Shown piece by piece: positions 1 through 64,000 of a stretch of 64,000 nucleotides of DNA; positions within the stretch are counted from its first letter, which is position 1, and every line of letters begins with the position of its first letter. The stretch spans positions 990 through 64,989 of the forward strand of contig JAFGCQ010000004.1 of NCBI GenBank assembly GCA_016932555.1, read 5' to 3'. The DNA comes from Candidatus Zambryskiibacteriota bacterium (GTDB lineage Bacteria; Patescibacteriota; Minisyncoccia; Phycocordibacterales; WO2-35-19). A program made the position numbers and the translations under genes. Under the pieces are notes generated by a model, which made no database searches, had not been told where the DNA came from, and saw nothing but the letters and a program-made list of their open reading frames with translations.

Positions 1-875
1 AAAGCGGTAAATTCATCAAAAATAACAGCCTTGCCTTCAGCCATAGCTTTGGACAAAGGACCGTAAATCTCTACAGTTTCAATAGTTCCACCTTTAGCTG
101 GACGGATACCGGTTTTACCCCAAACATTTGACTCTTTGGTTTGGGGACTACAATAAACCATTTCTGGATCTCTAGCAGTGAAATCTCCGGCCACAAGACG
201 AGCTAAAGAAGTTTTACCAGTCCCTGTCGGTCCATGCAAAAATATCGGTTTGCCAGTAAGCATCCTTTCACCGACAGCGTCAGCATTATTTTTAACACTA
301 GGAGTCATACAAATGTGTCCCGTTTCTGAAAGTTCCTCTTTATATTTTATAAGTTCTGTTTCTCTTAAAACTAGCGGATCCATTTCTGACATTTTCCCCT
401 CACTTGTCTTAATCTCACTATTAGCCATTTTTATAACATTTTCGTTTCTTTTCTTAGTAGAAAACGAAACTGTCGGATCCAAAATTTCAAATTGACGACG
501 CATTCTAAATCTTTTTAATTCATCAATATTTTTTATTTCCTTCAAAACTGGATCAATTTCTGGTTCTGTTTTCAATATCTCTTCATAATCAATGTTTGCC
601 CTATTACCCAAAATTTCGGATTCGTATTCTGTTTTTTGCTTTTTCAAGGTTTCTTTAGCTTCACCGAAACTTTCGTAATCTTCTATTTTAAATTCCCTTG
701 CTTTCGCATTTATTTCTTCCATTGGTTCTTTGTAAAACTTCTCAAAAATTGCACCATTAGAACTTTTGAGATCCGTAATGGCTTTCCTTAATTCTTTTCT
801 CTGTTCAGAAATTTCGTGAAAATTAAGAGATTTTTCACTTTCGTTTGGTAGTGTTGAATTAGGTATTTTTTCCAT
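1..875 (-). CDS. AAA+ ATPase, truncated by the window edge (C-terminal part missing)
   Basis: Absent from the ORF track because it runs off the edge. Reverse translation from the ATG at 873-875 gives a long charged N-region, then Walker A FLHGPTGTGKTSLARLVAG. Confidence 0.6.
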   Translation of the reverse strand, partial: MEKIPNSTLPNESEKSLNFHEISEQRKELRKAITDLKSSNGAIFEKFYKEPMEEINAKAREFKIEDYESFGEAKETLKKQKTEYESEILGNRANIDYEEILKTEPEIDPVLKEIKNIDELKRFRMRRQFEILDPTVSFSTKKRNENVIKMANSEIKTSEGKMSEMDPLVLRETELIKYKEELSETGHICMTPSVKNNADAVGERMLTGKPIFLHGPTGTGKTSLARLVAGDFTARDPEMVYCSPQTKESNVWGKTGIRPAKGGTIETVEIYGPLSKAMAEGKAVIFDEFTA

Positions 876-904
876 AGCGATATTTTATCACAAATTTAAA
901 ATCT

Positions 905-979
905 TGGAGCCGTTGGTGAGAATTGAACTCACGACCTACTCCTTACCATGGAGTTGCTCTGCCCCTGAGCTACAACGGC
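905..979 (-). tRNA. tRNA-Thr (anticodon GGT), CCA encoded
   Basis: Hand-folded cloverleaf: acceptor GCCGTTG/CAACGGC, anticodon loop ATGGTAA, T-loop TTCAATT. Confidence 0.85.
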
Positions 980-1001
980 TTATTTATTTTTATATCATAT
1001 T

Positions 1002-1928
1002 TTATTGAATCTTGCAGACTCTTTGAAGTTCCGCTAGATCTTCTGGGGTGAGATTCAGAGAAGTTTGATTATCGCCGCTTGATAGATAATACATAATCGA
1101 ATCTGGATTATCGACATGCTCTAAACCTAGGGCGTGACCAAATTCGTGTGTTAGAGCTAATATCAAGTCTTTTTTATTGCCATATTGATAAACATTTATC
1201 TCTTGACCATTATATTCGGCTTGGTTGAACTCTAGCCCTCTATCGTATCGTTTATTATAATCTCTGGCTATTTGATTGTATTCAGATGCTTTATTGTTGC
1301 GAGTCTTTAAAAGTGTATTTAATTCAACACCCATTTGGTTTACAGCAGAAGCTTCGGTGTTTAATCTTAAAGCTTCAGAGTTTAAATAATGTCTTTCTGC
1401 TTCCAAAGATTCAAATATGGCTTGTAAGGCACCTGCCTGCGCAGGCAGGCCGCCTCTACTATTCCAATCTTGGACTTCGGCTTCATAAGCTGCTTTGCGA
1501 CTTTGAAATATAGCTAAAGCTTTTTCATAAGCGGAAACTCGGCTTTCATATTGGTTTTTAAAACTATTGAATTCCTGATCCAATTTTTTAAAAACTTCTT
1601 CAATAGCTGAAAGACCAAATTCAGTTCTCTGTTTTTGCAAGGTAGCCAGCTGTCTTTCATCGTAAACTAAATTAACCTTAAAATCGGCTCCCTCTTCGTA
1701 AGAAAAAACATTTTTATTCAAGGCCCTCTCCCAAACTTCCTCGGCTTCAAACAAATAAATTTTAAATTCAGCTTCAGTAATACCAAACTCTGTGTCAAAT
1801 CGACCAATTTCGTATTTAAGAGCCCGATCGCAAGGGTTTAAAGTCTTTTCATAAACAAAGTAGCCTGAAGCGCCGATGAGCGCCAAAAGCGCTATTATCG
1901 CCAAGCCATTTCCCAGTTTTTTTAGCAT
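1002..1928 (-). CDS. Membrane-anchored matrixin-like zinc metalloprotease
   Basis: N-terminal TM helix, coiled-coil middle, HEFGHALGLEH zinc motif followed by an IMY Met-turn. Carries the palindrome insert (GLPAQAG). Confidence 0.75.
   Translation of the reverse strand: MLKKLGNGLAIIALLALIGASGYFVYEKTLNPCDRALKYEIGRFDTEFGITEAEFKIYLFEAEEVWERALNKNVFSYEEGADFKVNLVYDERQLATLQKQRTEFGLSAIEEVFKKLDQEFNSFKNQYESRVSAYEKALAIFQSRKAAYEAEVQDWNSRGGLPAQAGALQAIFESLEAERHYLNSEALRLNTEASAVNQMGVELNTLLKTRNNKASEYNQIARDYNKRYDRGLEFNQAEYNGQEINVYQYGNKKDLILALTHEFGHALGLEHVDNPDSIMYYLSSGDNQTSLNLTPEDLAELQRVCKIQ
1432..1449. repeat. 18-nt perfect GC-rich palindrome CCTGCCTGCGCAGGCAGG, in-frame inside a CDS
   Basis: Sequence equals its own reverse complement. 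Same core at 61388-61407, variant at 35063-35082. Confidence 0.9.
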
Positions 1929-2000
1929 AAATTAAATATATCATAAAAAAGCCGCCCCAATAAAAATAATTATCAAGGCAGCTCGCTTTTAAAAATAAAA

Positions 2001-2354
2001 CTAATGCACCTCTTTGGAAAAAACAAAGGACATAAAGAAATCTTGCTGCTCTTTTCTCGCTAGAGCATCTTTGATTGCTGGCCTTAGTATCTCAGACAAG
2101 GCTTCAGCCGCTTCAATAGTAAGTAATAATTTAATTCTTCTTTTACCGCCGCGCCTCACAAGTTCCAATTGCATAGGCTCAAGCTTGCCGTTTTTTACAT
2201 CTTGCGGTCCAATTTTTTGCTGGAAGACAAGTATTAAATCACTTGAATAAACTCCAGCTGGAAATACAGATACTTGTCGGCCACCACCAAGAAATCTGCA
2301 ATAAGCCATAGGTTTTTTGAGCATGTTGAAACAGTTAAAGAATGTTTTGAGCAT
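2001..2354 (-). CDS. Hypothetical protein
   Basis: ORF-track 2001-2396 trimmed to the internal ATG, which is preceded by a strong GGAGG Shine-Dalgarno. Confidence 0.45.
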   Translation of the reverse strand: MLKTFFNCFNMLKKPMAYCRFLGGGRQVSVFPAGVYSSDLILVFQQKIGPQDVKNGKLEPMQLELVRRGGKRRIKLLLTIEAAEALSEILRPAIKDALARKEQQDFFMSFVFSKEVH

Positions 2355-2477
2355 AAAGACCTCCTTCTGCCTTAGATAATACCCAAAATTTCGCAAAAAA
2401 CAATCTCCAACAAAGAAAAAAGGAGGAGGGCTCCCCTTCTCCTTTTTGAGTGTGGTCTAATATTTTTTACCTTGACA

Positions 2478-2507
2478 CAGACTACTTGTCCTGAGTTGAG
2501 CCGAAGG
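2478..2507 (+). repeat. GC-rich short repeat CAGAYTACTTGTCCTGAG..GAGYCGAAGG, intergenic copy
   Basis: About 26/30 identical to 6036-6065 inside gatA, same orientation. Confidence 0.7.
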
Positions 2508-2646
2508 AGTGGTTTACTATGAGCCTGTCGAATAGACGATGCCCGCCACGTGATAAATTGTGTAGCAATTTATTTTACGTGGTTAGAACTGCAATTATGA
2601 GTAACCACACGCATTTTCCTGAAATAATTTATGCTAAAATAACTTC

Positions 2647-3129
2647 ATGAAGAAAATCAATATTTATATTGATGGAAATAATCTTTATCGCAGTGCCAAA
2701 GAACTCGGATTTGAAATTGATTATAAAAAATTTAGAGGCTGGCTTCGCCAAAAATACAATCCGCAATTTGTTTATCTTTTCATAGGTCTCGTTCCAGAAA
2801 GGGCAAAATTCTATGAATATTTGCAAAAATCAGGGTTTATTTTGGTTTTCAAACAAACCGTATCGGTTGGAGAAAAAATAAAGGGAAATTGCGATGCAGA
2901 ATTAGTGTTAAAAACCACTTCTGATTTTTATACCAAAGCTTTTGATTCCTGTATTTTAATAACAGGAGATGGGGATTTCGGCTGTTTGGTAGAATTCTTG
3001 CAAGAAAATAAATCGATGAATCGTGTTATAGCTCCCGATGAAAATAAATGCTCTTTTTTATTAAGAAATAAAAATGTTGAGATAACATTCTTAAACGACC
3101 ACTACCACAAGTTTTCTAAAAAGATATAA
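2647..3129 (+). CDS. NYN/LabA-like domain protein (putative RNase)
   Basis: INIYIDGNNLY ... ITGDGDFGCLVEFL pattern typical of NYN/LabA domains. Confidence 0.65.
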   Translation: MKKINIYIDGNNLYRSAKELGFEIDYKKFRGWLRQKYNPQFVYLFIGLVPERAKFYEYLQKSGFILVFKQTVSVGEKIKGNCDAELVLKTTSDFYTKAFDSCILITGDGDFGCLVEFLQENKSMNRVIAPDENKCSFLLRNKNVEITFLNDHYHKFSKKI

Positions 3130-3250
3130 AAGAAAAAGCCCCCGGTGCAGACGAATCTACACAAGGGTCTTTTTCATAGTGATACCTAGAGTATATACCT
3201 AAAAAAATATCTGTCAAGCAAAGTTGTGGATGATGTTAGAACTGATATAT

Positions 3251-3288
3251 TAAAAAGAAAAAGCCCGTTGATATTATCTCTGGGCTTT
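3251..3288 (-). terminator. Rho-independent terminator downstream of 3334-3705
   Basis: AAAGCCC/GGGCTTT stem followed on the minus strand by TTTTTCTTTTT. Confidence 0.5.
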
Positions 3289-3333
3289 GTTTACCGAGAA
3301 GAGTTTTTAACCCAATCCTCCTCGCCCTTAACT

Positions 3334-3705
3334 TCATGCAGGGCTTTGAACACTGAGTGTTGAGTATATGTTTTCCAGAGATATTCGGTTTTCTATCCCT
3401 GCTGCACCAGGAGCATCTGCACTTCCACGAATTTCAGGATGCTGATAATGCCAGTTGCGAGTCCATTCTTTGTCAGTCTCAACAATAACTGCATCAACTG
3501 GTATTCCATGTTCTTTAGCAAAGACAAAAATACTCGCTACAGCAATCTGACCGTTCAAACAGAATGCTTTATTTCCCAAGTATTCAATAACCTGTTCAGC
3601 GTTATTGTTCAGATTCTGGCGCAAATAAAAATAAGAGTATTTTGGTGAAATATTCGTTGGCGCGACCGATGGGATTTGGTCAGGAATATCCCACCCTTCA
3701 GTCAA
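3334..3705 (-). CDS. Hypothetical protein, possibly a 5'-truncated gene fragment
   Basis: Only a TTG start, no internal Met. The first codons overlap a duplicated tRNA-Asp 3' end. Confidence 0.3.
   Translation of the reverse strand: MTEGWDIPDQIPSVAPTNISPKYSYFYLRQNLNNNAEQVIEYLGNKAFCLNGQIAVASIFVFAKEHGIPVDAVIVETDKEWTRNWHYQHPEIRGSADAPGAAGIENRISLENIYSTLSVQSPA
3660..3674 (-). repeat. Direct duplicate of the tRNA-Asp 3' end (att-like)
   Basis: GCGCGACCGATGGGA is identical to 3862-3876. The duplicate reads ...TCCCATCGGTCGCGCCA in tRNA sense. Confidence 0.7.
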
Positions 3706-3862
3706 GGGCGGGATTTCACGACCCTGGCTCGCCTGTTTTGATTGCTATCAAAACATAGCTGTGCCTTTCAAGTCACCAACGCAAGCCAGAGCAGTCTGGC
3801 TTGCTTCTGTTCCGAGCATAGACACAAAAATCACTAGCAGAAACTAGTGATTTTTGGTCTTG

Positions 3863-3937
3863 CGCGACCGATGGGACTTGAACCCACAACCTCCCGCGTG
3901 ACAGGCGGGTGCTCTAACCAAGTTGAGCTACGATCGC
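3863..3937 (-). tRNA. tRNA-Asp (anticodon GTC)
   Basis: Cloverleaf: acceptor GCGATCG/CGGTCGC, anticodon loop CTGTCAC, T-loop TTCAAGT. An AT-rich terminator hairpin follows at about 3820-3858. Confidence 0.9.
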
Positions 3938-4052
3938 ATTTTTATATATTTTTCAAAAATCTCTCTTTTCCTTTTTAGAAATAATTTTGAAAAACCTATC
4001 CTATTATACATAAAATCATAGAGTTTTAAAGACCCTATGCTATAATTTAAAC

Positions 4053-4256
4053 ATGCAACCAGAAGAACAAAATAAAATAGCCGAACTAGAGGCTAAGATT
4101 GACGCAATTTATAAGTCAGTCGAGAAAACTCGTAAAATAATGCTTTGGACGAGCATAATTACTGCAGCAGTCATCATTTTGCCACTAATCGGGCTCTTAT
4201 TCGTGATACCTTCGTTTATAGATTCTTACACTACTGCTCTAGACGGCCTTCTGTAA
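4053..4256 (+). CDS. Small single-pass membrane protein
   Basis: ORF with one clear hydrophobic helix; no recognised family. Confidence 0.4.
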   Translation: MQPEEQNKIAELEAKIDAIYKSVEKTRKIMLWTSIITAAVIILPLIGLLFVIPSFIDSYTTALDGLL

Positions 4257-4467
4257 GCTTATTCCTCATTTCTATAATCATAGTAGTAAACCAAGTTAAG
4301 AAAGAAGCCAGGCCAACAACAAAAAAAGTTAGAACATATTGCATGATAGTGTTTGGCCCTTGAGATGACTGCTCCATAGGGCCCCAAATAGCTATGAGCA
4401 TGAGAATAGCGGTAATCACCATGCAGGAAAGGAATATTCTTAATGTGGCTTTTTGTAATTTGCGCAT
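4231..4467 (-). CDS. Small two-helix membrane protein
   Basis: ORF with two hydrophobic segments; convergent with 4053-4256. Confidence 0.4.
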   Translation of the reverse strand: MRKLQKATLRIFLSCMVITAILMLIAIWGPMEQSSQGPNTIMQYVLTFFVVGLASFLTWFTTMIIEMRNKLTEGRLEQ

Positions 4468-4541
4468 ATTTTATTAAATTATTTTTAATGGCTTGTCATG
4501 TGGGACGTGAATTTGCGAAGTGAATTTTTACGTTCTTTACG

Positions 4542-4618
4542 TGGTGCCGACGATTGGACTCGAACCAATGACCTGGCGCTTATGAAACACCCGCTCTAAC
4601 CACCTGAGCTACGTCGGC
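4542..4618 (-). tRNA. tRNA with CAT anticodon (Met, or Ile2 if lysidine-modified), CCA encoded
   Basis: Canonical cloverleaf: acceptor GCCGACG/CGTCGGC, anticodon loop TTCATAA, T-loop TTCGAGT. Confidence 0.85.
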
Positions 4619-4716
4619 AATATATCCTTAAATTATCCACATTTTTGGTCATTTTGCAAAGCTTTGTTTCTTAATTTTTTTATGGTAAACTGCAATTTAC
4701 AGATTGGTTTTGTTAT

Positions 4717-4787
4717 TGCGGGGTAGAGTAATAGTAACTCGCAAGGCTCATAACCTTGAAATTTTGGTGCAAATCCAAACTCCGCAA
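4717..4787 (+). tRNA. Atypical tRNA-like gene with CAT anticodon
   Basis: Foldable cloverleaf (TGCGGGG/CTCCGCA acceptor, GAGT/ACTC D-stem, CAAGG/CCTTG anticodon stem, TTTGG/CCAAA T-stem). The D-loop AATAGTA lacks GG and the T-loop is TGCAAAT, not TTC. Confidence 0.5.
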
Positions 4788-4845
4788 CCGCGTAAAAGAA
4801 TTGCTGCGCAATTCTCACGCGGCTGCGCCAGCAAGCCGAGTGAAC

Positions 4846-4875
4846 AAAAACACCCATGTTGGGTGTTTTTGTTTT
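4846..4875 (+). terminator. Rho-independent terminator ending the tRNA-like transcription unit
   Basis: AAAAACACCC-ATGTT-GGGTGTTTTT followed by GTTTT. Confidence 0.65.
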
Positions 4876-4922
4876 AAGCGAGCCACGTTATGAGCGATAG
4901 CAAATTTTACATGGCCATGATT

Positions 4923-5597
4923 TTAAATAAGATAAAACTCTTTAAAGACCGCTTCATAGAGGGAGATGATGCGGCGAATTTCACGCTGATTGACCAAAAA
5001 ATCGTTGCCTTCGTGAGCAATCTTATTGCGCGCTTTATGAGCTTCCCAGGCTAAGTCTATGGTTACAAAATCGCTTTTTTCTACAACTTTCATTTTGTCT
5101 GCCATTGTGTCACCTGGCAGTTTAAGTTTTTCCAAGAGTTCATCAAGCATGATATCAGCTTCTATGATAGCAAGTCTCCAATCTGAAGAGTTTTCTGATT
5201 CTGAAAGTTTTACAATTCTTTCCCATTTTTCATTTTTTTTATCTTTACTTGAACTTTCCATTGGAATATTTGCTAGCATATCTGATGGATAAACTTTAGC
5301 TCTTTCTTCCCGTGAGATTCGATTCCATTTCTGGGTGAATACATAAGCAGCAAACATAGCAAAAAGAGCAATAATTAAACTAAGGATTTTCCACCAAAAA
5401 GCAGTGGATTTAAAGAAAGCTATTATACCAACTAGTTTAATACCATAAAAAGAAATTTCTCCAGAAATAAAATAATTTATGATATTTGGCACTATAGCGC
5501 CGACAATAGCGGTCAAAAATAAAAGTACTACCGTCATTTCTACAGCATCAAAATTCCAACCCTCTAACCAACTCTCTGATTCTTTGTCATTATTCAT
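4923..5597 (-). CDS. Membrane protein with a cytoplasmic helical C-terminal domain
   Basis: Three or four N-terminal TM segments; no recognised family. Confidence 0.45.
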   Translation of the reverse strand: MNNDKESESWLEGWNFDAVEMTVVLLFLTAIVGAIVPNIINYFISGEISFYGIKLVGIIAFFKSTAFWWKILSLIIALFAMFAAYVFTQKWNRISREERAKVYPSDMLANIPMESSSKDKKNEKWERIVKLSESENSSDWRLAIIEADIMLDELLEKLKLPGDTMADKMKVVEKSDFVTIDLAWEAHKARNKIAHEGNDFLVNQREIRRIISLYEAVFKEFYLI

Positions 5598-5609
5598 ATT
5601 TTAAAATTA

Positions 5610-7079
5610 TTAAGTTGTCTCTCCCAGAAAATTTTTGCCAATTTCGAATAAAACATTTTCATTGCCATGAGCAGACATAAGTTGTATGCCAATCGGCAGA
5701 TCTTTGTCATTTATTTTAGCAAATCCAGACGGGATCGAAATAGCGGGTATGCCGGCGATATTAGCTGTAACCGTAAAAATATCAGCCAGATAATTTTCTA
5801 AGGGGCTAGTTTTTTCTCCTATCTTCCAGGCTGGTGTCGGAGCCGTCGGAGTTAAAACTACATTTACTTCATTAAAAGCTTTATTGAATTCATTCTTAAT
5901 AACTTCTCTAGCTGCCATAGCTTTGCCATAATAAGCGTCATAATAGCCGGCTGAGAGCACGTAGGTGCCAAGTATAATCCGCCTTCGTACTTCCGGACCT
6001 AAGCCTTCACCCCTAGTTTTTTTGTAAACTTCCATCAGATTACTTGTCCTGAGCGGAGTCGAAGGGTTGCCGTCCAAAGATAAACCGTATTTGATACCAT
6101 CATATCTGGCCATATTTGATGAGACTTCTGCCGGCATAATTATGTAATAAATAGTGAGTGATTTGTCTATATTTGGTAGTTTAATATCTTTAATTTCAAA
6201 ACCCAAATTTTTTAATTTTTCTACTGATTCTTCAAAATTTTCTTTCACTTCTCTCGAAATACCATCCTGCTCAAGTAAATGATAAGGCACGCCGATTCTT
6301 AAATCCCGAGATGAATCTTGGAGTGACCCGACCGATTTGCCGTCATGGCGGACAGGAATATGCGAAGTGCTATCATACTTGTCCTGACCTTTTATAACAT
6401 TAAAAATTATTTCAGCATCAGCAACTGATTTAGTGATAGGTCCTATTACATCAAGAGATGACCCCATGGCCATAAGGCCATAGCGAGATACGCTGCCGTA
6501 AGTTGGCTTCAACCCTACACAGCCACAAAAGCTGGCTGGTTCCCTGATTGAACCACCCGTATCCGATCCTAAGGCTCCTAGAGCCATATTAGCCGCTACA
6601 GCGGCCGCAGAGCCACCAGAAGAGCCACCAGCTACTTTTTCCGGATCATGGGGATTTCTGGTCACTCCAAACGCTGAATTCTCGGTAGAGCCACCCATAG
6701 CGAATTCATCCATATTGGTTCTGCCTATAAATATTCCATTTTGTTCAAGAATTTTCTTCGCTGCAGTAGCTGTGTATGTCGCTTTGTAATTTTCTAAAAT
6801 CTTAGAAGCAGCGCTGGCCTTCTTGCCTTTTATTAAAATATTATCCTTTATAGCTAAAGGTATACCGGTTAAATCTTTGGAATCGCCTTGATCAATGATT
6901 TTTTGAGCCAATTTGGCTTGCTCTAAAATATCATCATAAACTTCCAAATAAATATTAAGTTCTTTATTTTTATCTTCAATCTGCAGAAGGGCACCTTCTG
7001 TAAGTTCTTTAGCCGAAATCTCTTTGCTATCTAGCAATTTTCTCGCTTCTTTAATTGTCAAATCTTCTATTTGTGTCAT
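5610..7079 (-). CDS. gatA: Asp/Glu-tRNA(Asn/Gln) amidotransferase subunit A
   Basis: Amidase signature GGSSGGSAAAVA and full-length GatA-like sequence, followed by gatC. Confidence 0.9.
   Translation of the reverse strand: MTQIEDLTIKEARKLLDSKEISAKELTEGALLQIEDKNKELNIYLEVYDDILEQAKLAQKIIDQGDSKDLTGIPLAIKDNILIKGKKASAASKILENYKATYTATAAKKILEQNGIFIGRTNMDEFAMGGSTENSAFGVTRNPHDPEKVAGGSSGGSAAAVAANMALGALGSDTGGSIREPASFCGCVGLKPTYGSVSRYGLMAMGSSLDVIGPITKSVADAEIIFNVIKGQDKYDSTSHIPVRHDGKSVGSLQDSSRDLRIGVPYHLLEQDGISREVKENFEESVEKLKNLGFEIKDIKLPNIDKSLTIYYIIMPAEVSSNMARYDGIKYGLSLDGNPSTPLRTSNLMEVYKKTRGEGLGPEVRRRIILGTYVLSAGYYDAYYGKAMAAREVIKNEFNKAFNEVNVVLTPTAPTPAWKIGEKTSPLENYLADIFTVTANIAGIPAISIPSGFAKINDKDLPIGIQLMSAHGNENVLFEIGKNFLGETT
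6036..6065 (+). repeat. GC-rich short repeat, in-frame copy inside gatA (encodes PSTPLRTSN)
   Basis: Matches 2478-2507. Local GC island in an AT-rich gene. Confidence 0.7.
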
Positions 7080-7107
7080 TCGTTTTTTATTTGTAATTAG
7101 TGTCGTG

Positions 7108-7395
7108 TTAAAGTATTTTTTTGACTTTCAAATAATCGCCTTCTCTCTCCGGAAATTCTCCAATGAGCTCTTCTCTACTATCAGGCTTCTCCGGATCAGA
7201 TTCGTCTTCACGCATTACATTTCGAATTTGATTTTCATCAAATTCGTCCCGCGAAGCTTTAGTGAAGTGGGAAATCTGGCCTATATAATCCAAAATGTCA
7301 TCAATTTCGGTACTGAGTTTCTCTATTTCTTTTTCGGTCATCTCTATCCTCGCCAAATCGGCCAGCTTTTTTATGTCTTCTTTAGAAATGCTCAT
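7108..7395 (-). CDS. gatC: Asp/Glu-tRNA amidotransferase subunit C
   Basis: 95 aa; N-terminus IKKLADLARIE...EKL is typical of GatC; sits directly upstream of gatA. Confidence 0.8.
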   Translation of the reverse strand: MSISKEDIKKLADLARIEMTEKEIEKLSTEIDDILDYIGQISHFTKASRDEFDENQIRNVMREDESDPEKPDSREELIGEFPEREGDYLKVKKIL

Positions 7396-7415
7396 ATTTG
7401 GATTATAGCATTTTC

Positions 7416-10052
<2,637 letters not shown>

Positions 10053-10056
<4 letters not shown>

Positions 10057-10628
10057 CCCACCCAATTTATTAGATAAGTTTTTAACATAACATTCCTAGT
10101 TTCAGAGCCTTTAGTGTAATAAACCCATACTGTGACTTCTATTTCTCTCCCATTGGGTAATTCTTCAATTTGAATTTTTCTATTAAAAGTGGTACTGTTC
10201 CCACCTAAGGATTGACTATAAATAAATTGGGCATTTTGTTGTAAATTTGGGCAATTTCCGGCTGGGCAAAGTACTAAATCCAATGTCCCATTAGAATTTA
10301 CATTAGCTCGGCAAAATTGACCCGTAGAACAATCAGCAGCTCCCGTTATTCCATCCAGCCAATTGCCTCCTCCACCATTTATTATTTTAAGTTGATTTGA
10401 ATCTCTTATGTTCCTCACTATCTCCATACCTTCTTGAGCTAAATAAAAAGCGGTAATTTCATCTTTAGCTATAATATTTTGGGACAAGCTCTGCCTGACT
10501 GCTCCAAAAACTGCAGTGATGGCGAGAGTGACAGCTAATATAGCCACTATGGCTTCAAGCACTGTAAAACCACCCTGCGGATTTATATTGAATATTGAAT
10601 ATTGAATATTGAATATTTTTTTAATCAT
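10053..10628 (-). CDS. Prepilin-type minor pilin
   Basis: GGFTVLEAIVAILAV N-methylation/cleavage motif after a 19-aa leader. Confidence 0.7.
10586..10617. repeat. Heptanucleotide tandem repeat TATTGAA x4.6 within codons 4-14 of the minor pilin
   Basis: Four full units counted, 10586-10613, plus a partial unit. Confidence 0.9.
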
Positions 10629-10632
10629 AATT

Positions 10633-11235
10633 TTATAAATCCAAAGTTCTCCTAGAAGCTACAGTCTGCAATGAAAATTCGGTTTTAGTGGTTGCATCTT
10701 CTCCGACATGGCCTTTTACGACAATGAGTACGTATGGTTGAATATCATCACCAGGATTACTACCATAAACATAAAATTTTAAATCATCAATGATGGCTTC
10801 TTGTGAAGTAATTCTTTCAAAATCTCCTCCATTGTAAGATTTTTCAATAGAATGTTTAATATCATTAAATTTATATTGTACTCTGACATTATTTGTTAAA
10901 TCGGTATCATAAAAAGTCACTGACAGCGTCCCACTTCCATCATTGTTAATATTGCAATCGCCCACATCAGGATCCGGACTGAGAGCACAATCATAATTTT
11001 TGCCAAACTTTATAATCCTGGCCATGTCTTCAACTACAATATTTAAATTGTCCACTACTGTCTTAGATGTCCTAGACTTTCGGTTAGCATCAATGATACT
11101 AATAATAGATCCAGCAGAAATAGCCACTACTAAAAGAAATAAAGTAATAGCTACCGTCATCTCTATCAGAGTAAAGCCCGCCCGCTTCGCAGGAATTTTC
11201 AATTTCCGATTTCCAATTTTCAATTTATTTCTCAT
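10633..11235 (-). CDS. Prepilin-type minor pilin (PilW/GspJ-like)
   Basis: AGFTLIEMTVAITLFLLVV motif. Start moved to the ATG just after the upstream stop (ORF track extends to 11268). Confidence 0.65.
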   Translation of the reverse strand: MRNKLKIGNRKLKIPAKRAGFTLIEMTVAITLFLLVVAISAGSIISIIDANRKSRTSKTVVDNLNIVVEDMARIIKFGKNYDCALSPDPDVGDCNINNDGSGTLSVTFYDTDLTNNVRVQYKFNDIKHSIEKSYNGGDFERITSQEAIIDDLKFYVYGSNPGDDIQPYVLIVVKGHVGEDATTKTEFSLQTVASRRTLDL

Positions 11236-11239
11236 AATT

Positions 11240-11860
11240 TTATTGTACTGAGACTTGACCGCTAGCATCTACCGTTATGAGAGAAGTTTTACTCCCACCT
11301 GCAGATTGCAAAGTAATTTTTACTGGTGGAAAATCTTTATCAATTCCTCCAACATTGGTTAAAAGAATTTTTGCTGCAGTATCAGGCCTAAAAAACCGAA
11401 TATCTGCTTGAAACAAAGATCCACCGCCTTCAAAACACCAATTTTTTACAGAACCACAAACGTCCTTAATTGTTATTCCCTTATCAAATTTTGTTGTTTC
11501 GATTTCTTCCCCTGCATCATATTTTTCATTATGATTTTTATCTGCATAAAAAATATATTTATCAGATAAACCTTGTCTCATATAAATCCCATACCCCACA
11601 TTAAAAATATCCCCCGCCACACCTAGTTGGCCTTTTACGCCTAAACTATAAATTTGAGCTTGGCGAATCATTAAAGCTAATTCATAAGCTTCGGTATTTA
11701 CAGCCAACTGTTCATCCCATTGCCTTTGTTGCATCACAAAAACAGTTATAATAATCATCGCTATAGATATAGAGACCAAAAGTTCTATCAGAGTAAAACC
11801 TCCACTTCGCTGAAGCTTCACAGGATAAGCTATTTTTAATTTTAAATTTTTAAAAAACAT
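11240..11860 (-). CDS. Prepilin-type minor pilin (GspH/FimT-like)
   Basis: GGFTLIELLVSISIAMII motif. Confidence 0.7.
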   Translation of the reverse strand: MFFKNLKLKIAYPVKLQRSGGFTLIELLVSISIAMIIITVFVMQQRQWDEQLAVNTEAYELALMIRQAQIYSLGVKGQLGVAGDIFNVGYGIYMRQGLSDKYIFYADKNHNEKYDAGEEIETTKFDKGITIKDVCGSVKNWCFEGGGSLFQADIRFFRPDTAAKILLTNVGGIDKDFPPVKITLQSAGGSKTSLITVDASGQVSVQ

Positions 11861-12689
11861 TTAAGAGAAATTTAATCTGAAAAATATCCAGATTTAATAA
11901 AAAGCTCAAAATAATTCCCAAAGAAAGGAAAGGGCCGAAGGGAATTTCAGATTTAATTGTAAAATTATTACTGAAAAGGGGCAAGTTTATATGTGATTTA
12001 ATTTTCTTAATTAATAAAACTAAAACTGAAAAAACCGCTCCTATCCAAAAAGCCAAAATTATCGCCGATAATCCCATCGCCGGCCCCAAGAAAAAACCTA
12101 AAACCGCTATGTATTTAACATCACCAAAACCGAACCAACGTCCTTTGGATATGAGAAATATTAACAGAAATGGGAGAGCCAGAATAATGCCCGTTACTAA
12201 ATTAAACAAGATTGCAGGCAAGCTTAGAGCTAAAAGCTTAAAGCTTAGAGCAAAAACAAAAAAGGCGATAAGAAAAGCGTCGGGGATAATAAAATGTTTG
12301 AGATCGTAAATAGAAATAAGTAAAATAATCGAAAATAAAGCCGTAATCAAAAGAAAACTAATTCCCATCTCTAAGCTCCAAGCTCTAAGCTCTAAGCTTA
12401 AAAAACCTGTCTCAAACGCCACTAAGACAACTAGAATACCCATGATTATCTCTATAATTATTGCCGATATTGGTATTTTAGCTTGACAGTATCGACATCT
12501 ACCTTTCAAAAATAAAAAAGAAAAAATGGGAAACAAATCTTTATTTTTAAGTTTAGTATTGCAAGAAAAACAAATTGAACGGCCCTTAAAAAAAGGTAAA
12601 CCCGTATTATACCGATCTGCTATAACACCCACAAAACTTCCTAAAGCAGTTCCAAATAGAAATATGACAACATCCCACAAATATAACAT
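11850..12689 (-). CDS. pilD: Prepilin peptidase (A24 family)
   Basis: Cys-rich CFSC...CRYC segment, multiple TM helices, IYDLKHFIIPD and GFGDVKY catalytic Asp motifs. ATG at 12689 preferred over the TTG at 12722. Confidence 0.8.
   Translation of the reverse strand: MLYLWDVVIFLFGTALGSFVGVIADRYNTGLPFFKGRSICFSCNTKLKNKDLFPIFSFLFLKGRCRYCQAKIPISAIIIEIIMGILVVLVAFETGFLSLELRAWSLEMGISFLLITALFSIILLISIYDLKHFIIPDAFLIAFFVFALSFKLLALSLPAILFNLVTGIILALPFLLIFLISKGRWFGFGDVKYIAVLGFFLGPAMGLSAIILAFWIGAVFSVLVLLIKKIKSHINLPLFSNNFTIKSEIPFGPFLSLGIILSFLLNLDIFQIKFLLNVF
12223..12250. repeat. Heptamer array CTTRRAG x4 inside pilD
   Basis: Inverted relative to the array at 12369-12396. Confidence 0.8.
12369..12396. repeat. 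Heptamer array CTCYAAG x4 inside pilD
   Basis: Reverse complement of the array at 12223-12250, 118 nt away. Confidence 0.8.
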
Positions 12690-12783
12690 TTTTTTATAAT
12701 CATACCATCTCGGCTCTCTCAAATCTATATGTCAAAGGCAATCTTTAAAATGCTTTGATAATTTTAATTCTTCTTTTATAACA

Positions 12784-12809
12784 CAAAACCCCGCGTATGC
12801 GGAGTTTTG
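12784..12809 (-). terminator. Terminator downstream of the pilin gene 12841-13302
   Basis: 11-bp stem with one mismatch, GTAT loop, T-run on the minus strand. Confidence 0.6.
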
Positions 12810-12840
12810 TACCCAAATTTTCTAAATAATTATGTAGTGA

Positions 12841-13302
12841 TTATGGATTGTTACAAGTAACATCACCATCGGGCTGGATAGCGTCTTGCTGTTTTGATGC
12901 TCCACTGCTATCTATGCACCAATACTTGCCACTCTGAGAAAGCAAGTTAGCCGATACTGCATAAGCGGGGGCTGCAGTGGTAACACATTTAAGTGTTACA
13001 CCGGTTGGGAACGAGTCTGTTCTTGTATAAGGGGTCAGAACCGCATCGGCAAACATAGCAAGAGCTGGCGCGCCGTCATTACATGCAGGATCATTTCCTG
13101 CAGCACCATAATTCCCATTAGTATCGTAATAAAGTTCTGCAGCTGCTCTTATACCAGAAAGCTGGGCTTTGACTTTAGCATCATTACCTCTACTTCGAGC
13201 AGTATTAAGTGAAGCTAAAACAACTGAGGAAAGAATACCAATAATAGCGATAACAACTAGAAGTTCGATAAGCGTAAAACCTTTATTTTTTAATTTAGAC
13301 AT
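12841..13302 (-). CDS. Type IV pilin (major-pilin-like)
   Basis: Short leader MSKLKNK, then GFTLIELLVVIAIIGIL; C-terminal Cys pair. Confidence 0.8.
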   Translation of the reverse strand: MSKLKNKGFTLIELLVVIAIIGILSSVVLASLNTARSRGNDAKVKAQLSGIRAAAELYYDTNGNYGAAGNDPACNDGAPALAMFADAVLTPYTRTDSFPTGVTLKCVTTAAPAYAVSANLLSQSGKYWCIDSSGASKQQDAIQPDGDVTCNNP

Positions 13303-13325
13303 AATTTTAAAAATAAACTAATTAA

Positions 13326-13343
13326 TTCTCTCTCGAGAGAGAA
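13326..13343. repeat. 18-nt perfect palindrome TTCTCTCTCGAGAGAGAA between the two pilin genes
   Basis: Self-complementary; 23 nt upstream of the start codon at 13302. Confidence 0.85.
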
Positions 13344-13431
13344 GCTTGTGTATTATCGACCAATCAAGCTTTACTTATATTATATAAAACTCTCATATTT
13401 TGTTAAATAATATGTGGATAACACTAATAAT

Positions 13432-13878
13432 TTAAGGACAAGAAGTGACAGGACCTCCTATTTCTTCACTTATTACTCTAGAAGCACCTCGGTTATCAAC
13501 ACAATAATACTCATTACCAGAATATAGAGTAGCTTTTACAGCGTAATCAACACTATTGGCTCTACATCTTATTTCTGTAAAATCAGGTAGATTGCCAGCA
13601 GCAATTAAAATACCGGGTTTACCATTATTTGGATCAAAATCATTAAATATACCCTGACTACAATTGTTTGCATCGCTGTAGTTACCATTATTAGCATAAT
13701 ACATACTAGCCGCTGTTCGAAATTGGCTTAGTTGGCTTTTTATTTGAGTATCATAAGCTCTTTCTCTTGATTTGGAAAGACTATTTAAAATAACTGAAGC
13801 AATGATGCCTATGATAGTTATAGATATCAGTAATTCAATTAAAGAAAAACCCTCTGAAAAATTTGAATTTTTAAACAT
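13432..13878 (-). CDS. Type IV pilin paralog
   Basis: GFSLIELLISITIIGIIASV prepilin motif. Confidence 0.8.
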   Translation of the reverse strand: MFKNSNFSEGFSLIELLISITIIGIIASVILNSLSKSRERAYDTQIKSQLSQFRTAASMYYANNGNYSDANNCSQGIFNDFDPNNGKPGILIAAGNLPDFTEIRCRANSVDYAVKATLYSGNEYYCVDNRGASRVISEEIGGPVTSCP

Positions 13879-13885
13879 ATTTTTA

Positions 13886-15094
13886 TCATATACCCGAAGC
13901 GATATTGTAAATCGGCATAAGCACCGAGGCTAACAAAACACCGACTCCAACGCCAAGCATCACGATCATTATCGGCTCAATCATACTTACCAAAGTATCA
14001 ACTGCTGCCATAACTTCTCTCTGATAGAATTTGGACATAGTTTTCATAATATTTCCCAACTCCCCAGTTTCTTCACCCACTTTTATCATTTGAGTAAGTA
14101 TATTGGGAATTTCTTCATTATCTTTCAAAGAAGCGGAAAGGGGTTGCCCGCCTCTTATTTTAATTTCTGCTTCTTCTAATATTTCTTTATATACTTCATT
14201 ATCTATAACTGAAGCAGTAACTTGAATGGCTTTTAACATTGGAATACCCGAAAGCACCATGGTGCTTAAGTTATCAGAAAAACGTGATAAATAAAGTTTG
14301 CGATATAAGTCGCCGACATAGGGTATGTAAAGTCTAGCGTTTGATATCCATCTCTTGCCCTCCTTAGTAGTACCATACCAAAACAGACCGCCAATTAAAG
14401 CAATTAGTCCAAAAACCATATACATCCAATAAGCGACAAAAAAATCACTTACCCAAAATACAATTTGAGTATAAAACGGCACTTCTTGAGCCGATTCTTT
14501 GATTATCAGGCCAATTTTCGGCACTATCACTGTAAACATGATGACCATAACTGCGATAAAGGTAAAGATAATAAAAGCCGGATATATGAGAGCATGTTTA
14601 GCTTTAGAACTAACTTCATAAGTACGATCTAAGTAATCAGCCAAGAATGAAAAAACTTGATCGAGATGTCCTGATTCTTCTCCTGATTTGACCATATTAA
14701 TATAGAAATTGGAGAAAACTTCGGGATGTTTAGAGAGAGCACCTGATATTGAAGATCCTGATTGTAAGTCATCAACTATTTGCAGTAAATGTTTTTTCAA
14801 AGCTGGATTTTCACTTTCGGTACCAAGTAATTTAAAAACTTTCAGAGCAGAAACCTGAGCCTCAAAAAGAGTGGACATCTGGCGAGATAATATGACAATT
14901 TCTCTATTGGAAACTTTGTTAAAAAAGGGAATTCTTTTGAGAATATCGCCATCACCTTCTTCTATTGGCTTTATTGAAGAAATAATTAAGCCTCTGTTTT
15001 GCAATGCAGAGATAGCGGCTTCCATACTGAAAGCTTCTACTTCACCTTCTTGTTTGATACCATTTCTATTAATTGTTTTATACGAAAAAAGCAT
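13886..15094 (-). CDS. pilC: Type IV pilus platform protein (GspF/PilC family)
   Basis: Two-repeat GspF architecture with three TM segments. Confidence 0.85.
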   Translation of the reverse strand: MLFSYKTINRNGIKQEGEVEAFSMEAAISALQNRGLIISSIKPIEEGDGDILKRIPFFNKVSNREIVILSRQMSTLFEAQVSALKVFKLLGTESENPALKKHLLQIVDDLQSGSSISGALSKHPEVFSNFYINMVKSGEESGHLDQVFSFLADYLDRTYEVSSKAKHALIYPAFIIFTFIAVMVIMFTVIVPKIGLIIKESAQEVPFYTQIVFWVSDFFVAYWMYMVFGLIALIGGLFWYGTTKEGKRWISNARLYIPYVGDLYRKLYLSRFSDNLSTMVLSGIPMLKAIQVTASVIDNEVYKEILEEAEIKIRGGQPLSASLKDNEEIPNILTQMIKVGEETGELGNIMKTMSKFYQREVMAAVDTLVSMIEPIMIVMLGVGVGVLLASVLMPIYNIASGI

Positions 15095-15097
15095 AGA

Positions 15098-16147
15098 TTA
15101 CAACATCTTTTCCAAAACATTTGGATTACTTGAGTAAAGGAAAGCGTTTTCTACACTGATATCTCCTTTATTTACCAGATTTACTAAACATCTATTAAAA
15201 TCAATCATACCCTCTTCCGAGCTAGTTTCTATCACAGTGTTTATCTCATGAGTTCTTTTATCTCGAACAAGATTTGCCACTGCTGTGTTGTTTATAAGAA
15301 GCTCATAGGCTGGTATTAAGCCCCCAGATATTCTTGGGATCAATCTTTGAGAAAAAATTCCAGATAAGGAGCTAGCTAATTGCAAGCGAATTTGGTTTTG
15401 TTGTTTAGAATCAAATGAGTCAATGATACGATCAACTGTTTGAGCGGCGTTATTAGTGTGTAGAGTCGAAAATACTAGGTGTCCAGTCTCAGCTGCTGAA
15501 ACTGCGGTAGCCATAGTTTCAGCGTCCCTCATTTCACCAACCATAATAACATTTACATCTGCCCTAAAAGAATCTCTAAGAGCCAAATTAAACCCTGGGG
15601 TATCTATACCGATTTCTCTTTGGTGAATAATAGACTTCTTAGGTGTAAATAAGTATTCTATTGGATCTTCTATGGTAATTATATTTTCCAATCTTTCGCC
15701 ATTTATAAGTTCAATTAAAGAAGCTAAGGTGGTAGATTTACCATGACCTGTAGGACCAACTACTAAAAAGAAACCTGATTTTAATCTAGCGAAGTTTTCT
15801 AAAGCTTTGGGTAGATTCAAATCAGATATAGAGAGTATTTCTTTGGGAATATGGCGAAGGCTTAAACAAATTCTTTTTTGTTCAACATAAACATGCACTC
15901 GAAATCTTTCTTTATTGTGTTCATAGGATACGTCAGCACTTTTCCTTTCCAGAAAAGATTTTTTCTTGGATTCTGAAAGTATTTTATCTAAAATGCTCTC
16001 TATGATTTCTCTAGAGAATTTTTCAATTTTGGAAATGGGCATTAAATGGCTGGCCACTCTAATATAGGGAATTCGACCTTCAGAAATGTGCAAATCAGAA
16101 GCTCCTTCTTTAACTAAAATTTCAATTAAATTGTCTAAATAATTCAT
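15098..16147 (-). CDS. pilT: Twitching-motility retraction ATPase
   Basis: Walker A GPTGHGKST, Walker B and His box of the PilT family; about 350 aa. Confidence 0.85.
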   Translation of the reverse strand: MNYLDNLIEILVKEGASDLHISEGRIPYIRVASHLMPISKIEKFSREIIESILDKILSESKKKSFLERKSADVSYEHNKERFRVHVYVEQKRICLSLRHIPKEILSISDLNLPKALENFARLKSGFFLVVGPTGHGKSTTLASLIELINGERLENIITIEDPIEYLFTPKKSIIHQREIGIDTPGFNLALRDSFRADVNVIMVGEMRDAETMATAVSAAETGHLVFSTLHTNNAAQTVDRIIDSFDSKQQNQIRLQLASSLSGIFSQRLIPRISGGLIPAYELLINNTAVANLVRDKRTHEINTVIETSSEEGMIDFNRCLVNLVNKGDISVENAFLYSSNPNVLEKML

Positions 16148-16149
16148 AA

Positions 16150-16548
16150 TTAATTTTTTGAATTTTTAATAATTCTCATAGTTTCTTCGACTACTTCAAG
16201 GGGCGTAGCAGCGGATTTAATAATATAAGCAGCAACACCTAATTCTTTAGATATATTAATGTCTTCTTCATTGTTTTGGTTAGTGAGCATTACTATCGGA
16301 ATACCCTCTCCCAACTTCTCTTTTCTCATCTTTTTTAGAGCCTCTATACCGCTCATATCAGACATAACTATATCTAAAAGGATAAGATCGGCTTGCAATC
16401 CTGATTTAAGTTTTTCTATGAAAGAAGTTCCCGAGTTGCAAGCCTCAACTTCAACACCAGAGTTATTAAACTTAGTAACATACATATTAACCAAAAAATC
16501 ATCGTCATCAACTAATATTATTTTGTATTTTTTCTCTTCATTAGTCAT
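16150..16548 (-). CDS. Single-domain response regulator (CheY-like receiver)
   Basis: DDD acidic pocket, LLDIVM phospho-acceptor Asp, conserved Lys region. Confidence 0.8.
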   Translation of the reverse strand: MTNEEKKYKIILVDDDDFLVNMYVTKFNNSGVEVEACNSGTSFIEKLKSGLQADLILLDIVMSDMSGIEALKKMRKEKLGEGIPIVMLTNQNNEEDINISKELGVAAYIIKSAATPLEVVEETMRIIKNSKN

Positions 16549-16596
16549 ATTTTTATATTGTTTATATTATATATTGAACTCATAAATACCACCATC

Positions 16597-18360
16597 TTAA
16601 AAGGTGTTAAATTCTTCGTAAGGGATAATTTTTTCAAAGGATTTTATCAAAGCATCATCTTTCATAGTCATCATACCTCTTTCTCTGGCATATTTCCAAA
16701 TAGATTGCTCTGTAGGATTTTTGAGAATTATCTCCTGCAAGCCCTTATCAACCTTCAATACTTCCATAATAGCAGCGCGGCCCTTTATACCACTTGGACA
16801 ATTAGGTGCTGGTGATATTTTATAAACTTCTTTACCAAAATTTATCTCCCCTCTAAATTGTTCCGGTAAATCTAAAAATTGTTTTTCTATTCTCATTCGT
16901 AAACTTTCATCTATTGGCATAGCTTCGCCAGCCCCCGGTGCTAAAGTCCTAGCTAACCTTTGGGCAATGGCCAAAATCAAAGTCGGAGCAATAAGATAAG
17001 GATCAACCCCCATATCAACCAAACGAGGAATAACTCCAATGGCATTATTGGTGTGAATAGTAGAAAACACCAAATGACCAGTTAAGGCTGCCTGAATAGC
17101 TAATTGGGCGGTTTCTTTGTCTCGAATCTCACCGACCATTATAATATCGGGGTCTTGCCTTAGAGTAGTGCGTAACCCTGAAGCAAAAGTATAACCAATT
17201 TCAGGCATTACTTGAGATTGACTCATACCTTCCATGTTATACTCCACTGGATCTTCAAGAGAAAGAACGTTTTTATGCTCTTTATCAACTTCATTCATCA
17301 TAGAATAAAGAGTGGTAGATTTACCACTACCGGTAGGACCAGATATTAAAATCAAACCATAATGCCTTTTTATGGCTTCTGTGATGTAATCTACATTTCT
17401 TTTGCTTAATCCTAAATCAATCAATTTACGAATACCCTTTTCCTGATCTAAAATACGGATAACTACCTTTTCACCAAAAGAAGTGGGAAAAGTAGAAACT
17501 CTGAAATCAATTTTCTTTTCATTTAATTTGGCACTAAATCTACCATCTTGAGGTTTTCTCTTTTCATCAAGGCGCATATTAGATATTATTTTAATCCTAG
17601 CTACTACTGCACTGTGGATTTTTGTCGGCAAGACAATACTAGTGTTCAAAATTCCATCTATTCTGAAACGCACTTTTACATTTACTGAGGTTGGTTCTAT
17701 GTGAATATCAGAAGCTAAACCGTCAATTGCATACCTCAAGATATTAGCTACTATTTTGGTAACTGGAGCATTTTCGATAACTCTGGTGCCTTTTTCTTTC
17801 TTAACAGTTAAATCAGTTTCGTTATCTTCTTCAATTTTAGTAAGTTTTTCTTGTTTTTCTTCAGATTTATTTTTATCTTTAGAATCAGAAGAAAATTCCA
17901 TCTCCAGTTCTGTCAGAGCTTTAGTCACTTCACCAGTAAGACCCTTATAAAGTTTAAGAACATCTTCAAAATCTTTTCTGGATATAAGAAAAGCTTTAAA
18001 AGGCATGTTTGCCTTAGAAGAAATAAAACTTAAAGCATCTCGAGCTAAAATATTATCAGGATCAACTATACCAACTTCCAAAACACCATCTTTGACAGCT
18101 AAGGGTACAAATTGGTAGTAAGCGGCAGATTCTTCTGCAATATAATCTAAAACTTTTTGATCTATTGAGGCTATTTCAACTTTTTTAACAGGGACAGTAT
18201 AATATTCTGATTTAGCCCTTAGAATATCTTCTTCGCTTATACCAAAAGAGACTAAAGCATCTTCAACATCTTCTTCTGAGTCGCTTTTCTTAATTTTTAT
18301 AGAAGAAAGATCTTTGGTCTCAATAACACCTTGTTTTACAAGAACATCTAATATACTCAT
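16597..18360 (-). CDS. pilB: Type IV pilus assembly ATPase (GspE/PilB family)
   Basis: Walker A GPTGSGKST and GspE N-terminal domains; 587 aa. Confidence 0.85.
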   Translation of the reverse strand: MSILDVLVKQGVIETKDLSSIKIKKSDSEEDVEDALVSFGISEEDILRAKSEYYTVPVKKVEIASIDQKVLDYIAEESAAYYQFVPLAVKDGVLEVGIVDPDNILARDALSFISSKANMPFKAFLISRKDFEDVLKLYKGLTGEVTKALTELEMEFSSDSKDKNKSEEKQEKLTKIEEDNETDLTVKKEKGTRVIENAPVTKIVANILRYAIDGLASDIHIEPTSVNVKVRFRIDGILNTSIVLPTKIHSAVVARIKIISNMRLDEKRKPQDGRFSAKLNEKKIDFRVSTFPTSFGEKVVIRILDQEKGIRKLIDLGLSKRNVDYITEAIKRHYGLILISGPTGSGKSTTLYSMMNEVDKEHKNVLSLEDPVEYNMEGMSQSQVMPEIGYTFASGLRTTLRQDPDIIMVGEIRDKETAQLAIQAALTGHLVFSTIHTNNAIGVIPRLVDMGVDPYLIAPTLILAIAQRLARTLAPGAGEAMPIDESLRMRIEKQFLDLPEQFRGEINFGKEVYKISPAPNCPSGIKGRAAIMEVLKVDKGLQEIILKNPTEQSIWKYARERGMMTMKDDALIKSFEKIIPYEEFNTF

Positions 18361-18372
18361 AACAAAATGCGA

Positions 18373-18666
18373 CTAAAAATTAGAAAATGGGTTATCGCGA
18401 CCGACTGGTATTGATATTAGGGGGGTAGCTATACTTTTTAGCGATTCAAATTTTTCATTTATTATTATATCCATATCAAAACTTACCACTTCAATTTGAT
18501 CTAATAAACTTTCCATTCTTTGGCTAGCTGTAACATTTTCATCAATAAGCAACGCCTCCTCTTGATCAGGCATATACATTACTTTATAAGCAATAACAAG
18601 AAGTCCGATGAGAATTATCAGCATAATCTGTGTTCGTATTTTGCTTTTTGCTTTTTGGTCAGCCAT
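18373..18666 (-). CDS. Small single-pass protein in the pilus locus
   Basis: One TM helix; the pilus role is suggested only by position between the PilO-like gene and pilB. Confidence 0.35.
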   Translation of the reverse strand: MADQKAKSKIRTQIMLIILIGLLVIAYKVMYMPDQEEALLIDENVTASQRMESLLDQIEVVSFDMDIIINEKFESLKSIATPLISIPVGRDNPFSNF

Positions 18667-18689
18667 TATCTTAATTTTTTAACAAATAA

Positions 18690-19235
18690 TTAATCAAACC
18701 AATAAGTTTCAAACTCCACGTCGTATGAATTTATGCCTTTGTTTGTAGTATTTAATTTCATGGATTTTATATCTAGTAACCTCAAACTTTTTTCAAGATC
18801 CAAGATGAAATAATTGAAATTCTGATGAGAAGTGTCAAAAGAAAAACCGATAATTGCAGATTTATAATTGTTTTGAACTATTGATTCATCCTCAGAATTC
18901 AGATTTTGAGATGTTTGAACTTCTATTAAACTTATCCCCCCTATTGATATACCGTACCTAGCTGCCACATCGGCGATTTGAGAAACCAGTCTCACAAAAT
19001 CTAAAGATTTTGGCAAAATAGTGTCTATTTTTTCCTTATCTTCATTTGATATTTTATTTAATTCGTCCAATAATTCCTGTTTTTTAATTTCAATATTTTG
19101 GGCCACACTTAGAGAATTTTCATAATCTTGCTTATCTTCTAAAGTCGCAAAAACATCTTGAACTGTCGGATAAGCAAAAAGATACCCAATGATTATGGCA
19201 AGCAGTATAAGTCCAAATTTAAAAACATTACTCAT
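18690..19235 (-). CDS. PilO-like pilus assembly protein
   Basis: N-terminal TM plus coiled coil; position after the PilN-like gene. Confidence 0.5.
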   Translation of the reverse strand: MSNVFKFGLILLAIIIGYLFAYPTVQDVFATLEDKQDYENSLSVAQNIEIKKQELLDELNKISNEDKEKIDTILPKSLDFVRLVSQIADVAARYGISIGGISLIEVQTSQNLNSEDESIVQNNYKSAIIGFSFDTSHQNFNYFILDLEKSLRLLDIKSMKLNTTNKGINSYDVEFETYWFD

Positions 19236-19250
19236 AAATAAACTGATGTT

Positions 19251-19823
19251 TTATGGCGAATAAATGGCAATTTCCGGATCAACTTCAATCTTTAAAGAAA
19301 AAGATACTCTACCTTTATCGGTTAAATTCAAGTTAGAAAAAGTTACTGATCTGAAAAATTCGTTTTTATTAAAAATATCTTCCTGTAAAGCCAAAGTGGC
19401 ATAGCTTGAAGATTCACCTTCCAGATCAGCAGTTAAGCCCCCCTGCTCAGACATATTATAACTGAAGTTATCAAACCAAACACGACTAACTGTTGTGGAG
19501 GAGAGATTCTCCAAAAAATTTGATACTACTTTATGTTTGTTAATCAAAGTTTTAGTTAAATCTAATTTTCTATCAAAAGCCAGTATTTCGTTAATAATTT
19601 CTTTATCCATGTTTTTCTCAACTTCAGCTAACTGGGCCTGCAAATCTCGAATTTCTTTATCTAAAGTAAATTTATAGAAATAAACAAATCCAGAGACAAT
19701 GAGAGTCGACAAAAATAAAGCTACTGATAAAACACCTAAAAAACCAGTACCTTTTTTCTTATAGGTCTTTTCAGTATTTACTGAACCCTTGGGTATAAAT
19801 GATGATCTAAACTCGGGTGCCAT
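19251..19823 (-). CDS. PilN-like pilus assembly protein
   Basis: TM plus coiled coil; position after pilM. Confidence 0.5.
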   Translation of the reverse strand: MAPEFRSSFIPKGSVNTEKTYKKKGTGFLGVLSVALFLSTLIVSGFVYFYKFTLDKEIRDLQAQLAEVEKNMDKEIINEILAFDRKLDLTKTLINKHKVVSNFLENLSSTTVSRVWFDNFSYNMSEQGGLTADLEGESSSYATLALQEDIFNKNEFFRSVTFSNLNLTDKGRVSFSLKIEVDPEIAIYSP

Positions 19824-19888
19824 ATTGTTTTAATTATACTCTATCTAAATATAAGAATAAAAATAAAATTGTTAATTACTTTTCATTT

Positions 19889-20992
19889 TTAAATCTCCTG
19901 TAAACACCGAAGTGCTGATCCAGTAGCCACAGTAAATTCTGGTCCAGTTTCTTTGAGAATATTTTCTAAAAATGCAGGCACTTCGACATTTTCAAAAGGA
20001 TTGCCAGAAATAACTTCTACTTTAAAATTTTCTGCTGCTAAATTTCTAAAACCCTTTAAAGCTGAACCGCCACCAATTAGAAATATACTTTTGATGTTTT
20101 GTTTATTTCTTTTTTGGAAATCAAACAAAAATCTGTTAGCTTCAGAAAAAATGCTGCCAGCTACGAGAGAGACTGATTCTGACAAGTCGATGCCATCTTT
20201 GGTTTTATTCATTCCAATAGATCTTTTTGCTATCTCCGCATCTTCCAATGAGACATTTAAGGTTCTGGCAATATTAGCCGTAATATCCTGAGAACCTCTA
20301 TTTATGATATGAGAATTATAAACTAAACCTCTATCTATAATGTAAAGTTTAGTAGTAGAAGCACCCATATCAAGTATCATGATTGGACCTTTAATTCCTT
20401 CCAAAACTGATCTCATAGAAGCAAAAACTTCTATCTCAAAAAATTTAGGGTCAAGGCTTGTTCTTTCCGATATTTCTTTATATTGATCAATAATATTGTT
20501 ATGGATAGCCACTAAAAGAATATCTACTGTTTTAATACTCTCTTCACCTTTAATTAGAGGTTTTCTTTCAGTATCTTTTCTAGGAATAATAGACCAATCT
20601 AAAGTCACCTCAGAAATAGGTACCGGAATATATTTTCTAGCTTCCATTTTAACCATATTATCCATTTCCTCTTCTTCAATTTCAGGAGTTTCCACCACAG
20701 ATAAAAGAGAGGCTTTAAATGGAATAGCTAAACCACAAGTGCGAGTAGTTAATGCTACTTCTTTTTCAGTTAATAAATCATTCATCGCTTGAACTAATTT
20801 CTCGGTTGACAAATTAACAGATTGGCCAACTGAAGCCCCTCCATAGGGACCTAAAGATAGCTCTCCATAAGTTTCAAGTATTGCTTTGTCTCCTTTTTTC
20901 TTAAGTTGAACTATCTTAATTGAAGAAGAACCAATATCAATACCTAAAGCGTTAACAACTTTTCTTTTAAAAAGATTGGAAAAAAAACCCAT
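19889..20992 (-). CDS. pilM: Type IV pilus assembly protein PilM (actin-like ATPase fold)
   Basis: GIDIGSSSIK and DMGASTT phosphate motifs. Confidence 0.75.
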   Translation of the reverse strand: MGFFSNLFKRKVVNALGIDIGSSSIKIVQLKKKGDKAILETYGELSLGPYGGASVGQSVNLSTEKLVQAMNDLLTEKEVALTTRTCGLAIPFKASLLSVVETPEIEEEEMDNMVKMEARKYIPVPISEVTLDWSIIPRKDTERKPLIKGEESIKTVDILLVAIHNNIIDQYKEISERTSLDPKFFEIEVFASMRSVLEGIKGPIMILDMGASTTKLYIIDRGLVYNSHIINRGSQDITANIARTLNVSLEDAEIAKRSIGMNKTKDGIDLSESVSLVAGSIFSEANRFLFDFQKRNKQNIKSIFLIGGGSALKGFRNLAAENFKVEVISGNPFENVEVPAFLENILKETGPEFTVATGSALRCLQEI

Positions 20993-21061
20993 ATATTAAA
21001 AAGTTATAAAGTTTTTAAACTTGCGTAAGACATTTTTTTGCCTTTTACTAATAATATCATA

Positions 21062-21727
21062 ATGTCTTTATTTAAATTAGTAAATAACTGGATAAAGAAA
21101 ACTAGAGAGTTAATTTTTGATATCATTGCGCCCCATAATCAAAATATTCACAAACTTTTACAGCTTCCTCCAGAAACAATGAGAGATCTTCTGCCAAAAT
21201 CGGCAGTTTTTATGAAAGATGTTTTTGTACTCTTTGATTATCAAAACAAATTGGTCAGATTAATCATCAAAGCTATCAAATATAAAAATAACAATAATTT
21301 ACGTAGACGCATTGCTGGTATTTTATATGAAGAAATAATGGTTATGGCTTCTGATACTTCATTATTTGAAAATTCAAAAATTGTCCTTTTGCCTATGCCA
21401 ATGAGTAAATTAGAAAAAAGAAAAAAAAATTTCAATCAATGTGAAGAGCTTTGTAAAGAAATCAAAAAATTAGATAACCAAAATATAGAAATTTCTTTTA
21501 ATACTCTTAAAAAAATCAGAGAAACTAAAAGACAAACCGAGCTTAGCCGTTCTGAAAGAGAAAAAAATGTTAAAAATAGCATGAAAGCTACTCTTCAACA
21601 AGATCAGAGTCGCGTAGTTATCGTCTTAGATGATGTCTACACGACTGGTGCCTCTTTCAAAGAAGCTCGCCGAGCTCTTCTTTCTGCCGGTGCTCAGAGG
21701 ATAATTGGCCTTTTTATCGCCCATTAA
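21062..21727 (+). CDS. comF: ComF-family phosphoribosyltransferase
   Basis: VIVLDDVYTTGASFKEA PRPP motif. ATG at 21062 preferred over the TTG at 21038. Confidence 0.7.
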   Translation: MSLFKLVNNWIKKTRELIFDIIAPHNQNIHKLLQLPPETMRDLLPKSAVFMKDVFVLFDYQNKLVRLIIKAIKYKNNNNLRRRIAGILYEEIMVMASDTSLFENSKIVLLPMPMSKLEKRKKNFNQCEELCKEIKKLDNQNIEISFNTLKKIRETKRQTELSRSEREKNVKNSMKATLQQDQSRVVIVLDDVYTTGASFKEARRALLSAGAQRIIGLFIAH

Positions 21728-22314
21728 TCTCTTTCGTAAATTCCTGTAAGACCACCGGAAGCGATAAGATGATTTCTTATAAATCCTTCGAGTTCATCGT
21801 TATTTGTCTCTACTGGCAAATCAAGTTTAGTATCTAAAGCATAAAATTTAAATAAATAATGATGACTACCCGATGGCGGACATGGCCCGCCATAACCAGA
21901 ATTACCGAAGCTGGTTTGACCTTCTATTGCGCCTTTGGGTACATTGCCTTCGGTTATTTTATTTATATTTGGATCAATATTCCAGACAGTCCAATGCACC
22001 CAAACACCCGATGGGGCATCAGGATCGTCAGCAATAAGAGCCAAACTTTTAGCTTCAGGTGGTATATTTTCAATTTTAAAAGGCGGATTTATATTTTCCC
22101 CATCACAAGTATATTTGGATGGGATTTTACCACCCTCTTCAAAGGCGACGCTGGTTATTTTTAATATTTTCATATCTCCAATATTAATCATATTTTTATT
22201 AGATTCAAAACTAACAATAAAATCTGCTAAAGGTTCTGACCAATATCCTTTAGTAAAAATTAATCCTAATCCTAAAACAATAATTAATAAAAGTATTATT
22301 TGTAATTTACTCAT
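21724..22314 (-). CDS. YbhB/YbcL (PEBP) family protein with signal anchor
   Basis: DDPDAP...HW...GYGGPCPP...HHY motifs. Confidence 0.8.
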   Translation of the reverse strand: MSKLQIILLLIIVLGLGLIFTKGYWSEPLADFIVSFESNKNMINIGDMKILKITSVAFEEGGKIPSKYTCDGENINPPFKIENIPPEAKSLALIADDPDAPSGVWVHWTVWNIDPNINKITEGNVPKGAIEGQTSFGNSGYGGPCPPSGSHHYLFKFYALDTKLDLPVETNNDELEGFIRNHLIASGGLTGIYERD

Positions 22315-22319
22315 AACTC

Positions 22320-22586
22320 TTATTTTGCGATAAAATTCTTAAAATTTTCAACTATTCCCTTTTCAGATTCAAATCTGGTAATCTTAGCTTGTTTAAAATC
22401 ACGCTGCAACCAATTTAAAAATCCTTCAACCGCTTCCTTTTTACCCTCAATTTCCATATAAACTGTATTATCCGGATCATTACGAATAAAACCTTTAATA
22501 TCAAACTTCCCAGCTTTAACTTTAGCCATATAACGTAGGCCTATGCCTTGTACTTCTCCCCAAATTTTTGCATTAATATGAATCAT
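22320..22586 (-). CDS. Acylphosphatase
   Basis: GEVQGIGLRY motif; 88 aa. Confidence 0.8.
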   Translation of the reverse strand: MIHINAKIWGEVQGIGLRYMAKVKAGKFDIKGFIRNDPDNTVYMEIEGKKEAVEGFLNWLQRDFKQAKITRFESEKGIVENFKNFIAK

Positions 22587-22665
22587 TTTTATTGGAAGAG
22601 TTGTCTGATTTTTTAAGCTCTTTTCTTACAATAAATAATTGAAGATTTGAAACAAGCTGTTTAAA

Positions 22666-23202
22666 TTATTTCTTCTTAAATGGGAAGCCGAGAGTTTTGA
22701 GGAATTCTAGAGTGTCAGATTTATTTTTGAGATTAGTGACAATAGTAACGGCAAAGCCGAAAACATCCTTGAGATCTTCGTCGGAGGTTTCGGGGAAAAC
22801 AGTATGCTCTTTGACAGCTAAAGTGTAATTGCCCATTTCATCAACAGCCCCGGAGAAAATACCCCTGAAATCTTTGGTTCGCGGCAAAGCTATATTTAAA
22901 AGACGATCCAAAAAACTCCACATCCTTTCACCCCGAAGAGTTACTTGGACGCCAACAATATCTCCTTCCCTAGTTTTGAAAGAAGCAATTGATTTTTTAG
23001 CACCTTTTTTAATCGGTCTCTGGCCAGTAATTTTAGAGAGTCGATCTATGACCACTTCTAAACGGTTTTTATCTTTCGATGAACCGGTGCCGGAGCTTAT
23101 AACTACTTTTTCAATCTTTGGTGCTTGCATAATATTCTTTAACTTGAATGTATCTTTCAAGTTTTTGTATGATTCTTTTGTTCTATCTTTCATCATTTTC
23201 AT
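22666..23202 (-). CDS. rplE: 50S ribosomal protein L5
   Basis: Family-typical sequence; follows L24. Confidence 0.9.
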   Translation of the reverse strand: MKMMKDRTKESYKNLKDTFKLKNIMQAPKIEKVVISSGTGSSKDKNRLEVVIDRLSKITGQRPIKKGAKKSIASFKTREGDIVGVQVTLRGERMWSFLDRLLNIALPRTKDFRGIFSGAVDEMGNYTLAVKEHTVFPETSDEDLKDVFGFAVTIVTNLKNKSDTLEFLKTLGFPFKKK

Positions 23203-23211
23203 GTCAGCTTT

Positions 23212-23433
23212 TTAATTTTTAATTCTTTTAACATTTGATACATGTATCGGTGCGGCTTGATCAACTATTTTACCTTTTTCGTTACTCTTTTTTCTGCGTT
23301 GATGAACTTTTTTAATATTTATTCCTTCAATTAAAACCATGTCTGATTTAGGAAAGGCGCGTAAAATTATACCAGATTTACCTTTATCCTTACCAGTTAA
23401 TACTTTTACTTTATCTCCTTTTTTTACATGCAT
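23212..23433 (-). CDS. rplX: 50S ribosomal protein L24
   Basis: [19 protein letters not shown] motif. Confidence 0.85.
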
Positions 23434-23437
23434 ACTC

Positions 23438-23537
23438 TCGAATATTACGAATAAGATCGAATAATACGAATCCTATTTTTGCTATTAATTTGATTGTTCT
23501 TTATTTGTAGCATTCGATTAAATTTGTGGTTATTCGC
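23438..23537 (-). repeat. 100-nt intergenic element, copy A (between rplN and rplX)
   Basis: 99/100 identical to 33287-33386. Contains four CGAAT motifs about 9-10 nt apart. Confidence 0.9.
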
Positions 23538-23914
23538 TAGATGACTTCTGAAGCTAATGAAATAATGGCCTGATGGCCGGCCTCAGCAATTTCTCGAGGA
23601 ATAGGACCAAAGATTCTTCCTGCTCTTGGAGTAATTTCACCCTTCTTCTTATCTACTACAACTAATGCATTTTCATCAAATCGGATATAAGAACCATCTT
23701 TTCTGCGTAGTGGTGTCTTTTGGCGAATTACCATTCCTAATAGTACTGCTTTTTTCTTTATTTCTTTGCGAGGTTCAGCTTTTTGAACTGAAAATTTAAC
23801 CAGCTCGCCAATTCTAGCATAGCGCTTTTTAGAAGAACCTAATATTTTAAAAACCCGGCCGATTTTAGCACCTGAATTATCTGCTATTTTAACTATAGAA
23901 TTTGGCTGAATCAT
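23537..23914 (-). CDS. rplN: 50S ribosomal protein L14
   Basis: MIQ...ADNSGAK start; full-length match to the family. Confidence 0.9.
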   Translation of the reverse strand: MIQPNSIVKIADNSGAKIGRVFKILGSSKKRYARIGELVKFSVQKAEPRKEIKKKAVLLGMVIRQKTPLRRKDGSYIRFDENALVVVDKKKGEITPRAGRIFGPIPREIAEAGHQAIISLASEVI

Positions 23915-23940
23915 AATTTATGTTTTTACGATTTTACTAT

Positions 23941-24231
23941 TTACTTAATTATTATAAAATGCTTATCTTTTGATATTGGTTTAACTTCCTTGATTTCAAC
24001 TTTATCACCTATTTTCTTAGTATTACCAATATCATGGGTTTTATATTTTTTATTTACTTTGTAATATTTTCTGTATTTTTTATGTTTAACAAATCTTATT
24101 ACTGAAACCGTGCAAGTATCTTTCATTTTGTCTGATACTACAATACCCTTCAAGATTCTCGATCTGATTCCATTTTTCTTCTCTTCTGTTTTTTCTATTT
24201 TTTTATCCATAATTCTTAATTCATTATTCAT
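23941..24231 (-). CDS. rpsQ: 30S ribosomal protein S17 (N-terminal extension)
   Basis: LKGIVVSDKMKDT...V..HKKY core. Confidence 0.85.
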   Translation of the reverse strand: MNNELRIMDKKIEKTEEKKNGIRSRILKGIVVSDKMKDTCTVSVIRFVKHKKYRKYYKVNKKYKTHDIGNTKKIGDKVEIKEVKPISKDKHFIIIK

Positions 24232-24406
24232 TATTTATCTTCGTCAAAATTCTAGCAATTTCTTTTTTCAGATTTTTCTGCCTTTTAACATCCTTACTTT
24301 TACTACCAGCTATACCAAATCTTATATCACGCAAGGCTAGCTTTTTTTCATCAAGCTCTTTTTGTAAATCTTGTGTGATATTTTTTTTTGGTTTTTCTTT
24401 TTTCAT
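24224..24406 (-). CDS. rpmC: 50S ribosomal protein L29
   Basis: 60 aa; helical Lys-rich; positioned between L16 and S17. Confidence 0.8.
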   Translation of the reverse strand: MKKEKPKKNITQDLQKELDEKKLALRDIRFGIAGSKSKDVKRQKNLKKEIARILTKINNE

Positions 24407-24417
24407 AATCGTCTTTT

Positions 24418-24434
24418 ATTCGTATTATTCGATC
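24418..24434 (+). repeat. 17-nt fragment of the CGAAT element, inverted orientation (rplP-rpmC spacer)
   Basis: ATTCGTATTATTCGATC is the exact reverse complement of 23455-23471. Confidence 0.7.
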
Positions 24435-24444
24435 ATATTCACAG

Positions 24445-24864
24445 TTATTGGCGAGTAACTATTTTAGTTTTTACTGGCATTTTACAGCCACCTTTACGCA
24501 AAGATTCTCGGGCAATAATTTCCGAAGTGCTTTCAGCTTCAAAAAGAACTTGACCCGGTAAAATTCTTACTTGGTAACCTTCAATATCTCCTTTACCTTT
24601 ACCCATTTTCACTTCCGCCGGCTTTTTAGTAAAAGGCATATCTGGGAAAATACGGACCCAAACTCGGCCAGTTTTACCAAGATTTCGGCTAATAATTTTT
24701 CTAGCAGCTTCTATTTGATTAGAAGTAACTCGACCGGCAGAAATAGCTTTAAGACCATGTGAACCGAAAGAAATTTCTATCCCGCGAGTAGCTGGGCTTA
24801 TCTTGTTTGGATTTTTGCGCATTATATGCCATTTCCGATATTTAACTTTTTTAGGGAATAACAT
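24445..24864 (-). CDS. rplP: 50S ribosomal protein L16
   Basis: MLFPKKVKYRK start; family-typical sequence. Confidence 0.9.
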   Translation of the reverse strand: MLFPKKVKYRKWHIMRKNPNKISPATRGIEISFGSHGLKAISAGRVTSNQIEAARKIISRNLGKTGRVWVRIFPDMPFTKKPAEVKMGKGKGDIEGYQVRILPGQVLFEAESTSEIIARESLRKGGCKMPVKTKIVTRQ

Positions 24865-24895
24865 GATTTTAGGTTAATTGGTCAATTAAAATAAT

Positions 24896-25558
24896 TTATC
24901 CTTGCTTAGTAAAAATCTCACCCTTATAAATCCAAACCTTGATGCCAACTTTGCCGAGAGGCAATTTTGCTTCATAAAAAGCGTAATCAATGTCTGCCCG
25001 CAAAGTTTGCAAAGGAATTTGCCCAACCTTTTTACTCTCTACTCTAGCCATATTAGATCCTCCTAAGATACCAGAAAGAGTAATTTTCACACCTTTAACA
25101 TCACGGTTAGCAAAAGCTTTATCAATAATTGTTTTCATCACCCTACGAAAAGGCATCCTTTTTTCTAATCCTTCAGCTACCATCTGGGCAGCAATCATTG
25201 CACTAGACTCGGGTGACTTAACTTCTTTAATATCAATTTTTAATTCTTCGTTTAGATTAAATTTTTTGCGTTTTATAAAAACTAATATATCGCTTCTAAG
25301 TTTCTCCAACCCTTCACCATTGCGTCCAATAATAAAGCCGGGTCTAGATGATTCAATAATTATTCTAAAAGTTTTCACGCTTCTTTCTATTTCAATAGAA
25401 TTAACAAAAGATCCTTTCAAGCGTTTATATAAATATTCGTAAATTAAAACATCGCTTTTTAAATTTTCTTTATATTTATCTTTTACATCAAACCAGCGAG
25501 ACTTCCAATCACGAATGATGCCCAATCTATGAGAATATGGATGTACGGTGTGAGTCAT
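24896..25558 (-). CDS. rpsC: 30S ribosomal protein S3
   Basis: KH domain and S3 C-terminal domain sequence. Confidence 0.9.
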   Translation of the reverse strand: MTHTVHPYSHRLGIIRDWKSRWFDVKDKYKENLKSDVLIYEYLYKRLKGSFVNSIEIERSVKTFRIIIESSRPGFIIGRNGEGLEKLRSDILVFIKRKKFNLNEELKIDIKEVKSPESSAMIAAQMVAEGLEKRMPFRRVMKTIIDKAFANRDVKGVKITLSGILGGSNMARVESKKVGQIPLQTLRADIDYAFYEAKLPLGKVGIKVWIYKGEIFTKQG

Positions 25559-25565
25559 AATAATA

Positions 25566-25913
25566 TTAGCTTTTAGTTTTTAATTCATCTGATAAAACAA
25601 GCTTAATTTTTGAGGTTCTTTTTTTGATGGGATGAGCAGCTCCATGAGCTACTGGGCGGCGCCTAAAAAGAGTTTGGCCTTTATTTACAGTGATCGATTT
25701 AATTTTCAAATTATCGGTTTCAATACCAATGTTTTTAGCATTAGCTAGAGCCGAATTTAAAAGCTTTTGCAAGGGGCCAGTGGTTTTTTTGGTAATAAAA
25801 TTTAGTCGATTTCTGGCTTCCTTTACTGACTTGCCTCGAATAGCATCTGCTACTAAACGGACTTTCCGAGGAGATTGGCGATAATTATTAAGCTGTGCTG
25901 CAACTTCAACCAT
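25566..25913 (-). CDS. rplV: 50S ribosomal protein L22
   Basis: SPRKVRLVADAIRGK motif. Confidence 0.9.
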   Translation of the reverse strand: MVEVAAQLNNYRQSPRKVRLVADAIRGKSVKEARNRLNFITKKTTGPLQKLLNSALANAKNIGIETDNLKIKSITVNKGQTLFRRRPVAHGAAHPIKKRTSKIKLVLSDELKTKS

Positions 25914-25918
25914 ATTTT

Positions 25919-26266
25919 TTATTTACCGCTAGTGTTTTCTGCAGCAGTTTTAGCAGCTTTAGCTTGATTTATTTCTTCTTCTTTCTTTTTAGCTTCAAGT
26001 TCTTTTTGCATCTTACCACCATGTTTGATGAATTTGCGGGTGGGAGAAAATTCGCCCAAGCGGTGTCCGACCATATCTTCACTGACTAAAACTTCGATGT
26101 GATCTTTCCCATTATGAACTCCAAAAGTAAAACCGACCATTTCTGGAGAAATTACACAAGATCTAGACCATGTTTTAATAACCTCGGTATCTTCCGGTTT
26201 TTTCCCTTCAATTTTTTTAAGAACCCTTACATCTACGTAAGGTCCTTTTTTTAGCGATCGAGACAT
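25919..26266 (-). CDS. rpsS: 30S ribosomal protein S19 (Lys/Glu-rich C-terminal extension)
   Basis: [11 protein letters not shown] start at the internal ATG (ORF track extends to 26332). Confidence 0.9.
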
Positions 26267-26343
26267 TTTTTCAATATTAAACCCGCCTGGCGGGAATAGG
26301 TTATATACTAACAAATTAGGCCTCAAAGTCAATCCTTTTCTTA

Positions 26344-28023
26344 CTACATCTTATCAGGAACTTTGATAGCAAGGAGATTGAGACCAAATTTTAGAATGTT
26401 ATGAGTAGCTCGAGTGAGAGCGATTTTATAAGGCGAAGATAGGTCTTTTTCGTTTACTATCCTTTCTTTACCGTAAAAACTGTTAAAAGCTCCTGCTAAT
26501 TCGGTGAGATAAGTCACAATGTAATGTGGCGCATACTCCTCACCCGCCCTTTTGACTACTTCTGGAAATCGATAAATATATCTCTCAAGTTCAGTAATCT
26601 CAAAATCTTCCGGCCTTTTAGTTTTGGAATTTAAGAATTTGAATATTGTTTTGAAATTTGGATTTTGAAATTTGGATTTTTCAAGCACGGAGTTGGCTCG
26701 AACCGCTGTGTATTGTAAATACGGCCCTGAATCACCTTCAAAAGAAATGGATTTGTCAAAATCAAAAATAATGTCCCCGCCAATGGCTTGTTTCAGTATT
26801 GAATATTTAATAGCGCCAATTGCCACTATTTCGGAAATTTGCTTCTTTTCTTCTGGAGAAAGCTCTCTGTCCTTTAATTTTTCTTCCACTTTCATCTTTA
26901 TTTGATTAATTAAACTTTCAGCCATAATCACTTCTCCTGTCCTCGAAGACATCTTGCCGCCAGGTAAGCGCAACATACCGTGAGAGAGATGTAGCAGCTT
27001 GCCTTTAAGCTCAGGGAAAACTTCACCAATTGCTACCTCAACAACATCAAAAAAAGAATCTTGTTCATTGGCAGTAATGGTGATTGATTTATCATATATG
27101 TATTTCTCCTTTTTGAGCTTAGCGAGCCCTATTTCTTTAGCTTCGTAAGTGGGAATACCATCTGTATTTACAAAAACTCGAGTATGGGTCTTGGGCTTGA
27201 AATTTTCGCCGCGAAAAATTACCGCTCCATTCGATTTTTCAAATATTTTTTTTACCCCGTCATCTACATTAGCAGATTCTTCGGGGGACATGTTTTTTTC
27301 TACAATTTTTTTGCCCACTTGCCCAGCCTCACTTTCATAAAAATGAAAATCAAATTTACTACCTAACTGCTCATAAATTTTTTCAAAAGAATTCAGAGAG
27401 AACTTTTTACCCTCTTCATATAATTTATTTATTTTCGGATCAGATTTTTCGTAAATTTTTTTATTTATTTCTTTTATTTCCTCTTTATGATTCTCGTAAT
27501 TTATGCCGCCATAAACATAAGCTCCGCTCCAATCCAGCTCTGGTTTTTGAATTTTGCCCCAAATAGTCTTGGCCACATGAAGTCCCATGTCGCCGTGATA
27601 ACTTACTGGTATAGTTTTTGCTCCACTGACCTCTAAAATGCGTGTTATTGATTCACCAATAGCATTGTTCATTAAATGGCCGATATGAAATTCTTTGAAC
27701 GGATTAGGTGCTGTGTGGTCAATTAAAATTTTTCCTTTGCCCGATGTAGCTTTAGCGAATTTAGGTCCTTCTTTATTTATTTCGTTAACAGAGTCAGTAA
27801 AAAATTCTTTAGACAAATAAAAATTTATAAAGCCACCGACCCATTTCACTTTCTCTATTTCCGGAATTTTATGGTAAGAGAGCGGTTTACCGATTTCCTC
27901 AGCTTTATCTCCTGCAAAAAATGAAAAATCGCCATTTTGTAAATCCTTGGGATGCATTAGGATGATCTCTTCCATTTTAAGTTCTTTTTTAATCCAATCC
28001 TTTATCTTTTTTTGAATTTCCAT
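26344..28023 (-). CDS. argS: Arginyl-tRNA synthetase
   Basis: Class I HIGH motif (FHIGHLMN); DALR-type C-terminal domain ending ...PDKM. Confidence 0.85.
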
Positions 28024-28145
28024 ACTTTTATATTACCAATTTTTGATTCTAAAATCTTGTCTCATTATAGTTGACTAATTGTTATTAATATGGAGAATAC
28101 TATACGGAATAGATATTTGAAATAGGATATTTGAAAGGAGAAAAA

Positions 28146-29099
28146 ATGACAATAATCAAATATAAACCTTATCAAGAAAGATTGCTGGATTGGCAATATC
28201 AAAATTTGCTTAGATTTATTCGATGTTCATCTGAAACTTATCTTGCTAAAAATCCATATCAGGATAGAGGTCGTTGGACAAATTTAGAAACACCAAGAAT
28301 GGTTTTTAAATTTGAAAACGGTTTTCCTATAATTACTGAAAGAAAAATTTCTTTCTGGAAAACTGCCATTACAGAAATTATTCTTTTTTTAAACGGCGCC
28401 CGCAAATTTGAGGATATGTTAAAAGCCGGGTGCGGTTGGTGGGCTGAATGGACCTCATTGGAAAAATGTAAAGATTTGGGTCTTCAAGTTGGAGATTTGG
28501 GTCCGGGATCATATGGTCCAATTCTTCATAATTTACCAAATTTCGTATGGGATCAGCAACCATATGGTTGTTCAAGTTATAAAAATCAACCTTTCAATCA
28601 AATAGAACATCTGATTCAATCTCTCAAAGATGGGCCTGGACTTAATACCCATGTGATATCTACTTGGTATCCGCCGTTTGATATGCAACACAGCAAATTA
28701 CAGCGCCAAGTTTCGGTAGCGCCCTGCCATGGCACCAAAATGCAATTTACAGTAATCAATGGCAAAAAGCTTGTCTATACCATGACTCAGCGCTCTGGTG
28801 ATGTGCCGGTTGGTGTTGTCTCAAATATCATTCAGCATGCAGCACTTTGTATTATGGTAGCTCATGTCTGTAGATACGAGCCTTACAAATACATTCATGT
28901 CGTTGATGACGCTCAGATATACGAAAATCAAATAGAAAAAGTTGATGAGCTTTTAGACAGAATACCCTTTCGTTTACCCACTCTTCAACTCACCAAAGAG
29001 GGCCAAGAAATCAAAAATATTTTTGATTTCAAGGCCGATCACTTTGAACTTTCTGATTATGAATGTCATCCAGCTATGAAAATTCCAACTACACTTTAG
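28146..29099 (+). CDS. thyA: Thymidylate synthase family protein (divergent ThyA-like)
   Basis: VAPCH catalytic Cys, QRSGD, SNI motifs. AGGAG SD before the ATG at 28146 (ORF track TTG at 28131). Confidence 0.7.
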   Translation: MTIIKYKPYQERLLDWQYQNLLRFIRCSSETYLAKNPYQDRGRWTNLETPRMVFKFENGFPIITERKISFWKTAITEIILFLNGARKFEDMLKAGCGWWAEWTSLEKCKDLGLQVGDLGPGSYGPILHNLPNFVWDQQPYGCSSYKNQPFNQIEHLIQSLKDGPGLNTHVISTWYPPFDMQHSKLQRQVSVAPCHGTKMQFTVINGKKLVYTMTQRSGDVPVGVVSNIIQHAALCIMVAHVCRYEPYKYIHVVDDAQIYENQIEKVDELLDRIPFRLPTLQLTKEGQEIKNIFDFKADHFELSDYECHPAMKIPTTL

Positions 29100-29110
29100 A
29101 AAGGAAAGAT

Positions 29111-29692
29111 ATGTTATTGGGAAAAACTATCTCAATTATCTTTACCGCTCCCGTTTATGCTAAAAATAATCGTCTGATTATTGGCAATGGTAAATTTATT
29201 CCTTGGTTAGGTAAAGTTTCTTCAGATTTAAAGAGATTTAAAAAACTTACCTTAAATCAAACTGTGATTATGGGACGCAAAACCTGGGACTCTTTGGAAC
29301 ACAAACCTTTGCCAGATAGACAAAACATAATTCTTAGCAGAAACCCAGATATAATCTTCGAACCAAGCGATATTCCACTCAAAGATTGGACTTTTCTAGA
29401 AATAGGAGTGACCAAATCTTTTGAAAGTGCTATTTTAATGGCAAAATCTCAAACAGTATGGATAATAGGCGGTGCTGAAATTTACAAATTAGCTTTGCCT
29501 TATGTTGATTATATTCACAGAACTCTTATTTCTGGAAGATTTGATGGAGACATCTTCTTTCCAGAATATAACCTAAATGAATGGAGAAAAGATAAAGAAA
29601 AATCTATCTTTTTAAAAGCCAAAGAATTAGAAAATACGATGGATGAATATGATTCTTTTTATGAAGTTTTTGAAAGAAAGGAGGTGATATGA
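29111..29692 (+). CDS. folA: Dihydrofolate reductase
   Basis: IPW...DLKRFKKLT...VIMGRKTWDS...IIGG motifs. Internal ATG with AGGAAAG upstream. Confidence 0.8.
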   Translation: MLLGKTISIIFTAPVYAKNNRLIIGNGKFIPWLGKVSSDLKRFKKLTLNQTVIMGRKTWDSLEHKPLPDRQNIILSRNPDIIFEPSDIPLKDWTFLEIGVTKSFESAILMAKSQTVWIIGGAEIYKLALPYVDYIHRTLISGRFDGDIFFPEYNLNEWRKDKEKSIFLKAKELENTMDEYDSFYEVFERKEVI

Positions 29693-30174
29693 CAGAAAAA
29701 AAAATAATGGAAATGATTCATGCCAGAGTCGATGCCCAGCGTAAAAAAATGGAAGAATGCATTCGTCTTGGTATATGTCCACTTTGTTGGGAAAATTTAG
29801 CAAAATGGCATAATGCTCCAATATTAAGATATGGAGATTTTTGGGCCATTACAGCTAATGATCATCCTTATGAAGGTACGAAAATTCATCTCTTGGCGAT
29901 TTATAAGCATCATATAAATTCAATTGACCAAGTAGAAGTAGCTGCAGAGAATGAACTTTTCAGACTTTTTTCTCTGTTCTGTAAAAAAAATAAAATTGTT
30001 GGTGCTTCGATATTAATGCGTACAGGTGAAATGAACTACACTGGAGCAACTTTGGCACATCTTCATGCCCATTTTATTTCTGGGGTTTCTAGAGAAGAAG
30101 TAGAGAAATTTTCAGAAATCAAATATCCAAATTCATTTATCATATCGGTTCTTGGTTACAAGATTCCGAAATGA
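29689..30174 (+). CDS. HIT-family (histidine triad) protein
   Basis: HLHAHFI triad; ATGA overlap with the folA stop. Confidence 0.7.
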   Translation: MTEKKIMEMIHARVDAQRKKMEECIRLGICPLCWENLAKWHNAPILRYGDFWAITANDHPYEGTKIHLLAIYKHHINSIDQVEVAAENELFRLFSLFCKKNKIVGASILMRTGEMNYTGATLAHLHAHFISGVSREEVEKFSEIKYPNSFIISVLGYKIPK

Positions 30175-30180
30175 AAATTA

Positions 30181-30220
30181 CCCCGCACTTTTTATAAAAG
30201 TGCGGGGCTTTTTATTTTTT
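30181..30220 (+). terminator. Terminator between convergent genes
   Basis: 12-bp stem CCCCGCACTTTT/AAAAGTGCGGGG followed by CTTTTTATTTTTT. Confidence 0.7.
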
Positions 30221-31060
30221 CACTTTTAATATTTTGACTTCAGCAGCTTTTAAAGTCTCGAAGCCTTTAAGCACACTGTAGCCCTGATTAAAGATTAATC
30301 TTTTGATTTGGCATTTAGCTAACATACGAGCACAATCAGCACAAGGAAAATCTGTGACGTAAACTGTTGCACCCTTAAGAGAAATACCCTCGCGAGCACA
30401 GGTTGCAATGATTCCTTTTTCGGCGTGAAGTGATAGATAAATTTCAGATCCAGCTATATCGCCTGCATCAAAATTTATCCGCGGATCACTAAAAATTGCG
30501 GTTTCGTATTCGTTTGGATAATGCTTATTGTAGGCACAGGCAATCATCTTCCCGTCACGAAAAGCCAGAGCTCCAATTTGTCGCCACCAATCTGGTGATT
30601 TTTTACCGAGGTTAAAAGCTGCTATCATACGAAGAGTGTCGATTTCTTCGTAAGTTATCTCCATATCCGGCATAATTGGTTCTTGCCTTTTGACTGCAGT
30701 CATATCCCACCTAGCCCAGATCGGCTCAAATTTCACCTCACAATCACAATTTTTGAGATATTTCTCGGCAAAAACATGAGAAATATCCTCATCCGGCATT
30801 AAACAATCCTCTTCTATAGATATAGAATCTTCCAGAAAAAAAATTTTGACGGAGTTTTTTATAGACGGATTTCTTTTAAGACCGGAAATTATAGTGTAGA
30901 CATCAACTGCAGGCAAAGCGCAGATATTCCTTTTTAATCTGGGAATAAGAGCTTCTGCCAAATCTTGAGATATAAGATGCAAGTGAAAGGGCTCGTGGTC
31001 CTTAAGCCAAAGAAGATATTGCCGATTTATAACCGGCATATAGGCAATGAGATTATTCAT
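30212..31060 (-). CDS. Fusion protein: unknown N-terminal domain (about 130 aa) plus dCMP/cytidine deaminase domain
   Basis: HAE...PCADCA zinc-binding deaminase motifs in the C-terminal half. Confidence 0.7.
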   Translation of the reverse strand: MNNLIAYMPVINRQYLLWLKDHEPFHLHLISQDLAEALIPRLKRNICALPAVDVYTIISGLKRNPSIKNSVKIFFLEDSISIEEDCLMPDEDISHVFAEKYLKNCDCEVKFEPIWARWDMTAVKRQEPIMPDMEITYEEIDTLRMIAAFNLGKKSPDWWRQIGALAFRDGKMIACAYNKHYPNEYETAIFSDPRINFDAGDIAGSEIYLSLHAEKGIIATCAREGISLKGATVYVTDFPCADCARMLAKCQIKRLIFNQGYSVLKGFETLKAAEVKILKVKK

Positions 31061-31646
31061 TTTTCACCCCGATTTCTTTCAGATGGTCATTGATAGTTTT
31101 TTGAATTTTTTCAGGTAAACCTTCAACTCCATCCGACATGAGTCGAAGAGTTTTGGCAGTAGTCGAAGTAGCTGCTTTAGCTTCCAGATGTTTTATTTCT
31201 CCGCAAAAAGCGCTCAGTTCTTTTTTGTCTTGATCTGTAAAAGAACTGGTGGTTTTAGACATAATAAGCACATCAGGTCGAACTAGTTTGATAAGATCAT
31301 ACTTATCTTGATCTGTATCTCTGCGAGTAATGACATTTACCGAAGAGAGCATCGAAAGAACTTCTATTCTTTCTTCAAAAATATCAAAAGGTCTCTTGGG
31401 GCCTTTCATTTTTCTGGTTAATTCATCAGAGTCAACTCCAACAATAAGTATATCCCCGTATGATCTGGCTTCGGCTAGATAGCGACCATGACCAACATGG
31501 AACATATCCCAAACACCTTGAGTTAAAGCGATTCTCCAACCACCTTCTTTGAGTTGTTGGACAATATTTTTTAAATCCTCAAAATTAGGTATGTATTTAT
31601 CATCTAAACGATTTTCACCCTGCAGAATACTCTTCAATGTAGACAT
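31053..31646 (-). CDS. Cytidylyl/adenylyltransferase-like nucleotidyltransferase (RfaE domain II/TagD-like)
   Basis: WDMFHVGHGRYL HxGH motif, ...STT near the C-terminus. GGAGGAG SD before the internal ATG (ORF track TTG at 31745). Confidence 0.65.
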   Translation of the reverse strand: MSTLKSILQGENRLDDKYIPNFEDLKNIVQQLKEGGWRIALTQGVWDMFHVGHGRYLAEARSYGDILIVGVDSDELTRKMKGPKRPFDIFEERIEVLSMLSSVNVITRRDTDQDKYDLIKLVRPDVLIMSKTTSSFTDQDKKELSAFCGEIKHLEAKAATSTTAKTLRLMSDGVEGLPEKIQKTINDHLKEIGVKNE

Positions 31647-31806
31647 AACTCCTCCTTTCAAATCAAAGATTATTTCAAAATAACTCCTATCCAGTTTTCT
31701 ATCATAAACACAATTAAAAGACAAACCCCGATTGCAAATCTGCAATCGGAGTTATTTTAGAGTCTTGTTACTACCCTAAGTTCTTTAAGGTGGTGAACTG
31801 GGTTGT

Positions 31807-32142
31807 CTATAGTTTTTTATCTTTTAACATTTTCGCCACTGCTATCAGTAAAATTTTTTCATCATCGTCAAATTGGCTATATCTCTCTTTGATTGTTTCT
31901 TCAATAGCAGTTGAGAGAGAAATAGGTTCATCACTCATGAGTTCTGTCAGATCACCCTCAATAATATTAATCTTATTGCAATTACCAAGTTGGCAAAATT
32001 TTTCAGGACGAAGATTAAATTGCCCCTCAGGATTACCGTAAGGACAATTTGAACCATCTACCCAACACTTTTGCTGTTCGTTACACTTGAGTTGTTGAAC
32101 AAAACTCAAAGACAATAAATGTTCCTTAATACTTGATTCCAT
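31807..32142 (-). CDS. Cys-rich hypothetical protein
   Basis: Five Cys within residues 20-55; no recognised family. Confidence 0.35.
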   Translation of the reverse strand: MESSIKEHLLSLSFVQQLKCNEQQKCWVDGSNCPYGNPEGQFNLRPEKFCQLGNCNKINIIEGDLTELMSDEPISLSTAIEETIKERYSQFDDDEKILLIAVAKMLKDKKL

Positions 32143-32208
32143 GAGAAACCTCCAATGAAAATAAAGATCAAAATTCCTTTTAAATTTTTAGCATACTACC
32201 CAAAAAAC

Positions 32209-32240
32209 AAAAAGACTTGTAGAAAAGTCTTTTTGTTTTG
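32209..32240 (-). terminator. Bidirectional terminator after rplK
   Basis: AAAAGACTT/AAGTCTTTT stem flanked by A-runs and T-runs. Confidence 0.65.
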
Positions 32241-32258
32241 TAATTTATTTTTGTTTTT

Positions 32259-32306
32259 CCCCTCTCCTGCATCTAGAGGAGGGCAACTTGTGAAGCAAGT
32301 GGGAGG
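32259..32306 (+). repeat. GC-rich hairpin-plus-tail element (family B) abutting the rplK stop codon
   Basis: CCCCTCTCC..AGAGGAGGG hairpin plus ...GTGAAGCAAGTGGGAGG tail. Same architecture as 58407-58451. Confidence 0.6.
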
Positions 32307-32726
32307 TTATCGCACTTCCACTCCCATACTCCTACATTGTCCAGCAATGATCTCTATGGCAGCATCGATGTTATTAGCGTTAAGATCTGGCATTTTAATT
32401 TGAGCTATTTCTTCAAGTTGTTTTCTGGTGATAGTGCCCACCTTTTGAGCTGGCGTTTTGCCAGCACCCTTTTCCAGACCTAAAGCTTTTTTAATAAGAC
32501 TTGAAGCTGGTGGAGTTTTTAATATGAAATCAAAAGTTCGATCTTCATAAACATTAAGTTCAGCCGGAACTAGACCTTCCATATTTTTGGTAGCTTCATT
32601 AAATTTAGTGATAAATTCACCGATATTGATACCAGCCGGACCCAAAGCTGTACCCACCGGCGGAGCCGGCGTAGCTTTTTTTGCTTCTATTACCAACTTT
32701 ATTTTTTTAACTACTTTCTTTGCCAT
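32307..32726 (-). CDS. rplK: 50S ribosomal protein L11
   Basis: [16 protein letters not shown] motif. Confidence 0.9.
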
Positions 32727-32736
32727 AATTGTTAAT

Positions 32737-33282
32737 TTATATCTTCTTTACCTGCAAAAAGTCAAGCTCTACTGGAGTTTCGCGACCAAACATTGGGACC
32801 AAAACTTTAACCTTACCTTGTTCTTCATTAACTTCACCCACCTTGCCTTCCAAATCTTTAAAGGGTCCATCTATAATCCTTACTGATTCATCAAGAGAAA
32901 GATCAATATTATGTTTTACTTTATCAGAATGCATCCTGTTAAATAGCTCCTCTATTTCTTTTTTATCCAAAGGTACCGGAAAAACTCCAGCGCCAACAAA
33001 TCCTGTTACTCGAGGAGTGTTTCGAACCACATACCAAGAATCATCAGTTACAATCATATCTACCAGTACATAACCTGGATAAATTTTTTCTTCCTCTTCA
33101 ACTCGTTTATTACCCTTTATCTTGATCTTTTTTTCAGTTGGGACAATAACATCAAAAATTTTATCCTCCATACCCAAAGATTCTATGCGCTGTTTTAGAT
33201 TTCTCATTACAGCATTTTCATAACCAGAATAAGTATGAACAGCATACCAATTTCTTTCGCTTCTTATTTGTTGTTTGCTCAT
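32737..33282 (-). CDS. nusG: Transcription antitermination factor NusG
   Basis: [17 protein letters not shown] domain and C-terminal KOW. Confidence 0.9.
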
Positions 33283-33286
33283 ATGA

Positions 33287-33386
33287 TCGAATATTACGAA
33301 TAAGATCGAATGATACGAATCCTATTTTTGCTATTAATTTGATTGTTCTTTATTTGTAGCATTCGATTAAATTTGTGGTTATTCGC
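33287..33386 (-). repeat. 100-nt intergenic element, copy B (between secE and nusG)
   Basis: 99/100 identical to 23438-23537, same orientation relative to the operon. Confidence 0.9.
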
Positions 33387-33389
33387 AGA

Positions 33390-33566
33390 TTAAATAAAGA
33401 AACTAAGAATTTTAGAAAATATAAAATCAAAAAAACCTAAAAATATAGACACCAAAATAGATATTACAACCACTACTATTGAAAAAATTATAGACTGTTT
33501 TCTAGTAGGCCAGTTAACATGAGAAAGTTCGTTTTTAGTTTCTTTTATGTAATTTGTTAAAGACAT
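33390..33566 (-). CDS. secE: Preprotein translocase subunit SecE (58 aa, below the ORF-track cutoff)
   Basis: Hand translation MSLTNYIKETKNELSHVNWPTRKQ plus one TM helix; directly upstream of nusG. Confidence 0.7.
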   Translation of the reverse strand: MSLTNYIKETKNELSHVNWPTRKQSIIFSIVVVVISILVSIFLGFFDFIFSKILSFFI

Positions 33567-33595
33567 AGTATAAATTTCTAATTTTAATTAATTCT

Positions 33596-33620
33596 ATCAA
33601 AAAACCCCGTCTGGGGTTGT
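33596..33620 (-). terminator. Terminator after 33707-34519
   Basis: AACCCC/GGGGTT stem followed by TTTTTT on the minus strand. Confidence 0.6.
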
Positions 33621-33706
33621 TTGATTATACTTCAATAATACACAAACCACAATTCTTGTCAAATTTATATTCATGACATTTGATCTCATTCACGGTTATT
33701 CGAGAG

Positions 33707-34519
33707 TTATTTGATTTCGTAAGTAATAGTTATATTAGAAGTAATCTTGGTTTCTCCGGCAGGCAAATCAGCCGCCATCGGTACCGCAGATACAGCCATC
33801 TCTTCCACTCCACCACCTCGGCCATAAGCTTCGTAAGGATAAACTCCATTTTCATTATAGTACATAATTTTACCTAAGCGCACTCCAAGTTGGTTAGCTA
33901 GAATTTTAGCTTTTTCTTTGGCTTTTTTGATAGCCTCTTCTCTAGCTTCTGCGATATATTTATCCCTATTATCAACAGTGAATTCCATTCCGCTTATATT
34001 TGAAACACCAATATTGCCGATTTTAGTTACTAAATTGCCAGCTTTATCAGTTTCTTTAATTTTAACAGTAATAGTTTGATTAACTTCATAGCCCACTAAA
34101 ACTTGTTTGCTAGTTGGGCAAGGGTAGGTAACGCAAGCTACTCTATTCCATTCATATTTAGGATAAACATTATAACCGATAGTTTTGATATCTTTATCTT
34201 CTATCCCCTCTTCCTCAAGAATAGACAGGGCTTTATTAATTTTTTGCTCAGCTTTCTCTTGAGCACCAGCTACAGTATCACTAATCTCAACTACAGAAAA
34301 ATTAAATGTAGCGATATCAGGAATAGCATAAGCTTCACCCTCACCAGAAACTGAAATTGTAGATTGAGGATAAAATTCATCACCGATAGTTGGTATAGTC
34401 TTAAGTTCACTTATAACTTTAGTTAAGAGAAAAGCCGAAAGCAACATTAAAGAAATAGCTGCCCACTTAGAGATTCTTTTAAATCCTTCTTCACCTAAAA
34501 ACTGATTAAACATATTCAT
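33707..34519 (-). CDS. SIMPL (DUF541) domain protein with signal anchor
   Basis: ISVSGEGEAYAIPDIATFNFSV start of the SIMPL domain. Confidence 0.7.
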   Translation of the reverse strand: MNMFNQFLGEEGFKRISKWAAISLMLLSAFLLTKVISELKTIPTIGDEFYPQSTISVSGEGEAYAIPDIATFNFSVVEISDTVAGAQEKAEQKINKALSILEEEGIEDKDIKTIGYNVYPKYEWNRVACVTYPCPTSKQVLVGYEVNQTITVKIKETDKAGNLVTKIGNIGVSNISGMEFTVDNRDKYIAEAREEAIKKAKEKAKILANQLGVRLGKIMYYNENGVYPYEAYGRGGGVEEMAVSAVPMAADLPAGETKITSNITITYEIK

Positions 34520-34544
34520 ATTTTTATAATTAATAAATGATAAT

Positions 34545-35363
34545 TTATAGATTATAGTAGCATAAATCTGATAAATTTTGAAATAAACAAGCTATAGTTA
34601 GAGGTCCGATACCTCCCGGTACTGGTGAAATTGCTTTTAATTTATTAACTAATTCAGTAAAATCAACATCGCCCACTATTCTATCTTTCATCTTGTTTAT
34701 TCCTACATCAATAACTACCTGTTCTGGATTTATAAATTTCTCCGTTATAATACCTGCTTTACCGACAGCTGAAATTAATAAGTCGCATTTTTTTGCAATT
34801 TTTTCCGGATTTTTGGTATTGATGTCACAGCGAAAAACTTTTGCACCTCTTTTTTCAAGCTCATCAGCTATAGGTTTACCAGCTAAAATTGACTGGCCTA
34901 TAACTGCCGCTTTTTTGTCTTTAATTTCAAAATTATAAAAATTTAACAACGATATAACTGCACGTGCTGTGGCTGGAATAATTCCACTTCCTGATACTAG
35001 CCCGTCTACATCTTTTCTTTTATCAATCAAATTTATTATCTTTTCTGAATCAAAACCTTTAGACCTGCCTGCGCAAGCAGGTAATGGTAACTGTACAATA
35101 ATTCCATCTACGCTTTTATCTCCATTTAATTTTTTAATCTCTTCTATTAATTCTTTCTCAGTAATATCTTCGTTAAAATTCTTTAACAAAACTTCTACTC
35201 CGATCTCCTCTCCAAATTTGCGCTTGTTTTTAATATAAATACTTGAATCCGGCCGATCTCCAACTTGCACAATGGCTAAACAAGGCTTGCAGCCCAATTT
35301 TTTTACCCTCCTTATTAAATCTTCTTTAATTTTCTCCTTAACAGGAGCCCCATATAAAATCAT
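34545..35363 (-). CDS. folD: Bifunctional methylene-THF dehydrogenase/methenyl-THF cyclohydrolase
   Basis: VQLPLP and GGIGPLT motifs; carries the palindrome insert ACAGRSKG after LPLP. Confidence 0.9.
   Translation of the reverse strand: MILYGAPVKEKIKEDLIRRVKKLGCKPCLAIVQVGDRPDSSIYIKNKRKFGEEIGVEVLLKNFNEDITEKELIEEIKKLNGDKSVDGIIVQLPLPACAGRSKGFDSEKIINLIDKRKDVDGLVSGSGIIPATARAVISLLNFYNFEIKDKKAAVIGQSILAGKPIADELEKRGAKVFRCDINTKNPEKIAKKCDLLISAVGKAGIITEKFINPEQVVIDVGINKMKDRIVGDVDFTELVNKLKAISPVPGGIGPLTIACLFQNLSDLCYYNL
35063..35082. repeat. 20-nt near-palindrome ACCTGCCTGCGCAAGCAGGT (one mismatch), in-frame in folD
   Basis: Variant of the 1432/61388 palindrome. Confidence 0.85.
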
Positions 35364-35366
35364 GAT

Positions 35367-35963
35367 ATGATGATATATATGGATCCCAAAGAAATCAAAT
35401 GGCAGAGATTAAAGAAAATTGTTTTTATTGCTTTTTTGGTTGCTATTGTTGCCAGTCTCATTATTTATTGGGTGTATGGTGAAAATTTTGAGCTGGAAAA
35501 TTTAAAATATCATATAAGCGAATTTGGTATTTGGGCGCCTCTTATTTTTATAATTCTTTTCACTATCAGCACCATTTTCATTCCCTCCACACCATTTATG
35601 ATAATTGGTGGTATTTTGTTCGGCTTTAAATTAGGGTTTTTCTATTCTATAACTGGAGGAATGGCAAGCGCCATTATAGTTTTTTACATTGCCAGAAGTT
35701 TGGGTAAATCAAATATAGAAAAAATACTGGAAAATAAATATCTAAAACCTCTAGATAAATATAACGGCCGTTTAGAATCAGGAGGAATTTGGGATCTTAT
35801 ATTCTTAAGGCTTTTGCCGATAATGCCTTTTAATGTTTTGAATATCTTAATGGGAGTTTCTAAAATAAATTTAAGGAATTATATAATAGGAACTCTCATA
35901 GGGTTCCTGCCAAATAATGCTTTAACTATTTATCTGGGAATTTTAGCTATAAAATTATTTTGA
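35367..35963 (+). CDS. TVP38/TMEM64 (DedA-related) membrane protein
   Basis: Multi-TM with family-typical IPSTPFMIIGGILFG segment. Confidence 0.65.
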   Translation: MMIYMDPKEIKWQRLKKIVFIAFLVAIVASLIIYWVYGENFELENLKYHISEFGIWAPLIFIILFTISTIFIPSTPFMIIGGILFGFKLGFFYSITGGMASAIIVFYIARSLGKSNIEKILENKYLKPLDKYNGRLESGGIWDLIFLRLLPIMPFNVLNILMGVSKINLRNYIIGTLIGFLPNNALTIYLGILAIKLF

Positions 35964-36353
35964 GTTATTACTATTTTTTCTATCTGCTTCGCCTATTACT
36001 CTCTCTATATCTTGAGCAATAGACTGCAAACTTTCATCTGACTTTATGACATAACCAACTGCACCCATAGACATTACATCACTTATCTTTTTAACGCTGG
36101 AAAGGTTTGAAGAAACCAAAATAGGCACTTTGGGCAAATCTTTTGACTCTTGAAGTTTTCTCAAGAATGCGGTGCCATCTAACTTAGGCATCATAAGATC
36201 TAGAATTATTAAATCAGGTTTTTCAGATTTAAGTTTTTCTAAGCCTACTTCTCCATCTTCCGCTACTAGTAATTCATATTTTTCCGCCGGCAAAGCTTTT
36301 TCTAAGGTTTTTGCAAAAAATTGATCGTCATCTATAACTAAAATTTTCTTCAT
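35955..36353 (-). CDS. Single-domain response regulator
   Basis: Receiver-domain motifs (DDD, ILDLMMP, K). Confidence 0.8.
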   Translation of the reverse strand: MKKILVIDDDQFFAKTLEKALPAEKYELLVAEDGEVGLEKLKSEKPDLIILDLMMPKLDGTAFLRKLQESKDLPKVPILVSSNLSSVKKISDVMSMGAVGYVIKSDESLQSIAQDIERVIGEADRKNSNNSK

Positions 36354-36389
36354 ATTGAATTATTATTTTGTAATATTTTTATATTAACA

Positions 36390-38165
36390 TTAACTGAGCG
36401 GGATAGTAAAGAAGAAGCTTGAACCTATACCTTCTCTTGAAACCACTCCAACATTGCCACTGTGAGCTTCAGCAATGCCTTTAGCAATTACCAATCCTAA
36501 TCCTGTACCTTTACTTTCATCGTCAATCTGATCCATCTTAACCTGCTTGTAGGTTTGGAATAAATCTTTTAAATGATCTTGAGAAATACCTATTCCCGTA
36601 TCTGAAACTACAACACAAAGAGACGGTTTTCTTATTCTAAAATTAGAAATTTCGGGAAAAACCTTAAATTTATCCTTGTTTATGTTTATAGAAAAATTGC
36701 TTTTAGAATCTAGAGTAAAAGCAGAAACTAAAATAGAACCACCTTGGGAAGTAAATTTCATAGCATTGGAAATAAAGTTATTCAGGATTTGTTTAACTGC
36801 TTGAGGATCGAATTTGATTATTTCTGGAATATTTTCACTAAGAGAACTTTCTAGAGACAAATTTTTACTGTTAGCTGAAATTTTAAAGAAGGTGATTCTA
36901 TTTTCTATCACATTTTTTATGTTTGCATCTTCTTTGTTTATCTCAAATTTACCGGCCTGCAATTTAGAGAGATCTAGAATATCATTGACCATCTCCAGCA
37001 TAGACGATGAGCTTTGATGAGCCATGTTCAAATATTCTTTATACTCATCAGAATCGGCTTTGATAGAACCAGCAACCATAAGTTCTATAATTTTCTTTAT
37101 GCTATCTAGAGGTGATCGGAGTTCGTGAACAATCATAGAAGTGAATTCTTCTCTGACTTTTTCAAGTTCTATGTCATGAGTAATATCATGAAAAACTACT
37201 ACTGCTCCAAGGTTTTTGTTTTTATTTTTTTCTGGAGAATGGACTACTGGATAAACGCCAATTTCAAAAAATGTATTATCAATTTCTATTCTTTTTGAAA
37301 TATAGGGCTCATTTTTAGAAATAGCTTCTTCTAAACGGCCATGAATATCAAATTTGCCCCCTAAATTATCTACAAAATCAAAAATGCTCAAAACTTTATC
37401 CTTTTCAGAATAATTAAAATTTATAATTCTCTTAACTGCCGGGTTGGCGACTACTATTCTATATTCCGGATCAACCATTAAAACTCCATCGCCCATACTT
37501 TCAACCATAGCATTCAATTTACCCTGCTCTATTTTAACTACTTCTTGCAACCTAGAAACTGCTTCTGAAGCTTGTCCTGTAATTTTGTAGAGGATAGTCA
37601 TATCTTCCTCTTTATAAAGACCGGTTTCTGTATGAGCAATAGTTAAAACACCAGCCACTTGACCACTAATAACTAATGGAATATTAAATAAGGAACCGAC
37701 TTTCTTTTTTACTTCATCTACGATAATAGCTCCCGAAATTACTTCATCAAAATCTGAAAGTTTTATATTTTTATTAGTTAAAGCAGAAAGAGAAGCCGCC
37801 ATGCTTTTTTTTATATCATTTAAAAACTTGTAGTTAACGGATTTTTCAATATGAATATTTACTTTTATCTTTTCAGGAGTAGTGACCGCATAACCCACAG
37901 CTGTGTAATCAATAAATTGAATGAGTGAGCCAGTAATAATTTGTAATATTTCTTCAACATTTAAAGAATAGCCCGCCCTTACACCTAACTCTTTAAGAAT
38001 AGACAGTTCATAAAGTCGGCGACTAGATTCTTCTCTTTCCTTAACAATAGCTTTTTTTTGGTTTATTAAATAAAAAATCAAATAAAAAACTAGGCCTAAA
38101 AGTACTAATAGGCCTACTAGACACGAAATTAGAGTGCCTGAAGAAAAAGCTAGCATTTTAGACAT
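36390..38165 (-). CDS. Sensor histidine kinase (TM, GAF-like, PAS, HisKA, HATPase)
   Basis: H-box HELRSPL; G-boxes DTGIGI and GTGLGL. Confidence 0.8.
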   Translation of the reverse strand: MSKMLAFSSGTLISCLVGLLVLLGLVFYLIFYLINQKKAIVKEREESSRRLYELSILKELGVRAGYSLNVEEILQIITGSLIQFIDYTAVGYAVTTPEKIKVNIHIEKSVNYKFLNDIKKSMAASLSALTNKNIKLSDFDEVISGAIIVDEVKKKVGSLFNIPLVISGQVAGVLTIAHTETGLYKEEDMTILYKITGQASEAVSRLQEVVKIEQGKLNAMVESMGDGVLMVDPEYRIVVANPAVKRIINFNYSEKDKVLSIFDFVDNLGGKFDIHGRLEEAISKNEPYISKRIEIDNTFFEIGVYPVVHSPEKNKNKNLGAVVVFHDITHDIELEKVREEFTSMIVHELRSPLDSIKKIIELMVAGSIKADSDEYKEYLNMAHQSSSSMLEMVNDILDLSKLQAGKFEINKEDANIKNVIENRITFFKISANSKNLSLESSLSENIPEIIKFDPQAVKQILNNFISNAMKFTSQGGSILVSAFTLDSKSNFSININKDKFKVFPEISNFRIRKPSLCVVVSDTGIGISQDHLKDLFQTYKQVKMDQIDDESKGTGLGLVIAKGIAEAHSGNVGVVSREGIGSSFFFTIPLS

Positions 38166-38595
38166 TCATTACGCCTTTGAGTAGTTTATTAGCACCAACA
38201 ACCATAAAAATATACCCCATTGCAAAAAAGGCGGTGCTTATAATATTAAACCAGATACCAGGGAACCAAGAGTTCATGAAAACCGCAATAGTGCCTAAGA
38301 CAATAAATAACATCCCCAAGCTGATAAAATTCAAGATAGAACCAAAAAGACCTCCTTTAAGCTTTTTAACTGCCCTAAAAACCAAATAAGTAGCAATAAG
38401 ACCAATAACAACAGAAAGTAATAACGAAAGATCACTAGTAAAACGAGAAGCATAAGCGATACCATCATTAGAAATGGAAAAATTAACTTGTTGGGCTAAA
38501 ACTAATTTCGGTGAGATGATTCCTATCATACTTATCAATAAAAACTTCTTCATTTTGTTAGAAGCCTTTATTTTTTTGTTTTTTTGCTTTTTCAT
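38158..38595 (-). CDS. Membrane protein
   Basis: Signal peptide plus three TM helices; overlaps the kinase start. Confidence 0.4.
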   Translation of the reverse strand: MKKQKNKKIKASNKMKKFLLISMIGIISPKLVLAQQVNFSISNDGIAYASRFTSDLSLLLSVVIGLIATYLVFRAVKKLKGGLFGSILNFISLGMLFIVLGTIAVFMNSWFPGIWFNIISTAFFAMGYIFMVVGANKLLKGVMNV

Positions 38596-38647
38596 TTTTG
38601 TTTAACCCGTTAGTTTTTTAGTCTCTAACGGGATTCATATTTTTTAT

Positions 38648-38920
38648 TTACTTATTAAATTGAATTGATGGATATTTTTCAAAAATAGAGTTGACAGCAT
38701 TTCTAACAATTTCACCAGAAAGCGCTACATATTCATCTATCAATTTCTGCAATATCGCTTGTTCAGAATCGTTAATCTCAGTTACTTCTCCATCGTCAGT
38801 AACTTTTAAACCCTGAATATTTCGAGCTTTAAGTACTGCAATTTGCGGACCCAAAATAACAATTTGTTTCTTGATAATTTCAGTCAATATTTGTTTGTAA
38901 TCTACATTTTGATTATCCAT
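38648..38920 (-). CDS. Hypothetical protein
   Basis: ORF only. Confidence 0.35.
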   Translation of the reverse strand: MDNQNVDYKQILTEIIKKQIVILGPQIAVLKARNIQGLKVTDDGEVTEINDSEQAILQKLIDEYVALSGEIVRNAVNSIFEKYPSIQFNK

Positions 38921-39024
38921 TCCGTTTTTAAATTAGGTGGTAATGTGTTATTTACATTATATCAAAATAATTCTCTTGCATTTTGTTGTTGTGGATTGCT
39001 CAAACAAAAATAGGGTCTATATCT

Positions 39025-39099
39025 TGGGGTGACTAGCCGGATTCGAACCGGCGAAGACGGCTCCACAAACCGTCGTGTTACCACTACACCATAGTCACC
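39025..39099 (-). tRNA. tRNA-His (anticodon GTG) with encoded G-1 and CCA
   Basis: Cloverleaf with the extra 5' G pairing with discriminator C; anticodon loop TTGTGGA. Confidence 0.9.
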
Positions 39100-39146
39100 A
39101 TAAAAACTTTAATATTCTGACACAAAAAACTTCAATTTGCCAGATT

Positions 39147-39779
39147 TTAAAGGTAATCCGGCGACTCTTCCGCAATACCTACTTTATGATTAGCATAGCG
39201 AGCCAAAGCGTAAAGAGCACTTGAAAGCCGATTGATATAAGCTTTAGTTTGTTTACTAATATGTTTTTTATGGTTTTCGGGCTTATTATCATTTTGGGAT
39301 ATTGGTAATTCTGGCTGTAATACTTCTTCCGATAAGGTAATTATTCTCCTTTCGGCCCTGCGAGCAATAGTGCGAGCAATATCAAAGAGAGTACTGAGCC
39401 CCGCTCCACCAAGCTGCCATTTGGTCATTTCTGCCGAACCACCAGCAATAAAAAAAGAATTTACTGGTGATAATTCTTTTTCAATTTCATCTATAATATC
39501 TTCTAGTTCTTTAACTTTTGTTTTATCAATTCTATTATTATTACCCCAAACTTCAGATTGGATTATGAAAAGATTCTTCTGCATTTCATGAACAATTTCT
39601 GCTAAAGTTCTTTTTCCCAATTTATAATCCAGATGGATAGACTGAACTTTACAAAGCCCTAAAAAAGAATTGATTTCATCTAATACACCAAGAGCTTCAG
39701 CGGTAGTTGAACTTTTAGCGATTCTTTGATCGCAACCCCAGTTCATTTTGCCATTATTCCCATTTTTTATGTAAAGCAT
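39147..39779 (-). CDS. PduO-type ATP:cob(I)alamin adenosyltransferase-like protein
   Basis: LGVLDEINSFLG and later helical-bundle segments. Internal ATG preferred over the GTG at 39797. Confidence 0.6.
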   Translation of the reverse strand: MLYIKNGNNGKMNWGCDQRIAKSSTTAEALGVLDEINSFLGLCKVQSIHLDYKLGKRTLAEIVHEMQKNLFIIQSEVWGNNNRIDKTKVKELEDIIDEIEKELSPVNSFFIAGGSAEMTKWQLGGAGLSTLFDIARTIARRAERRIITLSEEVLQPELPISQNDNKPENHKKHISKQTKAYINRLSSALYALARYANHKVGIAEESPDYL

Positions 39780-39841
39780 ATATTTAAATAAATCCACAAT
39801 TAAAAACCAGTAAGAAAATTTCTTATTAAATTTTGGAGTTA

Positions 39842-40081
39842 TTAAACTTTGTTAACTTCAGTCCCTTCCTTAACCAGATTATCTACCTTCATACCAACGA
39901 CATCACCAGCAGAAGCTTTCTCTACCGACTTGTGTTCAACCTGAAGTGAAGCTATTTCTTGCTCAAAATCAGCACCATGGCCCTCAAATTTGATTTTATC
40001 ACCAATCTTAATTGAAGCTTCAAGCTCGATAATAGCAACTCCAATATTATTAAAATAATGTATTACTTTCCCGACCTTCAT
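39842..40081 (-). CDS. Small translation-elongation-factor-like beta-barrel protein
   Basis: 79 aa, KVIHYFNNIGVAIIEL...GDKIKFEGH...; resembles stand-alone EF-Tu-domain-2-like proteins. Confidence 0.5.
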   Translation of the reverse strand: MKVGKVIHYFNNIGVAIIELEASIKIGDKIKFEGHGADFEQEIASLQVEHKSVEKASAGDVVGMKVDNLVKEGTEVNKV

Positions 40082-40122
40082 AATAAGTGATTATACCACA
40101 AAAATTGCATATGTGGTCTTTG

Positions 40123-40205
40123 TGCTCGGGACAGGACTTGCACCTGCACGTCTTACGACACACGCACCTCAAGCGTGCCTGGCTACTAAATTACAGCACC
40201 CGAGC
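40123..40205 (-). tRNA. tRNA-Leu (anticodon GAG), type II, atypical D- and T-loops
   Basis: Acceptor GCTCGGG/CCCGAGC, anticodon loop TTGAGGT, long variable arm. T-loop is TGCAAGT and the D-loop lacks GG. Confidence 0.7.
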
Positions 40206-40244
40206 ATTCATTTTAAAGTATAGCTACTTTCCCAGGTTTTTCAA

Positions 40245-40270
40245 ATTTAAAATCACCCCTCGGGGTGATC
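40245..40270 (-). terminator. Terminator after rplS
   Basis: ATCACCC/GGGTGAT stem followed by TTTTAAATTT on the minus strand. Confidence 0.6.
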
Positions 40271-40272
40271 CT

Positions 40273-40752
40273 TTATTCTGATTTTTCTTCAGTTTTTTCC
40301 TCTGTTCCATTATCTGCTTTAGCAGATTCTTCAGAATCATTTACTTTTGTTTGTGTGTTTGTGTCAAATTCTTCTTCTACTTCAGGTACTTCCTTGATAT
40401 TTCTCATTTGCCTTCTAACTTCCTTGGTTGCCTTTTCGCGGATATGATAAAGCTTGGCGCGGCGGACCTTAGATCTTTTTATCACTTCTATTTTTTCAAT
40501 AGCTGGAGAATAAATTGGAAATATTCTTTCTACTCCTACTCCGCTAGCCATTTTACGAATAGTGAGAGTACCTCCAGCTTCTTTGCCATGCTTTACTGCC
40601 AAACAAAGACCTTCAAAATCTTGCAGGCGAGTTTTCGGCTTACCGGTTTTTTTATCCTTTTCAACAATTTTTTGAGTCACACAAATAGTATCTCCAGAAC
40701 GAATATCTAAGTTTTTGCGTTTCTCTATGTCTATTGGTGATATCTTGATCAT
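40273..40752 (-). CDS. rplS: 50S ribosomal protein L19 with acidic C-terminal extension
   Basis: FEGLCLAVKHG...TIRK...GVGVERIFPIYSP...VRRAKLY core. Confidence 0.85.
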   Translation of the reverse strand: MIKISPIDIEKRKNLDIRSGDTICVTQKIVEKDKKTGKPKTRLQDFEGLCLAVKHGKEAGGTLTIRKMASGVGVERIFPIYSPAIEKIEVIKRSKVRRAKLYHIREKATKEVRRQMRNIKEVPEVEEEFDTNTQTKVNDSEESAKADNGTEEKTEEKSE

Positions 40753-40824
40753 AATTTTTATTTTAAGTTTTCGAATTATGAATCTTGAATTATGCTTAAT
40801 TCTTAATTCATACCTCTTGCCTGA

Positions 40825-41673
40825 CTAGTGTTTCTTCCCCACTTTTCTTCGACTGACGATAAACTTCTCTGAATATTTCTTGGGCGATCTGGTTTTTTGA
40901 CCTTTGCCAGTCGGTTTACCCCATTTAGAAACAGCTCTCCTTCGGCCGCGACCCTGTCTCCCCTCACCACCACCATGCGGATGATCAACCGGATTTTGGG
41001 CGGTGCCTCTAACAGTTGGTCTTATGCCTTTCCATCGGCTTTTGCCAGCTTTACCATAATTTTCAAGTTTTTTTTCTTCATTAGAAACTTCTCCGACACT
41101 GGCCCAGCAAGTTTCTTTAACCTTTCTAACCTCAGACGATGGCATTTTGAGATCTACCATTCCAGCGTCTTTAGCAATTACTTGAACGAAATTACCAGCA
41201 CTGCGAGCAATTTTGGCTCCACTTTTGGGTTTTAGTTCAACATTATAAATAAAAGTGCCAATTGGAATATCTTTAAGCGGCATTCGATTGCCCGTTTTTA
41301 TTTCTGCTCCTTCGGCTGTTAAAAACTCCTCGTTAAGATTTATACCTTTAGGTAAAAGTATATATTTTTTTTCACCATCTCTATAAATTACAAGACCAAT
41401 AAAACCAGTGCGATTTGGGTCATATTCTATAGAAGTTACTCTGTAAGGAATACCAATTTTGTTATATTTAAAATCAACTTCTCTAAAAAGCCTTTTGTTT
41501 CCTGACCCTTTGTGGCGAGTAGTAATCCGACCAGCATTATTTCTGCCAACTGCTCTTTTGCGTCCAAAAGTTAAAGATTTTTCTGGTTTGGTTTTAGTTA
41601 GTAAAGACTTATAAAACACATTGGCCATATGCCTTCTGGATTTAGTTTTTGGTTTGTATTTTTTGATGCTCAT
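40825..41673 (-). CDS. rplB: 50S ribosomal protein L2
   Basis: Full-length family match including NPVDHPHGGGEG. Confidence 0.9.
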   Translation of the reverse strand: MSIKKYKPKTKSRRHMANVFYKSLLTKTKPEKSLTFGRKRAVGRNNAGRITTRHKGSGNKRLFREVDFKYNKIGIPYRVTSIEYDPNRTGFIGLVIYRDGEKKYILLPKGINLNEEFLTAEGAEIKTGNRMPLKDIPIGTFIYNVELKPKSGAKIARSAGNFVQVIAKDAGMVDLKMPSSEVRKVKETCWASVGEVSNEEKKLENYGKAGKSRWKGIRPTVRGTAQNPVDHPHGGGEGRQGRGRRRAVSKWGKPTGKGQKTRSPKKYSEKFIVSRRKVGKKH

Positions 41674-41711
41674 TTTATTTTCTTATTTCGTAACTCTTAA
41701 CTCGTATCCCG

Positions 41712-41999
41712 TTACTCTATCTTATCTCCTTTTTTCAGATAAACATAAGCTTTTTTCACTCCTGATTTGGTACCTTTTTTACCTCGTATAAAAACTCGCT
41801 TTGTTGGATTCTTAACAATATTAATTTTTATAGGCTTAATTTTGTAAAAAACTTCAATAGCTTTAGCAATTTGGTTTTTAGTGGCCTCTGAAGAAACCTC
41901 GAAGGTATGGGTATTCGCTTCTGCAGCTAAATTAGCCTTTTCAGTAATTCTAGGTCTTAAAATAATATTTGCGTATTTTGCTTTTAAATCTTTCATCAT
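41712..41999 (-). CDS. rplW: 50S ribosomal protein L23
   Basis: ILRPRITEK...FEV motif; position in the cluster. Confidence 0.85.
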   Translation of the reverse strand: MMKDLKAKYANIILRPRITEKANLAAEANTHTFEVSSEATKNQIAKAIEVFYKIKPIKINIVKNPTKRVFIRGKKGTKSGVKKAYVYLKKGDKIE

Positions 42000-42008
42000 G
42001 TTTAAATT

Positions 42009-42677
42009 TTATTTAAGCTTTAAAGATAAAATTTCAATTGATTTTTTTGGATTAACAATAATAAGGTTCCTATATTGAAGCAAATCTAAAATATTCAAAT
42101 CTTTCACTTGTCCAATCTTCAGATTACTAAAATTACCGAAGCTCTTTAAAATATTGTTATCTTTTTCTCCCAAAATTAAAAAGCATGCATTTTTTCTTCC
42201 CTTCAACGAATCAAATCCTTTAATTTTAGTTAATGAAGTCAAGATGTTTTTAGCTTCTTTAGCTTTCGGCTCTTTAAAGACAAAATTGTCAATTAAAATA
42301 ATTTCGCCATCGCTAAGTTTTTTAGAAAGTATACTGAAAAGCGCTTTGACCTTCATTTTTTTATTTATTTTTCTAGAATAATTTTTGTCAGCTCTGGGTC
42401 CGTGAGCTACACCGCCGCCGATCCAGATAGGTGACCGGCGAGAACCATGCCTAGCTTGACCAGTACCTTTTTGTTTCCAAGGCTTCCTGCCAGTACCGGA
42501 AACTTCACCTCGAATCTTAGCGTGAGCGGTACCAGTACGTTTATTCGTCATCATGGAATCCACCATTTGACGAACCAGTCTTTCAGTTTTGGTATTCCAA
42601 GATAAACCAAAAACTTCTAGGGGAAGTTTTATTTCTCCTGTTTCTTTCCCTTCTTGATTGTAAATTTTTGCTTCCAT
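42009..42677 (-). CDS. rplD: 50S ribosomal protein L4
   Basis: GTGRKPWKQKGTGQARHGS motif. Confidence 0.9.
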   Translation of the reverse strand: MEAKIYNQEGKETGEIKLPLEVFGLSWNTKTERLVRQMVDSMMTNKRTGTAHAKIRGEVSGTGRKPWKQKGTGQARHGSRRSPIWIGGGVAHGPRADKNYSRKINKKMKVKALFSILSKKLSDGEIILIDNFVFKEPKAKEAKNILTSLTKIKGFDSLKGRKNACFLILGEKDNNILKSFGNFSNLKIGQVKDLNILDLLQYRNLIIVNPKKSIEILSLKLK

Positions 42678-42713
42678 AATTTTAATCTCGAGTTACGATA
42701 AACAAGTCAAGAG

Positions 42714-43346
42714 TTACGATTTCGAATTTCGTGTTTCGTTACTCACATTTTTTACTTCAACTAATGTTCCTCTTCTACCGGGTATTGCTCCAGAGACCAA
42801 TAAATTGTTGTTCTCCATATCAATACCTACTACTTTAAGATTTTTAACTGTTATTCTTTTACCTCCCATGCGACCAGCCATTCTAGTACCTTTAAGAACT
42901 CTTTGTACACCACCAACTCCGATAGAACCCGGTTCTCTTTCAGAATGTTTCTGGCCATGAGTACGGGGACCACCATGAAAACCATGTCTCTTCACAACCC
43001 CCTGAAAACCTTTAGCTTTAGATATGGCTGAAACAGCAACAGTATCTCCTATTTCAAAAATATCAGCTAAAATCTTTTCATTTTTTTTGAATTCTATATT
43101 TTCTACTCTAAACTCCTTAAGAACAGCTGGTTTTAATTCTCCCAAGTGGCCCTTAAGCGGTTTAGAGATTTTGTTCTCCTTGCGATAGCCGAAAGCGACT
43201 TGAACAGCATTATAGCCATCTTTTTCGTTAGTTTTGATGAAAGAGACTACATTAGGTTCCACGTTCAAAACAGTCACCGGAGTCACTCTGTTATCTTCCC
43301 CAAAGATTTGGGTCATATTTACCTTTTTGGCCAATAAAAATTTCAT
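42714..43346 (-). CDS. rplC: 50S ribosomal protein L3
   Basis: KKVNMTQIF start region; FQGVVKRHGF motif. ATG at 43346 preferred. Confidence 0.9.
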   Translation of the reverse strand: MKFLLAKKVNMTQIFGEDNRVTPVTVLNVEPNVVSFIKTNEKDGYNAVQVAFGYRKENKISKPLKGHLGELKPAVLKEFRVENIEFKKNEKILADIFEIGDTVAVSAISKAKGFQGVVKRHGFHGGPRTHGQKHSEREPGSIGVGGVQRVLKGTRMAGRMGGKRITVKNLKVVGIDMENNNLLVSGAIPGRRGTLVEVKNVSNETRNSKS

Positions 43347-43366
43347 GCTACAAATTTCCACAAATT

Positions 43367-43385
43367 AGATCGAATGATACGAATA
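43367..43385 (-). repeat. Fragment of the CGAAT element in the rpsJ-rplC spacer
   Basis: AGATCGAATGATACGAAT is an 18-nt exact match to 33303-33320. Further CGAAT/ATTCG motifs run to about 43430. Confidence 0.7.
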
Positions 43386-43460
43386 AAGACTTTTTTATTC
43401 GCGCGAATAAAAAATGCCGCTCGGCTCCGAATAAATTAACAAATATTCCGTTAAATTGCA

Positions 43461-43482
43461 AGCCCCCGCCGAGGCGGGGGCT
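43461..43482 (-). other. GC-rich stem-loop between rpsJ and rplC
   Basis: AGCCCCCGCC-GA-GGCGGGGGCT; 10-bp self-complementary arms, 6 nt after the S10 stop. Confidence 0.6.
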
Positions 43483-43488
43483 TAAGAG

Positions 43489-43914
43489 TTACATTATCTT
43501 TACATCTATGTTCACCCCTGAGGGTAAAGATAGATTGGTCAGAGAGTCCATTATTTTAGGAGAAGGATTGATAATATCAATCACCCTGCGATGAATTCGC
43601 ATTTCAAACTGTTCTCTCGCATTTTTATAGATAAATGGCGAGCGATTAACGGTATATTTCTTAATTTGAGTAGGTAAAGGGATAGGCCCCACTACCTGAG
43701 CATCATAACGCAAAGCGGTATCTATAATCTGCTTTACTGAAATATCAAGCACTTTGTATTCATAAGCCATTACCCTGATACGAAGCTTAGAAATTAAGTC
43801 TTCTTTCTTTTTTTTAGAAGATTTTTTTGCAATAGTTTTCTTCTCCTTTTTATCTTTTTCTTGCCCGACTTTGTTTTTCAGGCGGGTTTCTTTTTTTAAT
43901 GTGCTCTCTGCCAT
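43489..43914 (-). CDS. rpsJ: 30S ribosomal protein S10 with Lys-rich N-terminal extension of about 40 aa
   Basis: Core KLRIRVMAYEYKVLD...; no alternative start nearer the core. Confidence 0.85.
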   Translation of the reverse strand: MAESTLKKETRLKNKVGQEKDKKEKKTIAKKSSKKKKEDLISKLRIRVMAYEYKVLDISVKQIIDTALRYDAQVVGPIPLPTQIKKYTVNRSPFIYKNAREQFEMRIHRRVIDIINPSPKIMDSLTNLSLPSGVNIDVKIM

Positions 43915-43928
43915 ATCAATAAATTTTA

Positions 43929-45131
43929 CTAGGCAACAATTTTGGTTACTACTCCAGCTCCAACAGTCTTGCCTCCTTCACGAATAGCAAATCTTTGCTG
44001 TTCTTCAAGGGCCACTGGAGCTACTAATTTTACTTTAAAAGTAACAGTATCACCCGGCATTACCATTTCCACTCCTTCAGCAAGAGTAACTTCACCGGTT
44101 ACATCAGTAGTCCTGATGTAAAATTGAGGTTTATAGCCAGTAAAGAATGGAGTATGTCGACCGCCTTCTTCTTTCTTTAATACATAAACTTCAGCTTCAA
44201 AATCGGTATGAGGAGTGACAGTACCCGGTTTAGCAATAACTTGGCCACGATGGACATCTTCTTTTTTGAGACCGCGTAAAAGAATACCAGCGTTGTCGCC
44301 ACATTGACCTTCTTGAAGTTGTTTATTGAACATTTCTACACCAGTAACAGTAGTTTTCTGGGCATCTTTAAGCCCAATAACTTCAACTTCCTCACCAACC
44401 TTAACAACACCTCTTTCTATCTTACCAGTAACTACAGTACCTCTGCCTTCAATAGAAAATATGTCTTCAATGGGCATAAGAAATGGTTTATCTAGATCTC
44501 TTTCAGGAGTCGGGAAGTAAGTGTCAAGGGCATTGACCAATTCCATAATTTTTTGCGCCCATTCATCACTAGCATCTTTAGCTTCTAAAGCTTTAAGGCC
44601 AGAACCTCTAATAATCGGAGTATTCTTACCATCATACTGGTTTTTGTCCAAAAGCTCTCGGATTTCTTCTTCAACTAAATCAATTAAATCAGCTTCTTGA
44701 ACCATATCACACTTGTTTAGAAAAACGATAATTTTTGGTACACCCACTTGGCGGGCCAAAAGGATATGCTCTCTGGTTTGAGGCATCACACCATCAGTAG
44801 CGGCAACTACTAGAACAGCCCCGTCCATTTGAGCCGCCCCAGTAATCATGTTTTTGATATAGTCGGCGTGTCCTGGAGCATCAACGTGAGCATAGTGTCT
44901 AGTTGGGGTCCAATATTCACTGTGGTGCAGAGCAATAGTAATACCTCTAGCTTTTTCTTCAGGAGCATTGTCAATATTACTAATATCTTCCACCCTAGCT
45001 CCATAACCCTCATCTTTTTTCATATCAAGAATCTTGAGGATAGCAGCTGTTAAGGTAGTTTTACCGTGGTCAACGTGGCCCACAGTACCAACATTTATAT
45101 GTGGTTTTGAACGATCAAATTGTTCTGCCAT
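43929..45131 (-). CDS. tuf: Elongation factor Tu
   Basis: [18 protein letters not shown] motifs; 400 aa. Confidence 0.95.
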
Positions 45132-45274
45132 AATTTTTGATTAAAATTTATTATTAATTTATTTTTTAAAATAAGCGTTAAAAACGCAACTCGCAATCCT
45201 CCCACTTTCGCGGGCAAGCGAGTCTTTTATTTCAATAAGTTAAATATTAACAAATCTACAAAACAAGTCAAATT

Positions 45275-45847
45275 TTACCAACAATTTTCCAGTGGAACGG
45301 CTTGGCAGCCAATAGGATCATTTGTTACGGCAGGATTACTAGTTATTTGCCAAGACCAAATTTCGTTAGTCGCGGGAATATATCTGTGATAATCAAAAAA
45401 TTTAGTTCCATAAGCAGGCCAACTATCTGCGACACTTTCTATTATGAACTTATAATTAAATCCATCAGAACAATATAAATAACCACTCCATTCGACAGTA
45501 ATCCCCGAGGGGTCAACTGGTAATTCTGATATGTAAGTTGGGGCAAGGTCTGGTATATAACCATTTAGTCCGCTAGTATTTTTAAAAGCATCGGGACAAA
45601 GATTACAAAAACCATACCAATCTTTGTCTGGAAGCTGACAAGCGCCAGTAAAGGGGTATGATCCATGATCTAAATGATAAAGCTCTAGAGCAGTTTGTAT
45701 TGCTAACATATCTTCTTTTCTTTTGGCATCTCTAGCGTTACCCTTAACTTCATCTAGATTTGCAATTGTAATACTGGATAAAATACCAATAATGGCAATA
45801 ACTACCAGAAGTTCCACTAATGTAAAACCCTTTTTATATTTTTTCAT
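45275..45847 (-). CDS. Type IV pilin-like protein (third paralog, outside the main locus)
   Basis: MKKYKK leader, then GFTLVELLVVIAIIGIL. Confidence 0.7.
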   Translation of the reverse strand: MKKYKKGFTLVELLVVIAIIGILSSITIANLDEVKGNARDAKRKEDMLAIQTALELYHLDHGSYPFTGACQLPDKDWYGFCNLCPDAFKNTSGLNGYIPDLAPTYISELPVDPSGITVEWSGYLYCSDGFNYKFIIESVADSWPAYGTKFFDYHRYIPATNEIWSWQITSNPAVTNDPIGCQAVPLENCW

Positions 45848-46119
45848 TGTTTCGGTTGAATAAAAGGCGGACCCTGATTATAAATAACTTCATATCCGGC
45901 GGGTGCTTTAATTTCTAAACTAGGACCCATAACTCTTTTTATGAAAAAAGAACCAATGAGAACTAGAGTGGCTATTAATACTAGTATTGTCAAAAATGAT
46001 TCTAAATTCAATTTAGAGAAAAAACTTCCATAATGCTTTTTTTTGATTTCTGGTTTATTTGGTCTACCGCCTATTTTTATAGCAGGATACTCAATTTTCT
46101 CTTCATTGTTATTAAACAT
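45844..46119 (-). CDS. Single-pass hypothetical protein
   Basis: ORF with one TM helix; 4-nt overlap with the pilin-like gene. Confidence 0.35.
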   Translation of the reverse strand: MFNNNEEKIEYPAIKIGGRPNKPEIKKKHYGSFFSKLNLESFLTILVLIATLVLIGSFFIKRVMGPSLEIKAPAGYEVIYNQGPPFIQPKQ

Positions 46120-46154
46120 AAAATTAAGCCGCTTTTTGTAAACGATTATTTCTA

Positions 46155-46985
46155 TTAATAGCCATAAGATGTTCGCCTAAACGCTTGGTTAAATTTTACC
46201 TCTTTATTAGTTGAATCTGTTCTTAATTCCGGAGTTTTATTAATCTTTTTTATTAAACTTTCATCAGCTATTAATTTAAAAGCTGGTTTCTCGGTTTTAA
46301 TTTCAACTGCAGTTTCTGGTTTAGGATTTAATATTTCAGGCACTTTATCTTCAATTAAAGCTTCATTGGGATGAGCTTTGACCCAATCTGAAATTTTTCT
46401 GTCATTCTCTAAATCGATATCTTCTCTAGCGCTGCCGGGTTTTATTATATCCCTAGCTTTTTGCAGTAGATTATTTATTTTATCTGCATCCCTAAAAAGC
46501 TCGGATAAATCAAGTTTATTGCCTACTCTTAAAGTATCACCACCCAAACCATATTTGGCCGGATCTTGAAATAATTTGTTTGTTAGTGCCCTTAACGTGT
46601 ATGATTTTTGGGTCTCCGTTAATTCGCTAAATTTTTCAGTAAACTCATTTAAATCTTCTTTCAAAAAATTCCATACTGAGTCTCCTGACACTACCTTATG
46701 CTCAAACGAAGACTTTGGCGAAGCTTCAATTTGACTTTCTTCTAAAACAGGCTGAAAACTTTGTCTCGACAGCAATCTATTTTCCGTAAAGTTAGGTGCT
46801 TCTTTTCTTTCTTCCTGAGATTTAGAGATTTCTATACCATTTTCTAAAGTAGATTTTGGTTCAGATTCTATTTCTTCAGATATTATAGAATTTTTCTGCT
46901 CTTCTAACCATTTTTGCTTATCTTGAATGCTCCAATTCTCAAAATCTTCGGGGAATGATTTTTTATTTTGGGATACAGATTCCAT
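46155..46985 (-). CDS. Hypothetical protein
   Basis: ORF only; acidic and low-complexity. Confidence 0.35.
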   Translation of the reverse strand: MESVSQNKKSFPEDFENWSIQDKQKWLEEQKNSIISEEIESEPKSTLENGIEISKSQEERKEAPNFTENRLLSRQSFQPVLEESQIEASPKSSFEHKVVSGDSVWNFLKEDLNEFTEKFSELTETQKSYTLRALTNKLFQDPAKYGLGGDTLRVGNKLDLSELFRDADKINNLLQKARDIIKPGSAREDIDLENDRKISDWVKAHPNEALIEDKVPEILNPKPETAVEIKTEKPAFKLIADESLIKKINKTPELRTDSTNKEVKFNQAFRRTSYGY

Positions 46986-47023
46986 ATTTAGATTATAAAT
47001 TAAAAAACCGATAAATTAAACTC

Positions 47024-47052
47024 TTGACTTGTTAATTACTCAGGTATATAAT
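47024..47052 (+). promoter_or_regulatory. Sigma70-type promoter upstream of nusA
   Basis: TTGACT, 17-nt spacer, TATAAT. Confidence 0.6.
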
Positions 47053-47073
47053 AGTTGTAATACTGAAAGATAG

Positions 47074-47103
47074 AAATTCCGCTTAACCCGCGGAATTTTT
47101 ATT
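47074..47103 (+). terminator. Terminator-like hairpin in the nusA leader (possible attenuator)
   Basis: AAATTCCGC/GCGGAATTT stem followed by TTATTT; about 15 nt after the predicted transcription start. Confidence 0.5.
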
Positions 47104-47182
47104 TCAAGTTTTTATTCATATCATTCGACTTGTCCGTTCGTAGTTTTAGTGAAGTTGAATCTTATCCGTAAAATTCACAAAC

Positions 47183-48319
47183 ATGTTTGATTTGAAAGTT
47201 ATAAATTCGGTTCTAGACCAATTAGAAGAAGAGCGCGGTATACCAAAAGAGAAAGTCATCGAAGCTATCGGGGAAGCTTTAGCTTTTGCCTACAAAAAAG
47301 AGTATGGTAAACGTGGACAGATTATTCGAGCCAATTTTGACATAAAAACCGGTAGCGTAGAAATGAATCAAATTAAAATTGTAGTCGACAATTCCAAAGT
47401 TTTTATGAACAAAGAAGATCTGGAAAAAGCCATTGAAACTGCTGAAGAAGATGATGATGATCGAGTACTTTTTAATACTGAACATCATATCCTTTTGCCT
47501 GACGCTAAAAAGATCAAAAAAGATGCCGTAGTTGGAGATGAAATAATTTTCCCACTTGAATCCAAAAACGACTATGGCCGTATTGCTTCACAAACAGCTA
47601 AACAAGTTATTATTCAAAAAATTAGAGAAGCTGAAAGAAATTCGGTTCTTAAAGAATTTGGGGAAAGAGAAGGCGATATTATCACTGGCACTGTCCAGAG
47701 GATAGAAAGAGGAAATATTTTTATAGATGTTGGCCGAGCTGTCGGTATTTTGCCTTACGAAGAACAAATACCCGGAGAAAGATTCGGTCAAGGTGAAAGA
47801 ATCAGATCCTATCTCTATAAAGTAGAAGATGGCCCCAAGGGTGTAGCTCTGAGACTTTCACGTTCTCATCCGCGTTTTCTTATAAAACTCTTTGAGAATG
47901 AAGTTCCGGAACTCAGCAGTGGTGCCATTGAAATTAAATCTGTAGCCAGAGAGGCTGGTTCGAGATCTAAAGTAGCTGTAGTTTCTAACGATGATTATAT
48001 AGACCCAGTAGGATCATTAGTTGGACAAAGAGGTGTCAGGGTAGCTACAGTTACAAGTGAGCTTGGTGGTGAGAAAATTGACATTATTGAATGGTCTCCC
48101 GATTCAGCTGAGTTCATAGAAGATGCACTCTCTCCGGCTAAAATAGTTTCTATTAATATAGATGAAGAAAATAGACAAGCTAGCGTAGTGGTAGCCGAAG
48201 ATCAACAATCATTAGCTATTGGTAAAGGTGGCCAAAATGTACGCTTAGCTGCTAAATTAACTGGTTGGCGAATAGACATTAAGTCAATTGAAGGTGAAAA
48301 ATTAGAAACTGCCGTATAG
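47183..48319 (+). CDS. nusA: Transcription termination/antitermination factor NusA
   Basis: N-terminal domain, S1 and two KH domains (GKGGQNVRLA). Confidence 0.9.
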   Translation: MFDLKVINSVLDQLEEERGIPKEKVIEAIGEALAFAYKKEYGKRGQIIRANFDIKTGSVEMNQIKIVVDNSKVFMNKEDLEKAIETAEEDDDDRVLFNTEHHILLPDAKKIKKDAVVGDEIIFPLESKNDYGRIASQTAKQVIIQKIREAERNSVLKEFGEREGDIITGTVQRIERGNIFIDVGRAVGILPYEEQIPGERFGQGERIRSYLYKVEDGPKGVALRLSRSHPRFLIKLFENEVPELSSGAIEIKSVAREAGSRSKVAVVSNDDYIDPVGSLVGQRGVRVATVTSELGGEKIDIIEWSPDSAEFIEDALSPAKIVSINIDEENRQASVVVAEDQQSLAIGKGGQNVRLAAKLTGWRIDIKSIEGEKLETAV

Positions 48320-48427
48320 TAAAAATTATTTAATAAAAGATATCAAGGTATTGGAATATTGATCTTGATTTTTTGTGATATAATAATAAGCGTAGAATTT
48401 GGAATTAATTACAAATAATTTAAAATT

Positions 48428-49150
48428 ATGAAAAATAATATATTGGTTTTTATTGCTTTTATTTGTTTATTAGTTATACCAGTTTCGTTATTAGCCGTCA
48501 CCGTTAACAGTACGGGTACTCAAAATCAAGAACAAAAAGCGCCAGCTGAATCTGTTAGTGCTATCAAAGAGCAAGAGAGAAATCAAGTTGAAGAAATGAA
48601 GAGCGAAATAGAAGGCCAAATAGAAACTATCAGAAACAGGATAGAGGCGAAAAAAGAAGAATTAAAGCAAGAAATGGAACAAAAAAGAGAGGAGATTAGA
48701 AATTCTATTGAAGATAGGAGGCAAAATATAGCTAACCAGATTCAAAGTAATCTTAATCAGTTTATAGAAAAAATTATTGAGAGATTTGATGCCGCAATAG
48801 AGCGTTTAGAAATCTTAACAATCAGAATTGAATCACGAATTGAAAAAATAGAAGCTAGGGATATTGATGTCGAAGAAGCCAAAAGTTTGTTAGATATTGC
48901 CAATGATAAAATCGATACAGCTAAAGTTAGTGTTACTATTATTGGCTCCACACTTGAAAATGACGGAGTACCGACTACAAACACCGCAAAAGCTGAATAT
49001 GAGGCGTTTAAGATCCAAATTGCCCAAGCCAAATCTGACATAAAAGCAGCCCATACGTCACTTATAGACGTAGTAAATAGTCTCAAGCCGGGTGCTAACA
49101 AATTGAGAGAATTAGAAGAAGATACTCCAAACGAGATCTCTGATGAATAA
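48428..49150 (+). CDS. Secreted coiled-coil protein
   Basis: Signal peptide plus Glu/Lys/Ile-rich heptad sequence. Confidence 0.4.
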   Translation: MKNNILVFIAFICLLVIPVSLLAVTVNSTGTQNQEQKAPAESVSAIKEQERNQVEEMKSEIEGQIETIRNRIEAKKEELKQEMEQKREEIRNSIEDRRQNIANQIQSNLNQFIEKIIERFDAAIERLEILTIRIESRIEKIEARDIDVEEAKSLLDIANDKIDTAKVSVTIIGSTLENDGVPTTNTAKAEYEAFKIQIAQAKSDIKAAHTSLIDVVNSLKPGANKLRELEEDTPNEISDE

Positions 49151-49188
49151 TCTTTGAAATTTATTATTTATAATTTAAAATTAAAAAT

Positions 49189-49497
49189 ATGGATACATTC
49201 AACCCAAATCAAATGCCCCCGATTCAAGATAATCCTGAAAAAAAATCGATTGGGCCGCTTATCTCTGTTATTATAATTTTAGTGCTAATTATAGTAGGAG
49301 GTTTATATTTTCTAAAAACCAGATCTGAACGCAATGTTTATATTCCAAATACAGAAGAAGGCGCTGATTCTGTAGTTGAATCCTTAAAACAGCAAGAAGA
49401 ATCTGATGAGTTAGATTCTATAGAAGCCGACCTCTTAAATACTGATCTGGATAATCTCGATCAAGACGCCGCAGCCATAGAAGCAGAGTTGGAATAA
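49189..49497 (+). CDS. Single-pass membrane protein with acidic tail
   Basis: ORF with one TM helix. Confidence 0.35.
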   Translation: MDTFNPNQMPPIQDNPEKKSIGPLISVIIILVLIIVGGLYFLKTRSERNVYIPNTEEGADSVVESLKQQEESDELDSIEADLLNTDLDNLDQDAAAIEAELE

Positions 49498-49514
49498 ACA
49501 AAATAAAAAACCGA

Positions 49515-49543
49515 AAAAACCCCGTAATTCCCGGGGTTTTTTG
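49515..49543 (+). terminator. Rho-independent terminator
   Basis: AAAAACCCCG/CGGGGTTTTT stem with T-run. Confidence 0.7.
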
Positions 49544-49588
49544 ATTAGTTATCTTGATTTATAAGCATTTTTAAGTTAGACTGCTAAA

Positions 49589-50692
49589 ATGAGGTACGAG
49601 ATAAAAATAGAAAAATTGCCAAAATCTGAGGTAAAACTGGAAATATCACTTCCAGCCGAATTTTTAGATGAAGCTAGAAAAAAAGCAATAAGGAAATTTT
49701 GCGCTGAATTGGAGGTACCGGGATTCAGAAAGGGTAATGTGCCGGAAAATATCGCCATCGAAAAAGTCGGTGAAAACAAAATATTACAGGAAGCAGTGAA
49801 TATCCTCCTACAGGAACATTTTCCAAAAGTGATAGAACAGGAAAAACTTGATATAATTGGTCGACCGAATATTTCTATAACTAAGCTAGGACTCGGCAGC
49901 CCAACAGAATTTAAGGTTGAGTTCGCTACTCTGCCCGTTTTCAAATTGCCAGATTATAAAGAGATAGCAAAAAAATTAAGAATTGCGAATAACGAATCAA
50001 GAAAAGAAAAAAAGATAGAAGTCACTGATAAAGAGGTTGACGATGTACTTTTACAAATCCGGAAAAATAAGGCTCATTTTGATTGGCATAAAAGTCATCC
50101 AGAAGAGAAATCCGCCCAAGGCGGATCCGCCTTGGACGGAGGCCACAATCATCCAGAAATAAGAGATGAGGATCTGCCGCCACTGGATGATAAATTAGCA
50201 GAGGAAGCTGGTAATTTCAAAAATTTGGATGAACTTAAGGCCAAAATCAAAGAAAACATAAAATTCGAAAAAGAAAATAAAGAAACCGAAAAATTAAGAG
50301 CCGAAATTATGGAAGAATTATTAAAAGCGACCAAAATAGAAGTTCCAGATATATTAATAGAGAGCGAAATCGATAAAGCTTTAGCCCAGATGAAAGGTGA
50401 TATTGGAAGAATAGGTGTTAAATTTGAAGATTATCTAAAGCAGGTCAAAAAAACTGAAGAGGATTTGAAGAAAGAATTAAGTAGTAGCTCAGAAAAAAAA
50501 GCCGGCATCCAGCTTATCTTTAATAAAATTGCCGAAGCTGAAAAACTTGAGCCTAACAAAGAAATTTTAGAAAATGAAATTAAACACCTGATGGAGCATT
50601 ACCCCGACGCCTCCGAACAAAACGCCCGCATTTATGTTACCACCATTCTCCTAAACCAAGAAGTATTAAAACTTTTAGAAAATCAAAAATAA
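49589..50692 (+). CDS. tig: Trigger factor, apparently lacking the PPIase domain
   Basis: N-terminal ribosome-binding domain (GFRKGNVP) joined directly to the C-terminal arm domain through a short linker. Confidence 0.8.
50111..50140. repeat. 30-nt near-perfect GC-rich palindrome, in-frame in tig
   Basis: TCCGCCCAAGGCGGATCCGCCTTGGACGGA. The central 18 nt are perfectly palindromic; one mismatch in the outer arms. Confidence 0.85.
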
Positions 50693-50696
50693 AAAT

Positions 50697-51290
50697 ATGA
50701 AAAACGAAATCAAAAATCAAATATTAGTACCGACAGTGATTGAAAAGACCCACCAGGGCGAAAGAGCTTTTGATATTTACTCAAGACTTCTTAAAGACCG
50801 CATAATCTTCCTGGGCGGGCCAATCGAAGATACTATGGCCAACCTTATTATTGCCCAGTTGCTTTTCTTGCAGTCTGAAGACTCCAAGAAAGATATTTCC
50901 ATTTACATCAACTCCCCCGGCGGCGCCGTTACTTCAACTTTAGCTATTGTGGATACTATTAAATATATTAAACCGGATGTAGCCACTTACTGTGTGGGCA
51001 TTGCTGCAAGCGGCGCCGCTTTGGTGCTTTCGGCTGGTTCTAAAGGCAAAAGATATATTCTCAAAAATGCTGAGGTGATGATACATCAGCCCATCGGTGG
51101 CGCTGAAGGTCAGGCTACTGATATTGCTATCACTGCTAAACACATTTTAAAAACCAAAGAAAACTTAAATAAAATGCTGGCTGAAAATACCGCCCAGCCG
51201 CTTAAAAAAATCGAACAGGACGCCGAGCGTGATTACTTTATGTCAGCCGAGGAGGCAAAAAAATATGGCATCGTGGACAAGATCTTATAA
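50697..51290 (+). CDS. clpP: ATP-dependent Clp protease proteolytic subunit
   Basis: Full-length family match with the GxASG serine site (GIAASGAA) and MIHQP. Confidence 0.9.
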
Positions 51291-51293
51291 AAT

Positions 51294-51322
51294 TTGCGAA
51301 ATTTAGATAAATTTTGTATAAT
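51294..51322 (+). promoter_or_regulatory. Sigma70-type promoter upstream of rny
   Basis: TTGCGA, 17-nt spacer, TATAAT. Confidence 0.6.
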
Positions 51323-51476
51323 AGTTTTGTTAATCATTATTTAATTTAAATTTCGTAATTTCGTTTAAGAAAAAAGGGTGCTAAAAAACTAAAATGTCTT
51401 TGTTTTTCAATACAAAAGTGAAACTATTGAAATAAATTTCACCGCTCTAAATTAAAGCGGAATTACAACAAAATAT

Positions 51477-53006
51477 ATGTCATTAAAAATAGCAATGCTA
51501 CTCGCGGGGCTGGCAGCTCTTATTGGTGTAGGGTTCGGGTATTTTTTGCGATGGATTATATCCCTAGGCCAGAGAGGATCAGTAGAATTACGCATAAAGC
51601 AGATGGAACTTCATGCTCGAGAAGAAGCCAAGAGAATCACTGAAGAAGCAGAAAAAAAAGCTGAAGAGACTATCAAAGAAACCCGTAAAGAATTTAAAGA
51701 AAAAGAAGAAAAAATCAAAAAAACTGAAGATCGACTTATTAAAAAGGAAGAATTTTTAGACAAAAGACAAATTGATATCGACAAAGAAACTGAGCAAATA
51801 AAAGAAAAAATCACAGAAATAAAAACTATCAAGAACAGAGCTGAAAAATTAGAAAAAGAAAAAGAAGAAGAATTGCAAAAAATTTCAGGATTATCTGAGG
51901 AAGAAGCTAAAAAAACTTTAATCAAAGAAATGGAGAGGAAATATGAAGAGGATATAAGTGTAAGATTGCAAAAACTTGAAAACGAGAGCAATGAGAAAAT
52001 AGAAAACCGAGCTAAAGAAATACTTACCACTTCTATCCAACGCTTAGCTAACTCAGTCTCTTCAGAAGTTTTTTCCACTACAGTTACTATACCCTCAGAT
52101 GAAATTAAGGGTAAAATTATCGGTAAAGAGGGCCGAAATATCAAAGCTTTTGAAAGAGTTTCCGGTGTGGAAATCATTGTTGATGATACGCCCGGACTCA
52201 TCACCATCTCATCTTACGATTCGGTAAGAAGACAGGTCGCCAAAGTAGCTTTAGAAAATTTGATAACTGATGGTAGAATTCAACCGGTCAAAATTGAAGA
52301 AATGGTAGAAAAGGCTAAACAAGAAATTAATAAAATAATTAAAGAAAAAGGTGAACAAGCTACTTATGAATGTGGAGTATTCAATCTCGACCCTCGGATT
52401 ATTTCGATTCTAGGCAGACTGCATTTCCGTACTTCATACGGCCAAAATGTTTTACAACATTCAATTGAAATGGCTCATATTGCTAGTATGTTAGCCACCG
52501 AAATCGGCGCTAATGAAAATATTGCCAAAGCGGGTGCCCTACTTCATGATATTGGCAAAGCTGTGGATCATGAAATTTCTGGAACTCACGTAGAAATTGG
52601 CCGCCGAATTCTTCAAAAATTCGGTGCTGATGAAAGAATAATACGAGCTATGGAAGCACATCATGGCGAGCATCCTTACACTTCTTTGGAATCTTACATT
52701 GTTCAAGCCGCTGATGCTATTTCTGGTGCCAGACCTGGAGCTAGACGCGACAGTGTAGAAAATTATTTAAAGCGTTTGACTGAACTTGAAGCTATCGCCA
52801 ACAGTTTTGAAGGTGTAGATAAATCTTATGCCCTGCAGGCCGGCCGCGAAATCAGAATCTTTGTCACTCCAACTGAAGTCAATGATTTACAAGCTAAAGA
52901 TATGGCTCGTGAAATTGCAATTCGCATTGAAAATGAACTTAAATACCCAGGCGAAATTCGTGTGGTCGTCATCCGTGAATCTCGCAATATCGAATTTGCG
53001 AGATAG
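51477..53006 (+). CDS. rny: Ribonuclease Y
   Basis: N-terminal TM, coiled coil, KH (IIGKEGRNI), HD (LLHDIGKA). Confidence 0.9.
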   Translation: MSLKIAMLLAGLAALIGVGFGYFLRWIISLGQRGSVELRIKQMELHAREEAKRITEEAEKKAEETIKETRKEFKEKEEKIKKTEDRLIKKEEFLDKRQIDIDKETEQIKEKITEIKTIKNRAEKLEKEKEEELQKISGLSEEEAKKTLIKEMERKYEEDISVRLQKLENESNEKIENRAKEILTTSIQRLANSVSSEVFSTTVTIPSDEIKGKIIGKEGRNIKAFERVSGVEIIVDDTPGLITISSYDSVRRQVAKVALENLITDGRIQPVKIEEMVEKAKQEINKIIKEKGEQATYECGVFNLDPRIISILGRLHFRTSYGQNVLQHSIEMAHIASMLATEIGANENIAKAGALLHDIGKAVDHEISGTHVEIGRRILQKFGADERIIRAMEAHHGEHPYTSLESYIVQAADAISGARPGARRDSVENYLKRLTELEAIANSFEGVDKSYALQAGREIRIFVTPTEVNDLQAKDMAREIAIRIENELKYPGEIRVVVIRESRNIEFAR

Positions 53007-53030
53007 AAAAAACGCCTTTAGGCGTTTTTC
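53007..53030 (+). terminator. Bidirectional terminator
   Basis: AAAAACGCC-TTTA-GGCGTTTTT. Confidence 0.7.
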
Positions 53031-53095
53031 TTGAAAAAATCATCAACATTTTGGACGATCGTCAAATTTGTCAATGAAAAATTATATGATAAGCT

Positions 53096-54535
53096 CTAGA
53101 GTAAATCATAAGATTTTTCCTCCTTCGGATATACTGCATCAACATTCAAATAATCTTTAATGCGCTGGACTAAGAAAAGTGAAGATTTCGGCTCGCCCAT
53201 TATAACAAATACGCGCTTAAGTTTACTCTTTTTCTCCCTCTCCTTCGCAAAGAGAGAGCTACGTGTAGTGAGGGATGAGGTCGCTACCTTTTCTACAAAC
53301 TCCAGCAAATGCTCTGAGTCTTTGTGTGATGAATAACCAGTGATATTTTCTATGGTAGCCCTGACTTTCACTGCTTCTTTTTTCTTATTACCACCAGTGT
53401 TAATAAAAACTTTTTTTACTCCATCCTGTAGTGCTCTGCCCAAAGACCCGATAGATTGATAACCCACTAGAATAATTGTCGCTTTAGGATCAGGCAAATA
53501 ATTTGCCTCATGATTTACAATTCTACCCCCTTCCGACATGCCTGAACCGGCCATGATTATTTTAGTTCCTTCAGTTTTTTCTATTTCTTTGGATTCTTCA
53601 AAATTTTTAATAATTTTTAACCCAGGAAAATTAAAAATGTTATCACCTTGTTTAATTTCTTTTTGGATTAAATCTTTGAAATCAGAGGAATATTTTTGAT
53701 AAATAGCAGTTACCTTTTCAGCTAAAGGTGAGTCCAAAAATACCGGCACTTTGGCAATTTTTCCACCCTCTATCATCTCATTAAGTTCATAGAGTAAAAC
53801 TTGAGTTCTTTCTATGGAAAAAGCCGGTATAATAATCGCACCGCCTTTCTTTATACCTTCTTCTAGAGCTCTTTTAAATTTTTTTCTTCTGTCTTTTTTG
53901 TTTTCATGATTCCTATCGCCATAGACACTTTCCATAACAAGATAATCAACTTCTTTGGGAAATTCAGTATCAGGTAAAAGTAGTGATGGTGAATTACCTA
54001 AATCTCCAGTGAATGTTATTTTTGTTTTTGAAATCGTAACACTCAAAATAGCCGAACCTAAAATATGCCCGGCATTTTGCATTTCTAAAAAACAATCATC
54101 AAAAAGTTTTATCTTCTCTCCATATTTTTTACCTTCCCAAAAAGCAAAACTTCTTTCAATATCATTTTCATTAAAAAGTTCTTGTTTAGGGTATTTTGAA
54201 CGCATAACTTTAAGCGCATCTTGAAGCATGAGCTTCGCTAATTCCATTGTTTCTTTGGTAGAAATTATTTTGCCTTTGAAACCTTCCTTCACTAATTTTG
54301 GAATTCTACCAATATGGTCCATATGGGCATGGGTGATAAGTAAGAAATTTATACCTATCGGATTGTATTTAAAGGGTTTAAAATTTTTATCCTCGGCATA
54401 TTTTGTTCCTTGAAAAAGACCGCAATCAATCAGAATTTTTCTTTGATTGCATTCTAGCATTATATTAGCACCAGTAGTAGAACCTACGCCGCCAAAAAAT
54501 CTAAGTTTTTGGTCATCATTCATATTTTTCTTCAA
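53096..54535 (-). CDS. MBL-fold beta-CASP family RNA-metabolising hydrolase
   Basis: HAHMDHIGRIP motif; beta-CASP layout; C-terminal ...IMGEP. Confidence 0.8.
   Translation of the reverse strand: MKKNMNDDQKLRFFGGVGSTTGANIMLECNQRKILIDCGLFQGTKYAEDKNFKPFKYNPIGINFLLITHAHMDHIGRIPKLVKEGFKGKIISTKETMELAKLMLQDALKVMRSKYPKQELFNENDIERSFAFWEGKKYGEKIKLFDDCFLEMQNAGHILGSAILSVTISKTKITFTGDLGNSPSLLLPDTEFPKEVDYLVMESVYGDRNHENKKDRRKKFKRALEEGIKKGGAIIIPAFSIERTQVLLYELNEMIEGGKIAKVPVFLDSPLAEKVTAIYQKYSSDFKDLIQKEIKQGDNIFNFPGLKIIKNFEESKEIEKTEGTKIIMAGSGMSEGGRIVNHEANYLPDPKATIILVGYQSIGSLGRALQDGVKKVFINTGGNKKKEAVKVRATIENITGYSSHKDSEHLLEFVEKVATSSLTTRSSLFAKEREKKSKLKRVFVIMGEPKSSLFLVQRIKDYLNVDAVYPKEEKSYDLL
53236..53280 (+). repeat. 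Family B GC-rich element, degenerate copy, in-frame inside the beta-CASP gene
   Basis: CCCTCTCC..GAGAGAGCTACGTGTAGTGAGGGATGAGG aligns with 58407-58451. Confidence 0.6.
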
Positions 54536-54956
54536 CTTTATAATTTTCTAACTTGAATCTTTTTAACTCTTTTATATAAGCGTAAAAACACATAACAGTT
54601 GCTCCTAATACACCCATAATAAGATCCAGAACGGTATCAAAAGGATATTTAGGGCCAAGCATTACAGCTTCTCCGATTACTAATTCGTAAATTTCCCACA
54701 TTAAAGCTACAGCTACTAAACCCAAGATAGAAATTTTTAAAAATTCTATTAAATTTCTTTTTTTTGGTTTAAAAAGCTCCGTAAAGAAATATAACAAAAG
54801 AGAAAGAGCGCCTAAAGCAGTTCCAGCTAAAAAATGAACTAAGCTATCAAATTCCCAAACTGTCCAATAGAGATCATAATGATAAGCTATCTGATTTAAA
54901 ATCCCCACCAGAGCAAATAAAACAAACATTTCCCTAAAAAGCGGTTTATTTATCAT
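54516..54956 (-). CDS. Membrane protein (four TM helices)
   Basis: Hydrophobic ORF. Confidence 0.4.
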   Translation of the reverse strand: MINKPLFREMFVLFALVGILNQIAYHYDLYWTVWEFDSLVHFLAGTALGALSLLLYFFTELFKPKKRNLIEFLKISILGLVAVALMWEIYELVIGEAVMLGPKYPFDTVLDLIMGVLGATVMCFYAYIKELKRFKLENYKVEEKYE

Positions 54957-54995
54957 TTAATAATATAATATCATAAAAACTTAAAATCCCATTTA

Positions 54996-55026
54996 AAAGC
55001 GCTCGCCGCAAAGGCAAAGCGCTTTT
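54996..55026 (-). terminator. Terminator at the end of the spc/secY/adk/map/ndk block
   Basis: AAAAGCGCT/AGCGCTTTT stem. Confidence 0.6.
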
Positions 55027-55182
55027 GTAGGATTGTTTGTGATTATTCCCTAATTGCAAAAATTAAGGTGGGTGACCTCAATTGTATTGATTAGTTCTCG
55101 ATTGTTATCGAGCATCACCTCTTTACAAAGATATTGGTCTCCCTAAAAAAGTTCAAACTAGAAAATATCCAAACAATCCTAC
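55027..55182. repeat. 156-nt unit bounded by a 13-bp perfect inverted repeat, in the ndk 3' region
   Basis: GTAGGATTGTTTG (55027-55039) and CAAACAATCCTAC (55170-55182). Confidence 0.7.
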
Positions 55183-55194
55183 TTTAATTATACT

Positions 55195-55803
55195 CTATTC
55201 CAGTATTCCATCCAAGTTTACATCATACAAAATCTGTTCGGCAATTAAACGATAATTTACAAGCTCATTTTCCTTAAACCAAAGTTTTATCTCTTTATTT
55301 GCCTCCTCAGTCGAACCAGAAGCGTGTATCAAGTTGCGAACTGCCCGACCATCAGTGTCAGACACTATATATGAATCCAAAACAAAGTCTCCACGAATAG
55401 TGCCCACATCTGAAGTTCGGGGTTCTGTTCCACCAGTTACTTTACGCACCACTTCCACCGCGTGCGCCCCTTGCCAAACTAGCGCTACCACCGGACCTGA
55501 AGTCATATATTTAATTAAAGTTTCCAAAACTCTGTTTCCAGCTTCTATTGGGTTTTTTAAAGGGGGCTCTATGCCCTTTTTTTGATAGCTAGCGATAGCT
55601 TTTTCACCAGCTTTTTTTTGCCATTCCGGATCAACCGTGTAGTGTTTTCTTACAAAACTTGCATCAGGAACAACCATTTTTATCGCAATCATTTTTAAAC
55701 CCATCTTTTCATACCTTTTAATAATTTCGCCAATAAGGGATCTTTGTACACCATCGGGCTTTATAATTACTAGCGTTCTCTCTTTACTTGGATGATTATT
55801 CAT
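55195..55803 (-). CDS. ndk: Nucleoside diphosphate kinase (long form)
   Basis: ERTLVIIKPDGVQR start and NLIHAS active-site region. Confidence 0.8.
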   Translation of the reverse strand: MNNHPSKERTLVIIKPDGVQRSLIGEIIKRYEKMGLKMIAIKMVVPDASFVRKHYTVDPEWQKKAGEKAIASYQKKGIEPPLKNPIEAGNRVLETLIKYMTSGPVVALVWQGAHAVEVVRKVTGGTEPRTSDVGTIRGDFVLDSYIVSDTDGRAVRNLIHASGSTEEANKEIKLWFKENELVNYRLIAEQILYDVNLDGILE

Positions 55804-55838
55804 GATTCTAATGACTCTAAAATTTTTAATTTTTAAAA

Positions 55839-56633
55839 CTATCTTGTCAAAACTTCTATTCCATTCTTTGTAACCGCTACTGTATGCTCAAAATGAGCAG
55901 AAAGAGATTTATCACGAGTAATAAAGGTATAGCCATCAGAGAGACGCTTGATTTCACGACTACCTAAAGAAAACATCGGCTCAATAGCAATAACTAGCCC
56001 TTCTCTAAGTTCCGGCCCTTCGCCCCTCTCGGCTCGATTGGGTACATACGGTTCTTCATGGACACTATAACCTACCCCGTGACCTGACAAGCCTTCTATT
56101 ATGCCCAAATTGTATTTCATAGCCACTTGCATAATAGCCGCCCCAATATCACCTATATGGCCACCGATTTGCATAGTGTTAATGCCTTTTTCTAAAGCTT
56201 CATAAGTCGCTCTAATGAGAGTCGCGGCATCATCGCTAATTTTACCAACTGGTACAGTAATGGCTGCGTCAGTAATCATGGGTCTTACTTGTGGTGAACC
56301 AGTCAAACTATAAGTAAAACCCATATCCAAAGAAACGATATCTCCTTCAAATAAAATCCGATTGCCGTCATGATTTGGAATACCGTGAACAATTTCTTCA
56401 TTTATGGAAACACAAAGCGAGGCCGGGTAGGGTTTTGAAGCATCATCAGATTGATAGCCAAAAAAAGAGCCGACGCCACCCGCTTCATCGATAAGTTTTT
56501 CGGCGTAATCATTAAGCTCTTGAGTTTTAACCCCTGCTTTAACTTTTTGGGCCACTTTTTTTAAAATCTTCGCGTGAATCTTACCTCCTTCCCGCATCAC
56601 TGCTATTTCTTCTTCTGTTTTGTATTTGATCAT
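55839..56633 (-). CDS. map: Methionine aminopeptidase type I
   Basis: Family-typical metal-ligand segments (D..D..H..E..E). Confidence 0.9.
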   Translation of the reverse strand: MIKYKTEEEIAVMREGGKIHAKILKKVAQKVKAGVKTQELNDYAEKLIDEAGGVGSFFGYQSDDASKPYPASLCVSINEEIVHGIPNHDGNRILFEGDIVSLDMGFTYSLTGSPQVRPMITDAAITVPVGKISDDAATLIRATYEALEKGINTMQIGGHIGDIGAAIMQVAMKYNLGIIEGLSGHGVGYSVHEEPYVPNRAERGEGPELREGLVIAIEPMFSLGSREIKRLSDGYTFITRDKSLSAHFEHTVAVTKNGIEVLTR

Positions 56634-57220
56634 AATCCAATTTTGCTTATTATCTCTTTATGAACTTCATCGATTGTTTGTTCGCCGTTTATTTCTATAA
56701 ATTTATAATAGTGATTGTTTTTGAGATATTCCACAGTTGGTAAAACTTTTTCTTTAAACCAATCTAGCCTGTTTTTTATATCTTCTTCATTGTCATCAGT
56801 CCTGCCTCTATCTTTCATTAGCTTGGTAACCCATTCATTTGAAGCATTTATCGAAATAACCATTGGGTTCTCTCTTTCATAAAATTTTAAAGCATCACTC
56901 AGTATATACGCTTCACCAAGTTTACGAGGTGTACCATCAAAGAAAATAGTCACATCTGGAGAAAGCTCTTCAACCAAGCGCTTAGTCCAAATGTAGATAG
57001 GCATAAACTCAGGAACTAATTCACCCTGATCTAAAATTTTTTTGACTCTTTGGGATGTGAAAGATTGGGTTTGGGTAAGTTTTCTAAATCCTTCCCCAGT
57101 TTCTATATAGATAATTTTTTGCTCAGGATATTTTTTCTTAATTTCTTCCTGTAGGAGCTTAGCTTGGGTACCCTTACCGCAACCAGATGGCCCTAAAAAT
57201 ATGAAAGTTTGCGGTTGCAT
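56630..57220 (-). CDS. adk: Adenylate kinase
   Basis: P-loop GPSGCGKGTQ. ATG at 57220 preferred over the ORF-track start at 57247. Confidence 0.85.
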   Translation of the reverse strand: MQPQTFIFLGPSGCGKGTQAKLLQEEIKKKYPEQKIIYIETGEGFRKLTQTQSFTSQRVKKILDQGELVPEFMPIYIWTKRLVEELSPDVTIFFDGTPRKLGEAYILSDALKFYERENPMVISINASNEWVTKLMKDRGRTDDNEEDIKNRLDWFKEKVLPTVEYLKNNHYYKFIEINGEQTIDEVHKEIISKIGL

Positions 57221-57240
57221 GAAATAAGTATAACATAAAT

Positions 57241-57285
57241 CCCCCACTCGGGACTAGTCCTCGACCTCCCCTTGATCAGGGGAGG
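57241..57285 (-). repeat. Family B-related GC-rich element (hairpin CCTCCCCT-TGATC-AGGGGAGG)
   Basis: Shares both ends with 57657-57702; direct repeat flanking the DUF559 gene. Confidence 0.6.
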
Positions 57286-57305
57286 CAATGCGCGATAATT
57301 AGGAA

Positions 57306-57656
57306 ATGACAAGAGTTCATAATATCCGCAAACTTTCAGATCGCAGGAAAGAATTACGAAAAAACCAAACAAAAACCGAAGAAAAACTCTGGTGGTATTT
57401 GAAAGATAAGAGGCTGGGAATTAAATTCAGAAGACAGCACAGTATAGGAGGATATATTTTAGATTTTATATGCAAAGAAAAGAAATTGATTATAGAAATT
57501 GATGGTAGAGTACATTTGAAAAAAGATAATAAAGAATACGATAAAGTTAGAGACAAATATTTTGAAGAGTTAAATTATAAAGTTCTGAGATTTACGAATG
57601 ATGAGGTTGAAAATGGGGTTAAAGAGATTATTGATGTTATAAAGCGGTATCTTTAA
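57306..57656 (+). CDS. DUF559 (Vsr-like) endonuclease-domain protein
   Basis: TEEKLWWYLK...FRRQHSIGGYILDF...IEIDG..H...D..RD..L...GY.VLRF pattern. Confidence 0.8.
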   Translation: MTRVHNIRKLSDRRKELRKNQTKTEEKLWWYLKDKRLGIKFRRQHSIGGYILDFICKEKKLIIEIDGRVHLKKDNKEYDKVRDKYFEELNYKVLRFTNDEVENGVKEIIDVIKRYL

Positions 57657-57702
57657 CCCCCACCCCTCAATTCGTGTAGCCCTTCTCTTGATCAGGGGAG
57701 GG
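57657..57702 (-). repeat. Family B GC-rich element, inverted copy
   Basis: Its reverse complement aligns along the whole length of 58407-58451 (about 80 percent by eye). Confidence 0.75.
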
Positions 57703-57724
57703 AAAACCAAAATCATACAAAAAG

Positions 57725-57748
57725 AAAACCGCCATTCAGCGGTTTTCG
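57725..57748. terminator. Bidirectional terminator between convergent genes
   Basis: AAAACCGC-CATTCA-GCGGTTTT with T-runs on both strands. Confidence 0.6.
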
Positions 57749-57770
57749 GTTGAAAATCATTGAAGAGCGA

Positions 57771-58322
57771 TTATATCAAAATCCTCCCATTATACTCATG
57801 GAACCCGATTTCTCCACTGGTAGCCGTGAAAAAAATATGCTCCATTCCAGCAAAATTTTCGAATCCGCCCCCGAGAAAAATAGTGTTTTCATACTTAAGA
57901 AGGTTTTTATCATAGTTTCCTACACGAGTATCATTATAAAAACCGTGTGTAGCTAAACCTCGTCCACCATGGAATTCACGTTGTTTGTAGGCGTAATTAA
58001 GCGCCATTTTCAAAAAACTGATCACTTCCTTAGGATAACATCCAGAATAAGACATCCACCACACGGCCATCCATCTTCCTCTGGGTCTGAACCTATAAAA
58101 GATAGTGGTTGTACCGGCGGAAAAATCTGAAAGCGGTGTCACACAATAGTGATCTACCACTTTGTAGTTACCGGATACAAAAGTGATTCTTTTGTATCCG
58201 CTAGATTCTATGACTTTAACAGAATTCTTTTTGTTTCCAGCATATCCGTCAAGCATAGCATCGAAGAATACTTTTTCTGCTTTTTGAATGATTTTCTTTC
58301 TCTGTTTGGACTCTAGTTCCAC
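57771..58322 (-). CDS. Hypothetical protein, DUF5680-like (tentative)
   Basis: Pattern ...AMLDGYAGN...W.MSYSG....EVISFLK.AL...FHGGRG recalls DUF5680. From memory only. Confidence 0.4.
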   Translation of the reverse strand: MELESKQRKKIIQKAEKVFFDAMLDGYAGNKKNSVKVIESSGYKRITFVSGNYKVVDHYCVTPLSDFSAGTTTIFYRFRPRGRWMAVWWMSYSGCYPKEVISFLKMALNYAYKQREFHGGRGLATHGFYNDTRVGNYDKNLLKYENTIFLGGGFENFAGMEHIFFTATSGEIGFHEYNGRILI

Positions 58323-58406
58323 TGTTGGCTCCTTTCACCCATTAGGTCTGACTCAGGTTATACAACAATATAAAAATTAAAGCAAGAATAAAAAATACCG
58401 CGCGTT

Positions 58407-58451
58407 CCCTCCCCCGTCCAGGGGGAGGGCTACACGAAGTGAGGGGTGGGG
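58407..58451 (+). repeat. Family B GC-rich element abutting the secY stop codon
   Basis: CCCTCCCC-CGTCC-AGGGGGAGGG hairpin plus CTACACGAAGTGAGGGGTGGGG tail. Confidence 0.75.
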
Positions 58452-58452
58452 A

Positions 58453-59724
58453 TTAATATTCTCTTGCAGAGATTTGAGCATCAACTTTTTTAACGAGATC
58501 AAGAACCACTGAAACTACGATAAGAAGTCCTGTACCGCCTATAGCCACTGCGCTGATACCAGTAGCCGCCCTTACTATTAAAGGCAAAACAGCAATTAAT
58601 CCCAAGAAAATAGCGCCAATCATGGTTAAACGGGAAAGGATTTTGGCTATATATGAGGAAGTCGAGGAACCGGGTCGAACTCCCGGAATAAAAGCACCGC
58701 CTCTCTGTAAATTTTTGGAAAGATTCTCCGGATCAAAAGTAATAGCTGTGTAGAAATAAGTAAAAACAAAAACTAATAAGAAGTAGGCAATGCCATAAAA
58801 AATCTGGTTAGAAAGCAAAGCAAGTAGAAATTCAGAAATCTTTTGGATTATAGTATTGTCTACATTAGCTAAAAAGCGGATTATCATTTGAGGAAAAAGT
58901 AATATGGAAAGAGCAAAAATTATAGGAATCACCCCAGCTTGATTAACTCTTAAAGGTAAATAAGTGGAAACTCCACCATACATTTTATTACCTCTAACTT
59001 GTTTAGCGTAAGTTATCGGTATGGGTCTTTCTGCTTCAGTAATAACTACTACACCCCAAATCACTGCTATGGCAGCCGCCAGAAAGCCAATATACATCGG
59101 CAATTGAGATGGATCAAAAGCAAATAAAAGCTGGCTAGTCGCACTGGGTAAAATAGCAACAATGCCGGCAAAAATGATAAGCGAGACTCCGTTACCAATA
59201 CCAAATTCAGATACTAACTCACCAAGCCACATAAGAAGCATTGAACCGGCAGCAATTACTATAAGATTTGTTAGCAATTCAAAACCAGCAAGTTTACTTA
59301 AAACATTCTGATTTTGAAGAAGAATAATAAAAGCATAACCTTGCATTAAAGCTAGAGGCACAGTCAAAAATCTTGAATATTGAGAAAATTTTCTGCGTCC
59401 TAATTCACCCTCTTCTTGATACATAGCCTTGAGTTTAGGAAACATAACAGTCATAAGCTGCATAATAATAGAAGCGGTAATATATGGCGACACACCGAGC
59501 ATAATAATTGAAAGATTAGACAAACCACCACCCGAAAAGATATTTAAAAGTCCAAAGAAATCATTATCAGACATAAACTGCTCTAATTTAAAAGTATCAA
59601 TACCGGGAATTGGGATAGAGGCCATCAAACGGAAGAGAGCCAACATTACAAGGGTAAAAATTATTCTCTTTCTTAAATTTTTATCCCCTAAGACTAATTT
59701 TATTTTGTGAATAAAATTTTGCAT
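58453..59724 (-). CDS. secY: Preprotein translocase subunit SecY
   Basis: Ten-TM SecY sequence; follows rplO. Confidence 0.95.
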   Translation of the reverse strand: MQNFIHKIKLVLGDKNLRKRIIFTLVMLALFRLMASIPIPGIDTFKLEQFMSDNDFFGLLNIFSGGGLSNLSIIMLGVSPYITASIIMQLMTVMFPKLKAMYQEEGELGRRKFSQYSRFLTVPLALMQGYAFIILLQNQNVLSKLAGFELLTNLIVIAAGSMLLMWLGELVSEFGIGNGVSLIIFAGIVAILPSATSQLLFAFDPSQLPMYIGFLAAAIAVIWGVVVITEAERPIPITYAKQVRGNKMYGGVSTYLPLRVNQAGVIPIIFALSILLFPQMIIRFLANVDNTIIQKISEFLLALLSNQIFYGIAYFLLVFVFTYFYTAITFDPENLSKNLQRGGAFIPGVRPGSSTSSYIAKILSRLTMIGAIFLGLIAVLPLIVRAATGISAVAIGGTGLLIVVSVVLDLVKKVDAQISAREY

Positions 59725-59729
59725 TCAAT

Positions 59730-60149
59730 TTATTTGCTTAAATTTTTGACCTTTTTTGAAGTTTCAATATTTTCAAAAATAAAGTTTTTCTTTATTTCTT
59801 TATCAGCTAAAATTTTTGCTTTCGGAATTCGGCCGTTCTTTTTATTTATAATACCTTTTTCTAACAAAACTTGATGATTTATCTTATCTCCTGCAGAAAA
59901 ATTTTTATCTAAAATGGAAAGCTTTATTGGCATAGCTTTTTCAAGTCGAGACTTAAGAAAATTTTTACCTCGACCTCTTAATTTTGGTAATTTTTTAATT
60001 ATATCACGCATTTCTGGTCTTTTTTTCCTGCCGGCCCTGGCATTTTGGCCTTTGGTGCCGCGACCAGAAGTCTTGCCGCGTTTACCCCCCCGACCAATTT
60101 TTTTGGCTTTCCGATTAGTTCTATTTTTTTTTAAATTATGGAATTGCAT
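59730..60149 (-). CDS. rplO: 50S ribosomal protein L15
   Basis: GRGGKRGKTSGRGTKGQ motif. Confidence 0.85.
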   Translation of the reverse strand: MQFHNLKKNRTNRKAKKIGRGGKRGKTSGRGTKGQNARAGRKKRPEMRDIIKKLPKLRGRGKNFLKSRLEKAMPIKLSILDKNFSAGDKINHQVLLEKGIINKKNGRIPKAKILADKEIKKNFIFENIETSKKVKNLSK

Positions 60150-60177
60150 TGCACGAATATTACTAATAAGATTAAGT

Positions 60178-60789
60178 CTAAGAATTAATTTTTACTTTTT
60201 CTTTATTTTTCTCTTTCAGTTGTAAAAGAGCTTTTACCGCAGCTCTGGCAATATTAAGCTTGTTTTTTGATCTGGAAAGAATTTTTGAAGAAACTTCTTT
60301 TATCCCAGCCAGTTCGAGAACTACTCTCACTGCACTGCCAGCAATCACTCCTTTCCCAGGAGCAGGATTAAGAAATATTTCAGCACTAGCGTATTTGGTA
60401 TTTACCGGATGAGCAATAGAGCCTTTGTCAGTTAAAGATACTTTAATTATATGTTTTTTTGCGTCTCGGATAGCTTTTTCTATGGCAATAGGAGTATCAC
60501 CAGCTTTACCAATACCCACACCCACTCTGCCTTTTCTATCGCCAATTACTACCACAATACTAAAACTGAACCTGCGACCACCGGCAACTACTCTGGTTAC
60601 TCTTCTAATGTCTATTATTTTATTATCAAACTCTTGTTTAACCCTTGCCGGACGTCGAGAAGGTCGGCGTTCATTTTTTTGTCGAAATTTAGTTTTATTT
60701 TCATTTTTAAAATTGTTGTTTATTTTAGTTTTTTTATCAGTTTTTTCAACTTCTTTTCTATCTTCTTTTTTTATTTCTTTTTCTTCCAT
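60178..60789 (-). CDS. rpsE: 30S ribosomal protein S5 with Lys/Glu-rich N-terminal extension of about 55 aa
   Basis: RVTRVVAGGRRFSF...GVGIGKA core. Confidence 0.9.
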   Translation of the reverse strand: MEEKEIKKEDRKEVEKTDKKTKINNNFKNENKTKFRQKNERRPSRRPARVKQEFDNKIIDIRRVTRVVAGGRRFSFSIVVVIGDRKGRVGVGIGKAGDTPIAIEKAIRDAKKHIIKVSLTDKGSIAHPVNTKYASAEIFLNPAPGKGVIAGSAVRVVLELAGIKEVSSKILSRSKNKLNIARAAVKALLQLKEKNKEKVKINS

Positions 60790-60800
60790 AATAATTTTAA

Positions 60801-61148
60801 TTAAAACTCTAAACCAGCCTTCCTGGCACCCTGGGCTAAAGCAGCAATTCTACCAGTATAAAGATAGCCCTCTCTATCAAATACTACTTTAGTGATTTTT
60901 TTGGTTTTAGCTTGTTTAGCGATTTCTGCCCCAACTTCACCTGCTTTATCTAAAACCGATTTACTTTTAATGTTTTTGCTAGAAGCAAAAGCTAAACTTA
61001 CACCTTTTTCATCATCAATAAGTTGAGCAGAAATATATTTATTCGATCTAAAAACAGAGAGTCTGGGTCTTTCTGCTACACCAAAAATTTTAGCTTTTAT
61101 ACGCTTTTTTCTCCTGTTTCTTTTTTCTGTTTTTAATTTAGTATTCAT
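60801..61148 (-). CDS. rplR: 50S ribosomal protein L18
   Basis: [20 protein letters not shown] motif. Confidence 0.9.
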
Positions 61149-61153
61149 AACTT

Positions 61154-61705
61154 TTAAACTGTTTTCTTACCTTGTTTTCTTCTTATAATTTCATTCTCAT
61201 AACGAAAACCCTTGCCTTTATAAGGTTCCGGTTTTTTTAAGCTTCTTACTTTGGCAGTAAAAGCTCCGACTAACTCTTTATCAAAACCAAATATAGTAAT
61301 GAGATTCTTTTCAGCTTTTACTTCCAAGCCGTCAGGGATTAGAACTTCTACCGGATGGGAAAAACCCAGAGAAAGAATCAACTTATTGCCTGCCTGCGCA
61401 GGCAGGCCATTAACTTGGGATTTAAAACCTACGCCTTCTAATACTAATTTTTTTTCAAAACCATCATTAACTCCTTTTATCATGTTTTTTATATGAGAGG
61501 CATAAGTACCCCATAGAGCCTTAGTTTGATTATTTTCTTTGGGTATAGAAAGATTGATATGATTTTCTTCAATTTTAATTACTACATCATCACGAAATTT
61601 TCTTTCCAATAAACCTTTTGGACCTTTCACAAAAAAAACGTTATCTTTTAAGGAGACTTCTGTACCTGGTAGTATCTTTATTTCTTTTTTACCTATTCTT
61701 GACAT
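61154..61705 (-). CDS. rplF: 50S ribosomal protein L6
   Basis: MSRIGKK start; two L6 repeats; carries the insert GLPAQAG before [12 protein letters not shown]. Confidence 0.9.
61388..61407. repeat. 20-nt perfect palindrome GCCTGCCTGCGCAGGCAGGC, in-frame in rplF
   Basis: Self-complementary; same core as 1432-1449. Confidence 0.9.
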
Positions 61706-61731
61706 AATTATTTATAGTGAGCGTAGTCGAA

Positions 61732-62124
61732 CTACCAAATATTAAACAAATGTTCTCCTCCTAAATTTTCTTTTTTAGCATCAACATCGGTTCTAATACC
61801 TTCAGGAGTCGAAAAAATCGACATGCCAAAACCTTTCTTAAAAATTTTTATGTCCTTAGCTTTAGTATATAAGCGTCTTGATGGCTTAGAAATTCTTTTA
61901 ACTTCAGAGATTACCGGTTTTCCATCCTCTTGATATAATAATTCTACCTCCAGAGATTTTGTGCTGCCGCGACTTTTTTGACTTACATTACCAAGATAAT
62001 TTTTAACAGACAAAAGTTCAGCAATAGCAAGCTTTAAATTGGAAAAAGGCACGGAAACTTTTTCCTTTTTCATAATACTTGCATTCTTCACTCTTATTAT
62101 AAAATCTCCTATTGGATCGTTCAT
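61732..62124 (-). CDS. rpsH: 30S ribosomal protein S8
   Basis: MNDPIGDFIIRVKNA start. Confidence 0.9.
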   Translation of the reverse strand: MNDPIGDFIIRVKNASIMKKEKVSVPFSNLKLAIAELLSVKNYLGNVSQKSRGSTKSLEVELLYQEDGKPVISEVKRISKPSRRLYTKAKDIKIFKKGFGMSIFSTPEGIRTDVDAKKENLGGEHLFNIW

Positions 62125-62163
62125 ATATTTTCTAGGCAGTATCCTGAGCGTTAGCTGAAGGAC

Positions 62164-62349
62164 TTACCAAGAAGCTTTTTTAACTCCTGGAATTCTTCCT
62201 TCGTTAGCAAGTTCTCGAAAACAAATCCGACACAAATCAAAATCTCTCATATAACCTCTACTGCGACCACATTTAAAACAGCGTCTTACAGCTCTGGTTT
62301 TAAATTTAGGCTTTTTTTGAGCCCTTGCTATAACTGAAGTTTTTGCCAT
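62164..62349 (-). CDS. rpsN: 30S ribosomal protein S14, type Z (zinc-binding, 61 aa)
   Basis: [10 protein letters not shown]...CRICFRE Cys motif; ends KASW. Confidence 0.9.
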
Positions 62350-62364
62350 TTCTATTATTAAATC

Positions 62365-62384
62365 CGTCCGTCAGCCGACGGACG
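62365..62384 (-). other. Stem-loop between the RT stop and the rpsN start
   Basis: CGTCCGTC-AGCC-GACGGACG. Confidence 0.5.
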
Positions 62385-62419
62385 AGACCTTCTAAAACTA
62401 ACAAATATATTAAAAAAAA

Positions 62420-63424
62420 TCAAGCGCTTTGCTGTCTTGAGATAACAACGAAGCGTTTACCGTGTCTATTTTTTGGAATGTTTCTATTTAGTTTTTGCAG
62501 TAGTTTAATTTTTAAATCTCTGGAACGGCAGTGATGTAAAAGACCGTTATAAGATGAGAAATTTTTGTCAGTCACCCTATTAAATATTCTTCTTTTAGTT
62601 TTAGTTCTCAAAACTCTATGGTACGGGAAGCAAATATAACCCAAATAATCGATGCCGCTGGCATATGTTTTAAGGATAATTTTTTCAGGGTGGATTTTTA
62701 GCTTCAAATTCTGCCAGCAAAAATCTCGAATCTTAGGTATGCAAGATTCCAGAAAATTTTTATCAGGATGCATCAAAACAAAATCATCAGTATATCTAAT
62801 ATAGCCCTTTACTTTTAAATCATGCTTCACGAACTGATCAAATTTGTTCATAAAAATATTGGCAAATATTTGAGAAGTCAGATTGCCAAGAGGTATGCCG
62901 CAATTGAAACTTTCAACAATGTCCTTGGTTAGGATGATAAGCTCTTTATCAAAAGTCTTTTCCTCTAATATCCGCAGAAGCTTATTATGATCGACAGATT
63001 CAAAAAACTTTCTTATATCCAACTTCAGCACCCAGATAGTTTTGCTGTTATTTCGGGAAATTTTGAGTCCTATTTTGTGGAGTCTTTTAACCGCAGCATG
63101 AGTGCCTTTATATTTTCTGGAAGACCAAGAGTCAAAGATAAATTTTTTATCCCACATTGGCTCTATGACTCTGATTATGGCATGGTGCAAAAGTCTGTCT
63201 CTAACGCTGGCTTTGTTAATGTGCCTCCTTTTGGGATCACTTATATAGAAAGAAAAATATCCGCCATGCCTGTAATTACCGCTTTTCAAATCCTCATGCA
63301 GTTTGAAAATGTTATCTTCCAAACCAAGCTCGAATTCCGCCACATCTTTCTTGCCTCGCTTATCCTTGCGAAACTCAGCCCAAGCGTCGAAGAGATTTTT
63401 TAATGAAATAATTTTTTCAAACAT
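62420..63424 (-). CDS. Diversity-generating-retroelement-type reverse transcriptase
   Basis: RT motifs 1-7 readable: DPKRRHINKASVRDRLLHH, LKLDIRKFFESVDH, GIPLGNLTSQIFANIF, YTDDFVL, GIDYLGY. Start set at MFEKIISLKNLFDAW. Confidence 0.85.
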   Translation of the reverse strand: MFEKIISLKNLFDAWAEFRKDKRGKKDVAEFELGLEDNIFKLHEDLKSGNYRHGGYFSFYISDPKRRHINKASVRDRLLHHAIIRVIEPMWDKKFIFDSWSSRKYKGTHAAVKRLHKIGLKISRNNSKTIWVLKLDIRKFFESVDHNKLLRILEEKTFDKELIILTKDIVESFNCGIPLGNLTSQIFANIFMNKFDQFVKHDLKVKGYIRYTDDFVLMHPDKNFLESCIPKIRDFCWQNLKLKIHPEKIILKTYASGIDYLGYICFPYHRVLRTKTKRRIFNRVTDKNFSSYNGLLHHCRSRDLKIKLLQKLNRNIPKNRHGKRFVVISRQQSA

Positions 63425-63808
63425 ATGAATAGAAACAACAATAATAAAACAGCGGAGCAAACACCATTCTTTCAAGCAGTTTATAAATTGTATCTATCAT
63501 GGTATGTCAGATGCGGACAACTGCCAAAGAAAGACAGGTTTACCATTGGACAGAAGACGGAAAACTTGCTTCTGGAAATTCTCCTGTTAACGGTGACTGC
63601 CTACCACACAAGCAGCTTGGATTTAAAGAGACAATCATTACTCAAAGCCAATACTACTCTTGAATGCGTTAAAATCAGCATTAGATTGGCAAAGGACATC
63701 AAAGCTCTGGAGCAGCATTGGTACATAGATTATCAGAGAAGAATCCAAGAGATGGGCAAGATGCTCGGCGGCTGGATTGCCAGCACTTACAACAAAACGG
63801 GCAAGTAA
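63425..63808 (+). CDS. avd: Avd-like four-helix-bundle accessory protein
   Basis: LPKKDRFTIGQKTENLLLEIL ... IQEMGKMLGGWI pattern; adjacent to the RT. Confidence 0.75.
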   Translation: MNRNNNNKTAEQTPFFQAVYKLYLSWYVRCGQLPKKDRFTIGQKTENLLLEILLLTVTAYHTSSLDLKRQSLLKANTTLECVKISIRLAKDIKALEQHWYIDYQRRIQEMGKMLGGWIASTYNKTGK

Positions 63809-63822
63809 TTTGCCCGTTTTGT
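63792..63822. terminator. 13-bp perfect hairpin with the avd stop codon in its loop
   Basis: ACAAAACGGGCAA-GTAAT-TTGCCCGTTTTGT. Confidence 0.6.
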
Positions 63823-63839
63823 CTGCATGAGAGCGACTT

Positions 63840-63979
63840 CGGAGGGAAACGACACCGAGATTGTCATTCCGATTGTCGGGGTTATTGCCATTGACGTTCA
63901 CGCCATTACGGTCAGCATTGCCGACATACACCAGATTGCCGTCAGAGGCGAGAGTCGTTTCTGCATCACTCCATCCGGA
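63840..63979 (-). repeat. Candidate DGR template repeat (TR; VR not excluded)
   Basis: On the RT strand: aat gct gac cgt aat ggc gtg aac gtc aat ggc aat aac ccc gac aat cgg aat gac aat ctc ggt (NADRNGVNVNGNNPDNRNDNLG). An in-frame TGA at 63980-63982 lies just upstream. Confidence 0.45.
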
Positions 63980-64000
63980 TCAAAGGCCGTAACCGGACAG

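Follow-up and report, generated by a model that had tools for sequence, protein, structure and literature searches.

Small dispersed repeats (SDR) of the Nostocaceae were reportedly described by Elhai et al. (2008; Genome Res 18:1484) as "very small mobile repeated elements". They are dispersed sequences of about 21–27 nt, the mobility of which has been inferred from comparisons of filled and empty sites, and they insert into other short repeats, e.g., HIP1 (PMC5861425, PMC3116915). SDR have been reported only in the Nostocaceae, i.e., heterocyst-forming cyanobacteria (PMC5861425). Ssn-related motifs (SRM/NTS) and the Ssn GIY-YIG single-strand nucleases were presented more recently (Chenal et al., 2025; PMC11893778): the motifs are short, GC-rich, oriented repeats of many phyla, which flank small single-domain GIY-YIG genes in a gene-between-repeats layout resembling an insertion sequence, and which are recognised only as single-stranded DNA (PMC11893778). 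The nucleases themselves act on single-stranded DNA with site specificity, and repeats of their own flank them (PMC11893778). REP/REPIN with RAYT (Y1 HUH) and the "peel and paste" elements IS200/IS605 represent another mode, in which short non-autonomous repeats are thought to be moved in trans as single-stranded DNA, without target duplication and with an orientation tied to the replication strand (PMC3116915, PMC3333891). REPs carry a GTAG or CGTC tag at one end (PMC3733652). REPs and REPINs are mostly vertically inherited and specific to species groups. Finally, Rickettsia palindromic elements (RPE) are in-frame insertions in housekeeping genes that are unrelated to one another, in a bacterium with a reduced genome; the host protein gains a peptide segment and is not destroyed by it (PMC1779305, PMC10969869).

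Here, we analysed a 64,000-nt stretch of DNA of a Zambryskibacteria genome (the window), in which a GC-rich 30-mer had been noticed within gatA. The reading that we moderately favour (probability about 0.6) is that this 30-mer is a copy of a very small, GC-rich, non-autonomous insertion unit of many bacterial phyla, the movement of which as single-stranded DNA is inferred. With a length of 24 nt, the unit falls within the range of SDR, and it resembles them in being dispersed in unrelated contexts and in showing mobility by filled and empty sites; however, it occurs in more than 10 phyla with near-identical sequence. To our knowledge, neither a mechanism nor an enzyme has been described for SDR or for the 24-nt unit.

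The unit resembles SRM/NTS in being a short, GC-rich, oriented repeat of many phyla; its core adjoins GIY-YIG genes in Sphingomonadales, and units often lie in loops of NTS-like hairpins. In contrast to the SRM, which is an inverted repeat of 20–50 nt that forms a hairpin, the unit is almost stemless. None of 274 units matches the pattern HGTCWYN(0-2)YYVSBRHN(0-5)WNVSBRGN(0-2)RNCYNB, nor does any sequence in the window, whereas the NTS positive control does; moreover, the unit is not enriched beside canonical Ssn genes (1/80 loci), and SRMs are not known to insert precisely as 24 nt. The strand bias of the unit and its precise, duplication-free insertion recall REP and IS200/IS605, but its consensus contains neither GTAG nor CGTC on either strand and no clear palindrome (REPs are imperfect palindromes of 20–40 nt), it is neither confined to intergenic spacers nor lineage-specific, and no RAYT is found nearby. 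Unlike MITEs, which have terminal inverted repeats and a target-site duplication and usually exceed 50 bp, the unit measures 24 nt and leaves no duplication. The likeness to RPE is restricted to in-frame residence: RPE are palindromic, 100–150 bp long and limited to Rickettsia, while the unit is 24 nt long and found in many phyla.

Copies of the Unit in the Window

The initial annotation had reported a 30-nt repeat at 6036-6065, in gatA, which was about 26/30 identical to a stretch in the same orientation at 2478-2507, upstream of an NYN gene. Identity (26/30) and orientation held when the two 30-mers were compared, and the pair was recovered as repeat family D12 in a repeat search of the window. 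A degenerate 22-mer spanning both copies had two exact matches in the window vs. none in 100 dinucleotide-preserving shuffles, and a crude binomial estimate puts the number of pairs this similar (at least 26/30) that chance would produce in 64 kb at 0.008-0.07. Taken alone, the window pair is only moderately significant; it becomes secure because an external 24-mer family exists. The length of 30 nt needs correction: the true unit comprises 24 nt (6043-6066), with CCCTTCGACTYCGCTCAGGRCARG as consensus and cross-phylum pattern, read on the minus strand, while the last six nucleotides of the 30-mer, AATCTG (Asn-Leu), are native gatA sequence. The features are as follows:

5610-7079, minus strand: gatA, host gene, Asp/Glu-tRNA amidotransferase subunit A, 489 aa (TIGR00132 equivalog, 553.6 bits vs. 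a cut-off of 481)
6043-6066, minus strand: 24-nt insertion unit CCCTTCGACTCCGCTCAGGACAAG in gatA; exact match to the cross-phylum pattern, unit profile E = 4e-7
2485-2508, minus strand: second copy of the unit, TCCTTCGGCTCAACTCAGGACAAG, within the divergent spacer (290 nt) that precedes the NYN gene; profile E = 4e-4
2517-2535, minus strand: putative AT-decayed related unit cTATTCGACAGGCTCAtAG, adjoining the intergenic copy, with the TTCGAC-NN-GCTCA core of the 11-nt-spacing variant
61718-61731, minus strand: possible third, decayed copy, of which only the core TTCGACTACGCTCA remains; weak profile match (E = 0.25), tentative
2647-3129, plus strand: NYN-domain gene (PF01936 NYN, E = 4e-16), downstream of the intergenic copy; context only, outside the unit

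The NYN gene is thus confirmed as annotated. The intergenic copy deviates from the consensus at three positions and has the 3' end GGACAAG in common with the gatA copy, which is rare in the family (6/126 units of the viral set). It had been said to continue into gagcctgtcgaa, which instead belongs to the second, AT-decayed unit at 2517-2535. This unit is placed in the family by its core alone, an inference from sequence alone; the same core with 11-nt spacing of the half-sites is present in eight units elsewhere. The core at 61718-61731 sits in a spacer of 26 nt, with the stop codon of ORF 61732-62124 on one side and the start codon of ORF 61154-61705 on the other.

The family is low-copy in this organism, with 2-3 copies per 64 kb in the window, and a profile scan of about 100 kb of DNA of relatives revealed no unit beyond gatA, except for one partial copy. 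With so few copies in these Zambryskibacteria, the data do not demonstrate that the unit moves within this genome.

A Sharply Bounded Unit in Many Phyla

Scans with the 24-mer returned at least 120 stretches in viral contigs and at least 120 in genome contigs; both numbers are lower bounds, not genome-wide counts. The genome-contig matches stem from more than 10 phyla, isolates included, and the 24-mer is present in Acidobacteriota, Chloroflexota, Nitrospirota, Cyanobacteria, isolates of Bacteroidota, Proteobacteria and other Patescibacteria, and also in Anabaena, Trichormus and Nostoc. The contexts are unrelated: units lie in spacers, in coding sequence (in several frames), within the loops that other repeats form, and in a segment immediately 5' of a 5S rRNA gene. 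Sub-variants, tandem arrays and units nested within other units occur as well. A putative origin from tRNA, raised by weak profile matches at the 5' ends of tRNA genes, was discarded as coincidence, as the geometry is unlike that of a tRNA arm.

The near-identity of a 24-mer in metagenome-assembled genomes (MAGs) of every phylum resembles a contaminant, which raises the possibility of an artefact, i.e., chimeric assembly or a contaminating or synthetic oligonucleotide in many assemblies. This explanation can practically be ruled out: the same gatA allele is found on a separately assembled Logan contig (run SRR13394437), orthologous copies from different studies (ENA Hainich, JGI) carry lineage-specific substitutions, the copies lie in frame within an intact essential gene, and a decayed copy exists (L004, see below). 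Furthermore, the unit resides in complete plasmids of cultured Sphingomonas, Trichlorobacter, Nostoc and Pseudanabaena, and the sub-variants, arrays and nested arrangements are at odds with a contaminating oligonucleotide.

Information content is limited to positions -1 to +23 and drops to zero in the flanks; the unit thus has sharp boundaries. In 84% of units, a C directly follows the insert on its 3' side. In nine pairs of filled and empty sites outside gatA, from unrelated hosts, the gap is exactly 24 nt and no target duplication is seen, which shows that the unit enters DNA as exactly 24 nt without target-site duplication. Flanking stems of at least 6 bp surround 9.8% of units vs. 1.3% of controls; other palindromes thus often hold the unit in their loops. 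Of 237 units, 153 are found on the strand that is locally richer in G (p = 9e-6), a rule obeyed by both window copies.

An alternative without any mobile element is that templated repair or gene conversion produces the 24-mer, whereby break-prone or permissive sites receive short patches from other copies or from incoming foreign DNA. In favour of this view, Patescibacteria have genes for type IV pili and competence adjoining gatA, a GC-rich unit in a genome of 35% GC suggests a foreign source, the GatA loop gathers other small GC-rich inserts, and the intergenic copy shares five of six bases with the native gatA flank AATCTG. However, templated repair predicts variable lengths and microhomology at the junctions, while the nine pairs are exactly 24 nt with identical ends in unrelated hosts and sequence information ends sharply at the unit ends. 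Nesting of unit in unit and a replication- or transcription-linked strand bias also fit a defined substrate better. We therefore regard this alternative as unlikely.

It is also conceivable that the unit has a function, e.g., in binding or as a structural signal in RNA or DNA, and is kept by selection, in the gatA mRNA among other places, so that it would not be selfish DNA. The extreme conservation across phyla and the biased orientation would agree with this, as would the co-variation of positions -1 and 18, where T at -1 is found only with A at 18 (18 cases) and T-G pairs are absent; moreover, transformation of Neisseria is modulated by Ssn-type repeats (PMC11893778). Yet, C-A mismatches at this co-varying, closing pair are common (39/126), Rfam searches of the window and of 18 unit-bearing loci gave no family at the unit, and the contexts are unrelated. 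The potential stem of the unit itself is just 3-4 bp (CCC/GGG), and shuffled sequence folds as well as the gatA region does (z = 0.24, 0.36); the value of z ~ -2 for the intergenic region is due only to an unrelated AT-rich hairpin at ~2545-2585. Finally, the L004 and intergenic copies are decaying towards AT, which indicates that this organism does not maintain them. A functional site is thus highly improbable.

An In-Frame Insert in a Variable Loop of GatA

The window GatA is 100% identical to a protein of a Candidatus Zambryskibacteria MAG. The unit enters gatA within the codon immediately after that of Gly337, between its second and third bases, and remains in frame, encoding (N)PSTPLRTS and adding eight amino acids; on the minus strand, the copy reads CCT TCG ACT CCG CTC AGG ACA AGT AAT CTG, i.e., PSTPLRTS-NL, within GatA. 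The empty site in the ortholog loci L005 and L006 is GGN GA|A AAT, and the comparison of filled with empty orthologs reveals no target duplication here either. No hairpin was found at the gatA target site.

The solved GatA structures of Aquifex and Thermotoga show a 7-8 residue gap where the insert lies, and the eight residues are missing from about 105 of the 120 closest orthologs. An AlphaFold2 model predicts the insert in coil between two helices, and low confidence at residues 325-375 means that the model supports no more than this placement. Entry of the unit into a variable GatA loop in this Zambryskibacteria genome, with addition of PSTPLRTS, is thus shown, the helix and coil placement resting on the low-confidence model, and the unit might be a neutral passenger in a permissive loop, as we infer. 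Genes tolerate the unit because 24 nt equal eight codons and five of its six reading frames are free of stop codons. In other low-GC genomes, long ORFs likewise contain units, in either orientation and in several different frames.

The assertion that GatA orthologs are shorter at this point therefore held, as did the remark on ghost peptides in metagenomic proteins: LRLRSGQ, PSTSLRAG and PFDSAQGR are the translations of the unit in its three forward frames. In the literature searched, no relevant paper was found for the ghost peptides or the DNA words of the unit. The inference of a small mobile or recombining element able to sit in frame is supported, since the three checks proposed with it were all favourable: there are not just two copies but at least 120 stretches in each of the viral and genome collections, most orthologs lack the segment, and target duplications are absent from gatA and from the nine pairs elsewhere. 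The exact 24-nt boundaries, the spread over many phyla, the repeated gain at one gatA codon and the low copy number here go beyond the initial annotation.

Repeated Gain at One Position of gatA

Beyond that of the window, near-consensus copies occupy one and the same nucleotide position of gatA in at least three other, non-sister lineages of Zambryskibacteria; the filled sites at this position include those of the window, L001 and L003. One further lineage (L004) has an AT-decayed gatA copy with 14/24 identity to the window copy, and P0029, a sister protein of the L004 lineage, retains a 4-residue remnant; old copies thus decay towards AT or become partly deleted. A search with a 69-residue GatA fragment for more insert-bearing orthologs returned short fragments only.

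The insert-bearing GatA proteins were monophyletic in none of 200 bootstraps. P0009, which bears the insert, is nested in a clade with five empty orthologs (200/200 bootstraps), and the insert-bearing P0095 groups with six empty orthologs (183/200). The rival to separate gains is that the ancestor of these Zambryskibacteria acquired the insert once, long ago, and that it was then lost precisely many times, each time independently. In support of this scenario, all gatA copies share nucleotide position, orientation and frame, 4-residue variants exist at the insert site, the deep branches of the GatA tree are poorly resolved (e.g., P0005 with P0003 in 37/200 bootstraps), and precise excision is in principle conceivable for a cut-and-paste unit that duplicates no target.

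However, a single gain requires precise loss of 24 nt in most of the ~105 empty orthologs across the tree. Moreover, the copies in the window and L001 both still match the cross-phylum consensus at 24/24 positions, despite ~45% divergence at synonymous sites of the gene; under neutrality, the probability of at most three differences in 24 is 7.5e-4. The nucleotide identity of the insert ranks in the top 12% of sliding windows across gatA, which is not decisive alone because gatA is so conserved. The sole clearly old copy, that of L004, is decayed. The 4-residue inserts of P0031, P0103 and P0016 were rejected as unit remnants, since their DNA is a different, 12-nt palindromic element. A single gain is hence unlikely, and gain of the unit at one gatA nucleotide position in several separate lineages is shown.

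The GatA loop of other lineages carries such unrelated 12-nt palindromic inserts, and in other phyla other repeat-like peptides. As unrelated inserts share this loop, recurrence at the same site could reflect selection on a permissive loop and not targeting. Recurrence at one gatA codon may thus stem from target preference, from selection for the sole tolerated position and frame, or from both, which remains a matter of inference.

Candidate Enzymes

Under the preferred reading of a non-autonomous insertion unit, a sequence-specific enzyme supplied in trans would move the 24-mer as single-stranded DNA, by cutting at both unit boundaries and joining the 24-mer into exposed single-stranded sites. 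These steps are inferred and not shown, and no mobilising enzyme for the unit has been identified. The best candidate may be a small, Ssn-like GIY-YIG nuclease; an HUH-type enzyme would be the other option.

The unit core adjoins small Ssn-like GIY-YIG nuclease genes in Sphingomonadales, including locus L248. Among homologs of a Sphingomonas GIY-YIG nuclease, 67/120 end in read-through tails that translate the unit family (RALRLRSGRTE, PSTSSGRTE, VRPEPVEG), compared to 2/120 GatA proteins as a rough control. However, a GIY-YIG gene lies within a few kb in only 4 of 250 unit-bearing loci, and the window contains neither a GIY-YIG ORF nor a Y1-transposase ORF. GIY-YIG nucleases are not known to perform strand transfer.

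Two more specific links were rejected. In 80 metagenome loci with canonical Ssn genes, NTS-like repeats flank 46/80 and the 24-nt unit 1/80; Ssn-like gene loci thus carry NTS-like repeats and not the unit. The Y1_Tnp gene that L001 carries near gatA is found at no other locus and is not accompanied by a unit, and no Y1_Tnp ORF was found in the 250 unit-bearing loci.

Implications

A bolder reading, which is possible but clearly less likely than not, is that the 24-mer might be the smallest self-contained transposable unit yet seen in bacteria, a frame-neutral element of many phyla that is cut and pasted by a conserved, horizontally spreading single-strand DNA enzyme with target choice at the nucleotide level, such that the same gatA codon would have been struck repeatedly in separate lineages. 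If the insertion-unit reading is true, a defined 24-nt sequence is written precisely into the genomes of many phyla, including essential genes, and would be among the smallest mobile units known. This would imply an enzyme that excises and inserts a short single-stranded DNA tag at defined boundaries, which would be of interest for single-strand DNA tools, akin to the Ssn nucleases described in 2025.

The unit explains "ghost" peptides (LRLRSGQA, PSTSLRAG, PFDSAQGR, PELVEG and similar), which inflate the number of hypothetical-protein calls and lengthen protein C-termini in metagenome annotations. Its insertions also provide a natural map of insertion-tolerant loops in conserved proteins, and the repeated gain at one gatA codon offers a concrete, testable case of target preference vs. 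selection.

A Short GC-Rich Repeat in gatA

The window, with a GC content of ~35%, carries two GC-rich 30-mers (6036-6065 and 2478-2507), which the initial annotation had reported as 26/30 identical and in the same orientation and had read as a small mobile or recombining element; positions, orientation and identity all held. A degenerate 22-mer spanning both copies has exactly two matches in the window and none in 100 shuffles. Since a crude binomial estimate puts the chance pairs of this quality expected in 64 kb at 0.008-0.07, the pair by itself is only suggestive, and it is secured by external evidence for a family of 24-nt units.

Units, related sequences and host gene in the window
5610-7079, minus strand: gatA (TIGR00132, 553.6 bits)
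6043-6066, minus strand: full unit within gatA
2485-2508, minus strand: full intergenic unit, TCCTTCGGCTCAACTCAGGACAAG
2517-2535: cTATTCGACAGGCTCAtAG, variant core with 11-nt half-site spacing, 9 bases from the intergenic copy, its GC ends mutated to AT
61718-61731: bare unit core TTCGACTACGCTCA, a weak profile match to the core only

On the coding strand, the gatA repeat reads CCT TCG ACT CCG CTC AGG ACA AGT AAT CTG (PSTPLRTS-NL), and the encoded GatA is 100% identical to a MAG protein of Candidatus Zambryskibacteria (Patescibacteria). At the 3' end, the two full copies both read GGACAAG, a combination present in only 6/126 units of the viral set, and this rarity suggests a common source lineage. 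When 162 kb from Zambryskibacteria were searched with the unit profile, the matches were the gatA copies, the intergenic copy of the window, a partial copy in L003 (a relative's gatA locus) and the weak core at 61718-61731. With so few matches, the family is low-copy in the Zambryskibacteria DNA searched, and movement of the unit inside the window's own genome is not demonstrated. A spacer of 26 nt separates the stop codon of ORF 61732-62124 from the start codon of ORF 61154-61705, and the weak core, which could be a decayed third copy, takes up a large part of it. Both are minus-strand ORFs that we take, by eye only, to be ribosomal protein genes (S8 and L6). Weak profile matches in the 5' acceptor/D-arm region of tRNA genes (window 4603-4616; L005, another gatA locus, 21190-21202; L003 4420-4433), comparing CGACGTAGCTCAGG against CGACTNCGCTCAGG, are probably coincidental.

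Other repeats were also observed in the window. A GC-rich palindrome, CCTGCCTGCGCAGGCAGGC, occurs at 1418-1465, 35064-35087 and 61382-61419, its first copy within the coordinates of an M10-peptidase-like ORF (1002-1928) and its third within ORF 61154-61705; it is probably the GC-rich family that the initial annotation had counted as its first. A 52-nt inverted repeat pair (57653-57704 and 58405-58456; 85% complementary, 700 nt apart) is composed of GC-rich hairpins of the CCCCACCCCTCA...GGGGAGGG type; a related copy lies at 57239-57294. Runs of a short AAGCTCTAAGCTC-type tandem motif (7638-7682, 12220-12250, 12355-12399) pair in inverted orientation, both across ~4.7 kb and locally.

The Insert in GatA Orthologs

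In the solved GatA structures of Aquifex and Thermotoga, a gap of 7-8 residues falls exactly at the insert position, and ~105 of the 120 closest orthologs (68-76% identity) read G-[E/K/D/N]-[N/D]-L-L without an insert, so the earlier impression that GatA orthologs are shorter here was correct. The same eight residues are recognisable in four proteins among these 120.

Insert in GatA proteins (P) and gatA loci (L; inserted nucleotides in brackets)
P0001: PSTPLRTS
P0009: PSTSLRAS
P0005: PSTGLRPG
P0095: PSTPLGAG
P0006 and P0038: SLTSLESS
L005 and L006, empty: GGN GA|A AAT
Window, filled: GGC AA[C CCT TCG ACT CCG CTC AGG ACA AG]T AAT
L001, filled: GGC AA[C CCT TCG ACT TCG CTC AGG GCA AG]C AAT
L003, filled: GGC GA[C CCT TCG ACG GGG CTC AGG CCA GG]A AAT
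L004, AT-decayed: AGC TCT TTG ACT TCA CTT GAA TCA AGC

At the DNA level, the insertion comprises 24 nt that follow the second base of a single codon, without target duplication when the filled sites of the window, L001 and L003 are compared with the empty sites of L005 and L006. The insert is not an assembly chimera, because an identical GatA protein is encoded in a separately produced assembly, a Logan contig from run SRR13394437; an artefact is excluded as an explanation.

Spread Across Phyla

The initial annotation would have considered its reading refuted had only two copies existed and GatA orthologs shared the segment; there are more than two copies, and most of the closest orthologs lack the segment. 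The CCTTCGRCNNNRCTCAGGNCARG pattern is found in at least 120 stretches of viral contigs, in DNA of 37-74% GC and with unrelated flanks. The stricter CCCTTCGACTYCGCTCAGGRCARG, matched exactly by the gatA copies of the window and L001, is found in at least 120 stretches of species-representative genomes. CCCTTCGACTYCGCTCAGGRCARG matches occur in Acidobacteriota (many), Nitrospirota, Chloroflexota, Verrucomicrobiota, Planctomycetota, Gemmatimonadota, several Proteobacteria classes, Cyanobacteria (Anabaena, Trichormus), Bacteroidota isolates (Aequorivita sinensis, Flavobacterium sp.) and other Patescibacteria (Curtissbacteria, Kaiserbacteria). The unit is likewise present in complete plasmids from cultured Trichlorobacter, Sphingomonas, Nostoc and Pseudanabaena, and no Rfam family covers it in the window or the unit-bearing loci searched.

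Two individual locations may be recorded. In the isolate Flavobacterium sp. LS1P3 (33% GC; L176 25-48), a perfect unit precedes a 5S rRNA gene by ~110 nt, a position within the rRNA operon spacer or at the 23S 3' end. Trichlorobacter lovleyi plasmid pIAE1 has six unit-matching places, one of them (L249 3001-3028) within an annotated transposase CDS beside a sul1-qacEdelta1 segment.

Boundaries and Insertion Sites

A profile built position by position from 256 non-redundant copies shows information from -1 to +23, weak at +24 and zero in the flanks. In nine filled/empty pairs of loci, the gap is exactly 24 nt, both flanks align and no duplication is seen; the empty site belongs to the same locus in seven (L032, L063, L067, L076, L161, L164, L225) and to a different locus in two (L054, L088). 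The unit is defined, and inserts precisely without the flanking target duplication that had been sought. That the copies are patches left by templated repair is unlikely, and less likely than insertion of a mobile unit.

Units are also nested within other units and arranged in tandem arrays. About 10% lie between perfectly complementary flanks of >=6 bp, i.e., in the loop of another palindrome, compared to 1.3% of controls; the host palindromes include hairpins resembling NTS (repeats tied to Ssn GIY-YIG nucleases), GGGGCGCAAT/ATTGCGCCCC repeats and terminators. The CCCTTCGAC-form strand is the G-rich strand of the surroundings in 153/237 cases (p = 9e-6), a rule that both window copies obey. 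In five of its six frames the unit lacks a stop codon, and its 24 nt amount to eight codons; in other low-GC genomes it resides within long ORFs, in either orientation and in several frames. Exposed loops are preferred, a strand bias exists, the unit is tolerated in coding sequence, and copies decay after insertion.

One Gain or Several in gatA

In a tree of 120 GatA proteins (insert columns left out, 200 bootstraps), insert-bearing proteins are scattered among empty orthologs: P0009 falls inside a clade of five empty orthologs (200/200), P0095 groups with six empty orthologs (183/200), P0006, P0029 and P0038 group together (174/200), and all insert-bearers are never monophyletic (0/200). The window and L001 units differ at 3/24 positions, each variable across the family, with gatA synonymous sites ~45% diverged between the two; under neutral common descent, <=3 differences in 24 have p = 7.5e-4. 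The L004 clade shows that old gatA copies are not maintained: they have drifted to AT, and just four residues are left in the sister protein P0029. The most economical reading, and a likely one, is that several independent, fairly recent gains occurred at the same nucleotide and in the same orientation. A single ancient gain followed by many precise losses is unlikely, and retention of the unit as a selected functional site very unlikely; both are less probable than several gains.

The target in gatA is unstructured. The loop is clearly permissive, as other lineages carry 12-nt palindromic mini-inserts unrelated to the unit (TCCGCC-N4-GGCGGA in locus L330, ATTCGCCAGCTGGCGAAT in L331) and GatA fragments from other taxa carry repeat-like peptides there; a second GatA loop (residues ~240-255) shows different repeat-derived peptides again. 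Even so, four lineages agreeing in position, orientation and frame exceed what permissiveness alone predicts, with target choice and selection undecided. An AlphaFold2 model, of low confidence at the insert, shows merely coil between helices 304-330 and 346-355. We regard the unit in gatA as a passenger of this variable loop.

The 12-nt mini-element, an insert that gives rise to such palindromes, occurs in gatA of L330 (two sites), L331 and L332; it takes the unit's exact site in these other lineages and, in L330, a second site as well. ATCCGCCCAAGGCGGAT in the window (~50105-50140, near 50110) is a palindrome of the same type. In the second loop, the window has another GC-rich island (6319-6356, AGTGACCCGACCGATTTGCCGTCATGGCGGACAGG on the plus strand) with the extra residues KSVG, which is possibly a second, different small insertion; relatives carry repeat-like peptides there, e.g., SPLTPLLDAGEG, LTPSPSPCQGEG and HPDFVSTSPKLG. 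Separately, the pilin gene cluster that lies upstream of ligA-gatCA has received a Y1_Tnp (IS200-like) gene in just one Zambryskibacteria lineage (L001 3660-4316); the gene is absent from syntenic L004, L005, L006 and the window.

Relation to Known Elements and a Possible Mechanism

Ssn nucleases are site-specific for single-stranded DNA and lie between their own repeats like an insertion-sequence gene (PMC11893778), the layout of a GIY-YIG gene flanked by canonical NTS repeats in locus L028. On a Sphingomonas parapaucimobilis plasmid, a homologous gene of 106 residues follows two related units in inverted arrangement and terminates within a unit (C-terminus ...RALRLRSGRTRE). Read-through tails translating the unit family (RALRLRSGRTE, PSTSSGRTE, PSTGSGRTE, VRPEPVEG, LRQAQPER, SFDRLRTNG, in one frame or other) end 67/120 of its closest homologs, with 2/120 GatA proteins as a rough control. 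One limit on this link is that the unit is almost stemless. The published pattern of SRM, likewise an Ssn-associated repeat, matches 0/274 units; at 80 canonical Ssn gene loci the unit is not enriched (1/80, vs 46/80 for NTS-like repeats); a GIY-YIG gene is close by in only 4/250 loci that bear a unit; and neither a GIY-YIG nor a Y1 ORF was found in the window.

Known kinds of comparable elements are the SDRs of Nostocaceae (very small dispersed repeats, perhaps mobile), REP-like or Ssn-related motifs, and Rickettsia palindromic elements, which reside in-frame in genes as the unit does in gatA. In the literature searched, and with SDR sequences not compared, neither the 24-nt unit itself nor its near-identity between phyla, its exact duplication-free insertion or its repeated gain at one essential-gene codon is described.

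In the mechanism we propose, the unit would be handled as single-stranded DNA, either on the lagging-strand template or as transforming DNA entering the cell. An enzyme with sequence specificity, working in trans, would cut the unit at its two boundaries and insert the 24-mer at a different single-stranded site. The best lead is an Ssn-like GIY-YIG nuclease, with an HUH enzyme as the alternative.

Follow-up and report, generated by a model that had tools for sequence, protein, structure and literature searches.

Why should bacteria's most conserved gene cluster, the S10-spc cluster of ribosomal-protein genes, lie in three separated pieces in the genome of a small uncultured bacterium, and is this arrangement an artefact, a recent event or an old trait? 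The window analyzed here (the whole 64,000-nt stretch of DNA) belongs to Candidatus Zambryskibacteria (Paceibacteria, CPR). A sequence-only reading of it had placed three minus-strand blocks of given gene order, with argS before S19, tRNA-Leu after L19, a pilin-like gene before tuf and an RT before S14. Pfam and PDB searches identified every gene named in that reading, all on the minus strand, and bore out both the orders and the flanks (Table 1). In transcription order block A comes first, followed after about 10 kb by block B and after a further gap of about 14 kb by block C. The earlier description of the cluster as split and cyclically permuted holds in its first part; since co-oriented blocks in the order A-B-C on a circular chromosome are the same as the cyclic order B-C-A, the permutation adds little beyond "separated".

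Table 1. Positions of the split ribosomal-protein cluster, its flanking genes and predicted signals in the window
Feature	Position	Strand	Content or basis
Block C, predicted operon 2	22666-26266	-	S19-L22-S3-L16-L29-S17-L14-L24-L5; Pfam
L5	22666-23202	-	Block C; Pfam
S19	25919-26266	-	Block C; Pfam; start codon read from sequence
S19 leader hairpin	26294-26282	-	CCCGCC-a-GGCGGG then TTTAAT
Predicted S19 promoter	26332-26305	-	TTGACT-16-TAGTAT, TG before -10
argS	26344-28023	-	Upstream of S19; Pfam tRNA-synt_1d and DALR_1
B-C interval	28131-40205		thyA, DHFR, HIT, dCMP deaminase, cytidylyltransferase, L11, nusG, SIMPL, folD, DedA/VTT, response regulator with histidine kinase, tRNA-His, PduO-type adenosyltransferase, small EF-Tu-domain-2-like protein, tRNA-Leu
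tRNA-Leu	40122-40205		After L19
Intrinsic-terminator-like hairpin	40252-40269	-	GATCACCCC-ga-GGGGTGATT then T run, directly after L19
Block B, predicted operon 1	40273-45131	-	tuf-S10-L3-L4-L23-L2-L19; Pfam
L19	40273-40752	-	Terminal gene added at end of block B; Pfam
L2	40825-41673	-	Block B; Pfam
tuf	43929-45131	-	Block B; Pfam
Predicted tuf promoter	45244-45271	-	TTGACT-16-TAATAT, TG before -10; long GC hairpin next
Pilin-like gene	45275-45847		Before tuf
A-B interval	45275-54956		Pilin-like gene, two genes of unknown function, nusA(+), tig(+), clpP(+), RNase Y(+), beta-CASP RNase J-like gene, one further unknown
Block A, predicted operon 3	55195-62349	-	S14-S8-L6-L18-S5-L15-secY-(2-gene insert)-adk-map-ndk; Pfam
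ndk	55195-55803	-	Block A; Pfam
secY	58453-59724	-	Block A; Pfam
S14	62164-62349	-	Block A; Pfam
S14 leader hairpin	62383-62366	-	GTCCGTC-ggct-GACGGAC
Predicted S14 promoter	62423-62395	-	-35 TTGATT (62423-62418), 17-nt spacer, -10 TAGTTT (62400-62395)
DGR cassette	62420-64000, cut by window end		RT, bAvd and TR-like stretch; Pfam RVT_1 and bAvd
DGR RT	63424-62420	-	RVT_1, 1.1e-24
bAvd	63425-63808	+	bAvd, 2e-16
A-rich TR-like stretch	about 63830 to 64000 and beyond	-	Sequence read; hairpin follows

The core genes from S10 to L15/secY are all present and keep the canonical order inside each segment. L2 does not directly precede S19, from which it lies about 14.5 kb away (40825 to 26266), and is followed after 72 nt by L19; L5 is followed by an acylphosphatase gene, and S14 has the RT ahead of it. 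The true start of S19 is the ATG at 26266 and not the ORF start at 26332, so that the argS-S19 spacer measures 77 nt. Within block A, L15 was weak in Pfam and was identified by a PDB match to uL15 (E = 4.9e-10), the insert between secY and adk consists of a DUF5680-like gene on the minus strand and a DUF559 gene on the plus strand, and L30 is absent, as is usual in CPR bacteria.

The same arrangement recurs in other species. In all seven closest GTDB species representatives (L001-L006 and L008) L19 comes after L2, block B is led by the series nusA(-)-unk276-tuf and PduO lies beyond its end. Block C has argS ahead and PRTase(-)-pilM after L5 in L058 and L147. In L060, L062 and L066-L070 the ribosomal genes begin with S14, ahead of which lie 4-9 kb of non-ribosomal DNA, including an oppositely oriented recG in L060 and L070. 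The order of block A, continued by unk146-rnj-rny(-)-clpP(-)-tig(-), is found in relatives L060-L070, and the gene series of the intervals between the blocks recur as well, that of B-C in L005, L058 and L147 and that of A-B in L001, L004, L005 and L070. Additionally, a 100-kb contig of another species (Ga0209542_10000443) has both S14 (3.8 kb) and S3 (60.9 kb), in the same orientation. Full separation, by more than 10 kb, characterizes a derived lineage (the window, L001-L006, L008, L058, L060-L070 and L147), and the split genomes are monophyletic in 200 of 200 bootstraps of a neighbour-joining tree of six concatenated proteins. The sequence-only reading had considered that a split order common in the whole clade would speak for a clade trait, and the synteny with relatives and the tree bear this out: the split is an old trait common to the whole clade, not a recent one.

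A predicted promoter stands ahead of each block. The pilin-like gene and tuf are 143 nt apart, and the predicted tuf promoter sits between them. In the S19 leader a terminator-like hairpin lies between the predicted promoter and the start codon. The predicted S14 promoter of the window has a weak -10 (TAGTTT), and its -35 shares bases with the TGA stop codon of the RT; the equivalent TTGACT-17-TAGCTT and a CCCGAAAGGG hairpin are conserved ahead of S14 in L060, L062 and L065-L068. The terminator-like hairpin after L19 would end predicted operon 1.

Considering the 220 nt upstream of each gene, a sigma-70-like promoter motif was present in 81-97% of the canonical leaders of these three genes (tuf 21/26, S19 34/35, S14 44/53) and, among split-clade leaders, in 4/7 for tuf, 3/3 for S19 and 7/7 for S14. 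For the other cluster genes the motif was found in 0-5% of leaders, except L29 (14/34) and L3 (6/36), and given these two exceptions a three-operon picture may be too simple; none of the eight L19 leaders had it. When S19 leaders were scanned in 130-nt windows, 30 of 37 contained the motif against a background of 3% in random windows (P about 1e-39, a binomial value that overstates independence since the leaders are phylogenetically related). All 27 aligned S19 leaders have the -35 TTGAC, and conservation also covers the TG-extended -10 and the hairpin. The S14 leader of most canonical-order lineages is a structure of about 100 nt that shows compensatory changes in 15 of 23 pairs and gave no match in Rfam. 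Promoter-like sites across the window were not more numerous than in shuffled sequence, so that the case for promoters is built on where the motifs lie and how well they are conserved, not on their abundance. On this basis, the predicted promoters would mark tuf, S19 and S14 as starts of transcription units, and the blocks look like three pre-existing operons that have drifted apart. A broader proposal, which we hold only tentatively, is that the cluster may have been re-partitioned throughout Paceibacteria into three autonomous operons (tuf-L2, S19-L5 and S14 onward), each with its own consensus promoter and an undescribed regulatory leader.

The junctions at which the cluster is broken are already loosened in Paceibacteria of canonical order, where the L2-S19 gap ranges from 63 to 4046 nt and the L5-S14 gap from 111 to 2909 nt. 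In non-CPR controls (28 of the 31 non-CPR loci of the same scan, the other three being cut before S19 or without S14) both gaps are mostly about 13-20 nt, a few reaching 185 nt; contiguity is therefore the norm, as the sequence-only reading had stated. The genes inserted at the two junctions of the canonical relatives comprise pilin-like genes (10), toxin-antitoxin genes (PemK, HicA, ParE and YafQ toxins), a GIY-YIG endonuclease, a TraG-like gene and a DGR.

It is likely, in our judgement, that three promoter-delimited operons were loosened at L2/S19 and L5/S14 and then fully disconnected in the ancestor of the clade. According to this history, the S10-spc cluster of Paceibacteria would consist of tuf-S10-L3-L4-L23-L2, then S19 to L5, then S14 to secY-adk-map, each delimited by a promoter. 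With a predicted promoter and a leader hairpin ahead of every downstream unit, both junctions could accept inserted DNA while the downstream genes stayed on. The intermediate state would be that of the canonical relatives, in which accessory genes (0.1-4 kb) occupy precisely the L2/S19 and L5/S14 junctions. Complete disconnection, whether by transposition, paired inversions or duplication and loss, would have followed in the common ancestor of the Zambryskibacteria-like clade, putting operon 3 about 10 kb upstream of operon 1 and about 14 kb between operons 1 and 2, and L19 would have joined the end of operon 1. Promoters, operon limits and the sequence of events, with insertion preceding disconnection, are what we infer from the motifs and their distribution.

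The breaks might instead be arbitrary, if selection on gene order is relaxed in small, slow-growing CPR genomes, the cluster comes apart by drift and promoter-like motifs appear later. Such a scenario fits with the gap between secY and adk, which is also variable (8 to 2408 nt), with the Paceibacteria L012, L021, L022 and L024, which are also without S19 within 3-10 kb of L2, and with the fact that the promoter calls are predictions. However, the S19 and S14 motifs occur in 83-97% of the canonical relatives, even in those whose L2-S19 spacer measures just 63-118 nt, and therefore predate the separation; moreover, two or three junctions, out of more than 20, take most of the insertions and breaks. 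We thus regard arbitrary breakage as unlikely, and pre-existing operons as the better account of where the cluster came apart.

Even less probable is a recent rearrangement in this genome through mobile or repeat elements, be it the DGR, tRNA integration sites or repeats, an association that the sequence-only reading had suggested. In its favour, the DGR abuts S14, its RT stop codon falling within the predicted -35 of that gene; block B is closely followed by tRNA-Leu and tRNA-His; relatives have selfish genes invading these junctions; and one relative of canonical order (L086) carries a complete DGR inside L5/S14 (TR/VR pair of 125 nt, 88% identity). Nevertheless, at least seven species-level genomes share the split, in the clade recovered in every bootstrap, and no direct or inverted repeat of at least 25 nt, IS or transposase was detected at 26.3, 40.3, 45.2 or 62.4 kb, nor any transposase domain among the approximately 85 proteins scanned. 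Besides, the closest relatives with the same S14 break have recG at that site and no DGR, and the nearest RT homologues (79% identity) are located elsewhere in other Zambryskibacteria, where a serine recombinase adjoins in two of the six contigs retrieved. A TR scan found no variable repeat within the window, so that this repeat and the target gene would lie beyond it. A recent event is therefore very unlikely, and the DGR most likely came later, as a lineage-specific insertion just upstream of an already free-standing predicted S14 promoter. Mobile elements are accordingly unsupported as the cause of the rearrangements; what stands is the weaker form of the claim, that selfish and accessory genes have repeatedly invaded the junctions of the canonical relatives.

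Regarding misassembly, which the earlier reading wanted excluded, three independently assembled Logan contigs (SRR13394437) are 100% identical to window positions 24396-33342, 60015-64000 and 20641-23493 and cross the argS/S19, RT/S14 and L5/acyP junctions; the first of these junctions is crossed by L057, and L139 covers bAvd-RT-S14-S8...S5. A search with the L2 and tuf proteins recovered the L2/L19 and pilin/tuf junctions of this genome in no independent assembly, and what supports these two junctions is their conservation in other species, at least four to seven in number. A near-identical direct repeat of 107 nt (23431-23537 and 33280-33386) truly forks the assembly graph, and two Logan contigs end within it, but a misjoin there would delete 9.8 kb and not produce the observed order, and the L14-L24 adjacency across the repeat is canonical. 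Although the source is a short-read MAG, a chimeric contig, stitched together at the block edges from one or several genomes by faulty assembly or binning, is extremely improbable and largely refuted, since the Logan contigs span three junctions, all junctions and neighbourhoods recur in other species from other studies, and the best matches of all three blocks are Zambryskibacteria.

The window shares gene content, order within blocks and co-orientation with the str-S10-spc-alpha supercluster of E. coli and B. subtilis, but its blocks lie about 10 and 14 kb apart, L19 follows L2, L30 is missing, rpsL-rpsG-fusA does not precede tuf, and map is followed by ndk instead of infA-rpmJ-rpsM. The predicted operon boundaries would also differ, being L2/S19 and L5/S14 here and S17/L14 and after secY/L36 in the E. 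coli type. A two-step pattern of junction invasion and later full operon separation is known for the same cluster in Gammaproteobacteria and Bacilli (PMC8046335). Our data resemble this model, with the invasion stage in sister lineages and full separation in the split clade, in another phylum and at other junctions, ones that would fall inside operons in E. coli; neither duplicated genes nor transposons pointing to the model's duplication-and-loss or transposon routes were found. The DGR, with its RVT_1 RT, divergent bAvd and adenine-rich stretch resembling a template repeat, is like other CPR DGRs and is laid out as in L086 and L140-L145, but it is a mere neighbour of the split cluster and close relatives have no DGR at the site.

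CPR phylogenies and many quality checks assume 16 syntenic ribosomal proteins on one scaffold. In this clade the three blocks span 40-60 kb, so that in fragmented MAGs they will fall on different contigs, and single-scaffold pipelines will under-sample or mis-score its genomes. The split involves no new mechanism and the rearrangement is old; together with its relatives, the clade provides a comparative series of cluster break-up, from tight in other phyla through loosened in sister lineages to separated in the split clade. Our results suggest that the positions of predicted internal promoters, and not chance, decide where the cluster can break. If the leaders are ribosomal-protein autoregulatory elements, they would constitute a new regulatory layout for bacteria's most conserved gene cluster and would also explain why it was broken at these two points only.

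ORF listing and a Pfam scan covering ~85 proteins of the window bore out the three separate minus-strand blocks of ribosomal-protein genes described in the sequence-only reading, together with their flanks: argS before S19, tRNA-Leu after L19, a pilin-like gene before tuf, and a reverse transcriptase (RT) with bAvd before S14. The term "cyclically permuted" says little more than "separated", since A-B-C and B-C-A are one and the same cyclic order when co-oriented blocks lie on a circular chromosome. L15 was weak in Pfam and matched uL15 in the PDB (E = 4.9e-10), no L30 was found between S5 and L15 in the window, and with the ATG at 26266 as the start of S19 the argS-S19 spacer is 77 nt. Rfam returned only tRNAs for the window. 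Among the other genes, nusG-L11 precedes a 111-aa ORF that matched nothing in Pfam or the PDB; metabolic genes come next, not L1, L10, L7/L12 or rpoB. The 79-aa ORF between tRNA-Leu and the PduO-type gene was considered as a tuf remnant marking the break and rejected, having no meaningful similarity to the window tuf; it is an intact, stand-alone, EF-Tu-domain-2-like gene (Pfam E = 5.6e-5; PDB EF-Tu E = 5e-4) with its own promoter-like site.

Coordinates of the blocks, neighboring features and matching independent contigs along the window
Feature	Position	Strand	Content
Block A	S14 62164-62349 to ndk 55195-55803	minus	S14, S8, L6, L18, S5, L15, secY, two-gene insert, adk, map, ndk (Pfam)
Block B	tuf 43929-45131 to L19 40273-40752	minus	tuf, S10, L3, L4, L23, L2, L19 (Pfam)
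Block C	S19 start 26266 to L5 22666-23202	minus	S19, L22, S3, L16, L29, S17, L14, L24, L5 (Pfam)
Predicted promoter before tuf			TTGACT-16-TAATAT, long hairpin
Predicted promoter before S19			TTGACT-16-TAGTAT, CCCGCC-a-GGCGGG hairpin
Predicted promoter before S14			TTGATT-17-TAGTTT, GTCCGTC/GACGGAC hairpin
DGR	62420-64000		A-rich TR (minus, ~63830 to beyond window end), hairpin, bAvd (plus), RT (minus)
secY-adk insert	57248-58456		two genes
DUF5680-like gene	57771-58322	minus	
DUF559 endonuclease-like gene	57306-57656	plus	
Inverted repeats	57653-57704 / 58405-58456		52 nt, GC-rich, 85% complementary
Pilin-like gene upstream of tuf	region 45275-46119		
79-aa ORF	39842-40081		
nusG-L11	31807-33282		
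Direct repeat	23431-23537 / 33280-33386		107 nt
ATTCG arrays	23440-23475, 33285-33320, 43362-43390, 40760-40790		
Type IV pilus locus	9508-20992		pilM, pilN, pilB, response regulator, pilT, pilC, several pilins, prepilin peptidase
Logan contig L057	24396-33342		nusG...argS|S19...L16
Logan contig L139	60015-64000 and beyond		bAvd-RT|S14-S8...S5
Logan contig L146	20641-23493		L24-L5|acyP-PEBP

The split is a clade trait, and the same order was common to the whole clade in the synteny of L2- and L6-centered loci and of S3-bearing contigs, which overturns the reading of a recent event. For this comparison, 74 window proteins were mapped by tblastn onto 56 L2-centered loci, each from a different GTDB species, 80 L6-centered metagenome loci, and contigs with close S3 homologues. 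The S3 and RT proteins of the window have 100% identical counterparts at NCBI in a Candidatus Zambryskibacteria MAG. The GTDB species representatives best matched by L2 were Parcubacteria/Paceibacterota MAGs (73-82% identity), including Zambryskibacteria RIFCSPLOWO2_01_FULL_39_39. L19 follows L2 within 14-114 nt in 7/7 closest species (loci L001-L006 and L008), with nusA(-)-unk276-tuf upstream and a PduO-type gene downstream where the locus reaches. In the relatives L058 (S3 86% identical to that of the window, on at least 24 contigs) and L147 (81%), dCMP deaminase-HIT(-)-thyA/DHFR(-)-argS-S19...L5 is followed by PRTase(-)-pilM-pilN...pilB, as in the window, and S14 does not come after L5; the type IV pilus locus, complete in the window, keeps its position downstream of block C in both. 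In the closest L6 loci (L060, L062, L066-L070), S14 is the first ribosomal gene, preceded by 4-9 kb of other DNA that in L060 and L070 holds recG (opposite strand) and ftsH, and the downstream order ...ndk-unk146-rnj-rny(-)-clpP(-)-tig(-) is that of the window. On the 100-kb contig Ga0209542_10000443, S14 (3.8 kb) and S3 (60.9 kb) share a strand, and therefore block A precedes block C there as well. A neighbor-joining tree of concatenated tuf, S10, L3, L4, L23 and L2 (1271 columns, 200 bootstraps) grouped the window with L001, L003-L006 and L008 in one clade (200/200), and the canonical-order sister clade was likewise recovered in 200/200. The simplest reading is that the common ancestor of the split clade underwent a single set of events.

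The junctions that are broken in the split clade are already loosened in Paceibacteria that keep the canonical order. Of 31 control loci outside this phylum, three are cut before S19 or have no S14; in the other 28, the L2-S19 and L5-S14 gaps are mostly 13-20 nt. In canonical-order Paceibacteria these gaps measure 63-4046 and 111-2909 nt, respectively, and secY-adk is variable as well (8 to 2408 nt). Among 88 ORFs identified in the gaps are pilin-like proteins (n = 10), toxin-antitoxin components [PemK/MazF (4), HicA (2), ParE (2), YafQ and Phd], one GIY-YIG endonuclease, one TraG-like coupling protein, a complete diversity-generating retroelement (DGR) and a few housekeeping genes. Gap genes for dCMP deaminase, HIT and dUTPase were rejected as orthologues of those that separate blocks B and C in the window (no BLASTP match at E < 1e-3). 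Also rejected was the idea that the missing alpha operon fills the 3 kb between map and ndk in canonical relatives; in L102 this space is a single 919-aa ORF without PDB homologue. In one canonical-order lineage (L074, L076, L087, L101, L102, L107, L111, L115, L125, L136), L5|S14 is filled by a module of a ~110-aa protein and a pilin-like protein; the best homologue of this pilin is the window gene upstream of tuf (E = 6e-26), and the 91-aa ORF beside the latter is not related to the module's partner gene. At least one other lineage has an independent break of the cluster, as the tree shows: in L012, which falls inside the canonical sister clade, S19 is missing from the 10 kb around L2. Similarly, the 3-10 kb that follow L2 hold no S19 in L021, L022 and L024, and L021 and L022 also lack tuf and S10 upstream of L3, which suggests breaks at the same junction independent of the one in Zambryskibacteria.

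A sigma-70-like motif (TTGA[CT]N-N15-18-TAnn[AT]T), searched for in the 220-nt stretch preceding each cluster gene and present in 3% of random 133-nt windows, was found upstream of tuf in 21/26 canonical and 4/7 split-clade loci, upstream of S19 in 34/35 and 3/3, and upstream of S14 in 44/53 and 7/7. The corresponding values were 14/34 and 0/3 for L29, 6/36 and 2/8 for L3, and 0-5% and 0-14% for other cluster genes, while L19 gave 0/8 in the split clade and was not informative in canonical loci (1 leader). The L29 motif of canonical loci sits inside the 3' end of L16, where it could be a true internal promoter or a chance product of the coding sequence. In the alignment of S19 leaders, the -35 TTGAC is invariant and the TG-extended -10 is conserved, and the leaders also share a short GC hairpin and a T-rich tract; loci with only 63-118 nt between L2 and S19 show these elements too. 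The promoters at the block starts are predictions, and because the total count of promoter-like sites in the window is not above shuffled expectation, the case for them lies in where the motif occurs and how well it is conserved. With motifs at the tuf, S19 and S14 starts and a terminator-like hairpin directly 3' of L19, the three blocks thus appear to coincide with three predicted transcription units (tuf...L2(L19), S19...L5, and S14 onward), already present where the cluster is still contiguous. In addition, canonical-order Paceibacteria (L073-L137) share a conserved rpsN (S14) leader that the window lacks. It is ~100 nt long, is located ~120 nt upstream of S14 (as at L109:9260-9382) and follows a TAGTAT -10 box. 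RNAalifold predicted 23 pairs in it, 15 with compensatory changes, and the L109 S19 and S14 leaders had no Rfam match, making the S14 element a candidate new ribosomal-protein leader.

The proposed association of the breaks with mobile or repeat elements was not supported, since no repeat or IS was found at any breakpoint and no transposase domain among the ~85 proteins scanned with Pfam. The window DGR runs past the window end (part also in L139:1-500), has divergent bAvd and RT genes with zero intergenic distance, the stop codon of the RT falling within the predicted S14 -35, and has no variable repeat (VR) within the window. It is read as a later insertion just upstream of the free-standing S14 promoter, because close relatives with the same break have no DGR upstream of S14 and the nearest RT homologues (79% identical) occupy different sites in other Zambryskibacteria, where they follow VWA and AAA_5 genes; a large serine recombinase lies beside the RT homologue in 2/6 contigs retrieved. 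The canonical-order locus L086 carries a complete, homologous DGR of the same layout in L5|S14 (L086:6687-9189), with a 202-aa target containing the VR, a template repeat (TR; 88% identity), bAvd(-) and an RT that shares 49% identity with the window RT, which shows again that this site tolerates insertions. The secY-adk insert resembles a small insertion of mobile or REP-like type. Its DUF5680-like gene, adjoined by the DUF559 endonuclease-like gene, is flanked by the inverted repeats, to which a palindrome near adk (CCTCCCCTGATCAAGGGGAGG) is related, and a DUF5680 homologue occurs at a different site in L068.

Misassembly of the split cluster is contradicted by three independently assembled Logan contigs from SRR13394437, which match the window at 100% identity from end to end and contain argS|S19, RT|S14 and L5|acyP. 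These contigs were reached via S3, RT and PEBP look-ups only, the exact-sequence look-ups of window S19, L5, S14, L2 and tuf giving no match; because the exact L2 and tuf proteins found no record, the support for the L2 and tuf junctions comes from their conservation in relatives. Two Logan contigs end inside the 107-nt direct repeat (96% identity over 107 nt, or 99% over 100 nt), where a misjoin would delete DNA, not generate the observed block order, and the L14-L24 adjacency across the repeat is canonical and common to relatives. The repeat comprises the entire L14|L24 spacer and the leader directly upstream of nusG, has a promoter-like site (TTAATA-16-TATCAT or TATTAT), and is absent from the L14|L24 spacer of close relatives (31-67 nt). 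An ATTCG motif recurs every 9-10 nt, in 4-6 copies, directly upstream of the L24, nusG, L3 and L19 start codons, and also upstream of S19 in the relative L014.

Since A-B-C equals B-C-A cyclically and ndk-unk146-rnj already follow block A in canonical relatives, the minimum change is two events, in which tuf...L5 would have been relocated to ~10 kb downstream of block A and L2|S19 opened to ~14 kb; this comparison rests on 20-kb loci, too short to resolve the route. GC skew indicated no origin or terminus switch across the window. In Gammaproteobacteria and Bacilli, genes invade an inter-operon junction of the cluster first and the operons disconnect later (PMC8046335), and the pattern described here matches this. 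The predicted operon boundaries fall at different places from those of E. coli.

No report of the split of the ribosomal cluster was found in the literature searched. Disruption of the S10-spc cluster is a known kind of event; the novelty lies in the clade concerned, the junctions affected and the predicted promoter pattern across the class. In practice, the split matters mainly for ribosomal-protein phylogenies in which all markers are expected on a single scaffold.

Follow-up and report, generated by a model that had tools for sequence, protein, structure and literature searches.

The stretch of DNA analysed, 64,000 nt in its entirety (the window), contains two copies of a 100-nt element, at positions 23438–23537 (copy A) and 33287–33386 (copy B). 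The four neighbouring genes, all on the minus strand, were identified by Pfam. Copy A lies between rplN (L14; 23914–23537), its upstream gene, and rplX (L24, 73 aa; 23433–23212), its downstream gene, and copy B between secE (upstream; 33566–33390) and nusG (downstream; 33282–32737). An ungapped alignment showed the copies to be identical at 99 of 100 positions, the sole difference being A23463 in copy A and G33312 in copy B, and the identity broke off sharply at both ends of the element. When the window was searched at up to 3 mismatches, only these two full copies were found, with no match in 100 dinucleotide-preserving shuffles. Base 23537, the final base of the rplN TAG stop codon, is also the first base of copy A; copy B begins 3 nt past the secE TAA; and the downstream ATG is situated 4 nt beyond the element end in both cases. 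Both copies occupy nearly the whole spacer, leaving 0–3 nt after the stop and 4 nt before the ATG. The near-identity, this spacer geometry and four CGAAT motifs about 9–10 nt apart at the start-proximal end had been described in an earlier, sequence-only reading of this DNA, and all three were borne out. No Shine-Dalgarno site was found for rplX, and none is needed, with an SD-like motif present at only 8 of the 91 ORF starts. Since this genome hardly uses such sites, no ribosome-binding site is lost through an insert whose end is 4 nt away from the ATG.

The element consists of two inverted arrays of a pentamer, spaced by 9, 10 and 9 nt, one arm having two of its four motifs altered from C to T. 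On the plus strand, the left arm reads T-CGAAT-ATTA-CGAAT-AAGAT-CGAAT-AATA-CGAAT and, after a 31-nt A/T-rich centre, the right arm reads ATTTG-TAGC-ATTCG-ATTAA-ATTTG-TGGTT-ATTCG-C. In copy A, the four CGAAT motifs span 23439–23471, the centre 23472–23502, and the inverted array (ATTTG, ATTCG, ATTTG, ATTCG) 23503–23536; in copy B, the arrays are at 33288–33320 and 33352–33385. The four start-proximal motifs, CGAAT on the plus strand, appear as AUUCG in the mRNA. The single-base difference is not neutral to the palindrome, which gains one base pair from G33312. An ORF of 22 codons was also noted inside the element, ending 11 nt before the next ATG.

Folding of the element depended on the strand. 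As RNA, the plus strand, which is antisense to the genes, folded to −23.2 kcal/mol (z = −3.1) because of G-U pairs, while the mRNA-sense strand folded weakly (−12.5 to −13.9 kcal/mol, z = −1.3 to −1.8). As DNA, both strands of the window copies folded weakly as well (−6.8 to −12.4 kcal/mol). Rfam 15 covariance models gave no match to the element, even at a permissive E ≤ 10, and a scan of the window at gathering scores returned tRNAs only. A small RNA transcribed from the plus strand was considered and rejected despite the better fold, as the element has neither promoter nor terminator for it and the family described below has no strand bias.

The sequence-only reading had proposed that the element could be an internal promoter or operator cassette, by which one regulator would control the ribosomal-protein and secE-nusG operons. 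Features in keeping with host regulatory DNA of this kind are the conserved hexamer at a 9–10 bp period, typical of cooperative DNA-binding sites, and the TATTAT and TAATAT hexamers, the former belonging to TTAATA-16-TATTAT, the sole promoter-like match in the element. This match scores 9/12, however, and 4 matches of that quality were found in the region against 3.4 expected. The A/G difference falls within its −10 hexamer, so that copy B reads TATCAT, and secE is already preceded by a strong promoter match (11/12). An internal sigma-70 promoter was accordingly rejected, the match being at background level. No terminator was found in the element.

Because a 100-nt repeat exceeds common k-mers, chimeric joins are possible in a metagenome-assembled genome (MAG), and misplacement of the 9.8 kb that separate the copies is conceivable. 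Both copies are supported by an independent assembly, the Logan contigs from source sample SRR13394437. Their break points are precisely those that a k = 31 graph is expected to produce for a repeat present twice with a single SNP: L001 starts 60 nt upstream of nusG and L212 starts 60 nt upstream of rplX, in each case 30 nt before the SNP, and L121 stops 29 nt beyond the rplN stop. L001 and L212 each carry the SNP allele of their own copy, and three of the four junctions (all but the secE side of copy B) were recovered with this copy-specific linkage. The gene order between the copies is also that of relatives. The repeat did not arise in assembly; the probability that it, or one of its placements, results from a mis-join is negligible.

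Three further sites were detected by comparing the element with the window using blastn-short (E = 2e-5, 1e-3 and 5e-3). One fragment, at 24418–24440 and inverted, is identical at 22 of 23 positions to element positions 12–34 and lies inside the 38-nt rplP–rpmC spacer. A second, at 43358–43389 and also inverted, matches element positions 61–92 at 28 of 32 positions and is located in the rpsJ–rplC spacer, where a degenerate array (CAAAT, CAAAT, CGAAT, CGAAT) extends over 43351–43384. The third, at 60154–60172 and in the same orientation as the element, matches positions 2–20 at 18 of 19 positions; it follows rpsE and fills most of the 28-nt spacer to the next gene, which is in the L15 position upstream of secY. 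Thus, each of the five sites, two copies and three fragments, lies in a translation-related operon, in the spacer separating two co-oriented genes, and the element is inverted at two of the five.

A NusG identical to that of the window carries an NCBI annotation assigning it to a Candidatus Zambryskibacteria MAG. Relatives with 87–89% identical NusG have a secE–nusG spacer of −4 to 18 nt without the element, and no CGAAT array was found in approximately 100 kb of contigs from them. The insertion of copy B is thus specific to the lineage of the window. Similarly, the rplP–rpmC spacer is 1–13 nt in three relatives, compared with 38 nt in the window; in relative L209 it is 58 nt and contains a different hairpin. 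In more distant relatives (L5 76–79% identical), the rplN–rplX spacer is filled by other inserts: ATTGAAA/TTTCAAT arrays in L209 and a CCCGTTAGAAAT/ATTTCTAACGGG inverted repeat in L210, which also carries CTAATTA x3 ... AATTAG x3 with a 9-nt period between the L24 and L5 genes. It follows from these differing inserts that the intercistronic spacers of this clade have been colonised repeatedly by lineage-specific palindromic or periodic sequences. The pattern of the element subfamily, TCGAATNNTACGAATNNNNTCGAATNNTACGAAT, had 0 matches in JGI metagenomes.

These observations bear out the earlier suggestion that near-identity reflects recent duplication, given that relatives lack copy B and that decayed fragments occupy other spacers. 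They also largely refute the regulatory cassette, since relatives maintain the same operons without it; the decay of the fragments is a further point against it. The location of five out of five window sites in translation-related operons speaks in its favour, but members of the family described next were found in unrelated operons and in phages. Altogether, a host operator array or promoter shared by these operons appears highly improbable, and a regulatory role specific to them is not supported. That all five sites are translation-related, and that relatives carry other periodic palindromes in the same spacers, nevertheless gives a hint of a property particular to these places, such as high transcription, exposed single-stranded DNA or a host function.

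The pattern CGAAT-N4-CGAAT-N5-CGAAT-N4-CGAAT, with 20 fixed bases, was used to scan one genome per prokaryotic species (596 Gb), for which approximately 1 match is expected by chance according to our own calculation with uniform base composition. At least 119 loci were matched in many phyla, with several per genome in some cases; the matches listed included Bacteroidota, Planctomycetota, Desulfobacterota/Syntrophia, Chloroflexota, Elusimicrobiota, WOR-3, Acidobacteriota, Verrucomicrobiota and others. In the common architecture, (C)ACGAAT motifs, about four in number, precede a variable centre, which is followed by inverted ATTCGT(G) motifs; the arrays were found singly (solo), paired into a hairpin or paired around a gene for a GxxExxY PD-(D/E)XK nuclease of about 125 aa. 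Both window copies belong here, having four CGAAT at 9/10/9 nt and an inverted partner within about 130 nt. Hairpin units numbered 46 among the matches listed. One Anaerolineae MAG possessed 7 near-identical copies of about 195 nt, in which the CGAAT hairpin forms the core of a longer palindrome, and viral contigs contained 35 arrays, mostly solo, some of which fill precisely the interval between a stop codon and the ATG that follows. Sites of the family included rfb, polysaccharide-biosynthesis and Hcp-like loci in addition to phage contigs. No Rfam match at gathering scores was obtained for 15 family loci, and full-text literature searches on the GxxExxY family and on CGAAT repeats brought up no account of the arrays. 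To judge from Rfam and the literature searched, the CGAAT-array family has apparently not been described previously. With the same architecture placed between unrelated genes in many phyla and on phage contigs, the idea of a cassette shared by ribosomal and translocation operons had to be abandoned; what was found is essentially a generic repeat unrelated to operon context, the outcome that the sequence-only reading had itself named as counting against its proposal.

In the repeat-unit profile, information was confined to (C)A-CGAAT and the inter-motif bases were uninformative. Spacing between motifs across the family was 9 nt (n = 309) or 10 nt (n = 200), and the inter-motif bases of the two arms were just 33–60% complementary. 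Hence, it is the periodic motif that is conserved and not a continuous helix. The proposal of a binding array for a regulator is accordingly retained in part: a periodic protein-binding array, (C)ACGAAT every 9–10 nt with uninformative spacers, is plausible, but a regulator specific to the operons is not. In three Syntrophia-type MAGs (L021, L046 and L076), a CGAAT hairpin was present at one orthologous site upstream of an Hcp-like gene, with 58 of 60 motif positions (own count) and 25 of 39 spacer positions kept. This pattern of conservation indicates that the motif is under selection, either for the host or for the element. Persistence of the hairpins at one orthologous site could reflect a host-level function instead of selfish spread.

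Arrays 365–475 nt apart were found to enclose an ORF of 105–130 aa corresponding to TIGR04256 "GxxExxY protein" and PF13366 PDDEXK_3 (E approximately 1e-34 to 1e-42). Ten such ORFs were present in the matches listed from the at least 119 loci, 8 of them bracketed by CGAAT arrays. Upon clustering of 221 array-adjacent ORFs, GxxExxY was the only recurrent enclosed family, the rest being orthologous host neighbours; other cargo (four-helix-bundle/S23p, GIY-YIG) was absent from this clustering and was rejected. Hairpin-only and cassette forms coexisted in single MAGs, namely CAZXBI01 (L031 with L053 and L073) and VGRY01 (L065 with L049). In Flavobacterium granuli, the cassette is situated between rfbD and rfbB, and an array-rich 600-nt spacer without an ORF was observed beside it. 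In a Thermodesulfobacteriota MAG, the cassette lies inside a polysaccharide-biosynthesis operon, and the ACGAAT array extends into the annotated N-terminus. The GxxExxY gene was found neither in the 64-kb window nor in 130 kb from relatives.

In the reverse direction, 80 GxxExxY genes were taken from JGI metagenomes by protein similarity alone, 71 of which had both flanks. Only 8 of the 80 were flanked by CGAAT arrays. Most of the genes were flanked by arrays of other motifs with the same period, including CACGAAA, CACGAAG, CGCCAAG, CACAGAT, CGCAGAT, ACAGGAT, CACGGAT and GATTA. A periodic 5-mer array within 170 nt was detected for 52 of 71 genes (73%), compared with 3.5% and 7.0% of control segments, and an inverted partner array on the other side for 35 of 71 (49%), compared with 0 of 2412 controls. 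The array motif was common to a gene and its nearest protein neighbour in 46 of 69 cases, the mean of 1,000 permutations being 10.6 and the maximum 24. The association between the GxxExxY gene and periodic arrays is statistically strong.

The only survey listing the GxxExxY family gives its function as unknown and reports multiple horizontal transfers (PMC3424549). The D...E-x-K signature is intact in the family. A sequence search of the PDB revealed no relative, and searches of PADLOC (defence systems) and PHROGs (phage) gave marginal Cas4-like matches only. In an AlphaFold (AF2) model (pLDDT 83, pTM 0.77), the nearest folds were Cas4 SSO0001, lambda exonuclease, archaeal splicing endonuclease and the Holliday-junction resolvase Hjc, all at TM ~0.5. 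Judging from this model, GxxExxY is predicted to be a generic minimal PD-(D/E)XK nuclease whose fold gives no specific function.

The existence of cassettes raises the possibility that the 100-nt units are deletion footprints, that is, remnants of two cassettes that lost their GxxExxY gene and were kept identical by gene conversion. An array, a short centre and a second array are the expected product of an internal deletion, and the ORF-less spacer of F. granuli adjoins an intact cassette. On the other hand, two independent deletions would not yield an identical 31-nt centre, the identity ends exactly at the element borders, and the MAG with 7 near-identical gene-less copies demonstrates that forms without the gene multiply as such. 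We regard this origin as quite improbable.

Orientation relative to transcription bears on whether the hairpin or the repeated AUUCG acts in the mRNA, for example as an RNase processing or stabilising site, as an array for an RNA-binding protein, or by modulating translational coupling of rplX and nusG. With intact operons, co-transcription of the element is certain. Hairpin units were found between co-oriented ORFs in 27 of 31 classifiable cases, many of them spanning from a few nt after a stop to just before the next SD or ATG, as in the window. GxxExxY cassettes sit within operons, being co-oriented with the upstream neighbour in 43 of 49 cases and with both neighbours in 34 of 49. The small ORF ending shortly before the next ATG and the motifs kept by three species at one orthologous site can be added on the same side. 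However, gene co-orientation of 73–87% is close to the usual bacterial baseline and therefore carries little weight as evidence of function. In the sense strand, solo arrays read CGAAT in 30 cases and ATTCG in 31, without orientation bias, and the better-folding strand of the hairpin units was unrelated to the direction of transcription (sense 15, antisense 11). A cis-acting RNA signal should be directional, so that the lack of directionality fits a DNA-level site or a passive insert. In the window itself, the antisense strand folds better than the weak sense strand, and two fragments, including the one between the S10 and L3 genes, are inverted. Together with the absence of an Rfam family and the absence of the element from close relatives, this makes an intercistronic RNA element unlikely; the same findings (no Rfam match, weak sense fold, 30 versus 31 solo arrays) leave the processed small RNA suggested by the sequence-only reading without support.

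The explanation that we consider probable, although not firmly established, is that the element is a gene-less, MITE/REP-like repeat of the GxxExxY-array family, copied recently into short intercistronic spacers. It would be a non-coding, imperfectly palindromic, interspersed sequence in the genome of a member of Candidatus Zambryskibacteria (CPR). Its functional core would be the paired inverted arrays of the (A/T)CGAAT hexamer, repeated every 9–10 bp and read as DNA, and the complete form of the family would comprise an array, the GxxExxY gene of about 125 aa and an inverted array, embedded in host operons. The arrays are putative binding sites of a GxxExxY-type nuclease, which may mobilise both the cassettes and, in trans, the gene-less copies. 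Binding and mobilisation are proposed because the bracketing of the gene resembles REP-flanked RAYT genes, because array motifs match between members of the same protein clade, and because the arrays have the anatomy of periodic motifs. The host would tolerate such inserts, which are intercistronic and have no terminator, and effects on the expression of rplX or nusG, if any, would be incidental.

A wider proposal, which we put forward tentatively, is that arrays of CGAAT, and of C-R-C-NNNN motifs in other clades, are the cis ends of unrecognised cross-phylum selfish elements with the nuclease gene of about 125 aa as their only gene. Each GxxExxY protein would bind the array of its own clade and would move cassettes and gene-less hairpins, the two window copies among them, into intercistronic spacers by a mechanism distinct from those of DDE, HUH, serine and tyrosine enzymes. 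For the window, the attractive idea of a regulator common to the ribosomal and Sec/NusG operons is removed, and essential operons of a reduced CPR genome are seen to tolerate 100-nt insertions of recent origin whose ends lie 4 nt from start codons. Of all outcomes, the link between GxxExxY and the arrays holds the greatest interest and lends itself best to testing. A testable function is thereby provided for a large family that has so far carried only the annotation "GxxExxY protein / PD-(D/E)XK, unknown". If the nuclease recognises the arrays, this would constitute a new protein-repeat partnership comparable to REP/RAYT and would supply a practical rule for annotating intergenic repeats, which remain unexplained in their thousands, and for breaks in metagenome assemblies.

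Among known systems, REP/BIME sequences with their RAYT proteins (REPINs, "REPtrons") are similar in being short, extragenic, palindromic and multicopy repeats, often inside operons, with a presumed mobilising gene flanked by inverted repeats and gene-less copies far outnumbering the gene. The protein here, however, is PD-(D/E)XK (GxxExxY, PF13366 only), whereas RAYT belongs to the Y1 HUH transposases; motifs of 5–6 nt, arrayed at 9–10 nt spacing, make up the repeat instead of a 20–40-nt palindrome with a GTAG/CGTC head; and GxxExxY genes are multicopy, their partnership with the repeat being putative. The window element has no such head and no RAYT gene flanked by REPs. The 23S rRNA intervening sequences with an S23p/four-helix-bundle ORF, for example in Coxiella (PMC4990558), likewise place a small selfish ORF between inverted repeats in a highly transcribed housekeeping transcript, but they differ in ORF family, in their site (rRNA helix 45) and in the processing of their stem by RNase III. 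Four-helix-bundle cargo was not seen at CGAAT arrays among the 221 ORFs clustered.

MITEs such as Correia/NEMIS of Neisseria, RUP/BOX of pneumococcus and RPE of Rickettsia share with the element a length of about 100 nt, non-coding character, dispersal, inverted ends, co-transcription with neighbouring genes and variable presence among relatives. The element, ending in CGAATA...TATTCG, is likewise small, non-coding and multicopy with terminal inverted repeats. Unlike these MITEs, it has no known DDE transposase partner, and no target-site duplication was seen at the two sites, the flanks of which (CATCTA...GAGTATG and TAATCT...TCATATG) share or duplicate no bases; candidate cognate cassettes, with the same arrays and a GxxExxY nuclease gene, occur in other genomes. 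Moreover, those MITEs are restricted to lineages, whereas the CGAAT family crosses phyla and has internal periodic arrays. Mycobacterial MIRUs also occupy intercistronic operon spacers from the upstream stop to the downstream start, but they are tandem units of 46–100 bp, oriented with the operon and coupled to small ORFs, whereas CGAAT arrays are palindromic and orientation-neutral, with two of the five window sites inverted and a period of 9–10 nt.

Iteron or heptad operator arrays, such as those of omega from pSM19035 and of ParR/parC, are bound cooperatively by small DNA-binding proteins. Like the CGAAT arrays, they are composed of several short direct and inverted motifs about one helical turn apart, separated by uninformative spacers. 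They are located at plasmid promoters and centromeres, whereas the CGAAT arrays are dispersed in chromosomal intercistronic spacers and are linked to a nuclease gene.

Among the JGI metagenome loci with sampled GxxExxY nuclease genes (L129-L208), inverted periodic arrays were found to flank these genes generally, on both sides. The array motif was specific to each clade, including CACGAAA, CGCCAAG, CACAGAT, ACAGGAT, CACGGAT, GATTA, and others, and most motifs had the form C-R-C followed by four variable bases. In the CGAAT clade, the annotated N-terminus of the protein (M-x-T-N-x-T-N...) was encoded by the ACGAAT array itself, with ACG-AAT reading as Thr-Asn (e.g. positions 9989-10021 of locus L248), and residues 1-6 of the structural model had pLDDT values below 50, i.e. 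low confidence. The start codons of the CGAAT-clade genes have probably been called too far upstream.

Inspection of all 91 ORF starts in the window revealed an SD-like motif at only 8, several of which belonged to doubtful ORFs or lay within the GC-rich insert described below. The sequence 5′ of the ORF starts was A/T-rich; therefore, initiation in this genome appears to be largely SD-independent. A DUF559 (Vsr-like PD-(D/E)XK) ORF (57306-57656, plus strand) adjoined a 52-nt GC-rich inverted repeat with 85% complementary arms (57653-57704 and 58405-58456), between which lay a GC-richer 183-aa ORF (57771-58322) with an SD site and a weak match to DUF5680. The region 57306-58456 looks like a separate inserted cassette. 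Elsewhere in the window, a AAGCTTAGAGCT-like unit occurred as inverted and tandem copies at 7638-7682 and 12220-12399, 4.7 kb apart (repeat pairs I2 and I7).

Within the window, the S10/spc ribosomal cluster was split into three separate blocks (21724-26332, 40825-43914, and 59730-62124). The ArgRS gene directly preceded rpsS, genes for an acylphosphatase and a PEBP-family protein followed rplE at the usual place of rpsN/rpsH, and rpsH-rplF-rplR-rpsE-(L15 position)-secY was located 36 kb away. The rpsJ|rplC spacer, approximately 127-142 nt long depending on the choice of rplC start, contained a GC-rich hairpin, AAGCCCCCGCCGAGGCGGGGGCTT, directly 3′ of the rpsJ stop (43461-43484) and a perfect 24-nt palindrome, TTTTTTATTCGCGCGAATAAAAAA (43391-43414), built from one ATTCG/CGAAT pair.

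The same ribosomal-operon spacers carried other palindromic or periodic inserts in more distant Zambryskibacteria, at 1102-1159, 1637-1694, 2073-2155, and 2375-2500 in contig L209 and at 2126-2194 and 2414-2500 in contig L210. These included ATTGAAA/TTTCAAT arrays, CAAT arrays, ACTAA repeats, a GC-rich hairpin (CCCCTCTC), and three CTAATTA followed by three AATTAG units recurring every 9 nt. In other relatives, spacers at these sites were 1-13 nt long. Upstream of secE, a strong promoter (TTGACA-16-TATTAT, 33662-33635) was followed, before the secE start, by a hairpin with a T-run, AACCCCAGACGGGGTTTTTTGA (within 33603-33662), kept in every relative examined (L122-L128; e.g. AAACCCCGTAAGGGGTTTTTT). 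This hairpin possibly functions as a leader or an attenuator.

CGAAT arrays were also present in 35 IMG/VR viral contigs (L213-L247), mostly as solo arrays without GxxExxY, and several of them exactly filled the interval between a stop codon and the following ATG (e.g. L213, 8786-8818; L220, L236, and L244).

Follow-up and report, generated by a model that had tools for sequence, protein, structure and literature searches.

In phage T4 (td-frd-cd) and in protozoa with bifunctional DHFR-TS, thymidylate synthase (TS) is encoded or acts jointly with dihydrofolate reductase (DHFR) and dCMP deaminase. We know of no HIT protein or nucleotidyltransferase in either system and of no characterized HIT protein linked to thymidylate synthesis; to our knowledge, neither kind of enzyme has a role in making thymine, and the ordinary dCMP to dUMP to dTMP route needs neither. 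The classical substrates of HIT enzymes are NMP-pyrophosphate or NMP-phosphoramidate conjugates.

Here we analyse a 64,000-nucleotide stretch of DNA (the window) from a Candidatus Zambryskiibacteriota bacterium (Patescibacteria), in which genes for TS, DHFR and a dCMP-deaminase domain likewise stand together. The module differs from the T4 and protozoan sets in that a HIT protein always comes with it, as does a cytidylyltransferase-like enzyme, and in that DHFR can be fused to HIT in place of TS. We put at roughly 0.6 the probability that these five genes (TS, DHFR, HIT, transferase and deaminase fusion) form a portable module leading from deoxycytidine nucleotides to thymidylate.

Organization of the locus

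The genes form two convergent operons (Table 1), separated by a hairpin with 7 GC pairs in its stem and T-runs on both strands. The thyA-like gene is preceded by a Shine-Dalgarno sequence (AAAGGAG, 28135-28141). The first ATG of the folA ORF is at 29063, but it is the ATG at 29111 that follows a Shine-Dalgarno sequence; in the long ORF the match to Pfam DHFR begins with residue 31, and a 193-aa version has likewise been recorded. With this start, thyA and folA do not overlap and lie 11 nt apart, so that of the translational coupling previously described for thyA, folA and HIT only the second junction stands, where ATGA (29689-29692) is common to the folA stop and the HIT start. On the minus strand, the transferase ORF spans 31053-31745 with a probable start at 31646 (Shine-Dalgarno GGAGGAG), and the reported 8-nt overlap of its stop with the start of the deaminase fusion is found at 31053-31060.

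A Cys-rich ORF that the preliminary description had listed with the module is rejected as a member: a homolog is present in 0 of 80 related loci, its product forms a one-member cluster under the name 'hypothetical protein', and a terminator-like hairpin separates it from the transferase-deaminase operon. Searches of Pfam, NCBIfam, PHROG and PADLOC gave no match to it.

Table 1. Features of the locus, in window coordinates
Feature	Position	Strand	Remarks
thyA-like gene (317 aa)	28146..29099	+	thymidylate synthase, distinct Patescibacteria/actinomycete clade
folA, dihydrofolate reductase (193 aa)	29111..29692	+	PF00186 134 bits; start refined from 29063
HIT-family protein, divergent (161 aa)	29689..30174	+	PF01230 23.0 bits vs 21.5
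Bidirectional intrinsic-terminator hairpin	30180..30208	.	between two convergent operons; 12-13 bp stem
Fusion protein (282 aa), N-domain + dCMP-deaminase	30212..31060	-	PF00383 on residues 145-257
Cytidylyltransferase-like nucleotidyltransferase (197 aa)	31053..31646	-	PF01467 47.5 bits
Terminator-like hairpin	31724..31753	-	separates Cys-rich ORF from transferase-deaminase operon
Cys-rich 111-aa orphan ORF	31807..32142	-	adjoins module, not a member

Active site of the thymidylate synthase

The ThyA-like protein belongs to the same fold and family as ThyA of the E. coli and L. casei type (EC 2.1.1.45), scoring 179.8 bits against PF00303 and 125.9 bits against TIGR03284 (cut-off 108.35), and is 100% identical to a 'thymidylate synthase' at NCBI from a Candidatus Zambryskibacteria MAG. 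Its identity to solved TSs is roughly 30% or less (estimated from HMMER alignments), and phage-borne canonical TSs are 23-33% identical. With ThyA it shares the Cys-His pair, E58, Y94, Q165-R166-S167-x-D169, N177 and Y209 (E. coli numbering), the canonical C-terminal length and the coupling to DHFR. In the window protein the kept residues are C194 (VAPCH, codon 28725-28727), Q215-R216-S217-G-D219, N227 (28824-28826), E77, Y123, W98/W102 and Y259, which bears out the earlier reading that the catalytic Cys, QRSGD and the uracil-selecting Asn are retained. Of 120 database homologs, 117-120 retain each of C146, H147, E58, Y94, W80/W83, Q165, R166, S167, D169, Y209 and N177 (the uracil selector Asn177 is retained in 117).

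In HMMER alignments to solved TSs, 'GPGLNTHVISTWYP' aligns with 'NPNSRRLIVSGWNP' and 'DDAQIY' with 'GDTHLY', and LNT stands at the place of S-R126-R127 of ThyA, as had been proposed by eye; MAFFT alignment to E. coli ThyA agrees. L166-N167-T168-H169 (28641-28652) thus corresponds to E. coli S125-R126-R127-I128, and because the two alignments agree, the Arg pair is absent and not shifted in register. The R21 position is occupied by Y38, Q257 (codon 28914-28916) replaces H207, and in the folate site F171 and F176 are replaced by P221 and S226. On the best reading this is a genuine but remodelled TS.

Probable relocation of the phosphate-binding arginines

The pattern of substitutions among 186 relatives suggests that the arginines of the phosphate clamp have moved and were not simply lost. 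R126 and an Arg/Lys at position 43 of the window protein (codon 28272-28274) are mutually exclusive: R126 alone occurs in 108 relatives, R/K43 alone in 75, neither in 1 and both in 0. On a neighbour-joining tree the exchange has happened about 11-12 times, always with both positions changing together. Likewise R21 and R187 (window numbering; codon 28704-28706) never co-occur (R21 only in 21, R187 only in 143, neither in 20). R187 sits in a family-specific insertion of 7-8 residues just ahead of the catalytic Cys, and members that lack it carry a basic insertion of the RGKGK type instead. The R127 position is Thr in 170 of the 186 and residue 128 is His in 185, while all 26 full-length canonical phage TSs used as control retain R21, R126, R127 and H207.

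Judged from this covariation, R43 would replace R126 and R187 would replace R21, both probably reaching the phosphate. The clamp would then have been rebuilt: across the family R127' of the partner subunit gave way to Thr beside an invariant His128, R126' was either retained or, as in the window protein, replaced by R43 of the protein's own N-terminal loop, and the role of R21 was taken over by R187. Given these three changes, the substrate phosphate is most likely gripped by R216, R43 and R187 of one subunit, and the window protein would borrow no arginine across the dimer interface. Of the suggestion that phosphate recognition is altered, the disappearance of the Arg pair is upheld; a loss of recognition is made less likely by the substitutes R43 and R187, by the retained R166/S167 and by a phage that carries the TS alone (see below). 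The pocket still looks built for phosphate. Counting against the reading as a whole are that only 2-3 basic residues remain versus four in canonical TS, and that the folate-site residues F171 and F176 differ as well.

Partner enzymes

The HIT protein shares the HxHxH triad (HLHAH, residues 124-128) and a CxxC near the N-terminus (CPLC) with Hint, Fhit and the Ap4A phosphorylase Rv2613c, together with an NxxPY element of the kind seen in Ap4A-phosphorylase-like members. R13, C30, C33, W52, P60, Y61, H67, H75, R111, H124 and H126 are invariant in the family, the family profile matches solved HIT proteins (E 1e-8), and 19 of 23 members pass Pfam HIT. It differs from the known superfamily in being very divergent (23 bits), in its fusion or coupling to DHFR and in a conserved extra N-terminal helix (N..R...Q...M).

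The nucleotidyltransferase, with intact HVGH and STT motifs, is closest to the ADP-heptose synthase type (HldC/RfaE domain II), which has the same HxGH and (I)STT motifs; its best structural match is PDB 5x9q (E 9e-14). Unlike cytidylyltransferase-fold enzymes such as HldC, TagD and ECT, it remains under every equivalog cut-off (TIGR02199, 97 vs 181.5 bits). Within the set it is the best-conserved gene, with 55-75% identity across Patescibacteria.

The C-domain of the fusion protein (30212-30655) carries HAE and PCxxC zinc motifs and is closest in sequence and structure to solved dCMP deaminases (T4 Cd 1VQ2, S. mutans 2HVV/2HVW, human DCTD 2W4L, cyanophage S-TIM5 4P9C). The second-zinc/allosteric segment of classical enzymes is missing from it; in its place stands a GDPRxNFDAG loop that, like a further SPDWWRQ segment, is specific to the clade. 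It scores 49 bits against the ComEB equivalog (cut-off 219), and its match to anti-phage dCTP deaminase models, as in PADLOC, is local, covering 60-64 residues around the zinc motifs (44.5/400 bits). None of the solved dCMP deaminases named above has the N-domain of the fusion (residues 1-130, 30671-31060), which adopts a cytidylyl/adenylyltransferase (HUP) fold and is exclusive to it. Here HxGH is degenerate (PVINRQY; HxGY in distant members), while PDEDISH, RWD and a pocket of Y7, P9, R44, E91, D92, R117, W118 and D119 are conserved. Proteins of the AvcD type and PBCV-1 bi-DCD likewise join a dCMP-deaminase-family domain to an extra nucleotide-handling capability, but the AvcD N-domain is a P-loop kinase-like domain, whereas the HUP domain has no P-loop and its gene sits among housekeeping genes and not in a defence island. 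The arrangement also recalls ECT, in which active and degenerate cytidylyltransferase-fold domains occur in tandem, except that here the degenerate copy is fused to the deaminase and not to the active copy.

Conservation and portability of the gene cluster

The module is complete in 63 of 64 loci and identically oriented in 62. HIT adjoins TS in 78 of 80 loci and the deaminase has the transferase immediately upstream in 72 of 80, a set biased to close relatives because it comprises the best 80 of at least 583 matches. Since rplK (54/80) and nusG (51/80) are also neighbours in Patescibacteria, part of the synteny seen inside that phylum is gene order passed on by descent; across the whole phylum the TS gene is a core-genome gene flanked by argS and rplK. 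Six high-GC actinomycete loci carry only the five module genes, packed so that stops overlap starts, and their flanks are unrelated. DHFR and TS form a single ORF, as in protozoa, at two loci (L073 and L043), and DHFR is fused to HIT in at least 13. This conservation, the portability to actinomycetes and the two kinds of fusion support a functional link of TS, HIT and transferase. In addition, dut is nearby in 23 loci, and no glycosyltransferase, kinase or other modification gene is found near TS. folA genes from Patescibacteria (CPR) are able to complement E. coli delta-folA (PMC11974145).

The two halves also travel alone: phage fragment L098 carries a TS of the R-T-H type amid helicase, primase and exonuclease genes and none of the other module genes, and phage L081 carries only the pair of transferase and fusion deaminase.

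Proposed pathway and alternatives

In the proposed pathway, the deaminase domain would convert a deoxycytidine nucleotide to a deoxyuridine nucleotide, the methylene-tetrahydrofolate-dependent TS would methylate C5 of the uracil and yield dihydrofolate, and the adjacent, sometimes fused DHFR would recycle that dihydrofolate. We infer that the TS substrate is most likely still dUMP. HIT (tied to TS/DHFR) and the transferase (tied to the deaminase) would be integral partners, contributing a hydrolysis and a nucleotidyl-transfer step; their retention in all six actinomycete copies counts against this explanation, as an ordinary route needs neither. Together, the retained Asn177 and the DHFR fusion indicate that uracil simply undergoes reductive methylation, and a modified pyrimidine base finds no support. 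Between an ordinary dTMP pathway and a TS of altered recognition working with HIT and transferase, the alternatives first offered, the functional link with the two enzymes is supported and the case for lost phosphate recognition is weakened.

Possible, though unlikely, is that the pathway runs on a carrier. The transferase would make a pyrophosphate-linked deoxycytidine conjugate (e.g. ATP + dCMP to AppdC, or dCTP + X-phosphate to dCDP-X), the degenerate transferase domain would hold it during conversion of C to U, and HIT would cleave it after methylation by TS or just before. The thinned Arg clamp would then reflect a monoanionic alpha-phosphate, in keeping with the family-wide loss of R127, the invariant H128 and the altered folate-side residues, but the strict covariation of the replaced arginines argues for a normal dianionic phosphate. 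Gene order matches step order (transferase then deaminase; TS/DHFR then HIT), the five genes stay together in 63 of 64 loci and in actinomycetes, and the DHFR-HIT fusions tie HIT to the TS step; against this, the phages L098 and L081 indicate that each half can work independently, and the nearby dut that free dUTP/dUMP is handled. The nearest relatives of the transferase are adenylyltransferases acting on phospho-sugars and the N-domain combines a transferase fold with its own conserved pocket, both in favour of a carrier, yet we know of no such pathway and of no benefit from it.

More doubtful is a textbook dCMP to dUMP to dTMP route by TS, DHFR and deaminase, in which transferase and HIT either convert dCTP, as formed by NTP-type ribonucleotide reductases, to dCMP through a pair of reactions or synthesize and break down a small-molecule effector, and the N-domain would be an allosteric nucleotide sensor in place of the dCTP/dTTP site of classical dCMP deaminases. 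The missing allosteric segment, the nucleotide-binding fold with its degenerate catalytic motif, and solved or described relatives that carry additional domains or act on dCTP (PBCV-1 bi-DCD; the locally matching anti-phage models) fit such a role, but HIT is attached genetically to TS/DHFR and not to the transferase-deaminase side, a two-enzyme dCTP pyrophosphatase would be uneconomical for a minimal genome, and the transferase keeps its catalytic motifs and is so highly conserved. A hydroxymethylase or methylase making 5-hm-dUMP, 5-hm-dCMP or 5-methyl-dCMP for DNA modification is very improbable, since for all that the TS superfamily includes such enzymes and H207 and folate-site residues differ, the retained Asn177 excludes cytosine as the base, an adjacent or fused DHFR makes sense only if dihydrofolate is produced (hydroxymethylases release tetrahydrofolate), the gene belongs to the core genome without modification genes nearby, and the ThyA equivalog cut-off is passed.

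A tiny-genome bacterium of the Patescibacteria thus has a TS whose phosphate-gripping arginines appear to be relocated, and which is almost always accompanied by four partner genes.

Organization of the gene cluster

The thyA-like gene (encoding TS) and the genes for dihydrofolate reductase (folA, DHFR) and a HIT protein lie on the plus strand, convergent with an operon encoding a cytidylyltransferase-like protein (hereafter the transferase) and a deaminase fusion, and a hairpin parts the two groups (table). This layout, including the overlap between the transferase and deaminase genes, agrees with the preliminary description. Its ATGA overlap of folA and HIT is confirmed. thyA and folA probably do not overlap: the folA start is most likely the ATG with a Shine-Dalgarno sequence 11 nt past the thyA stop rather than the first ATG of the ORF at 29063.

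The five-gene module is flanked by rpsC-rplV-rpsS-argS and rplK-nusG-secE, with folD 2.4 kb beyond. The ribosomal protein S19 ORF (137 aa) opens with TTG and matches the Pfam S19 family over residues 25-104; its real start probably lies downstream of this TTG, and a tail rich in Lys, Glu and Ala is present C-terminal to the S19 domain. All six proteins of the region (that of a Cys-rich ORF included) are found in public collections, under the names 'thymidylate synthase', 'dihydrofolate reductase', 'adenylyltransferase/cytidyltransferase family protein' and, three times, 'hypothetical protein'. TS, DHFR, the transferase and the deaminase domain are assigned unambiguously.

For the Cys-rich orphan ORF there is no family match and no homolog in the best 80 of at least 583 related loci; among 15 billion collected proteins it clusters as a singleton. 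For these reasons, and because a hairpin separates it from the other genes, it was rejected as a module member and is placed outside both module halves; it could encode a small protein peculiar to its lineage, or be no gene at all. Terminator-like sites in the region number 11, versus 2.4 expected from shuffles.

Features in the window and at related loci (L-numbers, from a GTDB scan)
Feature	Location	Strand	Remarks
S19 ORF	25919-26332	-	TTG opening
thyA-like gene	28146-29099	+	
folA	start 29111	+	ATG with Shine-Dalgarno
folA stop/HIT start	29689-29692	+	ATGA overlap
Hairpin	30180-30208		Strong bidirectional terminator between thyA-folA-HIT and the convergent operon
Deaminase fusion	30212-31060	-	8-nt overlap with the transferase gene
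Transferase gene	31053-31646	-	Same operon as the deaminase fusion
Terminator-like hairpin	31724-31753	-	Flanks Cys-rich ORF
Cys-rich orphan ORF	31807-32142	-	111 aa, five Cys, own Shine-Dalgarno
Terminator-like hairpin	32204-32239	+	AT-rich, 15 pairs, between rplK and Cys-rich ORF
DHFR-HIT fusions	L008:8882-9844, L012:8852-9832		Also L013-15, L017-19, L021, L024, L030, L033, L041
DHFR(RibD_C-like)-TS fusions	L073:7191-8885, L043:7350-8885		
Actinomycete modules	~8000-11500 in each of L055, L066, L068, L074, L060, L071		
Phage transferase-deaminase pair	L081:4562-6840		158-kb phage contig
Phage TS	L098:5995-6918		Phage fragment
dut near the module	e.g. L002:6729-7157		

A thymidylate synthase without the canonical arginine quartet

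By score (PF00303, 179.8 bits against a cut-off of 24.3; TIGR03284, 125.9 bits against 108.35) and by its catalytic residues, the window TS is assignable to the ThyA family, and its top PDB matches are all TSs. C146-H147, E58, Y94, Q165, R166, S167, D169, N177 (which recognizes uracil) and Y209 (E. coli ThyA numbering) are all present, and the same catalytic and base/folate residues are kept in 117-120 of 120 database homologs. The Asp that replaces Asn177 in dCMP hydroxymethylases and methylases is absent, the position being Asn in the window TS (N227) and in 117/120 homologs, which excludes a cytosine substrate.

Canonical ThyA has four phosphate-binding arginines (R21, R166 and, donated by the partner subunit of the dimer, R126' and R127'), whereas the window TS has only R166 at its canonical position, with R21 replaced by Y38, R126 by N167 and R127 by T168. 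HMMER alignment against solved TSs and MAFFT alignment against E. coli ThyA agree that S125-R126-R127 reads L-N-T and that GDTHLY reads DDAQIY. An arginine pair in a shifted register was rejected, since the two methods coincide and the flanking PxL..TH.(I/V)(S/T).W segment aligns without gaps. The by-eye reading in the preliminary description, of a retained catalytic Cys, QRSGD motif and uracil-selecting Asn beside a missing arginine pair, is thus borne out by formal alignment. Because the conserved quartet, the textbook defining feature, is not intact, the protein is filed in a variant clade and not as canonical ThyA.

Several observations argue that it is nevertheless a genuine TS: the retention of Asn177, the folA gene directly following it (with DHFR and TS a single polypeptide in some relatives, L073 and L043), a lone phage copy of a clade TS, and the functionality of folA genes from patescibacteria (CPR), which complement E. 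coli delta-folA (PMC11974145). This last was the sole relevant item found in full-text literature searches. The position of folA, 11 nt downstream, and the DHFR-TS fusions of relatives lend indirect support to a reductive methylation with dihydrofolate as a product.

Probable relocation of the phosphate-binding arginines

The TS clade comprises 1344 database proteins (E <= 1e-5), and the GTDB scan places it in at least 583 species-level genomes, mostly Patescibacteria. In a non-redundant set of 186 members, the residues for catalysis and base selection are near-invariant. Position 127 is Thr in 170 of them and Arg in 2, and position 128 is His in 185; R126 persists in 108 and is missing from 76. 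Window position 43 sits in the N-terminal loop that carries R21 in E. coli: 108 members have R126 only, 75 have Arg or Lys at position 43 only, one has neither and none has both. On a neighbour-joining tree the two positions change ~11-12 times, always jointly, a count that may be inflated as the tree is crude. Position 43 is fixed only in the absence of R126, and position 126 drifts (N/S/A/I/T) only in the presence of R43; this reciprocal constraint points to a compensatory relocation from R126 to R43.

A second exchange involves the R21 equivalent, right before an invariant Gln, which is Arg in 21 of the 186 members, and Arg187, present in 143 and located in an insertion of 7-8 residues that is specific to the clade and closely precedes the catalytic Cys. 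R21 and R187 never co-occur, and members lacking R187 carry an RGKGK-type basic insertion. Canonical TSs recovered in full length from phage contigs served as a control: each of the 26 retains R21, R126, R127 and H207, together with a hydrophobic residue at 128.

The arginines still on offer in the window TS (R216, R43 and R187, window numbering) all belong to its own chain. We infer from these residue patterns that the pocket still binds phosphate and that the enzyme has ceased to draw arginines from the other subunit of the dimer. Altered recognition of the substrate phosphate had been proposed earlier; its loss is probably the wrong reading, because the arginines are relocated (R43 and R187 covary with the losses) and have not vanished. 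The observation that led to the proposal is correct and non-trivial. Full-text searches found no description of the clade or of the arginine relocation, and the novelty here is the relocation itself together with the invariant association with HIT and the transferase pair.

The deaminase fusion, transferase and HIT proteins

The C-domain of the deaminase fusion (PF00383, 46.8 bits) has invariant H212, E214, C240 and C243, forming the HAE and PCxxC zinc motifs, and its closest solved relatives (2hvv, 1vq2, 4p9c and 2w4l) are dCMP deaminases. The fusion falls below the ComEB equivalog (TIGR02571, 49.2 bits versus 219.45). Its matches to anti-phage dCTP deaminases are local, confined to residues 210-268 for NF041025 (44.5 bits versus 400) and to 64 of 630 profile positions for the PADLOC dCTPase. 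A defence role was rejected given these zinc-motif matches and the housekeeping context.

The 130-residue N-domain, unassigned in the preliminary description, resolves to a nucleotidyltransferase fold, in contrast to the kinase-like N-terminal domain of AvcD-type defence deaminases. Its HxGH motif is degenerate (N-x-x-Y in the window, H-x-G-Y in distant members), and it has conserved residues of its own (Y7, P9, R44, E91, D92, R117, W118 and D119). Among 1.84 billion representatives searched, it is almost confined to the N-terminus of ~280-aa proteins of the same architecture, with no other architecture found, and a Foldseek search of the full fusion model against the PDB found no solved chain covering both domains. 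The protein joins a domain of the dCMP-deaminase family to a new partner at its N-terminus, and is not of the AvcD type.

The transferase, the most conserved gene product of the module, has intact HVGH and STT motifs in its translation (PF01467, 47.5 bits versus 21). Its nearest match is the ADP-heptose synthase type, whose fold and subfamily it shares; by the NCBI criterion it is not a heptose enzyme (TIGR02199, 97 bits versus 181.5). The Pfam match of the HIT protein is marginal (PF01230, 23.0 bits versus 21.5). The assignment holds because the HLHAHFI triad motif (residues 124-130) is intact and the family profile matches solved HIT proteins at E 1.3e-8; 19 of 23 members match Pfam HIT. Both HIT and transferase belong to their superfamilies and to no characterised subfamily. 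Full-text searches found no description of the deaminase fusion, and none of a link between HIT and thymidylate synthesis.

Conservation and mobility of the module

In the best 80 of at least 583 related loci, HIT adjoins TS in 78, the deaminase is convergent with TS in 74, and the transferase immediately precedes the deaminase in 72. Where at least 3.2 kb is available beyond TS, 63 of 64 loci have HIT, deaminase and transferase, 62 of them in the same orientation. rplK and nusG are neighbours in 54 and 51 of the 80 loci, nearly as often, so synteny within Patescibacteria was downgraded as proof of function. In 23 of the same 80 loci dut is a few kb or less from the module, and in 13 folD is; further thymidylate and folate genes thus gather around it in some lineages.

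The case for a functional unit comes from actinomycete copies, gene fusions and phage sub-modules. Six high-GC actinomycete loci (from Catellatospora aurea, Planosporangium flavigriseum, P. thailandense, a Streptacidiphilus sp. and two uncultured Actinomycetota) contain exactly the five genes, with overlapping stops and starts, in mutually unrelated flanks. The module therefore moves as a unit, and these copies suggest its transfer as a whole between Patescibacteria and actinomycetes. One ORF encodes both DHFR and HIT in 13 or more loci; where phmmer detected no folA, DHFR is often fused ahead of TS.

Phage sequences contain parts of the module. The overlapping transferase and fusion-deaminase genes stand alone on one contig (neither TS-like nor HIT genes lie within 6 kb), which divides the module into two halves, transferase-deaminase and TS-DHFR-HIT. 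Immediately upstream of this pair is a homolog of the Thoeris inhibitor Tad3 (PF25185, 95.5 bits). A second phage fragment has a lone clade TS, with R21 present and an R-T-H motif, near genes for a DnaB-like helicase, a primase, an exonuclease and a Mycobacteriophage Gp53-like protein; the remaining module genes are absent from it. Phage TS genes of the ordinary kind likewise occur alone among replication genes.

Proposed pathway and alternatives

From family membership, the deaminase domain would convert a dC nucleotide to a dU nucleotide, TS would methylate the latter with methylene-THF, and DHFR would regenerate THF. In the reading we favor (probability about 0.6), the TS substrate would still be dUMP, held by the relocated arginines. 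HIT and the transferase are not needed for this conventional route, yet all six actinomycete copies retain them.

A tentative and rather unlikely alternative gives both proteins a place in a hitherto unknown, carrier-linked route to thymidylate. The transferase would make a pyrophosphate-linked deoxycytidine conjugate, which the fused transferase-fold domain would present for deamination; either this conjugate or the uracil version of it would pass to a TS/DHFR/HIT complex, where HIT would cleave the link next to the TS step and free dTMP, such that the pool would never receive free dUMP. The scheme fits the gene order and the DHFR-HIT fusions, as does the classical activity of HIT enzymes, the cleavage of NMP-pyrophosphate or NMP-phosphoramidate conjugates. 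Action of TS itself on a conjugate is made less likely by the arginine compensation and by the independent occurrence of each module half in phages.

Less probable still is that HIT and the transferase act in supply or regulation. Base modification is very improbable, Asn177 being kept in 117/120 homologs and a cytosine substrate excluded; of the two possibilities raised in the preliminary description, an ordinary pathway or a TS working with a nucleotidyltransferase and HIT on a modified pyrimidine, the association is supported by the fusions and actinomycete copies, and the modified pyrimidine is not supported.

Implications

Fusion, synteny and co-transfer tie the TS clade to a HIT protein and a nucleotidyltransferase pair without an assigned role in dTMP synthesis. 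Minimal-genome Patescibacteria are not known to make nucleotides de novo, and the HIT and transferase-pair steps are probably essential parts of their DNA-precursor supply. Actinomycetes are known hosts of Saccharibacteria, and the actinomycete modules suggest that an entire pathway has passed between lineages of symbionts and their hosts.

Few enzymes and drug targets have been studied as closely as TS. The four arginines with which it binds phosphate, a pair of them reaching across the dimer interface, are generally treated as universal, and the quartet underlies the debate on half-of-the-sites reactivity. The clade indicates that residues elsewhere in the protein can take over this clamp, in repeated and reversible exchanges (R126' to R43 and back), and supplies natural cis-only and trans variants for testing the purpose of the shared active site. 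If the reading of the relocated arginines is true, the window TS would be the first natural thymidylate synthase with an active site wholly within a single subunit.
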